Below are positions 1 to 50,495 of a stretch of DNA of 50,495 bases, one piece after another. Position numbers and translations under genes: made by a program. Numbering within the stretch: position 1 is the first letter of the stretch; each line of letters opens with the position of its first letter. The stretch is from IMG/VR virus record IMGVR_UViG_3300028585_000028, positions 1 through 50,495 of that record; one strand, written 5' to 3'. The DNA is from a virus. Lineage: Duplodnaviria > Caudoviricetes. The notes below the pieces were generated by a model, which was not told the DNA's origin, ran no database searches, and saw nothing but the letters and a program-made list of their open reading frames with translations.

Positions 1-163
1 GGTGGGGGGTGGATGCACTGTGCTTGTTGCGATGAGGCATGAGTGCGTGAATGGTAAGTCAGGGTGCGAAGTATGTGGCGAAAACTGGTCGAGCTAATTG
101 GTTGTTATCTGGGGTGTGATGAGACGTTTATGGCGGAAGGGGTACAGATGTGGTTGATATATG

Positions 164-316
164 TAATTGAACAACGGTTCAATTAGGGGGGTTATAAGTA
201 AGTGGTAAGTGTGTTAGTTGGTAATAGCCAGAACGTGCATTGCCGAGAGGAGGGGGTGAAAAGTGCCTGTTTGTGGACATATAGCAACTGTGGATAAGTA
301 GGTGGGTTATCCACAG
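164..316. promoter_or_regulatory. oriC-like locus: inverted DnaA boxes plus AT-rich tract
   Basis: TGTGGATAA at 289-297 and TTATCCACA at 307-315 are perfect consensus DnaA boxes. Near-box TGTGGACAT at 272-280. 9-bp inverted repeat TAATTGAAC-N4-GTTCAATTA at 164-185. The region is non-coding and AT-rich. Confidence 0.6.
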
Positions 317-379
317 CCCCCCCCTGGTCGGCGGTCGCTGCCGCCCTCCCACACCCCCTCACCCTCACGCGGAGCCGAT

Positions 380-520
380 CTAGAGCCACACGGCGGTGAC
401 TCCGGGGGAGGACAGCTCGACGCCGTGAATGATTCCTCGCATGACTCCGTTGCGAATCATGTTGAAGCAGTACCCCCTCGGAGTCCGCACTAGCGTCGTC
501 GTGCTCACGCGGCGGTTCAC
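380..520 (-). CDS. small hypothetical early protein (46 aa)
   Basis: GTG start overlaps the stop of the 517-717 ORF (GTGA coupling). Confidence 0.4.
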   Translation of the reverse strand: MNRRVSTTTLVRTPRGYCFNMIRNGVMRGIIHGVELSSPGVTAVWL

Positions 521-717
521 GCGCCGACCCGCTTCCATGCGGGAGCGTCGAGGATATCGACGTAGAGCAGTTCGGGCTGTCGAATCGAGATGACGGCCCG
601 GTGCGCCCATGGGTGCTCGCGCGTCACGTAGGCGACGTAGTGCGTCCCGTGCGATATCAGAGTGGTCGTCGTGATTCGCTGGTTGCGGACTGTTGCTCCG
701 CGTGACTGGCGGCTCAC
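517..717 (-). CDS. small hypothetical early protein (66 aa)
   Basis: GTG start overlaps the stop of the 714-878 ORF. Confidence 0.5.
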   Translation of the reverse strand: MSRQSRGATVRNQRITTTTLISHGTHYVAYVTREHPWAHRAVISIRQPELLYVDILDAPAWKRVGA

Positions 718-878
718 GATGCCAGCTCGATCTTGACGACGCGACCGCTCATGCGTTGTGCGCGGGTCTCGGCTTTCGATCCGGCCACCGCCCAACCGGA
801 GGCGAAGATTCGGACGACGCGACTTTCCTCGTCGTGTCGGCTCGTTCCGGTGATGATCGTTACGTGAAAGGTTTTCAC
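714..878 (-). CDS. small hypothetical early protein (54 aa)
   Basis: GTG preceded by ACAGAACGGA, the same leader as the 1238-1519 gene. Confidence 0.55.
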   Translation of the reverse strand: MKTFHVTIITGTSRHDEESRVVRIFASGWAVAGSKAETRAQRMSGRVVKIELAS

Positions 879-922
879 GATGCAGTCCGTTCTGTTGAGG
901 GTTGATCGTCTGTGCTGTTGCG

Positions 923-1005
923 GGGGCACGCGCCGGTTCGGGTTCGGCACGTGCCCCTTGTTACCCCGTCAGGTCGTGAGCCTGTTGCGCGCTTAGCGGC
1001 GGGGC
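923..1005 (-). ncRNA. structured intergenic RNA element (three-way junction plus long hairpin)
   Basis: GCCCCG..CGGGGT closing stem with two inner hairpins (963-1005), followed by a 13-bp hairpin GGGGCACGTGCCG/CGGCGCGTGCCCC (923-957). Confidence 0.4.
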
Positions 1006-1011
1006 GCTTTG

Positions 1012-1116
1012 TTACGAGCCGACGTAGGCGCCGGAACCGTAGAGGCCGACTGCAAGAAATGCGCCGACGAACAACGGGCAGATGAGGGCGGCGTGACGGT
1101 GGTACCACTTAGTCAT
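1012..1116 (-). CDS. small membrane peptide (34 aa)
   Basis: ATG after ACAGAAAGC; hydrophobic stretch LICPLFVGAFLAVGL. Confidence 0.5.
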   Translation of the reverse strand: MTKWYHRHAALICPLFVGAFLAVGLYGSGAYVGS

Positions 1117-1241
1117 GCGGGGTCGCTTTCTGTGAGGGTGAGAACGAACTTGCCCGTGCGATTGTCGGGCAGCGGATTGCGCGGCCCCTGATTCTCCAGG
1201 TGCTGCGCGGTGGGAGTGGGAGGCGTGTCGAAGAAGATCAT
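1113..1241 (-). CDS. small hypothetical protein (42 aa)
   Basis: ATGA overlaps with both neighbouring genes. Confidence 0.4.
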   Translation of the reverse strand: MIFFDTPPTPTAQHLENQGPRNPLPDNRTGKFVLTLTESDPA

Positions 1242-1519
1242 GCGACATCCGTGAGGTAGTAGACGTATTCCCAGCCGGGGAAGATCCCACTTCGCTCGAC
1301 GCGCGCCCCCAGGCGCTTACGGCCCATTCTGTCGGTGGCGAGGAAAGCATCTGCCCACTTGCGCATCTGTGCGGGCTTAGGTTCCGTCCAGTAGGCGAGG
1401 CCGGGGAGGAGGCGGACACTCACGCGGAGATAAGTACCGTGATCTTCGATCGTGGTCTCTGTATCCGTGAAGTTCCGTGAGGCGTTTAGGTGAGTTGCTT
1501 TGCGGATGAGAGTTTCCAT
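1238..1519 (-). CDS. hypothetical early protein (93 aa)
   Basis: ORF track; ACCACACACAGAACGGA leader. Confidence 0.7.
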   Translation of the reverse strand: METLIRKATHLNASRNFTDTETTIEDHGTYLRVSVRLLPGLAYWTEPKPAQMRKWADAFLATDRMGRKRLGARVERSGIFPGWEYVYYLTDVA

Positions 1520-1544
1520 CGTGCTATCCGTTCTGTGTGTGGTG

Positions 1545-1935
1545 TAGGTGGGCTGAGATAGGGCCTAGCGGGTGCACCTGTACCGTGCGTACCTCGGCGG
1601 GTGCGCTATGTGATCCGGTGCGGTGCGCCCTGTAGGTGCTACCTCTATATAGGGGGTACTGGGCTGGGGGCACGATGACCCTTGCCTACCGGGGTAGGTG
1701 CCTGTCTGTATGGTGTGCACTCTGTAGGTGCTAGGTGGTGTGTACCTCTATATAGGGGGTGATGCTGTGCGGCCTAGTCACTGGCACGCTGCCTGCCATT
1801 CACTCACTCTCACGGTACGTTGTGAGCACAGGTGGTGGGGCTTGCTATGCGGTGGCCTGCCCTTATGCACGGGCTGCCATTACTAGGTGTGTGTGATTCG
1901 CTATGTAGTTACTAAGTGACAGATCGAGCTAGGTG
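1545..1935. repeat. non-coding repeat region: TAGGTG x7 and an 18-bp direct repeat
   Basis: TAGGTG at 1545, 1633, 1695, 1725, 1732, 1884 and 1930; TACCTCTATATAGGGGGT at 1640-1657 and 1743-1760. Confidence 0.75.
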
Positions 1936-1981
1936 CTGTACTCACCGGGTGTGGTGTGTGGCTTCCCTTGCCGATAACTCA

Positions 1982-2001
1982 ACTATACGGGATTGGTAGG
2001 G
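1982..2001 (-). promoter_or_regulatory. leftward promoter CCCTACCA-N6-TATAGT
   Basis: Minus strand reads CCCTACCAatcccgTATAGT, with an AT-rich upstream tract. Confidence 0.5.
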
Positions 2002-2334
2002 CAAGTGGTTAATTATTTGGCAATCTGCTTGCAAGTTTTTTTGCCAGATGTGAGGGGCCTGCACTATGTGTCATGTGTGTGCATCATGGGGTGTGCATAG
2101 TGAAGCATAGGGGGTATTAAATATGAGGGGGTGCATCTTTCATTTCTGTGGTGACATGGGGGTGCAATATATTGTTAAATCGTGCGAACGAGTTGCGGAA
2201 AGAAATGCGGATGACGAATGCGAAATATTGCGTGCGAAAGAAACCAGATTTGATATTTCATGGGGGCGGCAAATGCGCGCGGCCCACCCGTCTACGCTCA
2301 CCCCAAAAAAAATCGCAGTGCCTCCCCCCATATA

Positions 2335-2355
2335 ACCCTTCCACCGTGGTAGGGT
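2335..2355 (+). promoter_or_regulatory. rightward promoter/operator ACCCTTCCA-ccg-TGGTAGGGT
   Basis: Extended -10 TGnTAGGGT inside a near-palindrome, upstream of the first rightward gene. Confidence 0.6.
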
Positions 2356-2391
2356 AACATCACCACGCACCCCAAATGAAGGAGTCCCACC

Positions 2392-2946
2392 ATGACGAAC
2401 CCGAAGACGATGCGCATCGACTACGACGCGAAGGCTGGCAAGGTCACGGCCACGATCACGACGCACACCGAGCGGGAGGACGAGTACGGAATGCGCGTCC
2501 CGAACTACATGGCCGGTCACATCGACGTGATCGCGGGCATGATCCTGGAGACCGCGGAGCACCAGGGGGTCGAGGTGATCGAGATGCCGCGCGGTGGCCT
2601 CCAGAGCATCCTGACCGATGAGCTGGCCGACGCGAACCGCAGGAACGGTTCTCCGCTCCGAGTCATGACCATCGCCCAGCGTGAGCACGAGTCCACACCG
2701 CAGCCGGCCGAGACGATCGACCCCGACGCGATCGGTACCGGTTCGCAGGCGGCGATCCTCGTCTCCTCTGGAATCTGCTGGGTCGTCGCGACGGCGGAGC
2801 GGGTCATCGGCAACGAACTGCGCTGGTTCCAGCACCACGTCGACCAGCAGCGCACCCTCGTGCGCGTGACGCGTTACGACGAGAAGCACTTCCGAATGCT
2901 GAGCCACCTGTCGCCGGCCGGCAACCGCGTGGAGGTCGGCTCGTGA
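2392..2946 (+). CDS. hypothetical protein
   Basis: 184-aa ORF, AAGGAG RBS, high GC3. Confidence 0.85.
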   Translation: MTNPKTMRIDYDAKAGKVTATITTHTEREDEYGMRVPNYMAGHIDVIAGMILETAEHQGVEVIEMPRGGLQSILTDELADANRRNGSPLRVMTIAQREHESTPQPAETIDPDAIGTGSQAAILVSSGICWVVATAERVIGNELRWFQHHVDQQRTLVRVTRYDEKHFRMLSHLSPAGNRVEVGS

Positions 2947-3134
2947 TCTGGAGGCGCCTGTCGGCAACGAGCACGATCGTGGCGTCGGTGATGGCGATGT
3001 TCATCGTGGCCGATGTCAGTGGTGAGATGAAGCGCGCCGCTGCGATCCTGGTGTTCACGGTGTGCATCTTTGCCGCCCTCACGGCGATCAACGACCTGCT
3101 GAACACGTTCAGCCCAAAGAAGAAGGAGTCCTGA
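2943..3134 (+). CDS. small membrane protein (2 TM)
   Basis: GTGA overlap; two hydrophobic segments. Confidence 0.7.
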   Translation: MIWRRLSATSTIVASVMAMFIVADVSGEMKRAAAILVFTVCIFAALTAINDLLNTFSPKKKES

Positions 3135-3340
3135 TGGGCATCCAGAAGCACGTCATCACCGTCGATTCCCGGAGGCGCGCTACCCTGTCCGATCTCGCGG
3201 GCGTGGTCCCCGGCGCCCGCTACCTGGCGCGCACCGAGCCGGACGGCACGATCATCATGGAGCCTGCCGCCGTGCTGAGCGCCGTGACCAAACAGCCGGC
3301 CGTGCCGATGCTGCGCCGTGGGTTCGAGGGTCGCGCCTGA
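3134..3340 (+). CDS. AbrB/MazE/SpoVT-like DNA-binding protein
   Basis: VITVDSRRRATL...RYLARTEPDGTIIMEP swapped-hairpin pattern; AAGGAG RBS. Confidence 0.5.
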   Translation: MGIQKHVITVDSRRRATLSDLAGVVPGARYLARTEPDGTIIMEPAAVLSAVTKQPAVPMLRRGFEGRA

Positions 3341-3768
3341 TGCCGGGCCGGAACCGCTACGAGGTGGAACGCCGAGTACGACCCGTCCCCGGCACGCTGG
3401 TCGGTCAGCGTGGTCACATGCAGGCGTCGTGGATCTGGAAGTGCCGGGTCTGCCCGAAGGGTGGCTTCCCGTTCGACAAGCAGGCCAACGCCCGAACCGC
3501 GGCGCGCGATCACTGCGACGCGATGCACGGCGGCTGGCAGGAGCCGTCCGAGCTGCCGGAGCACATGAAGAGCAAGGACCACGTCGTCATCGCGTACAAG
3601 CACAACGGCTTCGGCGTGAGCATGGTGCTCGACAACCCGAGCGCAGTCTCTGTGCTCCTCGAACTCCTGACCCCGAATCTGGAGATCCACAGCATCTACG
3701 TTCTCTACCCGGACGGCACCCGCCACGACCGCGGATACACCAAGCTCAAAGAGATGAGGGGTGAGTGA
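3340..3768 (+). CDS. hypothetical protein with CxxC...H zinc-finger-like motif
   Basis: WKCRVC...AARDHCDAMH; TGATG overlap. Confidence 0.7.
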   Translation: MPGRNRYEVERRVRPVPGTLVGQRGHMQASWIWKCRVCPKGGFPFDKQANARTAARDHCDAMHGGWQEPSELPEHMKSKDHVVIAYKHNGFGVSMVLDNPSAVSVLLELLTPNLEIHSIYVLYPDGTRHDRGYTKLKEMRGE

Positions 3769-4238
3769 TGGGGATCTCCCAGAGCCCTGAGGGCATCGCG
3801 TTCCGCAGCGGCGCGCTGCCGAGTGATCCGCGCCATGGCACTCGCCACGGGTACAACAAGCTGGGGTGCCGCTGTCACGCCTGCTCGGCTGCGAGCGCGG
3901 AGTACGGCCGTGAGCTGCGCGCCCGACACGCGGCCGTGAACCCGCCGCGGGTGCGAACTCGGATGCCAGCCGAAGAGCAGCGCGAGCGGGAGCGCGCTCG
4001 GAACCGGAGGAACAGGGCTCGGAAGCGCCGGGAGCAGGCGCGCCGGAGTGCGGTCACGCGGGAGTCGCCGCGAACGGACTGGCCGATGCCGGCGTTCGGT
4101 GGTTCAGTGCACGCGATGGACGGCGGCGCTCTCCTGGGCACGCTGCAGGGCGTCGACTACACCCGCGATCGGGCGCTGCTCCTGACGCCGCAGGGTGAGC
4201 GGGTGGCCGTACCGTTCTCGGCAGTCCGAGCAAAATAG
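3765..4238 (+). CDS. hypothetical basic protein (HGT-x-GY-xx-GCRC motif)
   Basis: HGTRHGYNKLGCRCHAC motif common in actinophage proteins. Confidence 0.7.
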   Translation: MMGISQSPEGIAFRSGALPSDPRHGTRHGYNKLGCRCHACSAASAEYGRELRARHAAVNPPRVRTRMPAEEQRERERARNRRNRARKRREQARRSAVTRESPRTDWPMPAFGGSVHAMDGGALLGTLQGVDYTRDRALLLTPQGERVAVPFSAVRAK

Positions 4239-4246
4239 CGCGCACG

Positions 4247-4267
4247 ACCCTACCAGTGTGGTAGGGT
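4247..4267 (+). promoter_or_regulatory. palindromic promoter/operator ACCCTACCA-gtg-TGGTAGGGT
   Basis: Perfect 9-bp inverted repeat containing an extended -10; intergenic. Confidence 0.75.
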
Positions 4268-4298
4268 CAACCAACCGCACCGACCAAAGGAGCCGCCC

Positions 4299-4712
4299 AT
4301 GGCACTCACCGAGAACTTTCCCCCTCCGGGGGCACCCGAGCCGTACCTTTCCCTCACCGACGGCGTCAACTTCGACATCGTCGCATTCTGCTTCAGCAAC
4401 GCGTTCGAGGCTGGCAAGATCGTCGGCAGCCTGATGAACTGGGAGCACTTCGGCATCCGCGAGATCCAGTACCTGAGCAGCACAGACAAGGGCGAGGGCA
4501 TCCGTTCCTCGTGGGACTTCGGCGACGATGGAGAGCTGCGCGAATCGGCTAAGGAGATCATCGCCCTCCTCACCGTCGATATCGCGGGCAACGAGAAGTG
4601 GCGCCTGGTCCACCCCGGCCAGTGGCTCGTGCTCAGTCACAACTTCGCAGGCTTCTCGATCTGCACGGACCTCGTCTTCCGCAAGACCTACCGGAAGGTG
4701 GTGCTCTCGTGA
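4299..4712 (+). CDS. hypothetical protein
   Basis: 137-aa ORF, AAGGAG RBS. Confidence 0.8.
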   Translation: MALTENFPPPGAPEPYLSLTDGVNFDIVAFCFSNAFEAGKIVGSLMNWEHFGIREIQYLSSTDKGEGIRSSWDFGDDGELRESAKEIIALLTVDIAGNEKWRLVHPGQWLVLSHNFAGFSICTDLVFRKTYRKVVLS

Positions 4713-5245
4713 GCACGGCGGCTGGCAGGGCTCGCAGGTTTCTGACCACTCAGGTCTCAGACACTGCGTTCATCGTCGACGGAATTGCCGTTGTTGGCGT
4801 GCTGCGCGAGCTTCTCGCAGACTTCGACGAGTGCAACTCGTCTGGGGCGATCGACACGGGCTTTTCGTCAGACTCGCTGAACCCGGCCGATCAGCGCGTT
4901 ATCTTTCGGGGCAAGCCGCCGTCGGCGCTGGAGGCTCATGGAGACTCGCACAAGATCCACGTCGACTACTACGGCTCGATCCCGTGGCTCTGCGATGAAT
5001 GCGCTGCCGAATCTCGGCGCACTGGAAGCTCTGAAGATAGTCCAGCCGTGATCGGCCGCGAGCGACTGGTCAGCTCATGGGAGGCGAAGGCGCCCTTCGA
5101 GTCCACCCTGGAGGCTTGTGGACTCACTAACGAGGAGCTGGTCGCGGGCCGGGAGGCACTCTGTGCTGAGGCTGACGAGCTGGAACGCCGCGCCCGGATC
5201 GCTCGATCTATCGTGGAAGCTGCCACGTTGAAAGGTGAAGAATGA
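4709..5245 (+). CDS. hypothetical protein
   Basis: GTGA overlap with the upstream gene; fills the operon gap. Confidence 0.6.
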   Translation: MSTAAGRARRFLTTQVSDTAFIVDGIAVVGVLRELLADFDECNSSGAIDTGFSSDSLNPADQRVIFRGKPPSALEAHGDSHKIHVDYYGSIPWLCDECAAESRRTGSSEDSPAVIGRERLVSSWEAKAPFESTLEACGLTNEELVAGREALCAEADELERRARIARSIVEAATLKGEE

Positions 5246-5382
5246 TCTGGGCGCTGATCGCAATCGTCCTGCTCTGCATCTCGACTGTGACATTTGCGGT
5301 CTTGTGGTTCCGCATGGGTGAAGACTGGTACGACGAGAAGTGCAGAGCTGATGCACTTCAGATCGAACTAGACTTACGGTAG
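5242..5382 (+). CDS. small membrane protein (46 aa)
   Basis: ATGA overlap; MIWALIAIVLLCISTVTFAVLWF transmembrane segment. Confidence 0.6.
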   Translation: MIWALIAIVLLCISTVTFAVLWFRMGEDWYDEKCRADALQIELDLR

Positions 5383-5402
5383 CCCTACCAGTGTGGTAGG
5401 GT
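5383..5402 (+). promoter_or_regulatory. palindromic promoter/operator CCCTACCA-gtg-TGGTAGGG(T), leaderless
   Basis: Identical to the 4248 copy; TAGGGT lies 6 nt before ATG 5409. Confidence 0.75.
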
Positions 5403-5408
5403 GTGCAC

Positions 5409-5861
5409 ATGAGAAGATGCATAATCGTAGACGTCGACGGAACGCTCGTCGACGTTTCCGGTATCCGCCACTATGTCAAGCTGGCGAACGGGCGCGAGTA
5501 CAAGGACTTCGAGTCGTTTCACAAAGCGGCGGCATTCATGCCAGCCATCGAGGAGACGAAGAAGATCCTTCACGCGTTCGACTTCATGCTCGACGTAGAC
5601 ATCTTCGTTGTAACGGCTCGCCAGGCAAAGTGGGAACGTGAGACGCGAGCCTGGCTCCGCAACAACGGCGTCCGCTACGACGCTCTCTGCATGAGGGCAA
5701 CCGGTGACCGCCGCCCCGACGTCGAAGTGAAGCGCGACATCTTGTCTCGCATCCGCGAGACTCACCGTCCGCTCTTCGCGATCGACGACAACCCCAGCAT
5801 CATCGCGCTCTGGCAGTCAGAACGCATCCCCACCTACGTCATTCCCGGCTGGGAAGACTGA
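5409..5861 (+). CDS. HAD-family phosphatase (PNKP/PseT 3'-phosphatase-like domain)
   Basis: IIVDVDGTL (DxDGT), VVTAR, IDDNP motifs. Confidence 0.8.
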   Translation: MRRCIIVDVDGTLVDVSGIRHYVKLANGREYKDFESFHKAAAFMPAIEETKKILHAFDFMLDVDIFVVTARQAKWERETRAWLRNNGVRYDALCMRATGDRRPDVEVKRDILSRIRETHRPLFAIDDNPSIIALWQSERIPTYVIPGWED

Positions 5862-5874
5862 ACAGGAGAACATC

Positions 5875-6291
5875 ATGGAGAAGCTTCAGAACGGCGTCCT
5901 TGTCTTTCACCAGACGTACGGCGCACCCGTCGGCGACAAGCCCCGGGCGCTTCCCGAGGAGCGCAAGGAGCTTCGCCTCGGGCTCATCGAGGAAGAGCTG
6001 CAGGAGCTGCGTGACGCACTCAGCGGCGACGACCTCGTGGAGACGGCCGACGCTGCCATCGACATCGTGTACGTCACACTCGGCCTCCTCGTGGAGATGG
6101 GTGTCGACGCGGAGCCGCTCTTCGACGAGGTGCAGCGGTCGAACATGAGCAAGCTCGGTGCGGACGGCAAGCCGATCATTTCGCGCGGTGTCGAACTCGA
6201 CGGCTTCCCGGTCGGCAAGGTGCTGAAGGGGCCGGGCTACTTCCGCCCCGACCTCGCTGCCGTGCTTCGCGCCCAGGAGCTGACGAAGTGA
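5875..6291 (+). CDS. MazG-like NTP pyrophosphohydrolase
   Basis: LIEEELQEL...ETADAAIDIVYV...EVQRSNMSK...GKVLKG motifs. Confidence 0.85.
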   Translation: MEKLQNGVLVFHQTYGAPVGDKPRALPEERKELRLGLIEEELQELRDALSGDDLVETADAAIDIVYVTLGLLVEMGVDAEPLFDEVQRSNMSKLGADGKPIISRGVELDGFPVGKVLKGPGYFRPDLAAVLRAQELTK

Positions 6292-6683
6292 TCGACGAAG
6301 TCAGGCTGATCAAGGATCTGACCAAGTCGATCTCGAACGCGAAGGAGGAGCGCGACAAGCTCACGAACGACAGCTTTTACGCAGGAACCCGTGGCGAGTA
6401 CTCCGGCATGATCCGGAAGGCCGAGAACGTCATCGAAGCCATCCGCGCGGGAGCATACGACGTCACGCCCGAGGAGACCCACTTCGATCGCATCGCAGAG
6501 AGGTGGGGGTCTAGCGTGCCCGGCTCTTCGGAGCAGGCAGTCAGCATCATCGAGGGGCTGAGCATCCGCGCTGCCAGGTCTGTGCTCGAACAGTCCGAGG
6601 TCGAGATCAAGGCGGCAGACTCGAAGAAGGCTCTCGCGATCAACGTCAAGAAGCTCGTGAAGTCCGTCCTGCTCTCCGAGTAG
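6288..6683 (+). CDS. hypothetical protein
   Basis: 131-aa ORF, GTGA overlap, AGGAG RBS. Confidence 0.75.
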   Translation: MIDEVRLIKDLTKSISNAKEERDKLTNDSFYAGTRGEYSGMIRKAENVIEAIRAGAYDVTPEETHFDRIAERWGSSVPGSSEQAVSIIEGLSIRAARSVLEQSEVEIKAADSKKALAINVKKLVKSVLLSE

Positions 6684-6709
6684 ACTGACCCCGACAGCAA
6701 GGAGAACAG

Positions 6710-7474
6710 ATGAGCTTCATCTCGGTCGGCAACGGCCAGGTCATGCGCAACGACGCGGCCGTGCGCTTCCGCTCGCTGCAGGAGCGCCGCTTCCGCGACA
6801 CCGGCAAGCGCGACCTCGTCGCCCTGGAGGGCCTGCGCTCTCTGGAGCGGCAGTGGGAGCTGTGGAACGCCCGACAGGCGTACCTCGGCTACCTGGCGGG
6901 CGGCGCGTACGCTCCACAGGCTAACCTCGCGGCCTATCCGGGCACGTCGAAGCACGGCAAGGGCATCGCGGTCGACATCGACACCCCGGGCAACTCGTAC
7001 ACGTCCGAGCTGAGCCTCTGGCTTGACCAGAACGCCCACAAGGACGGGTTCAAGCGGACGGTGCCGGGCGAGCCCTGGCACTACGACTTCATCCTCGTGC
7101 CCACGCATCCGCTCCTCGTGCCGGGGGTTCTCGACCCGGCGCAGTCCATCACCCCGCTCACGCTCACAGCACAAGGAGAAGACATGATCGTCCTGCACCA
7201 CGCGGGCAAGTCCGGCAAGTTCAAGGGATGGCAGGGCACGCTCAGTGACACCACCATCCGTCACTCGAAGGGCACCACGCCCACTGACCGAGCGATCGCG
7301 AAGAATCTCCGCGAGAAGCTGACGTACGTGAAGGTGGCCTCGGACATCGAGTTCGTCGGCTTCCTCAACGCGCACGGCTGGGACAAGGGCCAGGTCCCGC
7401 TCAACGGCGTCGAGTACAGCCGAGTCAAGGAGGTCCGCGAGCTGGTTCGCGACCTCGCCACGAAGATCAAGTAG
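6710..7474 (+). CDS. endolysin, peptidase M15 (VanY-like) domain plus C-terminal domain
   Basis: GLRS..Q..L, PGTSKHGKGIAVDI (SxHxxGxAxD) and EPWH motifs. Confidence 0.85.
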   Translation: MSFISVGNGQVMRNDAAVRFRSLQERRFRDTGKRDLVALEGLRSLERQWELWNARQAYLGYLAGGAYAPQANLAAYPGTSKHGKGIAVDIDTPGNSYTSELSLWLDQNAHKDGFKRTVPGEPWHYDFILVPTHPLLVPGVLDPAQSITPLTLTAQGEDMIVLHHAGKSGKFKGWQGTLSDTTIRHSKGTTPTDRAIAKNLREKLTYVKVASDIEFVGFLNAHGWDKGQVPLNGVEYSRVKEVRELVRDLATKIK

Positions 7475-7483
7475 GAGGCAGTC

Positions 7484-7615
7484 ATGTCCAACGCGTTCAC
7501 CCCGATCCCCGACCCCGACGACAGCATCGAGATCGGTGACGGCGTCGAGTCCGTCGTTCCGGTCGAGGACCAGTTCGAGGACGACGATCTCGAACCGGCG
7601 AAGATGAGCGACTAG
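7484..7615 (+). CDS. small acidic protein (43 aa)
   Basis: AGGAGG RBS; MSNAFTPIPDPDDSIEIGDG...; high GC3. Confidence 0.7.
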   Translation: MSNAFTPIPDPDDSIEIGDGVESVVPVEDQFEDDDLEPAKMSD

Positions 7616-7630
7616 CTCGCAACAAAAGTT

Positions 7631-7661
7631 GGCCCCTGGTGCAAACTGGGGGCCTTCTTCT
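7631..7661 (+). terminator. intrinsic terminator
   Basis: GGCCCC..GGGGCC stem followed by TTCTTCT. Confidence 0.6.
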
Positions 7662-7830
7662 GTGGTAGGGTTTACCTGTGAGTGGAAGTCACCGAACGCG
7701 GTAATTGTCTGGTATCCAACTACCTAGTCAACTGTGTGTACTGCACCGCCTCGGAATCCAAGTGTCGGGAGAGGTCTGATACATGCTTCGTTTGACCGCA
7801 CTGCTCACACCCACTTCGTAAGGAGGCAAC

Positions 7831-8088
7831 ATGTTCGTCAAGTTCTGGATTCGGGTCGTCTGCTACTACTTCGTCTCCACTGCGTTCATCGCGTTCGCAT
7901 TCTGGAGGCTCGCGGACGGTCGAGTTCAAGATTCTTCCGTGCTCACCCTCATGTACCTCTTCGGTCTCATTGGGCCGTTCTGGCTGTTCGGCTATGCTAC
8001 TGCCGCTGTGGTAGGGTACTTCAGTATCAGATCACGAGTGAAGGAAAGGGTTCGGAATCATGGCCGCTCTCAAAACGATCGTCTCTAG
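7831..8088 (+). CDS. membrane protein (2 TM)
   Basis: AAGGAGG RBS; hydrophobic sequence. Confidence 0.75.
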   Translation: MFVKFWIRVVCYYFVSTAFIAFAFWRLADGRVQDSSVLTLMYLFGLIGPFWLFGYATAAVVGYFSIRSRVKERVRNHGRSQNDRL

Positions 8089-8269
8089 CCCCCGAGGGAC
8101 CGTGGCCGTGTTCGCCGGCCGACTCTCCCGCGAGCAGGCATCCAGCGCCGCACGTAAGGTCCTGGAGACGCGAATCGAGAAGGCTCAGGCCGACCTCGAC
8201 CAGCACAAGGAGTGGGAAGTCGCGGCCTACCGCGGCAGCACCCGTGCCAAGACGGCAGACGAGCTGTAA
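8060..8269 (+). CDS. hypothetical protein
   Basis: 69-aa ORF with RBS. Confidence 0.65.
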   Translation: MAALKTIVSSPRGTVAVFAGRLSREQASSAARKVLETRIEKAQADLDQHKEWEVAAYRGSTRAKTADEL

Positions 8270-8271
8270 CA

Positions 8272-8520
8272 GTGGCTCACACTGAGTTTCACCACCCCGG
8301 CCACCGAGATGATGACGACAACCGTCATTTTCCTCCGGTAAAAGTCGGGGAAGCAAAAACTTTTGCAAAAGTGCTCATCAGAGTTGACGGGCCTCACGCA
8401 AATACTGCTAGGATCGTAAACGCAACGATGATCCTGGAGCTTGGACTTGACGAACTGAACGAGTACATCGAAGGCTTGTCAGCAGCGAGGGACTTCCTCG
8501 AAGAAAACGACTTGCAGTAG
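8272..8520 (+). CDS. hypothetical protein (start uncertain)
   Basis: ORF filling the gap; atypical codon usage. Confidence 0.4.
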   Translation: MAHTEFHHPGHRDDDDNRHFPPVKVGEAKTFAKVLIRVDGPHANTARIVNATMILELGLDELNEYIEGLSAARDFLEENDLQ

Positions 8521-8551
8521 CAAGTTCGACACCACAAAAAAGGAGAACACC

Positions 8552-8890
8552 ATGGCAAAGATCGACGAGACCACCGAGACCACCACGACCGACGAGACCG
8601 TCGCCGCCGTCGAGGTCGAGACCAAGACCCCGCAGGAGAAGCTCGACGCCGCCCTCGCCAAGCTCAACAGCTCGACGCCGGCCAGCGAGAAGACCCCGCA
8701 GGAGCAGTACCGCGAGTCCGAGGTCGTCCGCGTCCGCGAGGTCGGCAAGACGCTCTTCGGCCAGCTCGGCCTGCAGATCACCGACGAGAACACGGAGCTG
8801 GCCGCGAAGGCCGCTGCCTCGCTCGGCCGCGCCGTCGACAGCGCCGTGAAGGCCGTCCGCGCCATCAAGGACGAGGACATCGCGGTCTGA
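8552..8890 (+). CDS. hypothetical acidic/helical protein
   Basis: Strong RBS AAGGAG; very high GC3. Confidence 0.85.
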   Translation: MAKIDETTETTTTDETVAAVEVETKTPQEKLDAALAKLNSSTPASEKTPQEQYRESEVVRVREVGKTLFGQLGLQITDENTELAAKAAASLGRAVDSAVKAVRAIKDEDIAV

Positions 8891-8907
8891 TCTGATCGCA
8901 TCACCTC

Positions 8908-8940
8908 GGGGAGGGGAGGGCTTCGGCTCTCCCCTCCTTC
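8908..8940 (+). terminator. intrinsic terminator
   Basis: GGGGAGGGGAGGGC-TTCG-GCTCTCCCCTCCT hairpin. Confidence 0.7.
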
Positions 8941-8977
8941 GTCAGACCTACCCCTACCACGCTAGAAGGGCAACACC

Positions 8978-9241
8978 ATGGCGCAGCAAGACGACCCGGT
9001 CAACCACCCGAGTCACTACACGCAGTTCGACGCCGAGGTCATCGACATCACGCGGCACTTGTCGTTCGACCGGGGCAACGCAATCAAGTACATCGCGCGG
9101 GCGGGTGCGAAAGACCCGTCGAAGGAGTTGGAGGATCTGGAGAAGGCCCTCTGGTATCTGCAGGACGAGATCGAGCTGGTCAAGAAGCGACAGCACGTTC
9201 CCGCGATGGTAGACCGGCTCCTGGAAGGACTGGAGGGCTAG
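8978..9241 (+). CDS. DUF3310-family protein (T7 gp1.7 nucleotide-kinase-like)
   Basis: DPVNHPSHY...GNAIKYIARAGAKD...EDLEKALWYL. Confidence 0.85.
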   Translation: MAQQDDPVNHPSHYTQFDAEVIDITRHLSFDRGNAIKYIARAGAKDPSKELEDLEKALWYLQDEIELVKKRQHVPAMVDRLLEGLEG

Positions 9242-9651
9242 TGGGCCACGTTGAGCTGCCGATCGAAGAGGCGTTTCACATCACCCTCGTGCACTTCCCG
9301 CGAGCCCTGACGGGTGACGAGGGCGCCATCGTCCTGCGGGGCATGGAGCACGTCGGAAAGCGCGGCATCGACCTGGAGCTGCGATGGCTCACTGAGGAGA
9401 TGTTCGGCCGCTACAAGAAGGTGAAGGCCCGCACGGTCGAAGACTACTACGACACGCTCCACAAGATGCGTGCCGACCTCGTGTCCGGCCTGAAGCACTT
9501 CGGCATCCCGATCTCAGAGGACTACGGGGAGTGGGTGCCGCACATCACGAACCCCCCGCACGACGCGATCCCGTGGCAGCGGATCATCCACCACCCGAAG
9601 CTCGTGCTCGTGCAGAAGCCGCAAGGTCGGTTCGAGGTGCCATTCCGCTGA
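9241..9651 (+). CDS. 2H phosphoesterase (LigT/Acb1-like)
   Basis: Two HxT motifs, FHITL and WVPHIT, about 85 aa apart. Confidence 0.65.
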   Translation: MGHVELPIEEAFHITLVHFPRALTGDEGAIVLRGMEHVGKRGIDLELRWLTEEMFGRYKKVKARTVEDYYDTLHKMRADLVSGLKHFGIPISEDYGEWVPHITNPPHDAIPWQRIIHHPKLVLVQKPQGRFEVPFR

Positions 9652-9713
9652 CCCTCTGTGCTAGTCTGAGCGCGCGACCAGCCATGGTAGCTCCTGCGGT
9701 GTGGTAACGGCAG

Positions 9714-9747
9714 GCGGGGCCGACCTTTCGGGGGTCGGCCCCGTTTC
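9714..9747 (+). terminator. intrinsic terminator
   Basis: GCGGGGCCGACC..GGTCGGCCCCGT stem plus TT. Confidence 0.75.
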
Positions 9748-9763
9748 CATGTAACATGTGACC

Positions 9764-10309
9764 ATGACGACCGCCACACTCGCCCAGGCCGAGGAGAACA
9801 CCCTCGTAGGGATCATCAAGGGCCTGCAGCTACGCGGCAAGTCGTACCTCGACATCGAGCGCACCACCGGCATCCCAGCCGTCCGAGCGCAGGCGCTCAT
9901 GACGCAGTACTGGGCCTCGAAGTCGGCGAACATGGACCCGAACGAGAGCCGGATGCTCCAGATGGAGCGTCTGGAGGTGCTCATCGAGCCCCTCATGGAC
10001 ATGGCTCTCCTCGGTAACGTGAAGAGCGCCGAAGTGCTGATCAAAAGCCTCGACTCGATCAACACCCTGCTCGGTCTGAATCTGCAGCAGACGAAGATCG
10101 AGATCAAGGTCATCACCGACGAGCAGTCCGAAGTCATCTTTCGGGCGATCCGCGCCGTCGGCCAGGCCCTGCTCGGATTCGTCGCGAGCGAGCTGGGCGA
10201 GGACACGAAAGCGTACGCGAAGATAGAAGACGGCTGGGATGCCGCGATCGCTTCAGCGTTCAACGACGCCTCGGAGAACATCATCGACGCCGAGGTGGTG
10301 TCCGAGTGA
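9764..10309 (+). CDS. terminase small subunit
   Basis: N-terminal HTH (GKSYLDIERTTGI), helical body, directly upstream of TerL; TAACAT-N6-ATG. Confidence 0.7.
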   Translation: MTTATLAQAEENTLVGIIKGLQLRGKSYLDIERTTGIPAVRAQALMTQYWASKSANMDPNESRMLQMERLEVLIEPLMDMALLGNVKSAEVLIKSLDSINTLLGLNLQQTKIEIKVITDEQSEVIFRAIRAVGQALLGFVASELGEDTKAYAKIEDGWDAAIASAFNDASENIIDAEVVSE

Positions 10310-12012
10310 GCGAGTTCGACTTCGCAGCAGCACAGAGTGACGCGGAGAAGATCTCGGGCGGTTTCGCTGACGCGTGGCGCATGGCTGGCCGGAAGCTGGA
10401 GCAGGCAGCTCGACAGAAGGTCTACTTCGACAACCCCGCGATCTGGGCCGACGAGGTGCTGCGAAAGAAGGGTGCCGATCAGGGCATCTTCTTGTGGTCG
10501 AAACAGAAAGAGATCGCGCAGTCTCTCGTCGACAACTCGTACACGGCCGTGAAGAGCTGCCACGGTGCGGGCAAGTCGATGTCGGCTGCCGTGTTCGTTT
10601 GCTGGTTTGTGACGACGCGCTTGGCCGAGTTCGGCAACCCGAACGACGTCTTCGTCATCACCACGGCCCCCACGTACTCGCAGGTGCACCTCGTGCTCTG
10701 GGAGGAGATCAGGAAGTTCCACGCGCTCGGCAAGCTGCCCGGCTACATCACGTCGCAGGACGAGTGGAAGATCAACCACGACGGCCGCATCATCGACCTC
10801 GCGGTGGGCCGCAAGCCTGCCGACACGGACGCGAACGGCTTCCAGGGTAAGCACGCGTTCAACCTCATGATCGTGCTCGATGAGGCCAACGGCATCCCCG
10901 AGACGCTGTTCACTGGCGCCATGTCGATGCTGACCGGTGACATGAGTCGGCAGAAGATGCTCGCCATCGGGAACCCTGACGACCCGAACTCGCTGTTCGG
11001 CCAGCAGGATTTCAAGGACAGGCGCGCTGCCGCGGATGCTCGTGTGAAAGCCAACGGCGAAGAGGGCCTCACCGATCACGAGCGCAACGAGCTGATCCGC
11101 AAGGCTCAGACGTGGAACTGGGTGCAGATCAAGGCATGGGACACCCCCAACTTCACCGACGAGCGATTCACGACCCCAGACGTCGTCCTGAAGTCTGTGC
11201 TGGCAAAAGAATGGGTCGATCGGGCTCGCGCCCAGTGGGCCGAGGATGACCCTCGTTGGATCTCGAAGATCGAGGCCGAGTTCCCGTCCGAGTCCAGCGA
11301 CTCCTTCTTCAACCGGAACCTCATCGAGCAGGCGAAGGCGAACGCGCCCGACCCCATGTGGGAGCAGGAAGTCAACTTCCTCGGTGTCGACCTCTCTCGC
11401 TACGGTAAGGACCGCAGCGTCATGGCGCACAACCTCAACGGCGTAGTCACGATTGCCGACGAGTGGTCGAAGTCGGACGCTGTCGCGTCGGCGCGCCGTA
11501 TCCACGAGAAGGCGCTGGAGCTGCACGTTACGCAGGTCCGTGTCGATGAGGGAAACATCGGTGGTGCTGTCATCGACTTCCTGCGCACGATGATGGGCTA
11601 CAACTACCGCGTCGTCGTGATGAACTCCTCGCACTCGTCGCCGGACCTCATGCGCTGGCGCAACGCGCGAGCGTTCTGGTACGACAACCTGAAGGAGTCG
11701 ATGATGCTGAACCGCATCCAGATTCCGACCAAGAAGGAACTCGAAGACGAGCTTTCGGCCATCCGCTACAAGATTCACAAGAGCGGCTCGCTCCTCATGG
11801 AGGACAAGGATGAGATCGCCAAGCGGCTCAATGGCAAGTCCACTGACTTCGCGGATGCCGTGGTGTACGCATCGGTGGACCTGTCGATCTACATCGAAAA
11901 CCCCTTCGACGACGAGCAGCCCCCGAGGGCTGGCGAGACTCGAGTCCTGGAGTTCGGCGAGGAGATGATGCTCCAGCACCTCGTGCACGGCTTCAGCGTG
12001 TCTCCGGTGTGA
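10306..12012 (+). CDS. terL: terminase large subunit
   Basis: Walker A SCHGAGKS, Walker B IVLDEA, IGNP motif, nuclease GVDLSRYGKD and STDFADA. Confidence 0.95.
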   Translation: MSEFDFAAAQSDAEKISGGFADAWRMAGRKLEQAARQKVYFDNPAIWADEVLRKKGADQGIFLWSKQKEIAQSLVDNSYTAVKSCHGAGKSMSAAVFVCWFVTTRLAEFGNPNDVFVITTAPTYSQVHLVLWEEIRKFHALGKLPGYITSQDEWKINHDGRIIDLAVGRKPADTDANGFQGKHAFNLMIVLDEANGIPETLFTGAMSMLTGDMSRQKMLAIGNPDDPNSLFGQQDFKDRRAAADARVKANGEEGLTDHERNELIRKAQTWNWVQIKAWDTPNFTDERFTTPDVVLKSVLAKEWVDRARAQWAEDDPRWISKIEAEFPSESSDSFFNRNLIEQAKANAPDPMWEQEVNFLGVDLSRYGKDRSVMAHNLNGVVTIADEWSKSDAVASARRIHEKALELHVTQVRVDEGNIGGAVIDFLRTMMGYNYRVVVMNSSHSSPDLMRWRNARAFWYDNLKESMMLNRIQIPTKKELEDELSAIRYKIHKSGSLLMEDKDEIAKRLNGKSTDFADAVVYASVDLSIYIENPFDDEQPPRAGETRVLEFGEEMMLQHLVHGFSVSPV

Positions 12013-12024
12013 TAGCCTGATCAC

Positions 12025-12126
12025 GTGGATGAGCTTGCGCTGGGTTCACGGAGGAGCGGCGTAAGCGGCTCGGATGCAGGTCATAGGTAATGGAACCCCC
12101 GGGACGGTAAGCCCGGGGGTTCTTCC
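12025..12126 (+). ncRNA. candidate structured sRNA (or 21-aa leaderless micropeptide) with its own promoter and terminator
   Basis: TGaTAGCCT extended -10 at 12010-12018; two hairpins, one GNRA-capped; terminator at 12093-12126. Confidence 0.4.
12093..12126 (+). terminator. intrinsic terminator
   Basis: GAACCCCCGGG..CCCGGGGGTTC stem plus TTC. Confidence 0.75.
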
Positions 12127-12146
12127 TGTCCTGGTAGGGTGTCCTC

Positions 12147-13697
12147 ATGCCTGCATGGAGCAACTTCAGAGAGTCCCTCGGCTTCGGCCCGAGTAAGGGC
12201 GTGGTGGCCGAGCGCGCCATCTCCGAGAGCGGTGTCGCCATGGAGCGCGCTCAGCAGTACGGCCGCGACGCCATGATGGCTGCGCTGTCGATCGCGATCG
12301 AGGACCGCGGGTGGATCAACACCGACCAGTGGAGCCGCGACGGGTCCACGGCTCACCTGACCTTCGAGGCCATCCAGAAGGCCGCAGGCGCCGGCCGAGC
12401 CCTCGTGCAGGCCAACCCGATCATGCAGCGCGCTAGCCACGCCGTCGTCGACTACATCTTCGGCGACGGCATCCGCATCACGGGTGGCGGTCGCCTCATC
12501 ACCAAGCCCCAGAACCGGCGTAACGTCTTCGACGTCGAGGCCCTTCAGCGGCTCCACCTCGCGCGCATCACCGACGGCAACATCCTCTTCCTGCTCGGGG
12601 ACGACGGCGTCATCGAGACGATCCCCTTCTACGAGATCAGCGGCGCGGTCTACTCGCGTCGCGACACGTCTATCATCGAGTACTTCCAGCGCACCTGGAC
12701 ACAGATCACGTACGTGGACGGCCAGCCGAAGCCCGTGACGCGCAAGATGCTCTACCGCAACTCCACGCTCGACACCCCACGTGAGAGCGACTGGGAGATC
12801 GACTACGGTCCCGACTTCGACTACGAGTACCCGCTGGTCACCCCCCGCCGCATCGACGATGTCGAGATCTACACCGACGGCGTGATCAAGCATGTCGCCG
12901 CGAACCGCCTGGAGGGAGCCGCGTGGGGCGTCCCTGACCTCCTGGCGGGCATCTTCTACGCGTCCGAGCACAAGGAGCTCGTGGAGGCCGGAGACAGCGT
13001 CTGGCGGGCTCAGTCGCAGTACGCCGTCAACTACAAGGGCAAGACCAAGAAGCAGGTGGAGGACATCGCTGCGAAGGTGGCCGGCCCCGCCCCGCTCGGC
13101 CCCGACGGCAAGCCCCAGCAGTACGGCGGCACGAACGTCATGGGCAGCGACATCGAGATGCAGCTCATGCAGAAGATCGGCGCGGGCATCGACTTCGCCA
13201 ACTTCGACCCGATCGCCGGGCTGGCGACGACCGCGCTGGGCATCCCTCTCGACACTGTGCTGGGCAAGGAGAAGCCCGACACCATGCTGCCCTACACCAC
13301 GAAGCGTCGCATGAAGCTGCAGCAGGAGTTCTGGAAAGAGAGCTTCCGCGACATCTTCGAGTTCTACGGCAAGCGCGCGGCGAAGGTCTACTTCTCGAAG
13401 CTCGACCCGGACCCGACGCACCGGCAGATGCAGACCATCGCGGGCATCGCGGCGCTGGAGATCGCAAGGCGCACTGAGATCCGTCAGCTCGTCATCGACA
13501 CGCTCGGTGCGGACTGGGACCCCGAGGATCTGCCGGACGCTGACGAGTGGGCTTCGCTCCGCAAGGTGGCTCCCGGCAGCACAGAGGTCGGCGGTCCGAT
13601 CACTCCCGGCCAGGGTCAGACAGGCCGGGTCGGCAGGCTGAACGACGGTGACCACGAGCTGCGTGATGAGGGCCTGCAGGATCACACGCGCAACTAG
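12147..13697 (+). CDS. portal protein
   Basis: 516 aa directly after TerL; synteny. Confidence 0.85.
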   Translation: MPAWSNFRESLGFGPSKGVVAERAISESGVAMERAQQYGRDAMMAALSIAIEDRGWINTDQWSRDGSTAHLTFEAIQKAAGAGRALVQANPIMQRASHAVVDYIFGDGIRITGGGRLITKPQNRRNVFDVEALQRLHLARITDGNILFLLGDDGVIETIPFYEISGAVYSRRDTSIIEYFQRTWTQITYVDGQPKPVTRKMLYRNSTLDTPRESDWEIDYGPDFDYEYPLVTPRRIDDVEIYTDGVIKHVAANRLEGAAWGVPDLLAGIFYASEHKELVEAGDSVWRAQSQYAVNYKGKTKKQVEDIAAKVAGPAPLGPDGKPQQYGGTNVMGSDIEMQLMQKIGAGIDFANFDPIAGLATTALGIPLDTVLGKEKPDTMLPYTTKRRMKLQQEFWKESFRDIFEFYGKRAAKVYFSKLDPDPTHRQMQTIAGIAALEIARRTEIRQLVIDTLGADWDPEDLPDADEWASLRKVAPGSTEVGGPITPGQGQTGRVGRLNDGDHELRDEGLQDHTRN

Positions 13698-13745
13698 TTG
13701 CGGCACCTGACACTCTAGGTGCAGATCTTCGTATATGCTTTCCCC

Positions 13746-14714
13746 ATGACCATCAAAGGGATCGCGACCGAGGGTGCCGCTCCGCTCTCGATGGACGCTG
13801 AGCAGCAGGATGCCCGCCCGGGTCTTCTGATCGACTGCACGATCATCGAGGGCGATCGCTGGGGGTCGTCGGGCTACTACCCCGGCTCCGCCCTGGAGAA
13901 GACGCACGGCGTGTTCGTCAAGGGCACGCAGACGTTCCTGGACCACGCCGAGGTCGGCGAAGACAGCGGCGCGAAGCTCCTCGGCCGGCTCGACGCCGAT
14001 GCCCGCTTCGTCACCGAGGATGGCGTGCCGAAGATCAAGGCCCCCATCTACTTCTACGAGACGGGCGTCTACAACGCTGCGTGGGTGAAGGAGCGCATCG
14101 AGGATCTCGGCCTCTCGATCCGCGCCGGTGTCGCCTACGAGAACGGCACGGCCCCCGACGGCCGCAAGGGCAAGATCGTCGAAGGATTCACGAGCGCCAT
14201 CAGTGTCGATGTCGTCACCCGTGCAGGCGCCGGAGGAAAGTTCGGTAGCATCAAGGAGTCGGAGCACGTCGCTCAGACCATCGAAGAAGAAGAAGGAGCG
14301 AACGTGCCTCTCAGCAAGGAAGAGATCGCCGAGATCGCGACCACTGTCGCAGCCGGAGTCGTGGAGGGCCTGAAGCCCGGCTTCTCCGCGCTGGAGACCG
14401 CGGTCAAGGAGTCGGCCAAGGCCCCCAAGGAGAAGCTCGGCGCCGCACAGGTGCACGAGAAGATCGCCGAGGCCAAGCTCGGAAAGGGCGCCAGCGCCCG
14501 CGTCTGGGCCGCGTACGAGTCGGAGACCGAGGACGTCGCTGACGTGCTCGCCACCGAGTCCGCCATCCGCCAGGAGTACCTGCGCGAGAACGAGAAGGTC
14601 GTCGACGGCAAGATCGTCGTCGAGGCCGACAAGCCCAACGGCGACGAGACCGCCGTCGAGAAGGCGCTGCCGGCCGGCTGGGGCGTCACCAAGACCGCCG
14701 AGGAGCAGAGCTAA
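13746..14714 (+). CDS. capsid maturation protease / scaffold fusion
   Basis: GSSGYY, FLDH, GLSI, SVDVVTRAGAGGK protease motifs; helical C-terminus. Confidence 0.85.
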   Translation: MTIKGIATEGAAPLSMDAEQQDARPGLLIDCTIIEGDRWGSSGYYPGSALEKTHGVFVKGTQTFLDHAEVGEDSGAKLLGRLDADARFVTEDGVPKIKAPIYFYETGVYNAAWVKERIEDLGLSIRAGVAYENGTAPDGRKGKIVEGFTSAISVDVVTRAGAGGKFGSIKESEHVAQTIEEEEGANVPLSKEEIAEIATTVAAGVVEGLKPGFSALETAVKESAKAPKEKLGAAQVHEKIAEAKLGKGASARVWAAYESETEDVADVLATESAIRQEYLRENEKVVDGKIVVEADKPNGDETAVEKALPAGWGVTKTAEEQS

Positions 14715-15094
14715 TGGCGAAGAACGAAGTCTACCGGATCGGCCAGTACGTCCCGGCCCCCGTCCCCGCACCCGCGGCGGGGAGCACGGCTCTCGCCGAC
14801 GTCGGTCGACCGCTTCACATCGGTGACCTGAACGTCGTCCAGGTGAGCCCGCGCAACTCCGTCGAGCACGAGTTCGGTGGTCACGCCGGTGAGGCTGCCG
14901 TCGACCTCGGCGGGGCGCACAAGTTCCCCGTCGACATCGTGACGAACCCGCTCTCGTGGGGTCAGCGCATCTTCATCACCGATGCCGGCGTCCTCACGAC
15001 CGTCGTCGGCACCAACACGCTCTTCGGGCATGCCCTGGAGTACAACGTCCCCACCGGCAACGGCACCCTCGTCGTCGTCAAGATCAAGAACTAG
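14714..15094 (+). CDS. capsid decoration/cement protein (DUF2190-like)
   Basis: MAKN start, FGHAL..VVKI C-terminus; position before the major capsid gene. Confidence 0.7.
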   Translation: MAKNEVYRIGQYVPAPVPAPAAGSTALADVGRPLHIGDLNVVQVSPRNSVEHEFGGHAGEAAVDLGGAHKFPVDIVTNPLSWGQRIFITDAGVLTTVVGTNTLFGHALEYNVPTGNGTLVVVKIKN

Positions 15095-15106
15095 GAGGGC
15101 TACACA

Positions 15107-16213
15107 ATGGCTCCCATCGTCCAGCTCCCCGAATACAAGGGGCACTACGACGTCGCCGAGACGGCCCTCGTCATCGACGAGGTCAAGAACGGCAGCCGTC
15201 GTGCGGCCGGCCTCTTCCAGGAGGCCATGCTCCACACGGACATGCCCCTGGCGTTCAACCAGCTCACGAACGCTGCCCTGGTCCAGCAGTACCCGCAGGC
15301 GGAGCCCCAGCACGGTGCGTTCACGCGCCCCACCACGCTGAAGGACTTCACCAAGCAGTCCTACCTGGAGGTCTGGCCCACGCTCGACCCCCTGCCCGCG
15401 ACCGAGGGTGGCAAGCCCCGCATCCCCGGCAAGGCGCCGCTGATCGCTCCGAACACCGAGTACCCGACGGCTTCGCTCGACGAGTCGAACGTCGAGTTCA
15501 AGCTCGACAAGTACGGTCTGCGGATGCCGCTGACGATGGAGATGATCGTCAACGACCAGCTCGGCATCCTGGCGAACTACCCCGAGGCCCTCGCCGTGTT
15601 CCTGCGGCAGGTCGAGGACTACGTCGTCGCCGAGACGCTCATCAAGGACGACCGCACGGGCGTCCGCGACGACATCGCTCGCGTCACCGGCAACCCGGTG
15701 CTGGGCCTCGACTCGCTGAACGACGCCATCGTGCAGTTCGGCAACATCAAGGTCCGAGGCAACCGACCGAACATCTCCCAGGCAGCCCTCATGGTGCCGC
15801 GGAGCCTGGAGCGCAAGGCCAAGGCCATCACCTCGGTCCAGCTCTGGGACGACACGGTGTCGGAGCCCGGCAAGACGCTGAAGAACGTCGCCAACCCCTC
15901 CTTCGGCATGAACGTCGTCGTCTTCGACGTGCTCGAAGACGTCAACCTGAACGCCAAGGCCGCGCAGACGTGGTTCCTCGTCGCTAACGCCGCGCAGCTC
16001 GTCGGCCGTCCGTCGCTGGTCGCTGCCACCCTCCGAGGCTACGAGCGTCCGCAGACGTTTATCTCCTCGCCGAACGCGCTGACGGCCCTCGGGTCGCCCG
16101 CCAACTGGAAGGACGGGTCGTTCCTCAACGACTCGATCGAGTTCAAGGTGCGCCACTTCTTCGGTGCCGCGCTCGTGTTCAAGGAGGGCGTGCTGGCCTC
16201 CCAGCCGGCCTAG
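15107..16213 (+). CDS. major capsid protein
   Basis: 368 aa; KYG..LTMEMIVNDQLG and DSIEFKVRHFFG patterns of HK97-fold capsid proteins; strong RBS. Confidence 0.9.
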   Translation: MAPIVQLPEYKGHYDVAETALVIDEVKNGSRRAAGLFQEAMLHTDMPLAFNQLTNAALVQQYPQAEPQHGAFTRPTTLKDFTKQSYLEVWPTLDPLPATEGGKPRIPGKAPLIAPNTEYPTASLDESNVEFKLDKYGLRMPLTMEMIVNDQLGILANYPEALAVFLRQVEDYVVAETLIKDDRTGVRDDIARVTGNPVLGLDSLNDAIVQFGNIKVRGNRPNISQAALMVPRSLERKAKAITSVQLWDDTVSEPGKTLKNVANPSFGMNVVVFDVLEDVNLNAKAAQTWFLVANAAQLVGRPSLVAATLRGYERPQTFISSPNALTALGSPANWKDGSFLNDSIEFKVRHFFGAALVFKEGVLASQPA

Positions 16214-16227
16214 CCCGACACGGATCG

Positions 16228-16262
16228 CCCCCCGCCAGCCTCTGTGCTGCCGGGGGGCTTTT
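16228..16262 (+). terminator. intrinsic terminator after the capsid gene
   Basis: GCCCCCC..GGGGGGC stem plus TTTT. Confidence 0.8.
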
Positions 16263-16283
16263 CCGTGCGCTACGATGGGTCCT

Positions 16284-18773
16284 ATGGCAGCCCTCCCCGT
16301 CGATGAGATCCCTCTCAGCAAGATCATCAACGAGCGGACGAGCTGGGACCAGAAGCTGTGGTGGATTCCCTCGCGTGACCTTTACCGCTGGGACAACCGC
16401 ACTGTCTACATGATCGCGATCGGCAACGTCCTCGCGAGCGGTCAGCCGACGCCCCCTCCGACACCTCCGCCTTTCAGCTTCCAGCAGTACGAGTACCTCG
16501 ACACGCGCTTCCTCCTGAAGGAAGACCTGCCGAAGGTGCTGAAGGGCGACCCCGGAGCTGAGGGGGCATCTTCATACGACCTCTGGCTGGATGCCGGCAA
16601 CACGGGCTCCGTCGTCGACTTCTTGAACTCGCTGAAGGGTGAGCCAGGCGCGCCTGGTGATCCGGGTGCAGATGGATGGCAGCCCCCTGTCGGCTTCGAT
16701 GCAGTGCTCAGCGACCAGCAGGGCAAGTTGCCGGACAAAGTGCTCGGAGATCTCACCAAGCGGTACCAGATCAACTCGCACATCGACATTCGCACGCTGT
16801 ACGACGTCGCGAACCCGCCCGCGAACTTCGATAGCGTTCTCACTGCCGCAATCGAGCTGTCTAACTCTACCGCAGCCCTCGCTTCGACGCCGGTGCCGAT
16901 TTTCCTCCCTTCGGGAATGCGCTTCCCTGCGAGCGTCACCACTCTCGATAAGAGTGTCGTCATAGTCGGTGGTGGCACACTCGTGCAGCGCAAGGCGAAG
17001 TACGTCGTCAACGCCACGGCGACCCCTGGTGTAGAGCGTCCCATCACCTCGCTCGCTACGGTCAACTATTCTGCGCAAGCACAGATCGGGACGTCTGCGC
17101 CGCAGCTTTCGACCTACCGAGAGATTCAGGTCAGCCAGTCAAACCTCGTCGACCTTGTCTACGGTGATCAGCTTCTCATCCAGTCAAGCGACGCCTATCC
17201 AGGTCTTTATGTCACGGGCTCCACTCGTTACACCTACAAGCAGGGCTGGGTTCACGTAGACGGCCTCGCGATCAACGTGACGCCGTCATCAGCGAACAGC
17301 ATCATTCAGGACGTCGAGATCGTCGGCGGAGCGTCTGGCGCTCAGGGGTACGTCGTAGCGGTCAACGCGAACTTGACGGCGAACAGCACTGCGCTGTTTT
17401 TCCACTCTATCGCGGGAACTTTCGTTGCAGGAGAAAGTCTGCTCGTCAACGGCGCGGTAGTGGGCACGGTTTCTCGCCAGGCCGCGATCATTACGTCGGA
17501 CAAGCTCGACGATACGACATACGCGACGTCGCCGAAGCTGCGCAAGGTGAACAAAAACATTCGGGTCCACATCGACGTCGAGGTGGATACCGAGAGCGAC
17601 CCGCACGCAAAGATCGGTGCGGCAAATCGACGTGACGCTATCTTTGTCAGCGGCGTTGTTGATCCGAACATCAGAGCGCATTTCTACGCGGGCTACAGTC
17701 GCGCCATCACGGTCGAAACTGTTCGCGGTGGGATCGTGCAGTTCTTTGGCGGCAACCTTGCCAACAACCCGTCACCGGAAGAGGGTGCGTTTGGCTACGC
17801 CACTCAGGCGATGGCCGCGACAGAGGACACCGTCTTCGTGGTCAACGCTCGTGACATTCGTCACGGCTTCACGACAAACACGTACCCGCAAGATGGGCAG
17901 CCCGCAGGCGCGCGCGAATCGCTGCGTTCGGGGTGCCCGAAATATGTCATCGTGCGAGACAGCGTCGTGCACAATTCCATTGGCGCGAGCTTCGACACTC
18001 ACGGCGGAGCATGGGGAGTCCTCTTCCTCAACTGCGTTTCGTACTTCACGGGCTCTGGCGGACAGAATGCAACACGTGATGTCGGTTTCGCCAACCGCGC
18101 GTTTGGCACGATTTTCCGCAACTGCATATCGTACGGCGCGACGTACGGCTTCCAGGACTCGGCCTATTCGTTTGCAACACCCGCCGCGAATACTATTCGC
18201 ATTGAGGGTTGCCGCGCTTACGGATTCCTCAACTCCGCCTATCGCCACGGTTCGGAGCTGACGGGTGGCAATATGGTCTTGGGTGACACCGAATACCTGA
18301 TCGACGACTTCCAGGGTGAAGGCGCGCTTGGACTGCCGCTGGATGCGCCATACCGACAGACCGGCATCGACATAGCTGTTGCGAAAGTCACGATCCTGCG
18401 CAGCATCATCAGGACGGTCAATTTTGCCGGAATCTACGTGCGAAGCGGTGTCAACAACCTCGCTCTCGACGATTTCACGTTTGACCAGACGAAAGCATCC
18501 CCAGCAGGAATCGGGGCGGGTTGGCTCATCTTCTTTGCGGCTGCGATCCGCTTCAGCCGACGTGGCACATTCGGTTCACTCACGGTGTACGGCAACGAGA
18601 CAAACGACTCCACTCGCAGCATTATTGGCTCCGCCAGTGGCGTCGTCGTCAAAATCCGCCGACCCGAAGTCTCTACCGGAAAGTTCATGGTCTCCGAGGC
18701 CAATACCACGCTCTACACTTCTCAAACGGCAACGCCCTCGGTGCTTGACGTGACTTACATGAAATCACTTTAG
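16284..18773 (+). CDS. tailspike/fiber with collagen-like segment and beta-helix (putative depolymerase)
   Basis: KGDPGAEG..SSYDLWLDAGNTGS..FLNSLKGEPGAPGDPG fiber motif; pectin-lyase-like strands (DIRHGFTT, FDTHGG, FLNCVS, FRNCIS). Confidence 0.7.
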   Translation: MAALPVDEIPLSKIINERTSWDQKLWWIPSRDLYRWDNRTVYMIAIGNVLASGQPTPPPTPPPFSFQQYEYLDTRFLLKEDLPKVLKGDPGAEGASSYDLWLDAGNTGSVVDFLNSLKGEPGAPGDPGADGWQPPVGFDAVLSDQQGKLPDKVLGDLTKRYQINSHIDIRTLYDVANPPANFDSVLTAAIELSNSTAALASTPVPIFLPSGMRFPASVTTLDKSVVIVGGGTLVQRKAKYVVNATATPGVERPITSLATVNYSAQAQIGTSAPQLSTYREIQVSQSNLVDLVYGDQLLIQSSDAYPGLYVTGSTRYTYKQGWVHVDGLAINVTPSSANSIIQDVEIVGGASGAQGYVVAVNANLTANSTALFFHSIAGTFVAGESLLVNGAVVGTVSRQAAIITSDKLDDTTYATSPKLRKVNKNIRVHIDVEVDTESDPHAKIGAANRRDAIFVSGVVDPNIRAHFYAGYSRAITVETVRGGIVQFFGGNLANNPSPEEGAFGYATQAMAATEDTVFVVNARDIRHGFTTNTYPQDGQPAGARESLRSGCPKYVIVRDSVVHNSIGASFDTHGGAWGVLFLNCVSYFTGSGGQNATRDVGFANRAFGTIFRNCISYGATYGFQDSAYSFATPAANTIRIEGCRAYGFLNSAYRHGSELTGGNMVLGDTEYLIDDFQGEGALGLPLDAPYRQTGIDIAVAKVTILRSIIRTVNFAGIYVRSGVNNLALDDFTFDQTKASPAGIGAGWLIFFAAAIRFSRRGTFGSLTVYGNETNDSTRSIIGSASGVVVKIRRPEVSTGKFMVSEANTTLYTSQTATPSVLDVTYMKSL

Positions 18774-18782
18774 GAGATCACG

Positions 18783-19235
18783 ATGGCTGACGTCGAGTTC
18801 GACAAGCTAGCAGAGGATAGCCCTCTCGGCGACGTCCGAATGCTCATTCCTGACACTGAGCAGCTCAGCAACCCTCTCGCGCCCACCGAGCCGAAGGCAT
18901 ACCTCTTCAGTGACGTCATGATCACCCGCCTTCTGCGCATCAATGCGGGAAATGTCCGGCGCGCTGCGGCCGATGCGTGTGAAGCACTCGGCACCAACGA
19001 ACTCATGATCCTGAAGAAGATCACGACGTCCGAGGGTCTCTCTACCGACGGCAGCGTGCTCGCGAAGGAGTACGGCGCGAAGGCCAACCGGCTGCGCGCC
19101 CAGGCCGACAAGGCAGACGACGACGACAATGACGATGGTGGCGGCTTCATCCACCTCGGGTACACGCGCCAGCCGATCCCGTTCGATGCCGCGAGCCACA
19201 TGCCGGGTGACGGGAATGTCCCATGGCTCCGCTGA
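18783..19235 (+). CDS. head-to-tail adaptor
   Basis: VRMLIPD...YLFSD..I...NVRRAAADA pattern; synteny. Confidence 0.75.
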   Translation: MADVEFDKLAEDSPLGDVRMLIPDTEQLSNPLAPTEPKAYLFSDVMITRLLRINAGNVRRAAADACEALGTNELMILKKITTSEGLSTDGSVLAKEYGAKANRLRAQADKADDDDNDDGGGFIHLGYTRQPIPFDAASHMPGDGNVPWLR

Positions 19236-19714
19236 ACAGTCGCGGGATCTTCGACCCACGATTCACCGCCCACGTCGCCGTCACGAGCGAGGCCGGCATG
19301 ACCTCCTCTGTGCTAGTGCGTCGCCGACCGGTCAATCGCCCCATTCCCGAGGGGTTTGGCCCCGACCCCTATCCATTCGTCGACATCTGGCGCGGCCCTG
19401 CTCGCGTGCACCCGAAGAAGGGCGACGCTGCCACGAGTGCAGAGTTCGCCGACGTCGCGACCGGCTTCCAGGCCGTCACGTTCGATCTTCCGCTCATCGA
19501 CGGGGAGTGGCTGATCGAAGAGGGTGCACAGCGGCGCTTCGACATGTCTGATCAGGTGGTCGTGGAGGCAAACGCGTTCCCCGGGCTCGACTTCCTGAAG
19601 GACTACGTCTATGTCGTCCGAGAGGCCCTAGGATCGGGGTACGCTTCTGAGCGTCATCTGATCTGCGACGTCGACCTGAAGGGAGGCCCGAACCGTGGGA
19701 ATCCGACAGTCTAA
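19223..19714 (+). CDS. head-to-tail stopper
   Basis: Synteny; IWRGPARV motif. Confidence 0.6.
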   Translation: MAPLNSRGIFDPRFTAHVAVTSEAGMTSSVLVRRRPVNRPIPEGFGPDPYPFVDIWRGPARVHPKKGDAATSAEFADVATGFQAVTFDLPLIDGEWLIEEGAQRRFDMSDQVVVEANAFPGLDFLKDYVYVVREALGSGYASERHLICDVDLKGGPNRGNPTV

Positions 19715-20153
19715 GGGTACGTCGTTCCTGGAGACCGAGCGCCGGGCCAACAAGAAGCTCGACCGCAAGATCGACGACGTCGAAGACGTGGTCCGTGACT
19801 CGCTGGAGGGTGGTGCGCAGCAGATGCGCCGCGTCATCAGCACGAACGGCGTGCGTGACACGGTCCCCAACAACGAGGGCCGCATCGAGACAGGCGACAT
19901 GCTCGACGACGTCAGCGTGCGTGTGCGTCGCACGAGCCGCGACACGGTCGTCGGCCGCATGGGCTGGCTGCCCGGTGACATCAAGGCGTACTACAAGTTT
20001 CAGGATCTCGGCACGCGAGGCTTCTTCACGCAGCCTGGCGGCACGCCTCCCGCCTCTTCGCGGACGAAGCCTCGCGGCGTGCGCCCCATGATGGCGTTCC
20101 AAGAGGGGCGCATCGAGGCCGAGAACTCCCTGCGCGACGGGCTGGGCCGGTAA
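19695..20153 (+). CDS. HK97 gp10-like neck/tail-completion protein
   Basis: GRIETGDM...YYKFQDLGT...VRPM motifs. Confidence 0.65.
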   Translation: MGIRQSKGTSFLETERRANKKLDRKIDDVEDVVRDSLEGGAQQMRRVISTNGVRDTVPNNEGRIETGDMLDDVSVRVRRTSRDTVVGRMGWLPGDIKAYYKFQDLGTRGFFTQPGGTPPASSRTKPRGVRPMMAFQEGRIEAENSLRDGLGR

Positions 20154-20644
20154 TGGCCGAGGTCAGCACAGGTATCGAGCCGGTCCGTCAGGCCATCATG
20201 GACCGGCTCGCGGCAGTGATCCCAGCTCAGGTGGCCGGCTTCCGGGGCCAGCTCGTCGGCCCCGAGGCTGTGCCTACAAACGGCGCGGCCGAGCCCCAGC
20301 CGTACTACGTCGTCATCTTCGGCGGCCGGCAACGCCTGGCAAGTCGCTACCAGGGCATCGTCGGCGCCCGCGGCGACTCGAAGACCCTCACGGTCGGCGT
20401 CGAGGTCTACGGCCGCGACTCGGCCGAGAAGGACCGCCTGGCGGACGCCGTGGAGGATGCCCTGGAGGGCTTCGAGCCCGCAGGTGAGGGCGAGATGCGC
20501 TCGCAGTATTCGGGCAAGATCGAGAACCCGATCGACCTCCAGCGCAACCACTTCCGCGAGGGCATCGGCCTCACGTTCCTCTCGGTTGTGAATACCGAGA
20601 TGCCCATCGACCTCTTCGCAGACCAGCCCGTAACCGATATCTAG
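20153..20644 (+). CDS. tail terminator
   Basis: Synteny before the major tail gene; PYYVVIFG motif. Confidence 0.65.
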   Translation: MAEVSTGIEPVRQAIMDRLAAVIPAQVAGFRGQLVGPEAVPTNGAAEPQPYYVVIFGGRQRLASRYQGIVGARGDSKTLTVGVEVYGRDSAEKDRLADAVEDALEGFEPAGEGEMRSQYSGKIENPIDLQRNHFREGIGLTFLSVVNTEMPIDLFADQPVTDI

Positions 20645-20657
20645 TAGGATGGCAGAC

Positions 20658-20942
20658 ATGTCCGAGATCAAGACGTACCGACACCCCGTCACGAACCGCA
20701 TCAAGCGAACCGACCGGCACGATTACGCGCTCATCGCCGGATTCGAGGAGTGGGACGGTGAGGTGGAGATCGACAAGGTCGGAGTCCAGACGGCCGACCT
20801 CTCGCTCGCCGATCTGCGCGAGCTGGCGAAGGACCAGGGCCTCCCCGCATCGGGTACGAAGGCCGAGCTGCAGGCGCGTCTCGCTGACGCCGCCGGCACC
20901 ACCACGACTTCCAGCACCCCCGCTGGGGACACCAAAGAATAA
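20658..20942 (+). CDS. small SAP/HeH-domain protein
   Basis: LSLADLRELAKDQGLPASGTKAELQARL matches the SAP consensus. Confidence 0.75.
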   Translation: MSEIKTYRHPVTNRIKRTDRHDYALIAGFEEWDGEVEIDKVGVQTADLSLADLRELAKDQGLPASGTKAELQARLADAAGTTTTSSTPAGDTKE

Positions 20943-20969
20943 CTCCCCAGAAGGAGGGATGGAGAAACC

Positions 20970-21497
20970 ATGAAGAAGATGATGAGTCCGAACACCACGA
21001 TCGTGTGGGTGGACGAGGACGCGGTCGTCGATCCGCTCAACCCCACGGTCGCTGAGCTGAACGCCGGGCAGAACATCTCGTGCGCGATCGTGCGTGGCTA
21101 CACGCTCAACCCGACCGCCTCCGACACCGATGGCACCGCGTCCATCTGTGACGAGGGCAACGTCGAGACGCCCACGTACGACAACTACGAGGCGTCGCTG
21201 ACGTTCTTCTACGAGTCGGACGACACGGACACCACGTCGGTGTTCCTGATCGCCACCGAGCTGTTCGAGCTGAAGGGCGCGCGAGGCTACCTCTACCGCC
21301 GCATCGGCAAGAAGAGCAAGGAGCCGTTCGTCGCGGGCGACACCGTCGAGGGCTTCTTCGTCGAGTCGGACAACCCGCAGACGATCGACGGCGGCGACAG
21401 CGGTGGGCCGATCCAGCTCACCGTGCCGTTCCTGCAGCAGGGTCAGTACGTGCCGAAGCGCACGGCGGTCCTCGCGGCGGCGCCCGTCACCCCCTAG
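20970..21497 (+). CDS. major tail protein
   Basis: PTVAELNAG..ISCAI, GYLYRRIGK, GDTVE motifs; synteny. Confidence 0.85.
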   Translation: MKKMMSPNTTIVWVDEDAVVDPLNPTVAELNAGQNISCAIVRGYTLNPTASDTDGTASICDEGNVETPTYDNYEASLTFFYESDDTDTTSVFLIATELFELKGARGYLYRRIGKKSKEPFVAGDTVEGFFVESDNPQTIDGGDSGGPIQLTVPFLQQGQYVPKRTAVLAAAPVTP

Positions 21498-21511
21498 TCT
21501 TCTGCTAGGGT

Positions 21512-21546
21512 AGGGGCGCGTCATCTTCGGGTGACGCGCCCCTTCT
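21512..21546 (+). terminator. intrinsic terminator
   Basis: AGGGGCGCGTCATC-TTCG-GGTGACGCGCCCCT plus TCT. Confidence 0.75.
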
Positions 21547-21571
21547 GCATTTACCACACGAGGAGATCATC

Positions 21572-22228
21572 ATGAGCGAAACCACGAACGCCCCCGAAGT
21601 CGACGCCGTGCTCGAAGAGCTGGACATCATGTCCTGGCTCGGCGAAGCGGCCAACGCCACCGGCGAGATCGAACTGTACCGCGACGGCCCTCTGCTCGTC
21701 GAGCTGCAGGAGCTGACCGACATGGTCGACGACCTGCGCGACGCCCGTAAGCGCCAGGCCGCGCAGCTCCTGGCGCCGGACGTCCAGTCCATCGCAGACG
21801 AAGGTTCTAGCGCGATCGACAACGCCGTCGCCCGCATCGAAGAGATCCGCGAGGCCCTGAAGGGCAGCGGCACGACCTGGCACCTGGAGGGCATCAGCCC
21901 CGGTGACCGTGACGCGGCGGCGAACAAGTTGGCGAAGGACTCCAGGTTCCGCGCCAAGAAGGCCAGCGAAGACGAGCCGGCCGTGCCCGGTGGATCGGAC
22001 CACCCCGACTACGCCGACGCGTGGCGCGACCTGCTCATGTCGAAGTCGATCAAGAAGGTCGTCGCCCCGAACGGAGCGGTGAGCACGAAGCACTTCAGCC
22101 CCGAGGAGTGCGGCCGTCTGCGCTTCCAGCTCCCCGGCGCGGAGTTCTCCCGCCTGTCGAGCAAGATCGCGCGGCTGAACTACATCAGCTACGACATCGA
22201 GCGCCTGGTGGACGTGGATTTCTCGTAG
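21572..22228 (+). CDS. tail assembly chaperone (G)
   Basis: Between major tail and tape measure genes; AGGAG RBS. Confidence 0.8.
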   Translation: MSETTNAPEVDAVLEELDIMSWLGEAANATGEIELYRDGPLLVELQELTDMVDDLRDARKRQAAQLLAPDVQSIADEGSSAIDNAVARIEEIREALKGSGTTWHLEGISPGDRDAAANKLAKDSRFRAKKASEDEPAVPGGSDHPDYADAWRDLLMSKSIKKVVAPNGAVSTKHFSPEECGRLRFQLPGAEFSRLSSKIARLNYISYDIERLVDVDFS

Positions 22229-22653
22229 AGGCGCTGACTCGGCCACGGAATCGGGTCTACCACCACTTCATCGACAGCGCGATCAAGCTGGGCACCGCAC
22301 CGTCGTTCATGCTCCTCAGCAGGGGCAAGAATCCTTCGACGGTGCGGTGGTCGATGAGGGACCGCAAGCTCTACGCGGCTGCACTGCGCCTGCAGGATGA
22401 GAAGTGCCCCCACTGTGGCGTGCCTACCTGGCTGGGCCAGACCGCCTCGTCGAAGGTCGAGTTCGAGGTCGGCTTCTCTGTCTGCAACGGCTGCGCCGAG
22501 AAGGACGAAGCCACGAAGGACCTGAAGCTGAAGCCCGGCGAGTGGGCTCACATTCACGCGGTCGACGATGAGGGCGGCACCGATGGACTACCATCGAGGT
22601 CAGAGGGTTACAAGAACATCGACACACCTGTCTACGCACTTGCGGACGACTGA
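22216..22653 (+). CDS. tail assembly chaperone (GT extension), probably via -1 frameshift
   Basis: Open -1 frame overlapping the end of G at G GAT TTC; no clear RBS of its own. Confidence 0.6.
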   Translation, partial: GFLVEALTRPRNRVYHHFIDSAIKLGTAPSFMLLSRGKNPSTVRWSMRDRKLYAAALRLQDEKCPHCGVPTWLGQTASSKVEFEVGFSVCNGCAEKDEATKDLKLKPGEWAHIHAVDDEGGTDGLPSRSEGYKNIDTPVYALADD

Positions 22654-22675
22654 GTAGCACAGAGAGGACGCCCTG

Positions 22676-25600
22676 GTGGCACCTGGCAGGGACGATTCGT
22701 TCGACTTCGAGATCACCGCGGACGGTCGGGACGCTCGCCAGGAGCTTGCCTCTGTGCTGCAGTCCATGCGGGCGCTCGCCGCCGAGGCCACCCGCTCCGG
22801 CGCTGTCGTCGACAAGTCCACCCAGCAGCAGGCCCGGTCGTACGGGACGCTGGCGCGCGAGCTGGGCGTCGTCGAGAAGGCTGCCCTCCAGACCGAGCGC
22901 GCCCTCGCTCAGCAGGCCGCGTCTCGTGACCGTGCTCGTGGCGCTCGTGCCAACGCCAACACGGCAGAGGGTCGCCAGGCGTCCAGCGCGGCCGTCGGAG
23001 CCAACAACGTCAGCCGGTCGGAGTTCCAGGCTGAAGCCGCCATGATGGGCGCGATCACGGCCGAGCGGCGGGCTCAGGCTGCCATCGCAGCGACGACGAA
23101 CAAGAACGCGATCGCGGCGGCTCAGATCGAGCTGCAGACGGCCCGCGCTGAAGCGGTCATCGAGCAGTCCATCTCGCAGTCCCGAGCCCGGGAGTCGGCG
23201 TCGTCGTCGGCGTCCAGCCTGGCTGCCGCCCGCGAGCGTGTGGCCCTCCGCCAGCAGGAGAACAAGGACCTCATCGCGCAGGGGCAGATCACGCTCCTGA
23301 ATGACCGCTCCGAGGAGATCAGCGACCGTCGCCAGGCGCGCGCTATGGCCGAGCGGCAGAAGGCCCTCCAGGCCGAGCAGCGGTCCCTGCAGCAGCTCCA
23401 GGCCACGGAGCGCAGCCGTGCTATCCAGTCGGAGCGCAACGCCCGTGCGATCGCAGGCGGCTCGACGACGGAGCGCACGAGCGCCCTCGCGGCCGAGCGC
23501 ATGGCGAACCCGCTGGGCGACATCTCCCAGATCAACGCGACCCGCTACGCCCTCGGGGACACAGCCCAGACAGCAGCCCTGGCCGGTGCCGCAGTCGCGT
23601 CGGTCGGCGTGGCATCCATCGTCGTCGCGACTCAGTTCGAGGCCAGCTTCGCTGACGTGCAGCGTGCGGCCGAGCTGACCGGTGGCTCCGTCCAGGCGGT
23701 GCGCAACGACCTGCTCGACATCACCAAGACGATGCCGACGAACTTCGCCGATGTCGCGGGCGTCGCCCAGCTCGGTGCTCAGATGAACATCGCGGAGCGC
23801 GACCTCGACTCCTTCGCCACCGTCGTCTCGCAGTTCGCTGCCACCACCGACGTTTCCACCGAGCAGACCGCGATCAGCTTCGGCCGGATCTCGAACCTGC
23901 TCGACGTGAACCCGGCTGACTTCGACAAGCTCGGGTCGTCCATCTACGACGTCGGTATCAAGTCGGTCGCGACAGAGTCCGAGATCCTTTCGACGACCCA
24001 GCAGATCGCCGGTGCCGCTGCGGCTTACAACTTCACCGCCGATCAGGTCGTCGGTCTCGGTGCCGCGTTCGCGTCGCTCGCGATCGCACCGGAAGCCGCC
24101 CGCGGTTCGGTGACGCGCATCTTCGGTGACATCGAGAAGGCTGTCGCGACTGGCGGCGAGGAGCTGGAAGAGTACGCCCGCATCATGCGGGTCGACGTCG
24201 CCGACGCAACGCAGCTCTGGCAGGCCGACCCCTCCGCGTTCTTCCAGAAGCTCGTGCAGGGCCTCTCGCAGTCGAAGAGCCTCATCCAGGACCTCGGCGC
24301 TATCGGCGCCAACGACGTCCGCGACCAGAACCTCCTGCAGCGCCTCGCGGGCAACCCCGAGCTTCTCGCGAACTCGCTCAACATCGCCTCCGACGCATTC
24401 GATGAAGGCACGGCGTTGGCCGATGGCTACGCCTACACGATCGACACGCTCGCCGCCAAGCTGAAGATCCTGCTCAACAACGTGCAGGCGCTCGCCGCTG
24501 GCGCTGGCACGCCGCTCCTCGGCCCTCTCGGCGTCGTGGTCGACATGCTGTCCGCGTTCATCGGGCTCCTCAGTGAGAACACCGTGCTCGCGGGCTTCGT
24601 CGTGGCCCTATCCCTCCTGGTCGGTGGCGTGCTCCTCATGAAGGGCGCGATCGCCGCTGCGATGGCCGGCCTGCTCGCCATGAAGTTCGTCATGGACCAG
24701 CTCTCCGCCACCGCGGGCGTGACCGGCATCAACCTCCGGTCGCTGGCTTCCATCTCTCGAGTCGTGGCCGGCCAGTTCGGCCTGACCAACATCTCGATCG
24801 CCGGGGTCACCGCCCGCCTCCGCGAGATGGACGTGGCAGCCGCAGGAGCGGGCCGCAGCCAGTCGGCGCTCCGAGGCGGGCTCCAGGGCGTCACCGGAGC
24901 CGCCACGGCCGCAGGGACCGCCGTGCGGGGCTTCGGGAAGGCTACCCTTGTGCTGGCGGCGCTCCAGATCGGCACAGAGCTCCTGGGTGCCGGCATCGAG
25001 AAGCTGCAGTACCAGTTCGCCTCCGCTGGCGAGCGCGCCGAGAGCTACTTCGGCGACGTGTCCGGCTTCTCTGACGCCGTGGCGAAAGACACCGCGATCT
25101 ACAACGAGACCGGCGAGGCCATCGCCGTCTACGCCCGCTCGACCGGCGACGCTGGCAAGGCTGCAACGGAGGCGGCGCCCGCCGTCGAGACGTGGATCGG
25201 GCTGCAGAGCGAAGTGCCGGCCGCGACCAACGCCGCCACCGCCGCCACCGAGGAGCAGACCTTCGCGCTCGGTGAGAACGCCCGTGCCTGGGTGCAGAAC
25301 GCATTCGCCGCGCAAGAGTCGATCCAGCAGTTCGCCAACAACCCGGCTCTGGTCGAAGGGTTCAACGAACTCGGCGGCAGCGTCGATGAGCTTCTGGCCC
25401 AGTCGCTTCAGGGCACCGGTAGCGCGTACGTGCAGGCCATCGCCGACCGCGCCAACGAGGCGGCAGCGCAGCTCCAGGGGCAGCTCGACCAGAGCCGTGA
25501 CCCTGCCGAGATCGCGCAGCTCACCGACAAGATCGCGCTCTACGACCGACTCGCGCAGGATCTTCCTCGCACGCTGGGCGCTGGAACCGCTGCCGTCGAA

Positions 25601-27541
25601 GAGCTGGCGCAGGCCGAGAAGGAGGGCGCGGCCACGTCGGAGTTCCTCGGTCAGAAGATCGCTGAGACTGGCGACGAGGCCGAAGCTGCCGGTGGCGATG
25701 TTTCCACTCTGTCGGACGAGCTGGACAAGATGTTCGGCACGGTCGACGCGGGCGCTAACTTCGCGACGTCGCTCCAGGCGCTCTTCTCCGGGATCAAAGA
25801 CGGCGGCACGTCGTTCGACTACCTGTCCGAGTCGGGTCGCACGAACCTGTCGAACCTCCGGGATTCGATCGAGGCCACAGTGGCGTACGGCGAGACGATG
25901 GGGCTCAGCACAGCAGAGAGCATCCAGCAGCTCTTCGCCGAGCTTCAGGCGCAGGGCGTCGACACGGCTTCGCTGATCCAGCAGCTCTCGCTCGAACCGT
26001 ACATGTTTACGGCCACGCTCGATGACAGCGACGTTCGCCAGAAGCTGGTCAACATCGGCACCGCCGCCGCAATGGCCCTGACCGGCAAGGGCAACATCGC
26101 TGACATTTTCAAGACGGCTGCACCGCCGACTCAGAAGCTGAACTTTGCGGCCGACGCGCTTCGCGGCACCCTCTCGAACGTGGCGCAGGTCGCACCGCGT
26201 GCAGCTAAGGGTGTCGACAAGGCTGCCGAGGCTGCCGAGAAGGCTGCAAAGAAGGTCGTCACCCTCAACGACTACATGTCGGATCTGCAGGGTGTTTTCA
26301 GCGACGCTACGAGCTACCGCTTCGGAGTGCAGGATGGACTCGACGAGGTGGCCGGCAAGTGGGCCGACATCAACGATGAAATCAAGCAAAACCAGAAGGA
26401 CGTTCAGGATGCTCAGCGAGAACTGCGCGATTACCGCGTAGAGCTGGGGCTACTTCGTTCCGACCTGTCGCAGCAGAAATACTTCCTGCGCATCGCCGTG
26501 CAGTATGGCGACACGCTGCGCGCCGAAGAGATCTCCGCTGAGATCGCAAAGACGCAGGCCGACATCGCAGACAAGTCGGGCGACGTGGCGGACGCACAGC
26601 GTGAAGCTGCGGCCAAGACCGACATGTCGAGCATGTCGTACCGCGAGCAGCGCGAGTCGCTGTCCGACCTGTATGGCTCGTACCAGCAGATCATCCTGGA
26701 GTACGCGCGCTCCGGCGCATCGCAGGAGCAGCTTCGGAAGAAGACCGAGGAGCTGCGCAGCGCGTTCGTACGCCAGGCTCAGCAGGCCGGCTACTCGAAC
26801 ACGCAGATCCAGCGATACTCGGTTGCGTTCAACGACCTGACCTACGCGATCTCGAAGGTGCCGCGAAACGTCAACGTCGCGATGAACGCGAACCCCGCCG
26901 TTCAGGCTGCCAACGATTTCCGCGCCAAGTTGGATCTCGCTAACGATTCACTGAACAAGCTGCGCAAGAACTCCAGCAACCCGATCTCCGCGCCGACCGT
27001 GAGCGACGCAGCACTCCAGCGCGGCGCTCGTGCTGCGGCGCTCCAGCAGGAGATCAACATCAATCTCGCAAAGCAGGGCGAGGCGATGCGCACCCTGAAT
27101 GTCGCCGACACCGTTCGCTATGGAGCGGCAGCAACCAACGCCATCACGAAGCTGCGCAGCGGCAACTACGCCGACGGTGGATTCGTCCCCGGCTCGCGCC
27201 CTGGTGATCGACGCGTCGACAATGTCAACGGCGTCCTCCCTGACGGCTCCGTCGTCGGTCTGCAGGGCGGCGAGCCGATCATCAACAACCGCGCTCGTGA
27301 CCTGTACGGCGACAAGATGTTCGAGCAGATCAACTCGCTGAAGTTCAAGCCGCAGATCACCCCGAACATCATCGTGCAGGGCGGATCGGGCGGTGGCGAC
27401 GGGCCGACCTTCCTGTCCGCACAGGACCGCCTGCTCCTGCAGCAGATCCGCGATAGGATCGGTCTCAGCATCACCGGCAACGCTCTCCAGTCGGCAGTCG
27501 GTGCCGCTAACCGGACCGGCAGCATTCGGAAGGACAGCTAG
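22676..27541 (+). CDS. tape measure protein
   Basis: 1621 aa, Ala-rich helical; TP901-type core (FEASFADV, ATESEI, PEAARGS). Confidence 0.95.
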   Translation: MAPGRDDSFDFEITADGRDARQELASVLQSMRALAAEATRSGAVVDKSTQQQARSYGTLARELGVVEKAALQTERALAQQAASRDRARGARANANTAEGRQASSAAVGANNVSRSEFQAEAAMMGAITAERRAQAAIAATTNKNAIAAAQIELQTARAEAVIEQSISQSRARESASSSASSLAAARERVALRQQENKDLIAQGQITLLNDRSEEISDRRQARAMAERQKALQAEQRSLQQLQATERSRAIQSERNARAIAGGSTTERTSALAAERMANPLGDISQINATRYALGDTAQTAALAGAAVASVGVASIVVATQFEASFADVQRAAELTGGSVQAVRNDLLDITKTMPTNFADVAGVAQLGAQMNIAERDLDSFATVVSQFAATTDVSTEQTAISFGRISNLLDVNPADFDKLGSSIYDVGIKSVATESEILSTTQQIAGAAAAYNFTADQVVGLGAAFASLAIAPEAARGSVTRIFGDIEKAVATGGEELEEYARIMRVDVADATQLWQADPSAFFQKLVQGLSQSKSLIQDLGAIGANDVRDQNLLQRLAGNPELLANSLNIASDAFDEGTALADGYAYTIDTLAAKLKILLNNVQALAAGAGTPLLGPLGVVVDMLSAFIGLLSENTVLAGFVVALSLLVGGVLLMKGAIAAAMAGLLAMKFVMDQLSATAGVTGINLRSLASISRVVAGQFGLTNISIAGVTARLREMDVAAAGAGRSQSALRGGLQGVTGAATAAGTAVRGFGKATLVLAALQIGTELLGAGIEKLQYQFASAGERAESYFGDVSGFSDAVAKDTAIYNETGEAIAVYARSTGDAGKAATEAAPAVETWIGLQSEVPAATNAATAATEEQTFALGENARAWVQNAFAAQESIQQFANNPALVEGFNELGGSVDELLAQSLQGTGSAYVQAIADRANEAAAQLQGQLDQSRDPAEIAQLTDKIALYDRLAQDLPRTLGAGTAAVEELAQAEKEGAATSEFLGQKIAETGDEAEAAGGDVSTLSDELDKMFGTVDAGANFATSLQALFSGIKDGGTSFDYLSESGRTNLSNLRDSIEATVAYGETMGLSTAESIQQLFAELQAQGVDTASLIQQLSLEPYMFTATLDDSDVRQKLVNIGTAAAMALTGKGNIADIFKTAAPPTQKLNFAADALRGTLSNVAQVAPRAAKGVDKAAEAAEKAAKKVVTLNDYMSDLQGVFSDATSYRFGVQDGLDEVAGKWADINDEIKQNQKDVQDAQRELRDYRVELGLLRSDLSQQKYFLRIAVQYGDTLRAEEISAEIAKTQADIADKSGDVADAQREAAAKTDMSSMSYREQRESLSDLYGSYQQIILEYARSGASQEQLRKKTEELRSAFVRQAQQAGYSNTQIQRYSVAFNDLTYAISKVPRNVNVAMNANPAVQAANDFRAKLDLANDSLNKLRKNSSNPISAPTVSDAALQRGARAAALQQEININLAKQGEAMRTLNVADTVRYGAAATNAITKLRSGNYADGGFVPGSRPGDRRVDNVNGVLPDGSVVGLQGGEPIINNRARDLYGDKMFEQINSLKFKPQITPNIIVQGGSGGGDGPTFLSAQDRLLLQQIRDRIGLSITGNALQSAVGAANRTGSIRKDS

Positions 27542-28413
27542 TGGGCAACAAGCGACAGATGTGGATGGGACCGCGGGGCGGTGAGCGATGGGTCGCCGCT
27601 CCCGACCGTGGCCCTCGATCGACGCGTGCTGGCTACTCAAAGAAGAGCGAGTACATGAACGGCGGGGCAGGCGTGCGCACTTCTCGTGCCGGCCACTGGG
27701 AGTACACCCTCACGTGGAACGCCAAGAAGCGTGCCGACGTCCGCCCCATCGTCGACATGTACGACGGGCTCTATGACACGGTGCCGGGCACGAACCCGAT
27801 CTACTTCATCGACCCCTTCGCGGCCGACGCCAACCTGTTCAGCCAGGCATGGGCGTCCCCGTTCATGGCCGGCTACGATGCAATGCCCATGATCCAGGGT
27901 GTCCGACCACGGCTCGTGCCGACCGAGATCAACCCCTACGACTACCCGGTGCGGAGTGCCCGGTACGAGAACACTGGCACACCTGCTCAGTTCTATCTGC
28001 CGATCCCCCCGGGTCACACGTTGCATGTCGGAATGCATGGCTCGACGACGGGCGCTGGAGCCATGATGATGCGCCGCATCACTGCGCGTTTTCCCGAGAC
28101 AACATCGGCTCCCGAAGTTCTCCCGATGACTCCAGTGACATCGACTACGCGCTTCTCGAACACCATCCGCGGCGACGAGAACACTTTCGGCGTCGAGTTC
28201 TACCTGGCGACAGCCGGTGGCACCACGACCATCTCGGGCATGATGGCGCAGATCCTCCCCGACGGCCAGCGCCCATTCGCGTCCGAGTTCATCTCCGGCC
28301 AGGGAAACAGCGGCTGTGCTTTCGCGTCCCGTCCCGAAGAGAGCCCGCAGAGCGCAGCGCGTGACATCTACGGCCTGTCGGCAGAACTGGTGGAGATCGG
28401 CGCATGGCTGTAG
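27541..28413 (+). CDS. minor tail protein (Dit-like)
   Basis: First gene after the tape measure gene. Confidence 0.75.
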   Translation: MGNKRQMWMGPRGGERWVAAPDRGPRSTRAGYSKKSEYMNGGAGVRTSRAGHWEYTLTWNAKKRADVRPIVDMYDGLYDTVPGTNPIYFIDPFAADANLFSQAWASPFMAGYDAMPMIQGVRPRLVPTEINPYDYPVRSARYENTGTPAQFYLPIPPGHTLHVGMHGSTTGAGAMMMRRITARFPETTSAPEVLPMTPVTSTTRFSNTIRGDENTFGVEFYLATAGGTTTISGMMAQILPDGQRPFASEFISGQGNSGCAFASRPEESPQSAARDIYGLSAELVEIGAWL

Positions 28414-29999
28414 ACATCACCGTCGGCGACACGGTCTACATGAACGCAGTCGACTACACCGTCACCGAAGACTCTACCCCGACGAATGTCGATGACTTCT
28501 CTGGCGGTGTAGGAGAGATCACGTACACGTACGATCGAACGCCGGACGACTTCCGGCACCGCAACAAGAAGGTGACGCTGAAGGACGGCCTGCACGGCGT
28601 CGTGTCCGGCCTCGTCAAGAGCGTCAGTCGAGACGATTTCACGTCAACCGTCAGCGCCTATGCGCGCACGATCGCACTTTCGGTCCAGCGAACGACAAAG
28701 CCGTACCGCGGGACTTTGGGTGGCGCACTACGCTACTACTTGTCCCTTGTCGATCTCGCTGACGTCGACATTATCATCGACCCCACGCTGGAGTCGCGAG
28801 CTGTCGTCCTGCCGGGCTGGACCGATGAAGTCTATCTTCGCGTAGCCAAGCACCTCTGTGCTGCACAGCAGATGGAGATGTCTTACGTCTCAGACAAAGT
28901 GGTCTTTCGCCCGCTACGCACTCGCATCGCTGAGCGTTTCCGTGATTCCGATGTCAGCATGTCGATCGACGAATCCAACCTGGCGCAAAAGGTGCGACTG
29001 AACTACTACAATCCGGTCTGGAAAGATCGGGCGCTCGCCTATCCTCTCGGTGGGTGGAACGAGGATGTTGAGATTTTCACGGTCGATGCAGGTGAGACCG
29101 TTGAGTTCGATGATGTCGAAGTCAGCGCGTCCCTCGAAAGCGTCGAACAGCCAGTCTGCGTCACAAACGTTGGCCCAGAATATTCTGCAAGCAGCGTTTA
29201 CACGGTCATGGGTTCCGACAGCCTGCCGATTCCTCCCGCTCAGTGGGAAGCACAGGGGGGTAGCCTCCGCGTCGTTGTGAACAAAGACACGCGCAGCCTG
29301 AAGATCGTCATCCGTGGCGCTAGGGAAAAGAAGTATGCGCCCTACAGCATCGCAGTGTCGTCGGGGTCGGGGAACGACTACTCGACTCTGCGCATCGTTG
29401 GCAAGGGGGTGTTCCTCGACAAGCAAACAATCGAAGCCGATACTGGCTACGGTCCCGACCAGGCGACAACCGAGATCGCTGGCGACGCCGAGAACGAGTT
29501 CGTTGGCACGTATGATGAGGCGCAGCAACATCTCGGCCGCGCGCTGTCTCGATACGGCAGCCCGACCATATCCGTTAGTGCAACGACGAGTGGTATCAAT
29601 CGTCGCGGCGACACTGGCTCTTATGCTTTTGCGACTATCGGCCAGTTCAACAAGGAATACAAAGGCATGACCATCGGAGGATTTAATACCCTCTGGTCAG
29701 GTAAGACGATCAAAGAGTTCAACGAGTTCTGGCGCAACACTGTCCTGAGTGAGTTCGAGAATCAGTCGTTCGGGAACGTGGCGGGTGCTCGAATGCGTGA
29801 GGAGGACAAGTTCTTTAGGATTCGCAGCGCAACTAACAAGGCTGGAATCGTCAGCTATCGAGGCGACTCGGATACGATCATCCGCGACTTTAATACAGAA
29901 TGGGCCGGCAAAACTATCGGCGACTTTAACCGAGCATGGGCCGGCAAGAAGATGGCGGACTTCACGCTGCACCCATTGGCAGGAGCGACTAATGAGTGA
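28404..29999 (+). CDS. minor tail protein (Tal/hub-like) with 12-aa repeats
   Basis: Synteny; C-terminal TIxxFNxxWxGK repeats. Confidence 0.75.
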   Translation: MAVDITVGDTVYMNAVDYTVTEDSTPTNVDDFSGGVGEITYTYDRTPDDFRHRNKKVTLKDGLHGVVSGLVKSVSRDDFTSTVSAYARTIALSVQRTTKPYRGTLGGALRYYLSLVDLADVDIIIDPTLESRAVVLPGWTDEVYLRVAKHLCAAQQMEMSYVSDKVVFRPLRTRIAERFRDSDVSMSIDESNLAQKVRLNYYNPVWKDRALAYPLGGWNEDVEIFTVDAGETVEFDDVEVSASLESVEQPVCVTNVGPEYSASSVYTVMGSDSLPIPPAQWEAQGGSLRVVVNKDTRSLKIVIRGAREKKYAPYSIAVSSGSGNDYSTLRIVGKGVFLDKQTIEADTGYGPDQATTEIAGDAENEFVGTYDEAQQHLGRALSRYGSPTISVSATTSGINRRGDTGSYAFATIGQFNKEYKGMTIGGFNTLWSGKTIKEFNEFWRNTVLSEFENQSFGNVAGARMREEDKFFRIRSATNKAGIVSYRGDSDTIIRDFNTEWAGKTIGDFNRAWAGKKMADFTLHPLAGATNE

Positions 30000-30708
30000 T
30001 ATCGCACCCGGCGATCCGCTAAACAATCTTCCACTGTTCCCTGACGCCAATCTGGAAAGCGGCGCAATGCCGTGGGCGCGCAGAATCCAGAAAGAGCTTC
30101 TGGCGCTTATGCGCAGCACTCGTCGACAGATCAATTACCTGAACAACGCGAACAAGCGCACCACGGCCACGCTTTCGAGTCAAGGCCGCACGCTGATCCA
30201 ACTCGCAGCCACTCAGGTAGAGCTGGCGAGCATTCAGGACGACCAGGCTCAGATTCTCATCGACGTGCAGAAGGCTGTCGACGCGTCCGGCCGTGCGATT
30301 TCGCGCCTCGATGCATTGGCTCGCTCTGAGTACGCATCGAGCAATGCACAGTTCGGGAACTTCACTGGCTTCTACACCGGAACGAAGCCCGAAGTCACAA
30401 TCACGAGCCCGACGGGCAAGCTTCAGCTTCAGTTCGGTGGATCGCTCAACGGCGGAAGTGGATATTTCGTCTACACTGTCATCCGAAACGACACTGGTGA
30501 AGCTTTCGTCAACCGAGACACTGTTGTGGAAGACCCGTCGCGTCGTGTTGCACTTTCCGGTGGAGCATCATTCTCGCCCTCGGGCTACAACACCATCGTC
30601 ATCAGCGTCCCCGCGAACGTGTCTCTCACCGTGCGCTGTGAAGTGTACGCCGAAAGCACGTTCGTCACCTTCGTTGGCCGTTCCATCTTCGCGCAGGTCG
30701 CGCCCTAA
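29992..30708 (+). CDS. minor tail protein
   Basis: AGGAG RBS; coiled-coil followed by a beta-rich domain. Confidence 0.7.
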   Translation: MSDIAPGDPLNNLPLFPDANLESGAMPWARRIQKELLALMRSTRRQINYLNNANKRTTATLSSQGRTLIQLAATQVELASIQDDQAQILIDVQKAVDASGRAISRLDALARSEYASSNAQFGNFTGFYTGTKPEVTITSPTGKLQLQFGGSLNGGSGYFVYTVIRNDTGEAFVNRDTVVEDPSRRVALSGGASFSPSGYNTIVISVPANVSLTVRCEVYAESTFVTFVGRSIFAQVAP

Positions 30709-30725
30709 TCAGCTAGGATACCCCC

Positions 30726-31451
30726 ATGCCAAACCCCAATCTCCCGTCGATCGTTCGCGTCAATGAGCAGACGGGTGTCGACACGCTTGATCAGCTTCTC
30801 AACAATCAGGCGATCAGCACGGAAGCTCTCGTTCTGGCCCTCCGCCGCATCGCTCCCGCCGCGGTGTCCGGTTTGACGCAACGGTCGCAGATCTTCCCGA
30901 TCCCCGCGCAGGGTGACAGGTGCTTCCGACTTGACCGGGGATGGGAAGAGGTCTACTACAAAGACTACAGTGCGGACTCCAATCCGGGTGGAGCTGCATG
31001 GGCCGGTACGGGCACGTGGATTCCCGTGTCTGGGACAATGCCCACCCTCGATGTCATTACAGACGCCGTGAACACACACAACAACAGCGGCGGATGGGTG
31101 ACGAAGACGGGCCTCACTGCCGGAACGATTCGCCGCCAGACTGGCAATTTTGGAGTCGGAAATGGAAGCTGGACCTTCCCCTTCCCTGGCAGCTATCAAA
31201 TCAGCGCAGAGATCGGGTTGGCAGGGTCCTCTTCGGGCACCCGCGGCTTGCGCGTGCTCATCGACGACGCCCTTACCAGCACAGACCTCGCTCGCGCTAC
31301 AGTGACAGGCGCTGGCTCCATCCAGATGTTCACGACTCACGCTTTCGCTTCCGCGGGCCAGGTCGGAGTGCTCCAAGCATTCCAGGACAGCGGCGGCAAC
31401 CTTGCAATGCCCTCAGCCCGTCTTCGGGTCCGATTCCTCGGCCCCGAATAA
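30726..31451 (+). CDS. minor tail / receptor-binding protein
   Basis: Beta-sandwich C-terminus (FPFPGSYQISA, LQAFQDSGGNL). Confidence 0.7.
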   Translation: MPNPNLPSIVRVNEQTGVDTLDQLLNNQAISTEALVLALRRIAPAAVSGLTQRSQIFPIPAQGDRCFRLDRGWEEVYYKDYSADSNPGGAAWAGTGTWIPVSGTMPTLDVITDAVNTHNNSGGWVTKTGLTAGTIRRQTGNFGVGNGSWTFPFPGSYQISAEIGLAGSSSGTRGLRVLIDDALTSTDLARATVTGAGSIQMFTTHAFASAGQVGVLQAFQDSGGNLAMPSARLRVRFLGPE

Positions 31452-31473
31452 CCACTACCCGAAAGGCACCATC

Positions 31474-31920
31474 ATGCTCGCCACCTTCCGCAAGATCCGC
31501 TACGCCCTCGCGGCCGTCCTGCTCGCCGCGCTCTTCGTCGCACTCTCGCCCACCGTCGCCTCCGCTGCGGCCGTGGATGCCGGCGCGGCCCCGACGATCG
31601 TGTTCGCGCCCGACTGGGTGCTCGTGCTGACCTTCATCGTCGGCACCGCCCTCCCTGTGCTGACGGGCCTCGTGACCAAGACCGTGACGTCGGCTAGGCG
31701 CAAGGCGCTCATCCTCCTCGGACTGTCGGCCGTCACCGGCCTGCTCTCCGAGCTGCTCGCGGCCGTGACCGCCGACGTGACCTACGACCTGTTCTCCGGC
31801 CTCATGACGGCCCTCGGCGTGTTCATCCTCGGCGTCGCCTTCCAGTTCGGCTTCTGGCGCCCCTCCGGCGTCACTGCGACCGTGCAGGCGGTCGGCGACA
31901 AGGGGTCGATCGCCTCCTGA
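31474..31920 (+). CDS. holin-like membrane protein
   Basis: GAAAGG RBS; 4 TM; LPVLTGLVTK...RKALILLGLS..G.W.P pattern of actinophage holins. Confidence 0.7.
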   Translation: MLATFRKIRYALAAVLLAALFVALSPTVASAAAVDAGAAPTIVFAPDWVLVLTFIVGTALPVLTGLVTKTVTSARRKALILLGLSAVTGLLSELLAAVTADVTYDLFSGLMTALGVFILGVAFQFGFWRPSGVTATVQAVGDKGSIAS

Positions 31921-31932
31921 TCCCCAACGACG

Positions 31933-31973
31933 AGATCCCCCGGCCGCTTTCGGGCGCCGGGGGATTTCTCTTT
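31933..31973 (+). terminator. intrinsic terminator
   Basis: ATCCCCCGG..CCGGGGGAT stem plus TTCTCTTT. Confidence 0.75.
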
Positions 31974-32031
31974 GTCATCGAGGTATATACTCGACCAGAC
32001 AGCGAGCAGGCCCGAGCAGTAGGATGACCGC

Positions 32032-32475
32032 ATGACCATCACCCCCCCGAACAAGGCACGTAGGTTCGTCTACCTCTACGACTGGATCGAAGAGCCTCGT
32101 CTCATCCGGGTGCTGCTCTTCCTCATCTACGCCGTCTTCGGCTACGGCGCGTACATCGCGCTCTTCTTCCCGCCGCCCACGATCCTCGCGGCGCTCGGCC
32201 AGGGCTACATGCACGCACTCGCGAGCTTCCTGACGTTCGGAGCGATCACGGCCGGGGTCGCAGTTCTGCCGGGGTGGTACTGGCTCGAACGCGCAGGCGC
32301 TGCGTCTCTGACCGTCGGTGCCGCGCTGTATGCTGTCACTGTAGTCTCGTTGCAAATCCTGGATGGCAGCGAACTGAATCGGGGGCTTCAGCTCACGTTC
32401 GTGGTAGTGGTCTTCCTGGCACTCATCGTTCGCCTGGCGTCGATTCGGGGAGCTGACCTCGACCCGAAAAGGTAG
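32032..32475 (+). CDS. membrane protein (4 TM, lysis-associated)
   Basis: Four hydrophobic segments; TAGGAT-N6-ATG. Confidence 0.8.
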   Translation: MTITPPNKARRFVYLYDWIEEPRLIRVLLFLIYAVFGYGAYIALFFPPPTILAALGQGYMHALASFLTFGAITAGVAVLPGWYWLERAGAASLTVGAALYAVTVVSLQILDGSELNRGLQLTFVVVVFLALIVRLASIRGADLDPKR

Positions 32476-32484
32476 CCCCTCGTC

Positions 32485-32841
32485 ATGGAAAACTCGCTCG
32501 TTCAGGGGATCATCGGGTTTCTGACCGCTGGCGGAACGACGGGCGTCGCCTTCGTCACCGCGCGAGGATTCTGGCGCTGGTGGACCGGCCGTGCCGGACG
32601 TGAGCGGATGCGCACTCGCTCGATCGCAGACGAGAAGGACGCCGCCCTCAATCTCCTCGACGATGAGGCGACCTACCGGCGCGCCGTCCAGGAGTGGGCA
32701 TCCAAGCTGGTCCGCATCATCCACGAGGCCGGCCTGGGCCACCTCATCCCCGAGGAGCCTCAGAACCCCGCCGACGAGCGCCAGAAGCGGCCCCCGCTGG
32801 AGTCCCGGCAGTCCGCCAGGCGCCGCCGCGAGGGCCGCTGA
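32485..32841 (+). CDS. membrane protein (1 TM plus coiled coil)
   Basis: N-terminal TM followed by a charged helix. Confidence 0.75.
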   Translation: MENSLVQGIIGFLTAGGTTGVAFVTARGFWRWWTGRAGRERMRTRSIADEKDAALNLLDDEATYRRAVQEWASKLVRIIHEAGLGHLIPEEPQNPADERQKRPPLESRQSARRRREGR

Positions 32842-32844
32842 GCC

Positions 32845-33342
32845 TCACTCTCCGGGGTCAGGGGCGAACAGCTCGACCGTCGGCCGGTTGCCTTGCAGGA
32901 TGGCCCACGCGAGCGCGTGGCGGACGGCCTGTGCCTGGTCCGCGTGCCCCTTGCCGCCCGGCCAGTAGCCGTGCTTCTTCAGGTCGTCGTGGCTGACGAT
33001 CGTCCGCTGCCCGGGCATCTGGACGGCCACGGGGAGGTCGTAGGCCCATCCCAGCGTCTTCATCATGCCGACGATCTCCAGAGGGCCGGCGTTCACCCGC
33101 GGGATCAGCGGCACGAAGTTCTCGACGACGAGCTGGTCAGCCTCATTGCGCAGCGCCTCCCCGAGGCGCGAGCCGTCGCGGGTGATCTCCGCCAGGAAGG
33201 GGTCGGGACCACCTGGCACGAGCCCACCGTCGAGCACGAGCGGCGGGTGGTCACCGAACTGGATGAGGGACCACCCGCTGCCCCGGATCTCGCGCGTCGT
33301 CTTCTGCTGGTCGCCTCCGCCGTCGACCGCGAGCACCTTCAC
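32845..33342 (-). CDS. RuvC-like Holliday junction resolvase
   Basis: VLAVDGG, GWSL, LVVENF, HADQAQAVRH acidic motifs. Confidence 0.7.
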   Translation of the reverse strand: MKVLAVDGGGDQQKTTREIRGSGWSLIQFGDHPPLVLDGGLVPGGPDPFLAEITRDGSRLGEALRNEADQLVVENFVPLIPRVNAGPLEIVGMMKTLGWAYDLPVAVQMPGQRTIVSHDDLKKHGYWPGGKGHADQAQAVRHALAWAILQGNRPTVELFAPDPGE

Positions 33343-33572
33343 GAGAGGCCCCGAGCCTCGCGGTCAGCCGCCTTGCAGTGCAGCACGACCGACTCGACGA
33401 GTGAGCTGCGCGTACCCGACGGCCCAGTCAGAGCGCGGATCATAAGCCACGGCGCTCGGGGGTCACCGCTACCATCTGTCCTGCTCGGCACCGACAGGAC
33501 GCTGGTCACCTCCCAGAGCTTCGTGCTCGTCGGGTAGCGCACGACGTCGTCCTTCTCGATCTCAGGCATCAT
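33339..33572 (-). CDS. hypothetical protein
   Basis: RBS AAGGGG; overlaps neighbouring genes. Confidence 0.55.
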   Translation of the reverse strand: MMPEIEKDDVVRYPTSTKLWEVTSVLSVPSRTDGSGDPRAPWLMIRALTGPSGTRSSLVESVVLHCKAADREARGLS

Positions 33573-33783
33573 TGCCCCCTTCTGCAAGAATCGTTCGCAG
33601 CTCATCGAAGTTCGGCTCCCAGCCCTCGTTGTCGCGCAGCCACTCACGTACGCGATTGACCCGTTCCTGCTCAGCGGCGAGTTCGGGAGCGATGAGCTTA
33701 CCCGTCTCGTGGTCGATCGTCTTTCCGATGGTCGAGATCGGGTGCTTGCGACCGCACATGCACTTGTGAGTGCGTTCAGCCAT
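33562..33783 (-). CDS. hypothetical protein
   Basis: AAGGAGG RBS; 73 aa. Confidence 0.7.
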   Translation of the reverse strand: MAERTHKCMCGRKHPISTIGKTIDHETGKLIAPELAAEQERVNRVREWLRDNEGWEPNFDELRTILAEGGNDA

Positions 33784-34177
33784 TGTCGGCCTCCTTCTTC
33801 ATGGTGCGTTGCTGGTACAGGATGGTGCCGAGCGAGATGCCGGTCAGCACAGAGAGGAGCTTGGTGGACGTCCCGGTGGCGACGACTCCTCGAATCAGCG
33901 TGCCGCGTGCGGGATCTTCGAGGTTGCCGGTGAGCTGGAGGATGACATCGAGTGTGGCGACGTCGAGCTTACCCGAAACTTCGCTCCGCCTTCCACTCTT
34001 GCGATGAGAAACGAACGCCCGAGAGAATCCGGTGAGGCTGGCGATGTGCGTCGGGCTCCAGAAGTTCTGCTCGGAGAACTTCTCGACCTGCTCGATGATC
34101 CACTCCTTGCTCTTCTGGTTCGAGCGGACATCGTTGCGCAGCACGATGGCTTCCATGACACGTCGCTGATGGTTCAC
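33776..34177 (-). CDS. double helix-turn-helix DNA-binding protein
   Basis: SPTHIASLTGFSRAFVS and STKLLSVLTGISLGTI; GTGA overlap with the primase gene. Confidence 0.7.
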   Translation of the reverse strand: MNHQRRVMEAIVLRNDVRSNQKSKEWIIEQVEKFSEQNFWSPTHIASLTGFSRAFVSHRKSGRRSEVSGKLDVATLDVILQLTGNLEDPARGTLIRGVVATGTSTKLLSVLTGISLGTILYQQRTMKKEADNG

Positions 34178-36522
34178 AGCACTGCCTCCAGGAATCTCTG
34201 CTTCGACGTTGGGTCGATCTGTGAACGGATCGCACCCGACATGACGGCACCCTCGACAAGCTGAGCGAACTCGCCCGGCTTCTTGTCCATCTTCGAGTAT
34301 GCCTCTTCCCACTTCACCCAGCCACCCTTGCGGATGCAGATGTCGACGAGCTGGTTCATGTCCTTCTTCCAGTACGACTCACTGACCATCGTGGATGACT
34401 TCACCATGTCGGCAGCCCATCCGTTCAGGTAGCTGATCGCCACGAGCGCGTCGTCGAGTGTCACCTTGTCACGCTTGTCCGCCATTGCCAAGAGGGTTGC
34501 GGCCTTGATCGCGGACTTGCCCATGCGGTCGAGCGCGGCCTCCAGGATCTCGGCACGCTCGTGATTGCGAACGGACTCGCCGAGATCCCAGTTGGCGTCG
34601 TTCCACCGCTTCCATGCTTCGTCGGTCCACCGGATCGAGATGGTGACACGGTCGGGGCTGAGCTTCGCCCAGTGGGTCCGCGCCAGCATGAGGTTCTTGA
34701 TCAGGGACAGGTAACCGGGGTCGCCACTGATCACTTCGTTCAGCGGTGCCTGGTCGAGCCATTCGCTCTCGCGAGTGCGGGGCGGTGCCTCGCCGATGAC
34801 GTGGATGAAGCGAGCCAGGAATCCCTTGCGGAAGTCGTCGATGGTCAGCACTTCGGTCACCTGCGAGACGATGCCCATGAAGAACAGGACGAAGTTCACT
34901 TCGGCCGACTGTGCGTTCTGCACGTCACCGCTCGCGCGCTTCTTGCCGGAGACCTCGCCGTCGTACAGCGCGGTGAGCACGTCGTTCAGGCCGGCCATGT
35001 AGTTCTTGCCCTTGACCTCACTGAACATGCCCTGCACCTCGTCACGGTGAATCAGTGACGACTGTCGCGGCTTCTCCAGGAGAGCGTTCTCCAGACCTTC
35101 CGACGTGAAGTTCGAGCCCTCGTCGTACTGATGGGTCGAGTTCTGTAGCCCCTTGATGATCTTCAGCATGAGGTTACGCGACGTCGACTTGCGAGCACGA
35201 GTCGTCTTGCCCATGACCAAGAACCACAGGTTCAGTCGCAGCTTGCCGAACTTCGGGTGAGCGTGACCGTACTCGCCAAACACGAGCGAGAGGATCGTGA
35301 AAATGCTGGCGATGTGATACACCGGCGCAGCGTCGGTCTTAGACGTTGCCCAGTCCACGTAGTCGTCGATGATCGTGTGAAGCGAGTCGACTCGTACGTG
35401 CTCCTCTTCGGTGAGCAGGTCGATCTCAAAGTCGGGCACGGCCACCGTTTGCGGCATGTCCATCGAGGGCGTGACAGCCGCGATCTCGAACGTCGAGTTC
35501 GATGCGTCGTATGTCGACGCCATGTGCGTAGTCGTGCGCATCCCGTGCGTCTGCTCCGCTTTGTAGACGTCGCGCCACAGGTCTAGGTCGGGGTTCGGCC
35601 TCGGGGTGTATCCACCCTTGCCGTCTTTCACTCCACGAGCGAACTTGTTGCAGGCAGACTGACGAGCAACGACGAACACCTCGGGGGCCGAGAAGCCCAT
35701 GCGGAACATCTCGTTCTCCAGCATGAAGAGGCGCTCATCCCAGCCGGACGATGTGCCGAAACCGGTCGGCTCCTCCGTGAACAGCTTCAGGAGATCCTGT
35801 CGGCCACCGAGCTGCGCCAGCACAGAGGTGATGTCGGGGAGGTCGGCCGGAAGCTCATCGAGCGAGACGGCTCCGACATAGGAGGAGTTCTCCGTCTTCG
35901 GGTATGCCTCTTCGAGCTGCTCGATGGTGTACGTGTGCCCGTTGTCCACCCACTCGATGCGGTGGGCTCCGCCGCCCTTGGTGTTGAGCGTGCCGGGGAT
36001 GCGAAGGATCTGCGTCGAGTCGTATCCGCCCGGGTCGGTGCCGCAGTGCTTGTGACCCTCCACCATGTCGTCGTGCATCGAGCTGTCGTGGCGGTGCGCC
36101 GCGCTGATCTCGAACCCCACGCGCTCCAGGCGCTGCGGGTCCACTTCGCCCTCGGTGATCCAGTAGTCGTGCTGATGACCGGGCGACGAGAAGACTGTGA
36201 TCGAGGGAGGCAGTCGGTAGCCACCGGTCTTCGATCCGTCCACGCCGTCGTTGTCGACGTACGCCGCGCGCTGCGCGATGCGGTCAGTGGAACGACGCGT
36301 TGCCGACTTGTAGAGCGGGACTGCGAAGTAGAGATCCTCTTCGAGTCGCAGGCTCATGTAGCGGCCGATGCGATCACGTTCGAGCGGCCAGCGGAACTCC
36401 TTCGTGTCGGACGGGTCGCCGGTGCGATTCCCCGCCTCGTCTTGTCGCTTCTGCTGGAACTGAACGTAGTGGTTGTCGTTCTGTAGGCCCCAGACGCGGT
36501 CAAGGAAATCGAGCTGCTCCAC
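34174..36522 (-). CDS. primase-helicase (RepB'/AEP-type primase plus DUF3987-like ATPase)
   Basis: YVDND, SSPGHQHDYW, LRIPGTLNTK; C-terminal LNLWFLVMG..RARKST, HRDE, GFLARF. Confidence 0.8.
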   Translation of the reverse strand: MEQLDFLDRVWGLQNDNHYVQFQQKRQDEAGNRTGDPSDTKEFRWPLERDRIGRYMSLRLEEDLYFAVPLYKSATRRSTDRIAQRAAYVDNDGVDGSKTGGYRLPPSITVFSSPGHQHDYWITEGEVDPQRLERVGFEISAAHRHDSSMHDDMVEGHKHCGTDPGGYDSTQILRIPGTLNTKGGGAHRIEWVDNGHTYTIEQLEEAYPKTENSSYVGAVSLDELPADLPDITSVLAQLGGRQDLLKLFTEEPTGFGTSSGWDERLFMLENEMFRMGFSAPEVFVVARQSACNKFARGVKDGKGGYTPRPNPDLDLWRDVYKAEQTHGMRTTTHMASTYDASNSTFEIAAVTPSMDMPQTVAVPDFEIDLLTEEEHVRVDSLHTIIDDYVDWATSKTDAAPVYHIASIFTILSLVFGEYGHAHPKFGKLRLNLWFLVMGKTTRARKSTSRNLMLKIIKGLQNSTHQYDEGSNFTSEGLENALLEKPRQSSLIHRDEVQGMFSEVKGKNYMAGLNDVLTALYDGEVSGKKRASGDVQNAQSAEVNFVLFFMGIVSQVTEVLTIDDFRKGFLARFIHVIGEAPPRTRESEWLDQAPLNEVISGDPGYLSLIKNLMLARTHWAKLSPDRVTISIRWTDEAWKRWNDANWDLGESVRNHERAEILEAALDRMGKSAIKAATLLAMADKRDKVTLDDALVAISYLNGWAADMVKSSTMVSESYWKKDMNQLVDICIRKGGWVKWEEAYSKMDKKPGEFAQLVEGAVMSGAIRSQIDPTSKQRFLEAVL

Positions 36523-36560
36523 GCCGCCTCCTCTGTGTGTGGTGGTGTTGCTGGTACGGG

Positions 36561-36598
36561 GAGAGCCCCGCGAGCATGGCTTTACCCACGGGGCTCTC
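36561..36598. terminator. long intergenic hairpin (terminator or processing site)
   Basis: GAGAGCCCCG..CGGGGCTCTC perfect 10-bp stem after the SSB gene. Confidence 0.55.
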
Positions 36599-36644
36599 TG
36601 TGCTGCTCAGCGGCGCAGCTACCGCATCTGGTGACGACCCTGGG

Positions 36645-37418
36645 TTACCAGGGGTTCTGGCCGGCCTGCTGGACCGAGCCGCCGAAGCCGCCCTGGGCGG
36701 GCGCCTGCTGCTGTCCGGGCTGGGGAGCCGGTGCGGCCGGGGCCGGGGCGAACGCCGTCTGGGCTGCCTGCTGGGGGAAGCTCTGCTGGGCCGGGGGGAA
36801 CCCCGTGACCTGGCCGGGGAACGCGGTGCCCGAGGTGAAGCCACCCTGGCCGACCTGACCGCCGCTGGCCTGGTGCTCGCCCATGATCTTGTCGATGGAC
36901 CGCTGCTTCACGTTCGTCGGGGTGAACGTCGGCATGGCCTCCTTGGCGGAGAAGTAGCCGGTGATCCGGTTCGACGAGAGCATCCGGGGGCTGCCGTCCT
37001 GCTCGTAGTTGGGCTCGCCACCCTTCTTCTTCGACCAGAACATCTCTTCCTCGACGCGGATGAAGACGCGCTGGCCGACGAGCTCCTCCTTCGAGGGGAG
37101 CGCCACCCAGCGACCACCCTTGCCGTCGGGGTTCTTCTGGTAGTACTGGTCGATCGTGCCGAGCGCGGTGGCGATGTCGTAGATGCGGAAGATGGTCTTC
37201 TGCACGAGGCCGACGAACGCGTCACGGACGTCGACACCGTCGAAGGGTCCGCCGTCGATGCGCACCTTCAGGTCGTAGAACGGACCGTCCTTGTTTTCCT
37301 TCAGCTCGCAGTCGAAGATCGTGCCGGGGTAGATCCCGTCGGTGACCTGCGTGTGGTTGTTCTCGTTGGCGGTCCAGTCGGTGTCGCCGAACTGGCCGGG
37401 AAGTGTGAGGGGTGCCAT
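36645..37418 (-). CDS. single-stranded DNA-binding protein (DUF669-like)
   Basis: DGIYPGTIFDCE OB-fold start; Q/P/A/G-rich tail ending NPW; synteny. Confidence 0.7.
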   Translation of the reverse strand: MAPLTLPGQFGDTDWTANENNHTQVTDGIYPGTIFDCELKENKDGPFYDLKVRIDGGPFDGVDVRDAFVGLVQKTIFRIYDIATALGTIDQYYQKNPDGKGGRWVALPSKEELVGQRVFIRVEEEMFWSKKKGGEPNYEQDGSPRMLSSNRITGYFSAKEAMPTFTPTNVKQRSIDKIMGEHQASGGQVGQGGFTSGTAFPGQVTGFPPAQQSFPQQAAQTAFAPAPAAPAPQPGQQQAPAQGGFGGSVQQAGQNPW

Positions 37419-37427
37419 GTTGTTCTC

Positions 37428-38261
37428 CTAGTTGCTCTGTGCGGTGGTGGGGATTCCGGCTTCGATCAGCTCGAAGATGCCGGGGATGGTGGGGTTGTCG
37501 ATGGACGACGGCAGGAACGACTCGTACCGGTTACCCGTGACGTTGCCCTCCTGCTGGCCGACCTGCAGCGTGCGGACGCTCTGGCCGGTGTTCGGGTCGG
37601 TCTTCACGGTGAGGTGGCCGATGATGTCGAAGACCTGGCCGAGGCTCTTGACCGATCCACCCTGGAGGCCGAAGTTGGTCATCCACTGAGCGGTGCGGTC
37701 GTTCTTCTCGGTCGTCTCGTGGATCAGGAAGATGACGAGGAAGGGCGCGTTGTGCAGCTTCCATGCCGTCTTCTCGGTCCAGTCGCCGACGTCGCCCCAC
37801 GCCTTCTGCGTGTTCGACGCGCCGACCGCGAGCATGTGATCGCGGGCGTTCTTCTGCATCTTGTCGTAGGTGTCCACGATGACCACGCCGTAGTTGTGCG
37901 GCACGGTGAGCAGTTCGTTGACGACCTGCTCGAACGCGATGTGGTTCGCGATCGGCACCTGATCGACGTTCGGGTAGGCCGACGCGATCGAGGCCGTGCC
38001 AGACTCGGCTTCGAGGATGAGGACGCCCTTGCCGGCAGCGCGGAGGCCCGCGATCTCGTAGGCCGATGCGGCGAGCGTGGTCTTGCCCGCCTTCGGCTTG
38101 CCGACGATGCAGATGCTCTTCGGCCGAGTCATGGTCGACACCGGCTTGATCCACTGCTGGAATGAGAGTGCGCCCGGCATGGGCGGCGCGGGCGCCTGCT
38201 GCTGCGGGGCGACGGGTGGTGCCTGCTCGGGCTGCGGCTGAACCGCGGGCTCGTCAGGCAC
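37428..38261 (-). CDS. AAA ATPase (Sak4/AAA_24-like recombination protein)
   Basis: Walker A GKPKAGKTTLA, EAESGT, Walker B VVIVDT. Confidence 0.85.
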   Translation of the reverse strand: MPDEPAVQPQPEQAPPVAPQQQAPAPPMPGALSFQQWIKPVSTMTRPKSICIVGKPKAGKTTLAASAYEIAGLRAAGKGVLILEAESGTASIASAYPNVDQVPIANHIAFEQVVNELLTVPHNYGVVIVDTYDKMQKNARDHMLAVGASNTQKAWGDVGDWTEKTAWKLHNAPFLVIFLIHETTEKNDRTAQWMTNFGLQGGSVKSLGQVFDIIGHLTVKTDPNTGQSVRTLQVGQQEGNVTGNRYESFLPSSIDNPTIPGIFELIEAGIPTTAQSN

Positions 38262-38421
38262 GGGCGGTGTCGTTCTCGACGATGTCCGTGACCTGATGCG
38301 TGGTCAGGGCGGGCTCGCCGTGGTGGTCGACGAACTCCTTGTTGGCGGCGACGGGGCTCGCGGCCTCGATGACCTCGGACTGACCGGAGCGACCGGTCAC
38401 TTTGAAACGCTTCGCGGGCAT
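38254..38421 (-). CDS. small hypothetical protein (55 aa)
   Basis: ACCACACAC leader plus RBS. Confidence 0.65.
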   Translation of the reverse strand: MPAKRFKVTGRSGQSEVIEAASPVAANKEFVDHHGEPALTTHQVTDIVENDTARA

Positions 38422-38450
38422 GGTTGCCCCCTTCTCTTGTGTGTGGTAAG

Positions 38451-39155
38451 TCACCCGAAAAATCCGGGGTGGCAGGTGTTGCAGGAGGAGTCCGACGGCA
38501 GCTCGTGGTGCCTGCCAAGCTGAACCCACTGGTAGACGCTCGTGACCCTGTCGATGATCTGCTGGGCAAGATCGGGGTTGTACTCCCACTCGTAGCCCCA
38601 CAGATCGTCGACCCCGAAGGCGTCCCGTGGAATGAAGACTAGCACGCCCGTGGACCTATCGTAACCACTCAGGCGGGCTCCGTGGAGGTACATCGTGAGC
38701 TGCCCGAGGTAGCTGGGCGGTGGCCCCTGGATCTTGTAGACCTTCACCTTCTTCTTCGACGTCGACTTCCAGTCGCCAATCACCTCCTTCGTGATGACGT
38801 CGAGGCTGCCGTAGATGTCGCCGTAGCCGGGGATCGTGCAAATGAAGACCTTCAGCTCGAAGACTGCTCCGCTATCGGGGCCGAACATCTCCATCGCCAT
38901 GTCGTTCTTGCCGGGGATCGGCCGCATGACGACGGTCGCGAGCTTCTCGATCAGCGTGTGCATCGCTGTCCCCAGCCAGGGAAACATGCTGAACTCGCGC
39001 TCCGGCTGATCGCCGGCCATCTTCCGACCGAGACACTTCAGGCACGGGTCCGCCATGTCGGACGGGCCGATGGTGCGCTGCTGATCTCGCGCCGTCTCGG
39101 TGACGATCAGCTCACGAGCGGCTCGCATGAACCGCTCGAAGTCGAGGCTGCCCAT
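38451..39155 (-). CDS. Cas4-like PD-(D/E)xK exonuclease
   Basis: IGPSDM..C..C, GTAMH, GSLD...DWKS, QLTMY, C-terminal CxxC. Confidence 0.85.
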   Translation of the reverse strand: MGSLDFERFMRAARELIVTETARDQQRTIGPSDMADPCLKCLGRKMAGDQPEREFSMFPWLGTAMHTLIEKLATVVMRPIPGKNDMAMEMFGPDSGAVFELKVFICTIPGYGDIYGSLDVITKEVIGDWKSTSKKKVKVYKIQGPPPSYLGQLTMYLHGARLSGYDRSTGVLVFIPRDAFGVDDLWGYEWEYNPDLAQQIIDRVTSVYQWVQLGRHHELPSDSSCNTCHPGFFG

Positions 39156-39493
39156 TAGAGCTGGGACGCTTGCTTCAGCGTCTCCGCCACGGCCCACCGG
39201 AGCGAGTCGACACCCTGCGGCAGCGCACCGAGCTTGACCAGCGCCTCCTGCACGCCGGGCAGCACCTGGTCGACCGTCGGCCCAGTCGGCAGCGGGTGTC
39301 GCTCTTCGGTGACCGTGACCATCGTCACGCTCTTGACGACGGCCTGCGGCTGGTAGGCAGGATCGCGCAGCTCTTGCAGGCTGGCGACGAAGTCGTACGC
39401 CTCGTCGGCCGTCGGGAAGGTGGTCTCGATGTCGGTGGGGATGCACTCGATGCGCCACACCTCGACTTCTGAAATCAGGTTAGGCGTTGCCAT
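39155..39493 (-). CDS. hypothetical protein
   Basis: 112-aa ORF; TAATG coupling. Confidence 0.75.
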   Translation of the reverse strand: MATPNLISEVEVWRIECIPTDIETTFPTADEAYDFVASLQELRDPAYQPQAVVKSVTMVTVTEERHPLPTGPTVDQVLPGVQEALVKLGALPQGVDSLRWAVAETLKQASQL

Positions 39494-39803
39494 GCATGTC
39501 CTCGATTCTGGCGATCAGATTGTTGATCGCAACTCGTTGTGCGGTGACCCTACCAGGGACGAACATCTCGCCGTAGAAGGATGCTCCCGCGAATTGGTTC
39601 TTGCCGTCGAACGTGACCGTGCCGACCTTCATGTTGTTCGCATCCCGCAGCTCGAACGTCTGGCCGGTGAACTCGTGGTTACCCAGCATCGTGACGCCCG
39701 TGCCATCGAGCGCATCCCAGACCTGATCGTAACCGGACGGCTTGCGGACTGCCCCGCGGCTGTTCTTCCGCGAGTGATCGTACTCTCTCCCGTCTGTGCT
39801 CAC
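39480..39803 (-). CDS. hypothetical protein
   Basis: GTGA overlap; 107 aa. Confidence 0.65.
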   Translation of the reverse strand: MSTDGREYDHSRKNSRGAVRKPSGYDQVWDALDGTGVTMLGNHEFTGQTFELRDANNMKVGTVTFDGKNQFAGASFYGEMFVPGRVTAQRVAINNLIARIEDMHGNA

Positions 39804-40444
39804 GCGTCCACCGCCGCCTGCTGGATGCTCGGGAAGGGCTGAAGGGCAGGGGCCGGCTTTGGCTCGGGCTTCGGCTTGACCTCGCGCGGGCGGGTGGGAG
39901 CCTTCTTCGGGGCCGGCTTCTTGACGGGCGCCGGGCGCACCGCCTCCACGACGGCAGGCTCGGCCTCGACCACGGGCGCAGCGCGCAGCGGCTTCACGAT
40001 GAGGTCCGTCAGCACAGAGGCTGCGAGGTAGACGGCCCACGGCATGATCCCGGCGAACCCGATGCCACCCCAGAACGCGAGCGGGTCGGGGTTGGCGAGC
40101 GCGGCGACGTGCACGATGTTGCCTGCGCTGCTGATCGCGGTGAAGACGATGGTCCCGAGGATGGCCTTCTTCACCTTGGCCTTCTTCCGCTCGTCGTAGC
40201 GCAGGATCACCTCGGCCGTCTTGTAGACGATGATCGCGAGGTCGACGGCGAGTGGGAGCGCCCAGTACAGGTAGGGCGGGAGCCCCAACCAGGGCGCGAC
40301 GGCGTAGAGCCCGCTGAAGGAGACGATCGACGCGAACACGAACAGGCCGAACACTGCGCCGGTGACAGCGTAGAGAAGCCATGGCGCTCCGGCGCTGACG
40401 CGAGCCCCGGCTTGCGTCTTAGGGGATCTCGGGGACGTGCTCAT
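39800..40444 (-). CDS. DUF2637-like membrane protein with Pro/Lys-rich tail
   Basis: VSFSGL..LPLAVD..SSAGNIVH; 4 TM. Confidence 0.75.
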   Translation of the reverse strand: MSTSPRSPKTQAGARVSAGAPWLLYAVTGAVFGLFVFASIVSFSGLYAVAPWLGLPPYLYWALPLAVDLAIIVYKTAEVILRYDERKKAKVKKAILGTIVFTAISSAGNIVHVAALANPDPLAFWGGIGFAGIMPWAVYLAASVLTDLIVKPLRAAPVVEAEPAVVEAVRPAPVKKPAPKKAPTRPREVKPKPEPKPAPALQPFPSIQQAAVDA

Positions 40445-40796
40445 GTTCTCTCCTGAACTCTTCGACGGTGGCCGGCATGGGCATCGGCCCGATGAAGACG
40501 CTACCGTCCTCGGTGTCTGCGACCTCGCGCTCTTTCGGCTTGCCCGGCATCGAGTGCTTCTCGCACGGGCGTTGGCCGAAGCCGTAGCCGTCGTTCCGGC
40601 AGTACGGGTCGGTCGAGATCATCCCGGTGAGGTAGTCCTGGGGGCACGAGCAGCAAAAGCAGTTCGTGCGCTCGAACGTGGACGGGAACGCGTGCACGAG
40701 TCGGCTCTCGATGCCCTGGGGCGTGGTGACGACCTCCGTCCACGTGACCGACCCGTCTTCGTGGCCGACAGCGTCGATCTTCTTGACGCGGTTCAC
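40419..40796 (-). CDS. Cys-rich hypothetical protein
   Basis: CFCCSC...DPYCRN...PCEKH. Confidence 0.7.
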   Translation of the reverse strand: MNRVKKIDAVGHEDGSVTWTEVVTTPQGIESRLVHAFPSTFERTNCFCCSCPQDYLTGMISTDPYCRNDGYGFGQRPCEKHSMPGKPKEREVADTEDGSVFIGPMPMPATVEEFRREHEHVPEIP

Positions 40797-41053
40797 TCGA
40801 TGATCTCCCAGCCCTCGTCGGTGCGCTGGATCTTGTCGCCGGGCTTCAGCGTGAGCGCGTTGGTGATCGTGTCGAGATCGAGCCAGGATGAGCCCTCGCC
40901 GAACATGGTGTCGGCTTCCTCGTGTCGGATCTTGCCGGTCGCGTACCTCCTGCGCAAGCTCAGCACTTCCTGGTCTTTTGCATCCACCTCGTCGACCAGC
41001 TTCTCTGCGCTAGCCTCGGTGCCGGTCCATTTCAGAAACGTGGGGTCATCCAT
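40793..41053 (-). CDS. hypothetical protein
   Basis: AGGAGG RBS; 86 aa. Confidence 0.7.
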   Translation of the reverse strand: MDDPTFLKWTGTEASAEKLVDEVDAKDQEVLSLRRRYATGKIRHEEADTMFGEGSSWLDLDTITNALTLKPGDKIQRTDEGWEIIE

Positions 41054-41265
41054 TAGTCCTCCTGAGTGATGAAGTTGCAGTAGTAGTCGCCGAGACCATT
41101 CTCCAGATACCGGCCACCCTTGTCTTCGCAGAGCTGCTTTAGCGCCGCCTGCTTGACGATGTTCTCTTCCGTCTCTTCGCCGCATCCAGAAACGAACACG
41201 ATAATGAACGCCACGACGACCGCTGCCGAAAAAAATCGACGGCGGATCTTCCCACGCGGGCTCAT
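41053..41265 (-). CDS. small lipoprotein
   Basis: Basic N-terminus, hydrophobic core, lipobox VSGC. Confidence 0.6.
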   Translation of the reverse strand: MSPRGKIRRRFFSAAVVVAFIIVFVSGCGEETEENIVKQAALKQLCEDKGGRYLENGLGDYYCNFITQED

Positions 41266-41369
41266 CTCCAGCTCGCAATCGGAACGTCGGGCGCGGCAAG
41301 CGCGAGCGCCGTCACGAAGATCGCGATAGCGACGCCGACGATGACGGCGTCCCAGTCGTCCTCGTTCAT
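41262..41369 (-). CDS. small membrane peptide (35 aa)
   Basis: ATGA overlaps; AVIVGVAIAIFVTALALA. Confidence 0.55.
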   Translation of the reverse strand: MNEDDWDAVIVGVAIAIFVTALALAAPDVPIASWR

Positions 41370-41788
41370 GAAGTAATCTTCCGGTTTGCGACGTCGAGGA
41401 TAACGGACATCGCGAGTGAGGTGGGCGTGTCGGCCCTGTTCTTCTGAAGCGCCGCGCGCACCTGCGCCTCGGTGATCGGCTCGGGGGCGACCGTCGGCGG
41501 CGTCGTCTCCCACTCGCCCATGAGGTCGCGCGCCTCTTCGTCGGTGTACCGGTCGCCATGCTCGTCGACCCAGTGACGGCGCGGACCACCGCCGAGGGTA
41601 AGCCGAAACATCGTGCGCGGCTGATCGCGACCGCCGTAGATGGTCGTCCCGGGCTCGGTCGGCAGGGGCGGGGGCGGCGGGGTGGTGAGGCCGTCGGGCA
41701 ACAGCGGGCCTAGCACCTTTGCCGCCGACGGGTACCAGTCGTTCACGCGCTGCCACGCTTCGCGCTGCTCGTCGGTGAACTCGCTCAC
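41366..41788 (-). CDS. hypothetical protein
   Basis: 140 aa; LPTEPGT motif. Confidence 0.75.
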   Translation of the reverse strand: MSEFTDEQREAWQRVNDWYPSAAKVLGPLLPDGLTTPPPPPLPTEPGTTIYGGRDQPRTMFRLTLGGGPRRHWVDEHGDRYTDEEARDLMGEWETTPPTVAPEPITEAQVRAALQKNRADTPTSLAMSVILDVANRKITS

Positions 41789-42087
41789 AGCCCGGCCTTC
41801 TTCGAGATCTCGGTGATGACGCCACGGTCGCTCGGGGAGAGCTGGACCAGTCGCTCCTGCGTCTCCACCTTCTTCTTCATCGCGTACCGCGCCGACTGGA
41901 TGAGCTGCTCCGCGATTCGCATCGCCTCGTCGGGCGTCACGCGGGCGACAGCGCCGGGGCGGTTCTTCAGCCAGTCGATGCCGAAGGTGATGTCGACCAT
42001 GCCGGGGACATCTTCGCGACGTCGGGTGCGCTCGTCGAAGTTCTCGGACGTCTTCGCGTTCATGAACGTGATGCTCTTGTCGGCCAT
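41785..42087 (-). CDS. hypothetical protein
   Basis: 100 aa; GAGGAGG RBS. Confidence 0.8.
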   Translation of the reverse strand: MADKSITFMNAKTSENFDERTRRREDVPGMVDITFGIDWLKNRPGAVARVTPDEAMRIAEQLIQSARYAMKKKVETQERLVQLSPSDRGVITEISKKAGL

Positions 42088-42111
42088 GATGCCTCCTCTG
42101 TTTGTGTGGTG

Positions 42112-42191
42112 TGGGCCGGGCGGGAGTCGAACCCGCGTCCTCTGCCTGTGTTGCGGCGCGCTCCAGTGCTCTACCTCTGAGCTACCGGCCC
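42112..42191 (-). ncRNA. tRNA-like RNA with perfect acceptor, D and T arms but no canonical anticodon arm
   Basis: GGGCCGG TA GCTC-AGAGGTA-GAGC A [25 nt irregular] AGGAC GCGGG-TTCGACT-CCCGC CCGGCCC A. Confidence 0.8.
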
Positions 42192-42278
42192 GTTTGGCGG
42201 GGCACCCGTTCCACGGGGTGCCCCTTGCTCGTTCGAGTGCGAGTCGTCAGACATAGGTGCACTATCGGAGAGCCAAAC
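42192..42278 (-). ncRNA. multi-stem RNA element abutting the tRNA-like RNA
   Basis: 7-bp closing stem GTTTGGC/GCCAAAC with a stacked 9-bp hairpin GGGGCACCC/GGGTGCCCC. Confidence 0.45.
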
Positions 42279-42304
42279 CGTCTACCCGCGATGACGCGGA
42301 GAGC

Positions 42305-42871
42305 TTACTTGAACGTGACCTTGCGGTTGCCCTCGTCGTAGAACGCCGACGCGGCGTCCTCGCCGAGGATGCGCTTGATCGCGGGGCGGTCCGGCGTGAT
42401 CTTGTAGAGGTCGCGGTTCGGGTACACGACCTCCTCACGCACGACGTCGTTGCCGGCCGTGGTCTGGCCGACGACCTTCCTCGTCTCGGAGTAGTCGTAA
42501 GGCTTCTCGACCAGGAACTTCGCCTCGTTGAACTGCGGGTTGCGGCCGATGAGGATCTTGCCGCCGTCGCCACCCTTGCCGGCCGCGTTCTGGCCGTAGT
42601 CCAGGGCGCGGGCGCGCTCCGTGAGCTTCGCGAGGCGGGCCTCGATGTCCTCCTTCGTGGCCTTCAGGAGGACGGCCTCGTCGCGGATCGAGTCGATCTC
42701 GTCCTGCGTCAGCTCGACGGCCTCCGTCTGCTCGCCGCCCTGCGCCGCGATCTGCTCGTCGATCTTCAGCTCGGCCGGGAGCTGGAGCCCCAGGTCGACG
42801 CCGGTGGCCTCGAAGCCGAACTCCTTCAGCGCGTCGAGGTTGTCGTTGGTGATGGTCTTCGTGTCAGCCAT
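42305..42871 (-). CDS. hypothetical protein (coiled coil)
   Basis: 188 aa; AAGGAGG RBS; very high GC3. Confidence 0.85.
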   Translation of the reverse strand: MADTKTITNDNLDALKEFGFEATGVDLGLQLPAELKIDEQIAAQGGEQTEAVELTQDEIDSIRDEAVLLKATKEDIEARLAKLTERARALDYGQNAAGKGGDGGKILIGRNPQFNEAKFLVEKPYDYSETRKVVGQTTAGNDVVREEVVYPNRDLYKITPDRPAIKRILGEDAASAFYDEGNRKVTFK

Positions 42872-42910
42872 GGTGGCCTCCTTTTGTTGGTGTGCCGGTG
42901 TGGTAGGGCA

Positions 42911-42938
42911 AGATTAGCCTACCGGGATGGAATGTCAA
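42911..42938 (-). promoter_or_regulatory. SigA-type promoter TTGACA-N16-TAATCT
   Basis: Consensus -35 and -10 on the minus strand; CCCTACCA lies 2 nt downstream. Confidence 0.75.
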
Positions 42939-44443
42939 GCCTGAGCTTTCAGGCCCTGGCGAAGCTCCTTGCGCTCCTGGCGCTTGCGAGCGATGACCTC
43001 TTCTTCGATGGTGCCACGCGTGATGATCTGCCACGTCTGGTTGCGACGCTTCTGACCCGTGCGGCGCAGACGACCGATGGCCTGCACGTTGAACACGTCG
43101 TCCTCTTCCCACGACAGCCACACCTCTCGGCGTGCCTTGTGCTGAAGCCCGTCGGTGCCCTCGGCGATGGAACGGATGGTCGCGATAATGACGTTCGGTC
43201 CGTCGTCGGTGCCGAAGCGCGCCTTCAGGTCGTTGCGCTCCGTCGTCTTCAGGTCACCCGTCCACGCCTCAGCCCGGATGCCGGGCACCTTGTTGGCGCG
43301 CGTGGTGGCGGCGAGAGCGGCGACCTTCGAGTGCGTGAACACCAGCACAGGGTCACCGGGCTCGACGATGTCGGCGAGCAGGTCGTTGAGAATGTCGAGC
43401 TTCGACGATTTGGCGTCGGGCAGCATCGTGACGGAACCGTCGGCGGCGATGGTCGGCTGCGCGAGCGCGACCTGGCGGAGGCGCACGTTCTTCACCATCT
43501 TGTTGGCGATGACACTGGGGGTGCGGACACCCTCTTCGTTCTCGACCCAGAATGCGGGTGCGTCGGACTCGATCTGCTTGTAGACCTTCGCCTGCGACGG
43601 TGCCATGTCGACGTAGATCTCGATGGGCTCTTCGACGGGCGGCAGCGTTGCGTTGACGCCGTTGGGGTGCCACTCGCAGCACCGCTCCTCTTCCAGGTGC
43701 TGAATGTAGCAGGGCACCTCGGAGATGACGGACCCGGGCTGCTTCTCGGGGCCGATGATGTAGTCCTCGCCGAACCCGGAGAAGAAGGGGTTGATCGTGA
43801 GGATGAAGTGACGGCGGAGCCATGAGCGGAAGTCGTCGACGCCGGGCCTGCCCATGTAGAGCGCGAACCGCTCGAACACATTGGCGTTGCGGTGATCCTT
43901 GTTGCCGTACCAGATCCAGCGCAGCACGTTGTAGAGCCCGTGCATCTTATTGCGGGCGGGCGTGCCGGAGAGCCCGATGCGGAACTGCGTGTTCAGACGC
44001 CAGACGGCCTTCGCGGTGGCGGTGCCGTGACCGGCCATGCGGTGCACCTCATCCAGGATGGCCCCGGTGATGCCCTTGAACAGACGCCAGTCCTGGCGGC
44101 GCATGAGTTCCCACCCGACAAGGTGGATGCTGAAGCCGTCGCGCGCCTCTTTCAGGTCGATGAGACCCGTCTTGTTCTTGGTGTTGATGACGTGCACCTC
44201 GGCGTCGGGCGCGAACTCTGCGATGGTCTCGCGCCACTGTTCGATGGTGTGCAACGGTGCGACGACCAGCCAGACGCCACGGTAGACGGCCATCGTGGCA
44301 ACGCCGGTGCCGGTCTTGCGCGAACCCAGGCACCCGGCGTAGAGTACCTGACCGTCGTTCTTTACGATCTGCTCGACGTCATGCTTCTGGTATTCGGCCA
44401 ACGGGCGACCGGGAAGGTTGTCGAGTGTCTCGCGAACGTTCAT
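42935..44443 (-). CDS. SNF2-like (SF2) DNA helicase
   Basis: LGSRKT, LVVAP, ILDEVHR, LSGTP, EGTDGLQ, QAIGRLRRTGQ. Confidence 0.9.
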   Translation of the reverse strand: MNVRETLDNLPGRPLAEYQKHDVEQIVKNDGQVLYAGCLGSRKTGTGVATMAVYRGVWLVVAPLHTIEQWRETIAEFAPDAEVHVINTKNKTGLIDLKEARDGFSIHLVGWELMRRQDWRLFKGITGAILDEVHRMAGHGTATAKAVWRLNTQFRIGLSGTPARNKMHGLYNVLRWIWYGNKDHRNANVFERFALYMGRPGVDDFRSWLRRHFILTINPFFSGFGEDYIIGPEKQPGSVISEVPCYIQHLEEERCCEWHPNGVNATLPPVEEPIEIYVDMAPSQAKVYKQIESDAPAFWVENEEGVRTPSVIANKMVKNVRLRQVALAQPTIAADGSVTMLPDAKSSKLDILNDLLADIVEPGDPVLVFTHSKVAALAATTRANKVPGIRAEAWTGDLKTTERNDLKARFGTDDGPNVIIATIRSIAEGTDGLQHKARREVWLSWEEDDVFNVQAIGRLRRTGQKRRNQTWQIITRGTIEEEVIARKRQERKELRQGLKAQA

Positions 44444-44742
44444 ACTGACCAGCTACCTACTTCTTCTCCGCAGTTCGTGCATGTCTCGGTGTACGTTGCA
44501 CCGCCCGGACGCACGCTCTCGTGCGTGGCGGTGCGTCGCCCGCATTCGGGGCAGGTGTCTTCCGGCTGCTCGATGAGCGGCACTTTGAGCCCGCCACCAT
44601 CGAACTCTTGGATATGATCGGTGACCCAGAACGCCATGTCCAGAGCACTCGCGTAATGCGCGCGCTCCGACCCGTACTCCTGAATCTCGAACATGAGATA
44701 GGGCATCGTCGGGTCCTTCTTGATCCTGAATCGTCTCGCCAT
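44440..44742 (-). CDS. zinc-ribbon protein
   Basis: CPECG...CTNCG; GGAGG RBS. Confidence 0.75.
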   Translation of the reverse strand: MARRFRIKKDPTMPYLMFEIQEYGSERAHYASALDMAFWVTDHIQEFDGGGLKVPLIEQPEDTCPECGRRTATHESVRPGGATYTETCTNCGEEVGSWSV

Positions 44743-44769
44743 GATTGCCTCCAGTGTTGTGTGTGGTTG

Positions 44770-44818
44770 TGGGCAGGAGGGGAATCGAACCCCTCGGTAC
44801 GGCCGAACCCGGCTGCCC
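44770..44818 (-). ncRNA. 49-nt mini-tRNA (acceptor stem plus T arm)
   Basis: GGGCAG CCG-GGTT-CGG CCGTACC GAGGGG-TTCGATT-CCCCTC CTGCCC A. Confidence 0.7.
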
Positions 44819-44824
44819 TCTGTG

Positions 44825-44977
44825 CTACTGCTCGATGAGCCGTGCTCTGGCGACGCCGACCGGCTCATCGACGCCGGGGTACGTGACCTTGACGTACTCC
44901 AGAGTGACGAACTCGACGATAGTGACCGGCTTCAGTGTGCCGCGCACGTCGAGCAGAACTTCCTGACCTTCTCGCAT
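44825..44977 (-). CDS. small hypothetical protein (50 aa, SH3-like pattern)
   Basis: GGAGGAGG RBS; MREGQEVLLDVRGTLKPVTIVEF. Confidence 0.7.
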   Translation of the reverse strand: MREGQEVLLDVRGTLKPVTIVEFVTLEYVKVTYPGVDEPVGVARARLIEQ

Positions 44978-44978
44978 G

Positions 44979-45077
44979 TTACCTCCTCCGACAGAACAGT
45001 AGCCCGGCGAACAGGATGATGCCGAACGCGCCGCCGATGAGCCATCCCAGCGCGCCGGTCAGCTCGTACGGGCTCAC
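44979..45077 (-). CDS. small membrane peptide (32 aa)
   Basis: GTGA overlap; LGWLIGGAFGIILFAGLLF followed by RRR. Confidence 0.6.
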   Translation of the reverse strand: MSPYELTGALGWLIGGAFGIILFAGLLFCRRR

Positions 45078-45622
45078 GAAATGGCGGCTTGCACGTCGGG
45101 CAGGCCCCAGAGCTTCAGGGCGAACAGGGGGTCGTCCTCGACGTTCTCCGTCAGGTCACCCGTCCAGGCCGTGATGTCGCCGTCAGCAGTGAACGTGACC
45201 GTGCCGTTGACGTTCTCACCCAGGTCCGGGTGGGAGTACTTCTCCAGCGTCACGATGTAGCCGGTCTCGCCCATCTTCGTGACCGACAAGCCCGCCAGTT
45301 CGGCGGTGATGCGCTCGGCGGCGGCGGGGTCGGCTGCCGTGGCGATGCCGGTGCGCTCGACGTGCTCGGCCAGCCGGGCCTTCGTCACCAGCCGGTGAGT
45401 GCCGGCGTACACCTCCGTGATGGCCCGCTGCGAGAGACCGTGCGTCGAGTGTGCGAGGTAGATGAGCGCGTTGGTCTTCTCGCGCTTGACGCGGATCTTG
45501 TCAGCGACCGCGCGTCGCACCTCCATCTCGGCGTCCAGCTCGGTCTGCTTCTCGTCGTGTGCCGCGCGCCGGATGGCGTCGAGTATGTCGAGCTGCGGCT
45601 GCGTGAAGGCTTTCCTAGCCAT
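45074..45622 (-). CDS. hypothetical protein, possible HTH
   Basis: GAGGAGG RBS; HGLSQRAITE. Confidence 0.75.
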   Translation of the reverse strand: MARKAFTQPQLDILDAIRRAAHDEKQTELDAEMEVRRAVADKIRVKREKTNALIYLAHSTHGLSQRAITEVYAGTHRLVTKARLAEHVERTGIATAADPAAAERITAELAGLSVTKMGETGYIVTLEKYSHPDLGENVNGTVTFTADGDITAWTGDLTENVEDDPLFALKLWGLPDVQAAIS

Positions 45623-45851
45623 TCGCGTCCTCCTCTTCGTCTTGGTCGAGCCACCAGTCGATGTGCTCGATGATCTCTTGCAGGGTGGGTGCGTCGTGGT
45701 CCCACGTGAAGTCTTCGTACACCCCGCTGACGTAGAGCTGCACTCCACGCTTCCCGTCGCCGAAGACTTTGCACCGCACCCCGCGATGCAGGATGACGAC
45801 CGTCGTCGGTGCCGACCTGTGCCGCGTGAAAGCGACTCGGGTGCGGCTCAC
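45615..45851 (-). CDS. hypothetical protein
   Basis: GTGA overlap; 78 aa. Confidence 0.6.
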   Translation of the reverse strand: MSRTRVAFTRHRSAPTTVVILHRGVRCKVFGDGKRGVQLYVSGVYEDFTWDHDAPTLQEIIEHIDWWLDQDEEEDANG

Positions 45852-46387
45852 GAGTAGTCGCTCTCGTCCTGCCGGTAGCCGGAGCGGGGGGCGAACGTGA
45901 GCGGGTTGGAATCGCCGCCCTCGTAGGCTGCTCGGTCGTCCAGGTTGAATCGCTTCCCGCGCGGCCCCTTCCACGGCTTCGGGTCGAGCGGGATGTTTTC
46001 GTGGGCCGCGTACTTCAGCGCCATGGCGCGCGCGTCGGACGCGGTGCGGAAGACGGAACCCGACGTGTCGTCGAAGCCCGGCGCGAGGTAGGTGTCGATC
46101 TTGTCGAGCGTCGAGTGGTAGCGCAGGATGGCGTGAAGGGTGCCGATCCGCGTCGGCTGCGCGACGATGAAAAGTGCGCCACCCTCGATGGGGAACGGAC
46201 GCGCCACGGCGCGCCACTTGCGCGGCATGTGCTTGGTAATGCGGGACCAGTCGATCTTTTCGGGCATGGGTGCCTCCAGGGTGAGTCCAGTGAATCCAGT
46301 GATGAGCGATGAGGGGGTGAGCTTCGCCAGATCAGCGGCGGTCGGTAGCGGGCTGCCAGCAGGCAGAAAGTACAGGTCTCCACTCAT
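45848..46387 (-). CDS. hypothetical protein
   Basis: 179-aa ORF; ATGA overlap. Confidence 0.7.
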   Translation of the reverse strand: MSGDLYFLPAGSPLPTAADLAKLTPSSLITGFTGLTLEAPMPEKIDWSRITKHMPRKWRAVARPFPIEGGALFIVAQPTRIGTLHAILRYHSTLDKIDTYLAPGFDDTSGSVFRTASDARAMALKYAAHENIPLDPKPWKGPRGKRFNLDDRAAYEGGDSNPLTFAPRSGYRQDESDYS

Positions 46388-46845
46388 CGGAGCAGGCTGT
46401 TCAGCTTGGCGTGGTCGCCGTTGCGGTACGCCTCGGTGGCCTGGCGAAGGATCTCGACGGCGTTCTCGTCGTTCTCCGGGTCACCCTCGTAGATCGTGGC
46501 GTCGTTCAGCATGACGGTGATCGTGCCTGTCCACAGGTTCGTGTCGATGAGCACGGTCGAGTTGGACACGTCGACGTCGAGCATTCCCGGCTGCTCATGT
46601 GCGGCGTCGTCGGTGGGGTCGTCGGGGCGGGCGGCGTTGTCCACGCTCGCGTCCGGCAGGGGCTGCGGCGTCCAGTCGCGGACTCGGCCGGCCACCAGGA
46701 TCGCGAGATCGTCGCCGCTCATAGGCCACTCACCCGGCAGTGCTGCCACTTCCGACACGGTGGCGTGCGTAGCCACCGCTGCGACTGCGGTCGCGTGCTG
46801 CTCGACCCGCCCCGTTTCCAACTCACGCTCTTTCGTTGCGTCCAT
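46384..46845 (-). CDS. hypothetical acidic protein
   Basis: 153-aa ORF. Confidence 0.7.
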   Translation of the reverse strand: MDATKERELETGRVEQHATAVAAVATHATVSEVAALPGEWPMSGDDLAILVAGRVRDWTPQPLPDASVDNAARPDDPTDDAAHEQPGMLDVDVSNSTVLIDTNLWTGTITVMLNDATIYEGDPENDENAVEILRQATEAYRNGDHAKLNSLLR

Positions 46846-46990
46846 TGCTCTCGTCCATTATCTGTGCGGGCGACAAGTGGCAGTAAAGACACTCGTCGCG
46901 TTGGTCTCTGTGATTAAAGATGATTCGGTGCGTCCGACGGTACTTCCACACCGCCTGGCAGTAGTAGTCCGACGGTTCGTCGGCCATGGC

Positions 46991-47167
46991 TTACAGGCGG
47001 AACCGTGCGACGACGCGGGCTTTCGTCGTGTCGTCGTGGTCGGTGAGCCAACCGGCCAACTGGTCGGCCACCTCGTCGTGAACCTCGCGCGCCCGTCGTT
47101 CGGGTCGCGTCGTGCGTCGTGCGGTGCCGTCTTCGGCGCGGACGGTCTCTGCGATTGCGGTTGCCAT
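46991..47167 (-). CDS. small hypothetical protein
   Basis: AGGA RBS; 58 aa. Confidence 0.6.
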   Translation of the reverse strand: MATAIAETVRAEDGTARRTTRPERRAREVHDEVADQLAGWLTDHDDTTKARVVARFRL

Positions 47168-47171
47168 GGTC

Positions 47172-47369
47172 CTACTTCTTTCCAGCGCGGTTGACGTTCT
47201 CGATGATGGATGCGGCGGCTGCCGCCCTCTGTGCTGCCTGCGCCTGTCGGCGCTCCCGCTGTTCACGGTCGGCGGCGTTACGTGCACGTCGCTCTCGGTC
47301 GGCGTCGTGCTGCGCGGCGCGTGCCAGCACAGAGGGGTCGCTCGCCCGGCGTTCTGCTCGGTTGCTCAT
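47172..47369 (-). CDS. small Arg/Ala-rich protein
   Basis: 65-aa ORF; ATGA overlap. Confidence 0.6.
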   Translation of the reverse strand: MSNRAERRASDPSVLARAAQHDADRERRARNAADREQRERRQAQAAQRAAAAASIIENVNRAGKK

Positions 47370-47599
47370 TCGTCGCCCCCGGTGAGTTCGGTGACCAACT
47401 GCCGCTCTTCCTCTTGTTCGATCTCCTCTTCCAAGATGTCGCTATCCATCGTCGCCCACTCGTCGAACTCTTCGGTGGGCGTGCCGTCGGCGTCGAAGAA
47501 CTTCGGGTCGGTCAACATCTCTTCGGGCACGTCCAGTTCGTACACCTCCGTCACGCGGGCGGTGTAGGTGCGGGCGTAATTGCGTCGTACGGTTGCCAT
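47366..47599 (-). CDS. small highly acidic protein
   Basis: GGAG RBS; 77 aa, EEEIEQEEE. Confidence 0.7.
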   Translation of the reverse strand: MATVRRNYARTYTARVTEVYELDVPEEMLTDPKFFDADGTPTEEFDEWATMDSDILEEEIEQEEERQLVTELTGGDE

Positions 47600-47736
47600 T
47601 AGTTGCTCTCCGTCATGCTTGCGAGGTAGGCGTTTGTGACGCCGTCGGTGTGGTGTTCGGTGAGGTACGCGACCGCGTCGGGCAGCCACGCGAATTGCGC
47701 GACGTCCACGCCGTCTATGTTGACTTGCCAGCGCAT
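47599..47736 (-). CDS. small hypothetical protein (45 aa)
   Basis: TAATG coupling at both ends. Confidence 0.55.
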   Translation of the reverse strand: MRWQVNIDGVDVAQFAWLPDAVAYLTEHHTDGVTNAYLASMTESN

Positions 47737-48755
47737 TAGATGAGCGGGCGTGCGGCGCGCACGATGTCGTCGAGCAGGGACAGGCGCGCGTCGTCGTGAG
47801 CTTCATACTCAGACACGGGGGCATCCACGTCGCCGTCGCCGTACTTGTCGGACCAGGCTTCCATTCGCGCGTCGTACTGTGCGATGAGCGCCCCCAGCTT
47901 CGCCGGTGCTTCAGCGCGGGCCGTTGCTTTCGCTTCGGCTTCGATCCGTGCGGCAGTGAGCGCGTCCAGCTGCTCTTTCGTGACGCTGATGTCTTCCAGC
48001 GCCGCCTCTCGCGCCAGTTCGGTGCCGTAGTAGCCGTAGCTCTCGACGGTCACAGTCCAGGCGTACGTTCCGTTATCCGTCGTGGCGTCCAGGTCGACAG
48101 GCTCGTCGTGGCTGAGGCGCGTGGGGTTCACCGCGTACCCGATCCCGTATACGTCGCCGTCGATGTAGGCGCGCCACGTGTCGCGGTCGCTCTGGGTGTA
48201 CTCGTCGGACGTGCCGGTGCCGCCCGTGACCTCACGGTGAGCCGGGGTGTCGAGGATGAGCAGGTAGTCACCCTGCATCGACCCGGGGAGCTCGTGCACG
48301 GTCACGCCGTGGAAGATCGACAGGTAGCGGACGGCGCTCGTTGCGTGCCGACCCCACTTATTCCATGCCCGCTCGACCGCCTCGGCGGCGTCCTCGTCAT
48401 CGAACACACCACCCACGAATGACAGGCCCCAGCCCGCCCATTTTCCACGGTGCAACCAGTACGCGGGCGCGTACGCGTCGCCGTCGGGGCCGTTGTCGGT
48501 GCTGGTCCGCTCGATGACGGCCAACAGGCGCAGGTCGTCGGTGGCGCGGAACTGGCGGTCACCCGCGAACCCGTAGGCGCCGGGGGTGTCGTGCCAGTTG
48601 GTGTTGATCCGGTCGTACTCAGGGCGGGGCCGGTGGTAAGCGGTCTCGTTGCCGTCGCTCTCCTCCACGCTGAACGGCGTGGGGTAACGCTTCCCGGTCA
48701 CGGTTCCAACCATGGGCGTCGGGTCGTCGTTCGTCGCGGTGGTGTATTCGGTCAT
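47736..48755 (-). CDS. hypothetical early protein (339 aa)
   Basis: Long ORF; ACCACACAC leader. Confidence 0.8.
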   Translation of the reverse strand: MTEYTTATNDDPTPMVGTVTGKRYPTPFSVEESDGNETAYHRPRPEYDRINTNWHDTPGAYGFAGDRQFRATDDLRLLAVIERTSTDNGPDGDAYAPAYWLHRGKWAGWGLSFVGGVFDDEDAAEAVERAWNKWGRHATSAVRYLSIFHGVTVHELPGSMQGDYLLILDTPAHREVTGGTGTSDEYTQSDRDTWRAYIDGDVYGIGYAVNPTRLSHDEPVDLDATTDNGTYAWTVTVESYGYYGTELAREAALEDISVTKEQLDALTAARIEAEAKATARAEAPAKLGALIAQYDARMEAWSDKYGDGDVDAPVSEYEAHDDARLSLLDDIVRAARPLI

Positions 48756-48791
48756 GGCCTGCGCTCTCTGTGTGTGGTGTGGTCGTGCGAG

Positions 48792-48839
48792 TGCCCCGGG
48801 CGCGCGGTGAGCGCGCCTAGCCGGTCTGCCGGCCGGGGC
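48792..48839 (-). ncRNA. compact three-way-junction RNA element
   Basis: GCCCCG GCCGG-CAGA-CCGGC TA GGCGCGC-TCACC-GCGCGCC CGGGGC A; all stems perfect. Confidence 0.6.
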
Positions 48840-48850
48840 TTGGTGCGGGT

Positions 48851-49492
48851 CTAGCGGAGCGGGATGGATGGCTGAAGCATGACGACGTACGACGTCGAGT
48901 CGTATTCGGGGAACGTCATCACGACCGGCTCGCAACCCGTGCGGGCGCTGTCTCGAGTCGTCGGGGCGACGGTGCCGAAGCGCCAGGTCATCGGGGTGTT
49001 GCGCGAGTGCTTCAGCTTCGCCACCTTCGCCAGCTTCGCGATGTCCAGCACCGGGTTCCCGTCCAGCTCGGCGATTGCGTCCAGCTCAGGGATGAGGCGC
49101 CCGACCGGGGGAATGTTGCCAGGGATGGCGGTTCCCATGATCGTGCCGCCGCTGTGCGTCGCGGTGAGCGTGACCGTTCCGAACGGGCGGTGAGCGGCGT
49201 CGCCCGATCCTGCCGGTTCGCTCACCTCCAACTCGACGGTGCCGGTCGTCTTCGACAGCGCCACGACGAACTCGGCGGGGAGCATCGTCTGGGGCATGTT
49301 GCCGTCGTGCGGGAGCGTCACGATGGCGCGTCCGACCATGTACCGGTCCGTGCTGACTGCGGTGAGCGTGTCGTCTTCCACGCGGACGGCGACACCTCCC
49401 AGGATCGGGGTCATCTGAGCATCCTTCTTGGTCGCGGCGAACACGAGGACGTTGGCGATGGCGCGGACGGCTTCGGGGGTGAGCGTGGTCAT
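48851..49492 (-). CDS. DNA polymerase III beta-clamp-like protein (two-domain size)
   Basis: PILGGVAV..DDTLTAVSTDRYMV and GNIPP motifs, as in the DnaN central domain; 213 aa. Confidence 0.75.
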   Translation of the reverse strand: MTTLTPEAVRAIANVLVFAATKKDAQMTPILGGVAVRVEDDTLTAVSTDRYMVGRAIVTLPHDGNMPQTMLPAEFVVALSKTTGTVELEVSEPAGSGDAAHRPFGTVTLTATHSGGTIMGTAIPGNIPPVGRLIPELDAIAELDGNPVLDIAKLAKVAKLKHSRNTPMTWRFGTVAPTTRDSARTGCEPVVMTFPEYDSTSYVVMLQPSIPLR

Positions 49493-49513
49493 GGTGTGTG
49501 GGTGCTTTCTGTT

Positions 49514-49537
49514 TGGTGGTGGTGGTGGTGGTGGTGG
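49514..49537 (-). repeat. (CCA)8 trinucleotide repeat in a 5' leader
   Basis: (TGG)8 on the plus strand, intergenic. Confidence 0.9.
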
Positions 49538-49539
49538 TG

Positions 49540-49938
49540 CTAGTTGGCGGGCAGGTGGGCGACGGCCCACCCGGCAGGCTCGTCGTGCTGCTCTCCGGTC
49601 TCATCGTCGATTACCTCCACGGTGCAGAGCACGTAGAGGCCGGGCTGCGCCAGCACGTCTTCTGCGAGCTTGCCGCCCAGGTATTCGCTCGCGTGCATCA
49701 CGGCCCCGCGGTAGCCGTGCTGCCCGGTGTACCCGTGGAGAAGGGTCCAACCGTCGTCCAACCCTTCCACGTCCGCGCCCGGCGTGTCGTCGGTCGTCTC
49801 GACGTGGTACAGCGTCTCCGGTGCGAGTGTGTCGTGGTCGTGGCTCACAGTGCCGTCGGGGTGCACTCGGAACGGGGACCCGAACTCCGTCCAGGCATTC
49901 AGGTCGTCGGCGGTGATGGCTTCGCGGTCGCTGCTCAT
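49540..49938 (-). CDS. hypothetical acidic protein
   Basis: 132 aa; ACAGAAAGC leader. Confidence 0.75.
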   Translation of the reverse strand: MSSDREAITADDLNAWTEFGSPFRVHPDGTVSHDHDTLAPETLYHVETTDDTPGADVEGLDDGWTLLHGYTGQHGYRGAVMHASEYLGGKLAEDVLAQPGLYVLCTVEVIDDETGEQHDEPAGWAVAHLPAN

Positions 49939-49979
49939 TGGTCTGTGCTTTCTGTGCGGGGTTGGTAAGGGCTGGGGTA

Positions 49980-50486
49980 CTACAGGGTGACGGGGGTGTA
50001 GACGGTGCCGATGCCCCACGGGACGGCGTTGCGGAGCTTCGCGCCCCGGTAGTACTTCTGCGGCACACCCGTCATGCCGTTGGCGCGGCGGGTCGCTTCC
50101 GGGGTCGGTTCGGCGGCGATGGGGCACCAGTTCGCCGGGCGGGCGACGGCGGTGGCGTACTCGACCGACTCGGGAGTCATGTTGTCGAGCCCCCGTGTTG
50201 CGGGGTCACCCCACTGCGCTCCGATGAGCGCGCCCGATCCATTCAGGCGGCTGGGGATCAGCGGCATCGTGTGGTGCGCGCCGTTCAGGCTCCGTGACCC
50301 GTCGTCGTACGTGCCGTAGCACTCCACCCCGTCGACGGTGCGCGAGTAGTGGAACCATGGCGTGCCCTCACGGCGCTGGGGTCGCTGGTCGGTCCGCTGG
50401 TCGGCGTAGACGGTGAACCCGGCGGTGATGAGCGTCCGTGCGTAGTCGGTGGCGGTCGGCGTGAACAGCGGGGGCGTCGTGGTCAT
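49980..50486 (-). CDS. hypothetical protein
   Basis: 168-aa ORF. Confidence 0.75.
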   Translation of the reverse strand: MTTTPPLFTPTATDYARTLITAGFTVYADQRTDQRPQRREGTPWFHYSRTVDGVECYGTYDDGSRSLNGAHHTMPLIPSRLNGSGALIGAQWGDPATRGLDNMTPESVEYATAVARPANWCPIAAEPTPEATRRANGMTGVPQKYYRGAKLRNAVPWGIGTVYTPVTL

Positions 50487-50495
50487 GGTGGGCGC

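Follow-up and report, generated by a model that had tools for sequence, protein, structure and literature searches.

A dispersed nine-nucleotide word in a phage genome, associated with an AEP primase domain, as a candidate primase recognition site

The window (the whole stretch of DNA analysed, 50,495 nucleotides of the Caudoviricetes record IMGVR_UViG_3300028585_000028) has a soil phage as its source. It carries genes for the terminase large subunit, portal, capsid and tape-measure proteins and, on the minus strand, a gene that is central to this analysis:

34174-36522, minus strand: primase-helicase of 782 amino acids, the proposed reader of the word described below

Judging from sequence profiles and a predicted structure, this gene encodes an archaeo-eukaryotic-type (AEP) primase that contains a helical bundle. 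The AEP catalytic domain was assigned to aa 1-210 and the helical bundle to aa 230-327; a disordered linker (328-362) connects the latter to an AAA+/DUF3987 helicase (370-782). The primase motifs DxD (90/92), SPGHxH (113-118) and GxD...RxPGxxN are present. The profile search has revealed similarity to RepB' (3H20, E 0.004) and to the S-2L PrimPol (6ZP9, E 0.02), and the AF2 model (pLDDT 82.5) matched in Foldseek RepB' (E 5e-7), 6ZP9 (TM 0.67) and D5/E5 and MCM helicases. The pRN1 protein ORF904 was not among the listed fold or sequence matches.

The word CTCTGTGCT occurs 17 times in the whole window (10 copies on the plus strand and 7 on the minus strand), against 0.48 copies expected and a maximum of 3 in 100 dinucleotide shuffles. 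The first-pass annotation had reported these copies, and the coordinate and strand of every one were verified; the ten matches at eight of nine positions that it also listed are all present (908, 4479, 6578, 11193, 17078, 24971, 31278, 37435, 39792 and 49941). The exact copies are the following:

3648-3656, plus: in gene 3340-3768(+), frame xxC TCT GTG CTx (SVL)
5159-5167, plus: in a region without a confident gene call
9654-9662, plus: intergenic, directly past the stop of gene 9241-9651
10329-10337, minus: antisense in the terminase large subunit gene
13578-13586, minus: antisense in the portal gene (codes S-T-E); L016 has a site at the same position
16240-16248, plus: loop and stem of the terminator hairpin past the capsid gene
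19306-19314, plus: near the start of gene 19223-19714; site kept in Nonagon and L016
22656-22664, minus: intergenic, 12 nt ahead of the tape-measure gene start
22750-22758, plus: within the tape-measure gene (ASVL)
28854-28862, plus: gene 28404-29999, LCA frame
33846-33854, minus: small gene 33776-34177(-)
35819-35827, minus: within the primase gene (TSVL); Yappy carries CTGTGC at the homologous position
36596-36604, plus: intergenic, with the primase start 74 nt downstream of the site
40011-40019, minus: gene 39800-40444(-) (ASVL)
44818-44826, plus: 3' end of small gene 44825-44947(-), mostly intergenic
47227-47235, plus: antisense in a small minus-strand gene, ~47172-47368
47326-47334, minus: sense in the small gene ~47172-47368 (PSVL), 99 nt from the 47227 copy

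The variant GTCTGTGCT is found at these positions:

908-916, plus
4479-4487, minus
6578-6586, plus
11193-11201, plus
31278-31286, minus
39792-39800, plus
49941-49949, plus

Further sites carry the CTGTGCT core, which occurs 34 times in the window:

18-24, plus
1825-1831, minus
13255-13261, plus
17078-17084, minus, as ATCTGTGCT
20165-20171, minus
25907-25913, minus
28314-28320, plus
29249-29255, minus, as CCCTGTGCT, the Nonagon dialect
31655-31661, plus, as CCCTGTGCT
43344-43350, minus, as CCCTGTGCT

Non-coding DNA makes up roughly 12% of the genome and contains about 5-7 of the 17 exact copies. The sites are single and do not form iterated arrays, and no conserved hairpin flanks were found around the copies of the window. 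The copy at 16240 lies, as had been proposed, in a terminator: a strong hairpin (dG -36.9 kcal/mol, z -5.96) past the capsid gene, with CUUUUCC after it, and in the relatives too a copy is located directly past the capsid gene. The extended -10 seen at 9654 matches TGnTAnnnT by eye, but a promoter scan gave nothing there; four copies run on into an extended -10-like TGCTA(G/C)T. The mini-tRNA placed at 44818 was found by neither ARAGORN nor Rfam, whose sole tRNA in the window is a tRNA-Ala at 42111-42191(-).

The enrichment extends beyond the exact word, with 39 matches to CTCTGTGCT at up to one mismatch (13.6 expected) and 8 copies of the extended form CAGCACAGAGG (0.02 expected). Under an order-3 Markov model AGCACAGAG was the top over-represented 9-mer of the window (z 37.7), and the word ranked as the top k-mer at every k from 7 to 11. 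The bare pentamer TGTGC is present at expectation (95 occurrences against 101), and therefore only the extended form of the word is selected. When synonymous codons were shuffled within genes (300 shuffles), the copy number averaged 7.42 and never exceeded 10; non-coding DNA was held fixed, so that this average consists of 7 fixed non-coding copies and about 0.4 coding ones, against 10 coding copies observed. The coding copies use several frames and occur both sense and antisense. These data support the view that the word is under selection as a cis signal that is read in the DNA itself. The general inference of the first-pass annotation was of this kind, and it survives the codon-preserving null that had been put forward as a check; in addition, the word or a close dialect of it tops the k-mers in four related phages.

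The sites are evenly spaced when each strand is considered separately. On the plus strand (19 sites, one about every 2.7 kb) the gaps had a coefficient of variation of 0.48 (P 0.0015); on the minus strand (15 sites, one about every 3.4 kb) the value was 0.29, an evenness reached in none of 2000 simulations. When both strands were merged the arrangement was less regular (0.66), which suggests a reader of single strands. Per-strand values were 0.41 and 0.44 in Nonagon and 0.44 and 0.52 in Shrew, and across 24 strands of 12 genomes the evenness gave a Stouffer z of -6.8. Some panel genomes show little or no regularity, among them Yappy, Serbin and GTE2 (both strands) and Thunderclap and Polewnik (minus strand). 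The two orientations are interleaved without polarity and nearly equal in number, alternating above chance in 12 of 14 genomes, and in the window they are independent of transcription (13 sites co-oriented, 11 opposed).

Among relatives, the top k-mer was CCCCTGTGCTG in Nonagon and Commonplace and CCTCTGTGCTG in L016, and the CTGTGCT core is as frequent in Nonagon (34) as in the window. A site at the homologous place was found for only 1 of 15 mapped coding sites in Nonagon, 2 of 7 in L016 and 1 of 9 in Yappy. Lack of conservation at synonymous positions in relatives had been named beforehand as evidence against a selected signal, and most sites are, literally, not conserved there; the conserved property is density and spacing, not position.

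Across phages, a T-GTG-S word is associated with the AEP primase domain. A (C/G)TGTG(C/G) hexamer ranked in the top 11 of ~2000 in 13 of the 14 lineages with a homologue of the primase N-terminus, being first in 8 of them, and in 1 of 11 controls; the panel, with hosts in Curtobacterium, Clavibacter, Arthrobacter, Microbacterium, Gordonia, Mycobacterium, Brevundimonas, Serratia and Pseudomonas, was picked by primase homology and its members are kin by descent, so that the P values (Fisher 3.5e-5, Mann-Whitney 4e-5) overstate independence. The carrier CN1A has as its top word CCGTGCG, with GTG and no 5' T, and its best S-TGTG-S hexamer ranks 322nd; CTGTGC stands at rank 10 in the control Lupine, whose N-terminus is off the profile. 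L031 and Lupine have the helicase part only, and the GTGTGG-type signal is absent from them. In a tblastn search with the window proteins only the primase matched all 12 comparison genomes, which had been chosen for it, the informative part being that the next best proteins matched 6 of the 12. Other replication genes co-occur in clade I of the primase, and clade II has in common with the window primase only the N-terminal ~300 aa and carries a different helicase. The word reads TGTGC in clade I and TGTGG in clade II, with 2 label changes on the primase tree (as few in 2 of 500 shuffles); its 3' letter tracks the primase tree and not the host, and Shrew and Nonagon, which have one host strain, carry different words, each fitting its own primase clade.

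The word is not host-imposed, as judged from host-family plasmids and co-host phages. No copy of CTCTGTGCT was found in 560 kb of Microbacteriaceae plasmids, the 70-kb Clavibacter plasmid pCM2 among them. In five Microbacteriaceae plasmids totalling 490 kb the form CYCTGTGCT matched twice and its reversed control 10 times; there was no match in 237 kb of Curtobacterium plasmids. Five Curtobacterium flaccumfaciens phages of the same host strains, unrelated to the window phage, showed no enrichment of CTGTGCT in 232 kb (11 occurrences against 34 for the reversed control).

We infer that the primase is the reader of the word and that priming starts there: by analogy with pRN1 ORF904 and the NrS-1 PrimPol, the copies are probably strand-specific sites that the phage's own primase-helicase prefers for template recognition and start. 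The template-strand consensus of the recognition site would be 5'-cC(T)C-T-GTG-C-Tg-3'. The helix-bundle domain would bind GTG and its 3' base (C here) on the single-stranded template and primer synthesis would begin opposite the T directly 5' of GTG, so that the first primer nucleotide would be A and the primer, 5'-AGAGG..., would span the conserved CCTC flank. A plus-strand copy would prime leftward synthesis, the lagging strand of a rightward fork, and a minus-strand copy the opposite. The lattice of ~2.7 kb (plus) and ~3.4 kb (minus) would be on the scale of Okazaki fragments, and forks moving in either direction would therefore always meet a strong start site.

The association with the primase-helicase gene is silent on which activity uses the word, and some primase-helicases bind origin iterons, so that the copies might instead be double-strand binding or loading sites for this protein (many weak origins, or helicase loading). 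However, clade II keeps T-GTG-G with a different helicase, sharing only the N-terminal primase and bundle, the per-strand evenness fits a single-strand reader, and the sites are not iterated, which makes such binding or loading unlikely. The word could also bind another phage DNA-binding or organising protein (the SAP-domain protein of 20658-20942 or a small HTH protein) with a role in compaction, packaging or global regulation, a reading favoured by the even genome-wide spacing, by the place of the SAP-domain protein within the structural operon and by the coverage of the family-library scan (22 of the 77 predicted proteins). Homologues of the non-primase proteins in at most 6 of the 12 T-GTG-S genomes, the regularity per strand and a 3' letter that follows the primase tree make this distinctly unlikely.

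A Chi-like signal, attenuating a helicase-nuclease and stimulating recombination, would have as its reader the host AdnAB/RecBCD or a phage Cas4-family exonuclease with an ATPase, and the phage does encode a Cas4-like exonuclease, a Sak4-like ATPase and a resolvase-like protein. The word resembles Chi in being over-represented and asymmetric, with density selected over position, and Nonagon has an inverted site pair 0.7 kb from each genome end, inside sequence repeated at both ends. Nevertheless, Chi sites are recognised by an enzyme of the host, whose genome is enriched in them, and they have a polarity relative to replication, whereas this word is absent from host-family plasmids, not enriched in co-host phages, different in two phages of one host strain and interleaved in its orientations; the exonuclease occurs in only 3 of the 12 signature-bearing genomes, and we know of no even per-strand spacing of Chi sites, so that a Chi-like or host-factor role is improbable. 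Even less probable is a programmed single-strand nick site in packaged DNA, like those of T5 or tf: the word is short, asymmetric and dispersed, and there is a weak HNH-like match at 3765-4238 (E 6e-4), but the sites are near-equal on both strands and no nickase is common to the panel. The stoperators of Cluster A mycobacteriophages are asymmetric sites of ~13 bp, with 20-30 copies within and between genes, and the window sites are similar in size, copy number and genic and intergenic location. An operator of this kind for a transcription regulator would agree with the share of copies in non-coding DNA and the TGCTA(G/C)T continuations; stoperators, however, share the orientation of transcription and are targets of a temperate phage's repressor, whereas the window sites ignore the direction of transcription and turn over among relatives, no repressor or integrase was found among the 22 proteins scanned or in the Nonagon annotation, and the promoter scan found nothing at the sites, which leaves this reading the least probable. 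The cis signal of the first-pass annotation is supported, while none of the four mechanisms that it named fits best.

The priming reading can be compared with several known systems. The words of T7 gp4 and DnaG-type primases (GTC-based, CTG) are short template words that set the starts of Okazaki primers; these enzymes differ in having an unrelated fold (Toprim and zinc finger) and words of 3-5 nt, and to our knowledge no evenly spaced, over-represented extended form of them has been described. As known dispersed primase sites have 3-5 nt, the 9-11-nt word of the window is unusually long, which counts against priming. In pRN1 ORF904, likewise an AEP primase fused to a helix bundle and a helicase, GTG is absolutely required, synthesis starts at the base directly 5' and the 3' base is critical, according to the part of the report drawn on here (PMC2034472), and the window word has T-GTG-C as its invariant centre; the published minimal substrate, 5'-CTTCTTCTGTGC-3', happens to share its terminal TCTGTGC with the word. 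For pRN1, GTG and one base suffice, with no genome-wide enrichment or spacing described in that part of the source (PMC2034472), whereas in the window a 9-11-nt word in a per-strand grid is selected, as judged from genome statistics. The NrS-1 PrimPol, a phage AEP enzyme with a helix bundle, requires GTG, uses GTG(G/A) with a modulating fourth base and starts at the first upstream base (PMC8718748, the part cited), and its GTGG is the clade II word. Its GTGG/GTGA and TTTGGTTA sites were defined by assay, unlike the specificity proposed here from genome statistics, and the same part of that source (PMC8718748) describes GTG sites as far outnumbering TTTGGTTA sites in the NrS-1 genome and mentions no enrichment or spacing. 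RSF1010 RepB', with catalytic and helix-bundle parts and a very high template specificity in the portion of the report used (PMC8567376), is the closest solved structure to the window primase by sequence profile (3H20) and a strong fold match as well; its signals, ssiA and ssiB, are two 40-nt inverted repeats at one origin, whereas the window word is short and dispersed 24-34 times.

The 17 exact copies of the dispersed 9-mer CTCTGTGCT (the word) claimed by the first-pass annotation were all recovered in place, with the + strand carrying 10 and the - strand 7, against 0.48 expected from dinucleotide shuffles, and every one of its ten additional 8/9 matches was also confirmed. The enrichment holds under a codon-preserving null, with about 0.4 coding copies left after within-gene synonymous shuffling versus 10 observed, and the highest total reached in 300 synonymous-codon shuffles was 10 copies versus 17 observed. 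Because this shuffling removes the coding copies, neither codon usage nor protein sequence creates the word. The top over-represented 9-mer was AGCACAGAG, with related words on top at k = 7 to 11; GTCTGTGCT contributes 7 further copies, and the wider core CTGTGCT totals 34. The word family has the consensus c-(C/G)-T-CTGTGCT-G, and in the flanks of the 34 sites the conserved sequence ends at about 11 nt. The bare pentamer TGTGC was not enriched in the window. The near-cognates CTGTGCA, CTGTGCC and ATGTGC are about two-fold under the order-2 expectation in the window and in the Curtobacterium phage Nonagon, a shortage that is suggestive of avoidance of partial sites and too weak to use.

Sense copies prefer the register xxS-TCT-GTG-CTx (S-V-L), the remaining two registers requiring cysteine, and antisense copies occupy further registers. 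An origin as a peptide by-product was considered from the S-V-L found in seven sense-strand copies, yet it was rejected on the synonymous shuffle, which excludes protein sequence as the source. A Shine-Dalgarno (reverse word, GAGG) or promoter (TGCTAGT) reading was also discarded, as only one to four sites fit. A mini-tRNA had been proposed at the copy at 44818, but no tRNA-like gene was detected in 44700-44830 with ARAGORN and Rfam, the sole tRNA found being tRNA-Ala(cgc) at 42111-42191 (-); in Nonagon a 'tRNA-OTHER' is annotated at a comparable place (46938-47025). Two opposed word copies lie 99 nt apart in a small, very Arg/Ala-rich gene (47172-47368, -), and a second opposed pair, 94 nt apart at 22656 and 22750, flanks the tape-measure start.

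The window (50,495 bp, GC about 63%) is the entire IMG/VR record, with a completeness of 91% as estimated by CheckV. Rightward genes occupy 2.4-32.8 kb, from small early genes to terminase, portal, capsid and tail, and leftward replication genes are located at 32.8-50.5 kb. Among cultured phages, the closest relatives are Nonagon and Commonplace, two lytic phages of Curtobacterium flaccumfaciens; both are syntenic with the window, with a portal protein identity of 52% and a few DNA stretches about 77% identical. Thirteen public sequencing runs, mostly litter, straw and soil metagenomes, contain part of the window phage. Searching IMG/VR with the terminase alone gave no match, alignments with the portal and the primase led to 2 and 4 loci, respectively, and a host-contig search with the lysin-like protein returned distant non-actinobacterial MAGs only. 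The left end (1-2390) has few genes, lower GC, a strong GC skew (0.17) and three core copies of the word; the corresponding end of Nonagon belongs to a sequence that its genome carries at each terminus, with an inverted CTGTGCTGTACC pair at 699 and 763. A second over-represented window word, TGGTAGGG(T), was found in 12 copies (1994-12140, 39548 and 42901), mostly in the early rightward region and often as the palindrome ACCCTACCA-N3-TGGTAGGGT; these are 12 half-sites, forming perfect pairs at 4248/4259 and 5383/5394. This second word matches an extended -10 as well (TGnTAnnnT), and its possible roles are those of an operator, of divergent promoters or of an RNA hairpin.

The origin of the signal was analyzed with host-family plasmids and co-host phages as stand-ins for the host chromosome. 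The 70-kb Clavibacter plasmid pCM2 has no copy of the word. Five Microbacteriaceae plasmids (490 kb in total) have two copies of CYCTGTGCT versus 10 of the reversed control, and Curtobacterium plasmids (237 kb) have no CYCTGTGCT. Nonagon and Yappy, the latter a more distant phage of Curtobacterium, come from two C. flaccumfaciens strains on which five unrelated phages were also isolated; these five contain 11 CTGTGCT copies in 232 kb versus 34 copies of the reversed control, and their top k-mers bear no relation to the word. The shortfall against reversed controls may be compositional or reflect mild avoidance. In the relatives of the window phage, the word or a one-letter dialect of it is the top k-mer (CCCCTGTGCTG in Nonagon and Commonplace, CCTCTGTGCTG in the related IMG/VR contig L016), and Nonagon carries 34 CTGTGCT copies, as does the window. 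The signal is a property of the phage lineage and not of the host.

When coding sites were mapped onto relatives through tblastn alignments, a counterpart was found in Nonagon for 1 of 15 sites, in L016 for 2 of 7 and in Yappy for 1 of 9. The few retained places are the beginning of the head-to-tail stopper gene, the C-terminal end of the portal and the stretch that directly follows the capsid gene. Elsewhere density is kept while positions turn over, which argues against gene-specific operators, and orientation bears no relation to transcription (13 sites co-oriented, 11 opposed). In the contig of a related strain (run X3), 481 other letters take the place of 23 window bases (9623-9647) that lie directly upstream of the intergenic 9654 copy. 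The 19 + sites and 15 - sites are interleaved in each tenth of the genome. With the strands merged, the 34 sites are spaced a little more evenly than expected by chance, with a gap CV of 0.66 (P 0.006) and a largest gap of 3.3 kb (P 0.003). Regularity is much stronger per strand, with a gap CV of 0.48 on the + strand (P 0.0015) and 0.29 on the - strand (reached in 0 of 2000 simulations), where gaps are mostly 2.0-4.2 kb. Values per strand were 0.41 and 0.44 in Nonagon and 0.44 and 0.52 in the Curtobacterium phage Shrew; the combined Stouffer z was -6.8 across 24 strands from 12 genomes, several of which show little regularity. Orientations alternate above chance in 12 of 14 genomes, as expected of two interleaved lattices. 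A regularity that belongs to the strand and not to the duplex suggests a single-strand reader.

The following gene was put to the test as the candidate reader, since Yappy is enriched for CCCCTGTGC and the IMG/VR phages retrieved through the primase are enriched for TGTGCG:

34174-36522, - strand: primase-helicase, with an N-terminal AEP primase domain and a C-terminal helicase

Its first 330 aa gave tblastn matches in 119 phage records from many hosts. A panel of diverse whole genomes was picked by primase homology, excluding the near-duplicates Commonplace and L033 as well as L016, the primase of which lies outside its available stretch, and every hexamer was ranked against an order-3 Markov model. 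A (C/G)TGTG(C/G) hexamer stood at rank 11 or better of about 2000 in 13 of the 14 domain-bearing lineages, and at rank 1 in eight. GTG is central in the top word of all 14 lineages, a T precedes it in 13, and the base 3' of it, C or G, depends on the primase clade. The exception, CN1A, is primase-positive and has the word CCGTGCG.

Words of domain-bearing phages (host genus in brackets)
Thunderclap (Arthrobacter): GTGTGC
CMP1 (Clavibacter): GCTGTGCCT
Polewnik (Brevundimonas): CCCCTGTGCG
GTE2 (Gordonia): TGGTGTGG
Muddy (Mycobacterium): CGGGTGTGG
Serbin (Serratia) and PMBT14 (Pseudomonas): GTGTGG
Triscuit (Microbacterium) and Shrew (Curtobacterium): TGGTGTGGA

Eleven controls without the domain were used: seven actinophages (four on the host strain of Nonagon, one on that of Yappy), L5, D3112, an IMG/VR phage sharing the helicase half only and plasmid pCM2. 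Only one reached the top 11, Lupine, with CTGTGC at rank 10 despite an N-terminus that does not match the primase-domain profile. The association between domain and word gave a Fisher P of 3.5e-5 and a Mann-Whitney P of about 4e-5, both tests ignoring shared ancestry. The primase was the sole window protein with a tblastn match in 12 of 12 comparison genomes, themselves chosen for having it, and the next-best window proteins matched in 6 of 12. Phages of the GTGTGG group have only the N-terminal ~300 aa in common with the window primase, their C-terminal helicase being different, and no GTGTGG-type signal was seen in genomes sharing the helicase half only. A maximum-likelihood tree of the N-domain revealed two clades (support 100/100) that correspond to TGTGC and TGTGG, with one discordant row, Polewnik; the 3'-letter label requires 2 changes on this tree, and no more were needed in 2 of 500 shuffles. 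Shrew and Nonagon, which share the same host strain, have different words, each fitting its own primase clade. Some of the phages have further top words: GACCTGCTC/AGCAGGTC in Lupine (30 vs 3.7), CCATTTTGA and AAAGGAAA common to Yotsuba and Pippin15, and AATTGCA in CMP1 (31 vs 8), beside its primase-type word.

An alignment of 12 homologues revealed conserved AEP motifs, D90/D92 (DxD), S113-P-G-H-x-H118 and G161-x-D163...R174-x-P176...N180, followed by a conserved helical region. A profile search of PDB sequences matched RepB' of RSF1010 (3H20, E 0.004) and the AEP domain of S-2L PrimPol (6ZP9, E 0.02); the RepB' match spans profile positions 85-269, reaching the helical part. The AlphaFold2 model, built with 36 homologues, has a mean pLDDT of 82.5, and its Foldseek matches include MCM helicases, poxvirus D5/E5 helicases, RepB' (E 5e-7) and 6ZP9 (TM 0.67). 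As judged from motifs and model, the genome encodes a predicted AEP primase with acidic DxD and histidine motifs, and a predicted helix-bundle domain follows the catalytic domain.

Domain organization of the primase-helicase
aa 1-210: predicted alpha/beta domain (AlphaFold2)
about aa 230-327: predicted helical bundle, pLDDT mostly 72-90 (AlphaFold2)
aa 328-362: predicted disordered linker (AlphaFold2)
aa 370-782: putative AAA+ helicase (AlphaFold2; Pfam DUF3987)

By analogy with characterized primases, the word probably represents strand-specific priming sites of the phage primase. Synthesis would begin opposite the T 5' of GTG, so that the first nucleotide would be A; GTG would be the recognition triplet and the following C or G a modulating 3' base, and the clade-specific 5' flank (CCTC here) would supply the first bases copied. 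A broader proposal, given slightly less than even odds, is that this AEP family stamps a T-GTG-(C/G) lattice with clade-specific flanks on each strand of all genomes encoding it, and that the word may have lengthened to 9-11 nt in the Curtobacterium-phage lineage to which the window belongs, so that Okazaki starts may be hard-wired at ~17-34 sites of fixed sequence about 3 kb apart per strand. For primer starts at the word, the regular spacing on each strand would be indirect support. The priming reading has several weak points: the word is longer than is usual for dispersed primase sites, bare TGTGC is unenriched in the window, CN1A and Lupine do not conform, sites are unevenly spaced in part of the panel, and the comparative test is phylogenetically non-independent.

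Among other explanations, it is unlikely that the primase-helicase reads the word in a different capacity, for instance in loading or in origin-like binding, and slightly less likely again that the word is bound by another phage DNA-binding protein. Between the tail-terminator gene and the major-tail gene lies the gene of a 94-aa SAP-domain protein (20658-20942, +; Pfam PF02037, E 2.6e-9), whose Nonagon counterpart is annotated as a DNA-binding protein.

The Chi-like and stoperator-like readings of the first-pass annotation fit these comparisons poorly. A Chi-like signal is very unlikely, as the word is not over-represented in the host-family plasmids or co-host phages taken as host DNA stand-ins, and the interleaved + and - sites show no orientation polarity. 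Nick sites of the T5 type are a shade more improbable. Operators or stoperators hardly come into consideration, given an orientation that does not follow transcription and the few positions conserved in relatives. Of the 77 predicted window proteins, 22 were scanned, and these included no cognate repressor; the Nonagon annotation names none either.

Primase recognition words as such are already known, and sequence-specific AEP priming has been documented in vitro for a few enzymes. To our knowledge, the shaping of genomes by AEP-primase specificity has not been described. In the literature searched, supplements aside, no report was found of this word or of GTGTGG/GGTGTGGA words in phages such as Muddy, GTE2 and Triscuit, of primase sites gridded per strand, of a long lineage-specific word as a per-strand grid, or of a primase-domain-wide genomic signature; a search for GGTGTGG and phage found nothing relevant. 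If the broader proposal is correct, primase specificity, and perhaps fragment length, would be readable from genome sequence alone, and primase and genome would co-evolve a 'dialect' of their own, whatever the host. If priming is the correct reading, genome sequence would provide a cheap predictor of template specificity in a primase family that is widespread among phages and includes that of Muddy, a phage used therapeutically. Some of the words that are most over-represented here would be explained, and the hard-wiring of lagging-strand start sites would become directly testable. Annotators would also be cautioned that such words are not promoters or operators.

In the passages describing it, ORF904 of pRN1 combines an AEP domain, a helix bundle and a helicase, and primes only on GTG templates, starting at the base immediately 5' of GTG and requiring the base 3' of it (PMC2034472). 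NrS-1 PrimPol is likewise described as needing GTG, with GTGG or GTGA best and the first base upstream as the start (PMC8718748). The word differs from signals of the RSF1010 ssiA/ssiB type, having no long hairpin signal, with only the copy at 16240 in a hairpin. As far as those descriptions go, the window primase has the same predicted layout as ORF904, and the invariant centre T-GTG-(C/G) of the phage words maps onto the scheme of GTG plus neighbours of pRN1 and NrS-1.

What the first reader, a model, noticed from the sequence alone, without database searches (positions are those of the whole stretch)
42112..48839. Candidate system: a graded family of anticodon-less tRNA-like RNAs punctuating the early operons
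Seen: intergenic gaps of the leftward arm repeatedly hold the same topology, namely a closing stem, inner hairpin(s), and a final hairpin stacked directly on the closing stem. The instances are a full tRNA mimic (42112-42191), an upstream multi-stem element (42192-42278), a 49-nt mini-tRNA (44770-44818), a three-way junction (48792-48839), and a related junction at 963-1005. Three of them end in an unpaired A followed closely by ACCACAC and the next gene's start. None has a U-tract, so they do not look like terminators. Inference: the phage may use host tRNA-processing enzymes to cut its polycistronic early RNA (tRNA punctuation, as in mitochondria or MALAT1 mascRNA). This could also release stable tRNA-shaped decoys against tRNA-targeting anti-phage defences. 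I know of no description of such a set in an actinophage, but cannot search to confirm.
Basis: partly seen in the sequence, partly recalled or inferred. Interest (0 to 1): 0.85.

Follow-up and report, generated by a model that had tools for sequence, protein, structure and literature searches.

The report
Non-decoding tRNA-shaped genes in a phage operon
Two of the five flagged elements are real tRNA-derived RNAs that cannot read codons and sit just before genes in a soil phage's early operon, probably as cutting signals for host tRNA-processing enzymes, while the other three are ordinary GC-rich hairpins.

Summary
The window is a ~50 kb, 64% GC uncultured actinophage. Its only relatives found are Curtobacterium phages Commonplace and Nonagon.

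- **42112-42191(-)** is a true tRNA fold (Rfam 56.3 bits) on a tRNA-Lys-type scaffold. Acceptor, D and T arms are canonical. The inner anticodon stem and loop are replaced, giving an irregular 25-nt arm that cannot decode.
- **44770-44818(-)** is a 49-nt acceptor/T-arm minihelix with a canonical T-loop.
- **Relatives:** both carry one aberrant tRNA-like gene near the minihelix's position. Their flanks are almost identical, their bodies unalignable, and both stems are kept by compensatory changes.
- **The other three elements** (42192-42278, 48792-48839, 963-1005) have no tRNA signature. The shared "topology" is common by chance (102 loci against 77±11 in shuffles).
- **ACCACAC** is a general 5'-leader motif. 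It also follows plain hairpins and a promoter-like site.

Best reading (about 0.45): excision by host RNase P/Z punctuates the operon. Rivals are decaying tRNA relics and trans-acting decoys. There is no RNA evidence.

Anticodon-arm-less tRNA-like genes recur in other viral contigs. Earlier notes of this scan had already reported such genes on other DNA.

The parts
42112..42191 (-). 80-nt tRNA-Lys-type cloverleaf with 7-bp acceptor, 4-bp D stem with GG loop, 5-nt variable loop, 5-bp T stem with canonical T-loop and discriminator A. The anticodon arm is an irregular 25 nt (3 outer pairs + 19 nt). No CCA is encoded.
   Evidence: Rfam tRNA 56.3 bits; ARAGORN forced call; the 25-nt 5' half matches 73 metagenome loci, 63 of them tRNA-Lys by ARAGORN; same acceptor and T arm as actinobacterial tRNA-Lys(UUU) and tRNA-Met genes
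44770..44818 (-). 49-nt minihelix with 6-bp acceptor-like stem, 4-bp hairpin, 6-nt linker, 6-bp T arm with exact T-loop motif and unpaired A. The coaxial stack is 12 bp, as in tRNA. There is no D or anticodon arm.
   Evidence: sequence; fold; T-arm-only hit to RF00005, 11.7 bits, E 0.64; exact T-loop motif, 2 hits against 0.20 expected
42192..42278 (-). 87-nt multi-stem element ('module A') with a 7-bp closing stem whose 3' strand abuts the first base of the tRNA-like gene, stacked on a 9-bp GC hairpin. It is not tRNA-like. It may be a 3'-end protector of the upstream mRNA if RNase P cuts at 42191.
   Evidence: fold z -2.9, 0 of 200 shuffles as good; z-scan window 42235-42176 z -3.9; no Rfam hit; no similar DNA in phage records; 1 difference over 42142-42347 in a ~96% relative
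42088..42111 (-). 24-nt CA-rich leader with ACCACAC and a Shine-Dalgarno site, ahead of the ATG at 42087
44743..44769 (-). 27-nt CA-rich leader with ACCACAC and a Shine-Dalgarno site, ahead of the ATG at 44742
48792..48839 (-). 48-nt three-way junction (6-bp closing stem, 5-bp hairpin, 7-bp hairpin with 5-nt loop; 13-bp stack). It is very stable but has no T-loop or elbow partner, so it is not shown to be a tRNA mimic.
   Evidence: fold z -4.1; z-scan; no tRNA-model hit at E<=10; flanking genes have no homologue in Commonplace, so no comparison is possible
963..1005 (-). Claimed junction; not distinguishable from chance folding
   Evidence: z -0.74, 44 of 200 shuffles fold as well
36561..36598 (-). 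Plain 16-bp hairpin between the SSB-like and primase genes, followed by a CA-rich leader with ACCACAC. It shows that the leader motif is not tied to tRNA-like elements.
   Evidence: Commonplace has a 13-bp hairpin plus CA-rich leader at the same gene junction
42911..42938 (-). Promoter-like site (perfect TTGACA, 16-nt spacer, TAATCT) placing ACCACAC about 7 nt after the -10 element, so it may mark a transcript start
   Evidence: sequence context; below the threshold of the consensus scan, so this is inference only

Best explanation
The leftward (early/replication) gene string carries two tRNA-derived, non-decoding RNA modules. One is a tRNA-Lys-type cloverleaf whose anticodon loop and inner stem were replaced. 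The other is an acceptor/T-arm minihelix. Because the acceptor-T stack and T-loop (and the D-loop elbow partner in the full-size element) are intact, host RNase P should cut at the first G. Since no CCA is encoded, RNase Z should cut after the discriminator A. This would split the polycistronic RNA. The upstream message would end at the base of a protective stem (module A at 42192-42278). The downstream message would begin with a short CA-rich leader 24-27 nt before its start codon. Small tRNA-shaped RNAs would be released as by-products.

Shown: the anatomy, the position, the scaffold origin, and conservation of the stems in relatives.
Inferred: every cleavage step and its benefit.

The other three flagged structures are ordinary stable intercistronic hairpins, acting as stabilisers or attenuators, and not tRNA mimics.
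For: - Canonical acceptor, D and T arms with a non-canonical 25-nt anticodon arm.
- The minihelix keeps a 12-bp stack and an exact T-loop.
- Both lie in intergenic gaps, co-oriented with their neighbours and directly ahead of an SD and ATG.
- Commonplace and Nonagon each hold exactly one tRNA-model hit in the whole genome (35.4 and 41.5 bits). It lies between the homologue of the 50-aa gene and the helicase, where the window has the minihelix.
- The flanks of those two are identical at all but 1 of 178 upstream positions. The bodies are unalignable, yet the acceptor and T stems are kept by compensatory changes.
- Across the four elements 47 of 48 stem cells pair, and 5 of 12 pairs show double changes.
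- The part that varies freely or is deleted is exactly the part that processing enzymes do not need.
- A ~96% identical relative in run X2 shows 1 difference over 42142-42347 against 27 in the next 150 nt.
- There is no integrase or resolvase, so the elements are not attP.
- RNase P is known to cut non-tRNA phage RNAs and operon mRNAs (PMC11143913, passages read).
- In other viral contigs, 10 of 24 distinct arm-less or truncated tRNA-likes have an SD, a start and an ORF within 60 nt downstream, against 15.4% of random positions.
Against: - There is no RNA evidence at all.
- Only three genomes are available, so the stem covariation could also arise from independently acquired real tRNAs that decayed.
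- tRNA folds give modest z-scores: -2.0 and -1.9 alone, and -0.8 and -0.9 for the whole gaps.
- The window elements lack an encoded CCA, and the minihelix lacks the D-loop elbow partner, so the efficiency of RNase P cleavage is unknown.
- The window's full-size element has no counterpart at its own position in Commonplace.
- The difference table was truncated after 42497, so variation in the minihelix was not seen. The differences are also clustered, so the low count near the tRNA-like gene may reflect mosaic ancestry.
- 4 of the 10 positives are relatives of one another.
- Earlier scan notes on similar elements elsewhere favoured relics in two of three cases.
Confidence: 0.45

Rival explanations
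1. The elements are relics. They are former phage tRNA genes (tRNA-Lys-like and others) disabled by an indel or replacement in the anticodon arm, or by an internal deletion (the minihelix). They are not yet erased and have no function, and the hairpins are unrelated.
For: - Phage tRNA genes turn over quickly.
- The scaffold is plainly a tRNA-Lys gene type.
- Hairpin-mediated slippage can delete or remodel exactly one arm.
- My IMG/VR scan required intact D and T arms, so it could only find anticodon-arm defects.
- Earlier scan notes judged two similar cases to be relics.
- The window's full-size element has no positional counterpart in Commonplace.
Against: - Four elements in three phages are all defective in the decoding part, yet 47 of 48 stem cells pair.
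- Commonplace and Nonagon differ by compensatory changes in two stems within otherwise identical DNA.
- The aberrant arm is unchanged in a relative that differs at about 3.7% overall.
- In a compact 50-kb lytic genome, the 217-nt gap is more conserved than the adjacent coding DNA.
Confidence: 0.27
2. The excised tRNA-shaped RNAs are the selected product. They act in trans, for example as sponges for host factors or defence toxins that recognise the acceptor end or elbow of tRNA (or tRNA-Lys in particular), or as a stable scaffold displaying a variable arm.
For: - The scaffold type is tRNA-Lys, a classical target of anticodon nucleases (recalled).
- The anticodon-arm region is the hypervariable part between near-identical phages, and the replaced unit coincides with the RNA's ends to within 2 nt.
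- Non-decoding tRNA-likes recur in many viral contigs, some capped by tetraloops, and one contig holds three in tandem.
- Phage tRNAs are proposed to counter tRNA-targeting defences (PMC10264068, abstract seen in the listing).
Against: - No target is identified.
- The variable arm has no complementarity longer than 10 nt anywhere in the phage genome, which is chance level.
- A decoy for an anticodon nuclease would be expected to keep the anticodon loop.
- The minihelix lacks most of the tRNA body.
- Flanking proteins give no hint.
Confidence: 0.15
3. The full-size element is a working decoding tRNA with an unusual anticodon arm, as the GenBank annotation 'tRNA-Arg(cct)' for Commonplace implies.
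For: It scores above Rfam's tRNA threshold. ARAGORN names an anticodon. Compact or irregular decoding tRNAs do exist in phages (PMC5389517, passages read; earlier scan note).
Against: - No 5-bp stem with a 7-nt loop can be drawn.
- The ARAGORN 'Ala' call lacks G3:U70.
- ARAGORN finds nothing in Nonagon, whose record says 'tRNA-OTHER'.
- The Commonplace loop has G at position 33, and 6 nt instead of 1 between the D and anticodon stems (sequence).
Confidence: 0.04
4. All the structures, tRNA-like ones included, act mainly as U-tract-less transcription terminators or attenuators of the actinobacterial kind.
For: They are GC-rich stems at gene ends: 48792-48839, the module A hairpin and 36561-36598. 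A hairpin sits at the same SSB/primase junction in Commonplace.
Against: There are no U-tracts. The genes downstream lack evident promoters of their own and start 24-40 nt after the structures. This would not explain the exact T-loops or the tRNA scaffold. It may well hold for the three non-tRNA hairpins.
Confidence: 0.09

Closest known systems
Plant mitochondrial t-elements and the mitochondrial tRNA-punctuation model
   Same: These are tRNA-like structures, often only acceptor plus T arm, placed between or beside coding regions. Cleavage by RNase P and RNase Z sets the mRNA ends (PMC1920247, abstract seen in the listing; the punctuation model is recalled).
   Different: Here the setting is a bacteriophage operon in an actinobacterial host. 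Cleavage is untested, and one element keeps a full D arm and a remodelled anticodon arm.
MALAT1 mascRNA / MEN-beta tRNA-like (Rfam RF01684)
   Same: It is a tRNA-like module with a reduced anticodon arm. RNase P cleavage creates the 3' end of the upstream RNA, which a structure protects. This is analogous to module A abutting the tRNA-like gene (recalled).
   Different: There is no match to RF01684 in the window at E<=10. mascRNA is eukaryotic and nuclear, and here the downstream RNA is an mRNA.
Non-tRNA phage substrates of RNase P (P1/P7 C4 antisense RNA, phage M3 RNA) and RNase P cuts in operon mRNAs
   Same: Phage or operon RNAs are processed by host RNase P through acceptor/T-stem mimicry (PMC11143913, passages read).
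   Different: Those are single regulatory RNAs or weak mRNA sites in enterobacteria. They are not tRNA-gene-derived modules placed before genes.
Phage tRNA genes and tRNA pseudogenes (Rfam RF00005)
   Same: The scaffold, the Rfam score, and the co-transcription with neighbouring genes.
   Different: The anticodon stem-loop is absent or irregular in all four elements of the three phages, so they cannot decode.
Bacillus cereus tRNA-Other
   Same: It is a tRNA-shaped RNA that does not work in translation but has a cellular role (PMC3399842, abstract seen in the listing).
   Different: It is chromosomal and retains an anticodon arm. It is charged by LysRS (as cited in PMC5389517), and its context is unrelated.

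Membership tests
Canonical tRNA (RF00005) | Covariance-model score above the gathering threshold (29 bits) | tested here: met
   42112-42191 scores 56.3 bits. The minihelix gives only a T-arm hit of 11.7 bits, which is not met.
Canonical tRNA (RF00005) | 5-bp anticodon stem with a 7-nt loop presenting an anticodon | tested here: not met
   The arm is 3 bp + 19 nt + 3 bp. The ARAGORN stem has 2 non-pairs. The MFE fold has no canonical arm. The arm is absent in the minihelix.
Canonical tRNA (RF00005) | Identity elements matching the called isotype (G3:U70 for Ala) | tested here: not met
   The third acceptor pair is G-C. The scaffold matches tRNA-Lys genes, 63 of 73.
tRNA-like processing element (t-element / punctuation) | Acceptor/T-arm mimic located between cistrons of one transcript | tested here: met
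   Met for 2 of the 5 flagged elements. A single transcript is inferred from co-orientation only.
tRNA-like processing element (t-element / punctuation) | RNA ends generated by RNase P and RNase Z at the element's borders | not testable with these tools
   No RNA run holds the sequence.
mascRNA-menRNA (RF01684) | Match to the family model | tested here: not met
   No hit in the window at E<=10.
Intrinsic terminator | GC-rich hairpin followed by a U-tract | tested here: not met
   None of the 11 terminator-like sites in 32800-50495 coincides with a flagged element. The count equals chance, 9.5±3.4.
Phage attP overlapping a tRNA gene | Integrase encoded by the phage | tested here: not met
   PF00589 and PF00239 are absent from the window. 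None is annotated in Commonplace.
YrlA / Y RNA-like, and tmRNA | Match to the family models | tested here: not met
   YrlA scores 14.5 bits against a gathering score of 69. Permuted tmRNA scores 11.8 against 47. ARAGORN finds no tmRNA.

The most novel reading that the evidence does not exclude
Many phages may deliberately maintain non-decoding tRNA-scaffold genes, with acceptor, T arm and elbow conserved and the anticodon arm deleted, capped or hypervariable. These would be an exchangeable module with two uses. First, host RNase P/Z excise them and so punctuate operon mRNAs just ahead of a ribosome-binding site. Second, the released tRNA-shaped RNAs soak up host factors or defence toxins that recognise the tRNA body or 3' end. 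The window's pair, the swapped cassette in Commonplace and Nonagon, the tandem set in IMG/VR contig L042 and the arm-less elements in other viral contigs would all belong to this undescribed class.
Probability: 0.13. Interest if true: 0.85.

Novelty: new variant of a known kind. Interest (0 to 1): 0.58.

Why it matters
If host tRNA-maturation enzymes do excise these elements, this would be a bacterial-virus counterpart of mitochondrial tRNA punctuation and of MALAT1/mascRNA processing. It would give a simple, portable way for a phage to set mRNA ends and stabilities within an operon. It would also mean that 'tRNA' or 'tRNA-OTHER' annotations in actinophage genomes hide a class of non-decoding RNAs. 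The same elements are natural candidates for tRNA-shaped decoys. The claim can be tested directly with the cultured relatives Commonplace and Nonagon.

Tried and rejected
**Searches for relatives**
- Megablast of 41700-44900 against phage records found no match.
- The helicase protein and a 3-sequence helicase alignment were searched in viral, metagenome and genome contigs. Pattern matches came back, but none was confirmed as a relative.
- The 25-nt 5' half gave 0 matches in viral contigs.
- blastn of the 217-nt gap against phage records gave only generic tRNA similarity in 13 records and nothing for module A.

**RNA evidence**
- No RNA holder is listed among 10 runs.
- Contigs of 4 DNA runs were laid, but the difference table was cut after 42497. 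The minihelix's variation, and the 42115-42141 stretch between two contigs of run X2, were therefore not seen.

**Readings rejected**
- attP reading: no integrase.
- Antisense reading: no complementarity above 10 nt.
- Homology of the genes downstream of the tRNA-likes: none, E 2.2 and 9.9.
- Function hints from flanking proteins: 0 Pfam or PHROG families for 8 of 10.
- Two further putative gaps (44978-45073, 45749-45847) fold no better than chance, z -0.6 and -1.0. Not every gap is structured, although my gene calls there are uncertain.
- The whole 217-nt gap folds at z -0.9.

**Other**
- I did not build a custom covariance model, because Rfam's tRNA model at E<=10 had already found nothing more in the window.
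- Six paper searches found no description of such sets in actinophages. Supplements were not opened.
Full report
**What the window is**

The window is a whole IMG/VR virus record (50,495 bp, CheckV 91% complete) with 63.8% G+C. It has a rightward structural arm and a leftward arm of minus-strand genes from about 32.8 kb to the right end.

The only relatives found are Curtobacterium phages Commonplace (PQ868961) and Nonagon (PQ868950), with 55% helicase identity. Every other phage is at 30% or below. Searches of viral, metagenome and genome contigs with the helicase or a helicase alignment confirmed no further relative. No integrase or resolvase is encoded, and none is annotated in Commonplace.

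**The full-size element, 42112-42191(-)**

- It is the only Rfam hit of the window at gathering level (tRNA, 56.3 bits) and ARAGORN's only gene.
- The acceptor stem (7 bp), D arm (4 bp, GG in the loop), 5-nt variable loop, T arm (5 bp with a canonical loop) and discriminator A are all canonical.
- Between them Infernal aligns 3 bp + 19 nt + 3 bp where the model expects 11 nt.
- ARAGORN's 'Ala(cgc)' requires two non-pairs in the stem and a 12-nt unpaired variable region. The third acceptor pair is G-C, not G-U.
- The first 25 nt occur exactly in 73 metagenome loci. ARAGORN of these tRNA-Lys (55 UUU, 8 CUU), 2 tRNA-Ala and 1 undetermined, and finds nothing in 7.
- Actinobacterial genomes have tRNA-Lys(UUU) and tRNA-Met genes with the same acceptor and T arms.

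The element is therefore a tRNA-Lys-type scaffold. It keeps the three outer pairs of the anticodon stem, but the inner stem and loop are replaced by 19 nt. It cannot decode, and no CCA is encoded.

**The minihelix, 44770-44818(-)**

It has a 6-bp closing stem, a 4-bp hairpin, a 6-nt linker and a 6-bp arm with an exact T-loop, then an unpaired A. The 6+6 stack equals the 7+5 = 12 bp of a tRNA. The motif GGTTCGANTCC occurs exactly twice in the window against 0.20 expected (2 of 100 shuffles reach 2), once in each element. Rfam's model sees only the T arm (11.7 bits, E 0.64).

**Relatives**

Whole-genome scans give exactly one tRNA-model hit each in Commonplace (35.4 bits) and Nonagon (41.5 bits).

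- *Annotation.* They are annotated 'tRNA-Arg(cct)' and 'tRNA-OTHER'. ARAGORN finds nothing in Nonagon.
- *Position.* Both lie between the homologue of the window's 50-aa gene and the helicase, which is where the window has the minihelix.
- *Anatomy.* Both have perfect acceptor and T arms, an encoded ACCA, and aberrant, extended central regions.
- *Cassette swap.* Aligned to each other, the flanks are identical at all but 1 of 178 upstream positions and nearly all downstream positions. The body is unalignable from 2 nt before the first G to the 3' acceptor strand, with compensatory changes in both stems.
- *Covariation.* Over the four elements 47 of 48 stem cells pair, and 5 of 12 pairs carry double changes. 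No slid control (±1-3 columns) exceeds 65% pairing. With four sequences this shows that all four obey the tRNA top-half structure. It does not show that they share one function.
- *No positional counterpart.* The window's full-size element follows the homologue of Commonplace gene 72, where Commonplace has no gap. The genes downstream of the elements are not homologous.

**Natural variation**

Run X2 holds a relative with 105 differences and 8 gaps over 42142-45000. The table shows 1 difference in 42142-42347, which covers tRNA-like positions 1-50 (the whole aberrant arm), module A and the end of the upstream gene. The next 150 nt show 27 differences.

The table was cut after 42497, and the differences are clustered. 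This is therefore only suggestive of constraint, and the minihelix could not be assessed.

**The other three flagged elements**

- 42192-42278 is stable (z -2.9). Its closing stem ends exactly where the tRNA-like gene begins.
- 48792-48839 is very stable (z -4.1) and has a 13-bp stack.
- 963-1005 is not better than chance (z -0.74).
- None has a T-loop or any tRNA-model hit at E<=10.
- The bare topology is common: 102 loci observed against 77±11 in 8 block shuffles.
- A z-score scan of the leftward arm gave 18 of 1764 windows below -3. Several are inside genes (44476-44615, 42626-42705), alongside the intergenic ones at 48.8, 42.2 and 36.6 kb.
- A plain hairpin plus CA-rich leader sits at the SSB/primase junction in both the window and Commonplace.

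**The ACCACAC motif**

It occurs 16 times against 5.9 expected, 15 of them on the minus strand. It follows the two tRNA-like elements and the junction. It also follows plain hairpins (36543, 38447) and a promoter-like site in which a perfect TTGACA overlaps the helicase stop codon (42904). I read it as a general 5'-leader feature of this phage and not as a tRNA trailer.

**Wider occurrence**

- *Pattern scan.* I scanned IMG/VR with a pattern that demands a D-stem end and a T arm no more than 21 nt apart. Of the 115 matches, 27 (25 distinct sequences) pass strict tRNA criteria: acceptor at least 6 of 7, D stem at least 3 of 4, T stem 5 of 5. Of these 27, 11 have only a 9-13-nt linker in place of the anticodon arm, 7 have 15-20 nt, and 9 have 21 nt.
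- *The 21-nt class.* This class may be compact decoding tRNAs with 3-bp stems, so I do not count it as non-decoding.
- *Context.* Of 17 elements examined, 10 lie in loci where ARAGORN finds no tRNA, and 7 lie beside tRNA arrays.
- *Downstream genes.* 10 of 24 distinct elements have an SD, a start and an ORF of at least 50 codons within 60 nt downstream, against 15.4% of 4,800 random positions. Four of the 10 are mutual relatives, and one element too close to a locus end was dropped.
- *Tandem set.* A separate 66% G+C contig (L042) has three tRNA-model hits in tandem (36, 40 and 51 bits). Their anticodon loops are 5, 4 and 16 nt, and ARAGORN calls only one.
- *Caveat.* The pattern could only find anticodon-arm defects, so it cannot show that this arm is lost preferentially.
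- *Earlier notes.* This scan had already recorded single anticodon-arm-less phage tRNA genes on other DNA. One was read as a cutting signal or fresh relic, and two as relics.

**Mechanism**

The intact parts are those that RNase P, RNase Z and the CCA-adding enzyme recognise (established knowledge of tRNA maturation). The variable or missing part is the one they do not need.

I therefore favour excision by host enzymes, which cuts the operon RNA ahead of a short leader, with module A protecting the new 3' end (confidence 0.45). Every cleavage step is inferred.

| Reading | Confidence |
|---|---|
| Excision by host RNase P/Z (punctuation) | 0.45 |
| Relic tRNA genes | 0.27 |
| Trans-acting decoy or scaffold RNA | 0.15 |
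| Terminators or attenuators (likely for the plain hairpins) | 0.09 |
| Working tRNA | 0.04 |

**Comparison with what is known**

The closest analogues are:
- plant mitochondrial t-elements (PMC1920247, abstract in the listing);
- mascRNA (recalled);
- RNase P processing of phage C4 and M3 RNAs and of operon mRNAs (PMC11143913, passages read).

Six searches of the paper library found no description of such elements in actinophages. Supplements were not seen.

**Verdict**

I rate this a new variant of a known kind, with interest 0.58.

Noticed in passing
window, 19 sites on both strands (e.g. 44818-44825, 36596-36603, 9654-9661, 22657-22664): The 8-mer GCACAGAG occurs 19 times against 2.6 expected, in coding and intergenic DNA, usually as (c/t)aGCACAGAGg. 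One copy overlaps the first base of the minihelix. In Commonplace the most frequent 8-mers are CAGCACAG and AGCACAGG (24 each, strands pooled). A related ~10-mer is therefore over-represented across this phage group, and its function is unknown.
   Followed up: partly
L001:7378-7458 against L002:7216-7305 (Commonplace / Nonagon): The tRNA-like gene is a swapped cassette. The DNA is identical on both sides, but the RNA body is replaced from 2 nt before its 5' end to its 3' acceptor strand, with compensatory stem changes.
   Followed up: partly
L042:5995-6436 (IMG/VR contig, 66% G+C): Three tandem tRNA-model hits have anticodon loops of 5, 4 and 16 nt, and a further T-arm-like stretch lies near 6320-6345. 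A gene with an SD starts about 48 nt after the last one.
   Followed up: partly
IMG/VR loci L160 onward (e.g. L168, L183, L231, L249, L274): These are 57-60-nt tRNA-like genes with canonical acceptor, D and T arms and only a 9-13-nt linker where the anticodon arm should be. They come from contigs of 33-69% G+C. Some loci have no other tRNA.
   Followed up: partly
window 42911-42938 (-): A perfect TTGACA overlaps the helicase stop codon, followed 16 nt later by TAATCT. This places ACCACAC at the likely transcript start of the 188-aa gene (GC3 0.97).
   Followed up: no
window 44476-44615 (-), inside the 100-aa gene 44440-44742: These are among the strongest local RNA structures of the leftward arm (z -3.4 to -4.8), and they lie within coding sequence.
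   Followed up: no
L001:2773-3126 (Commonplace gene 92) and L002:2602-2955: Both relatives are annotated as encoding a ribosomal protein L7/L12 C-terminal-domain protein in the same leftward arm. I did not look for a counterpart in the window.
   Followed up: no
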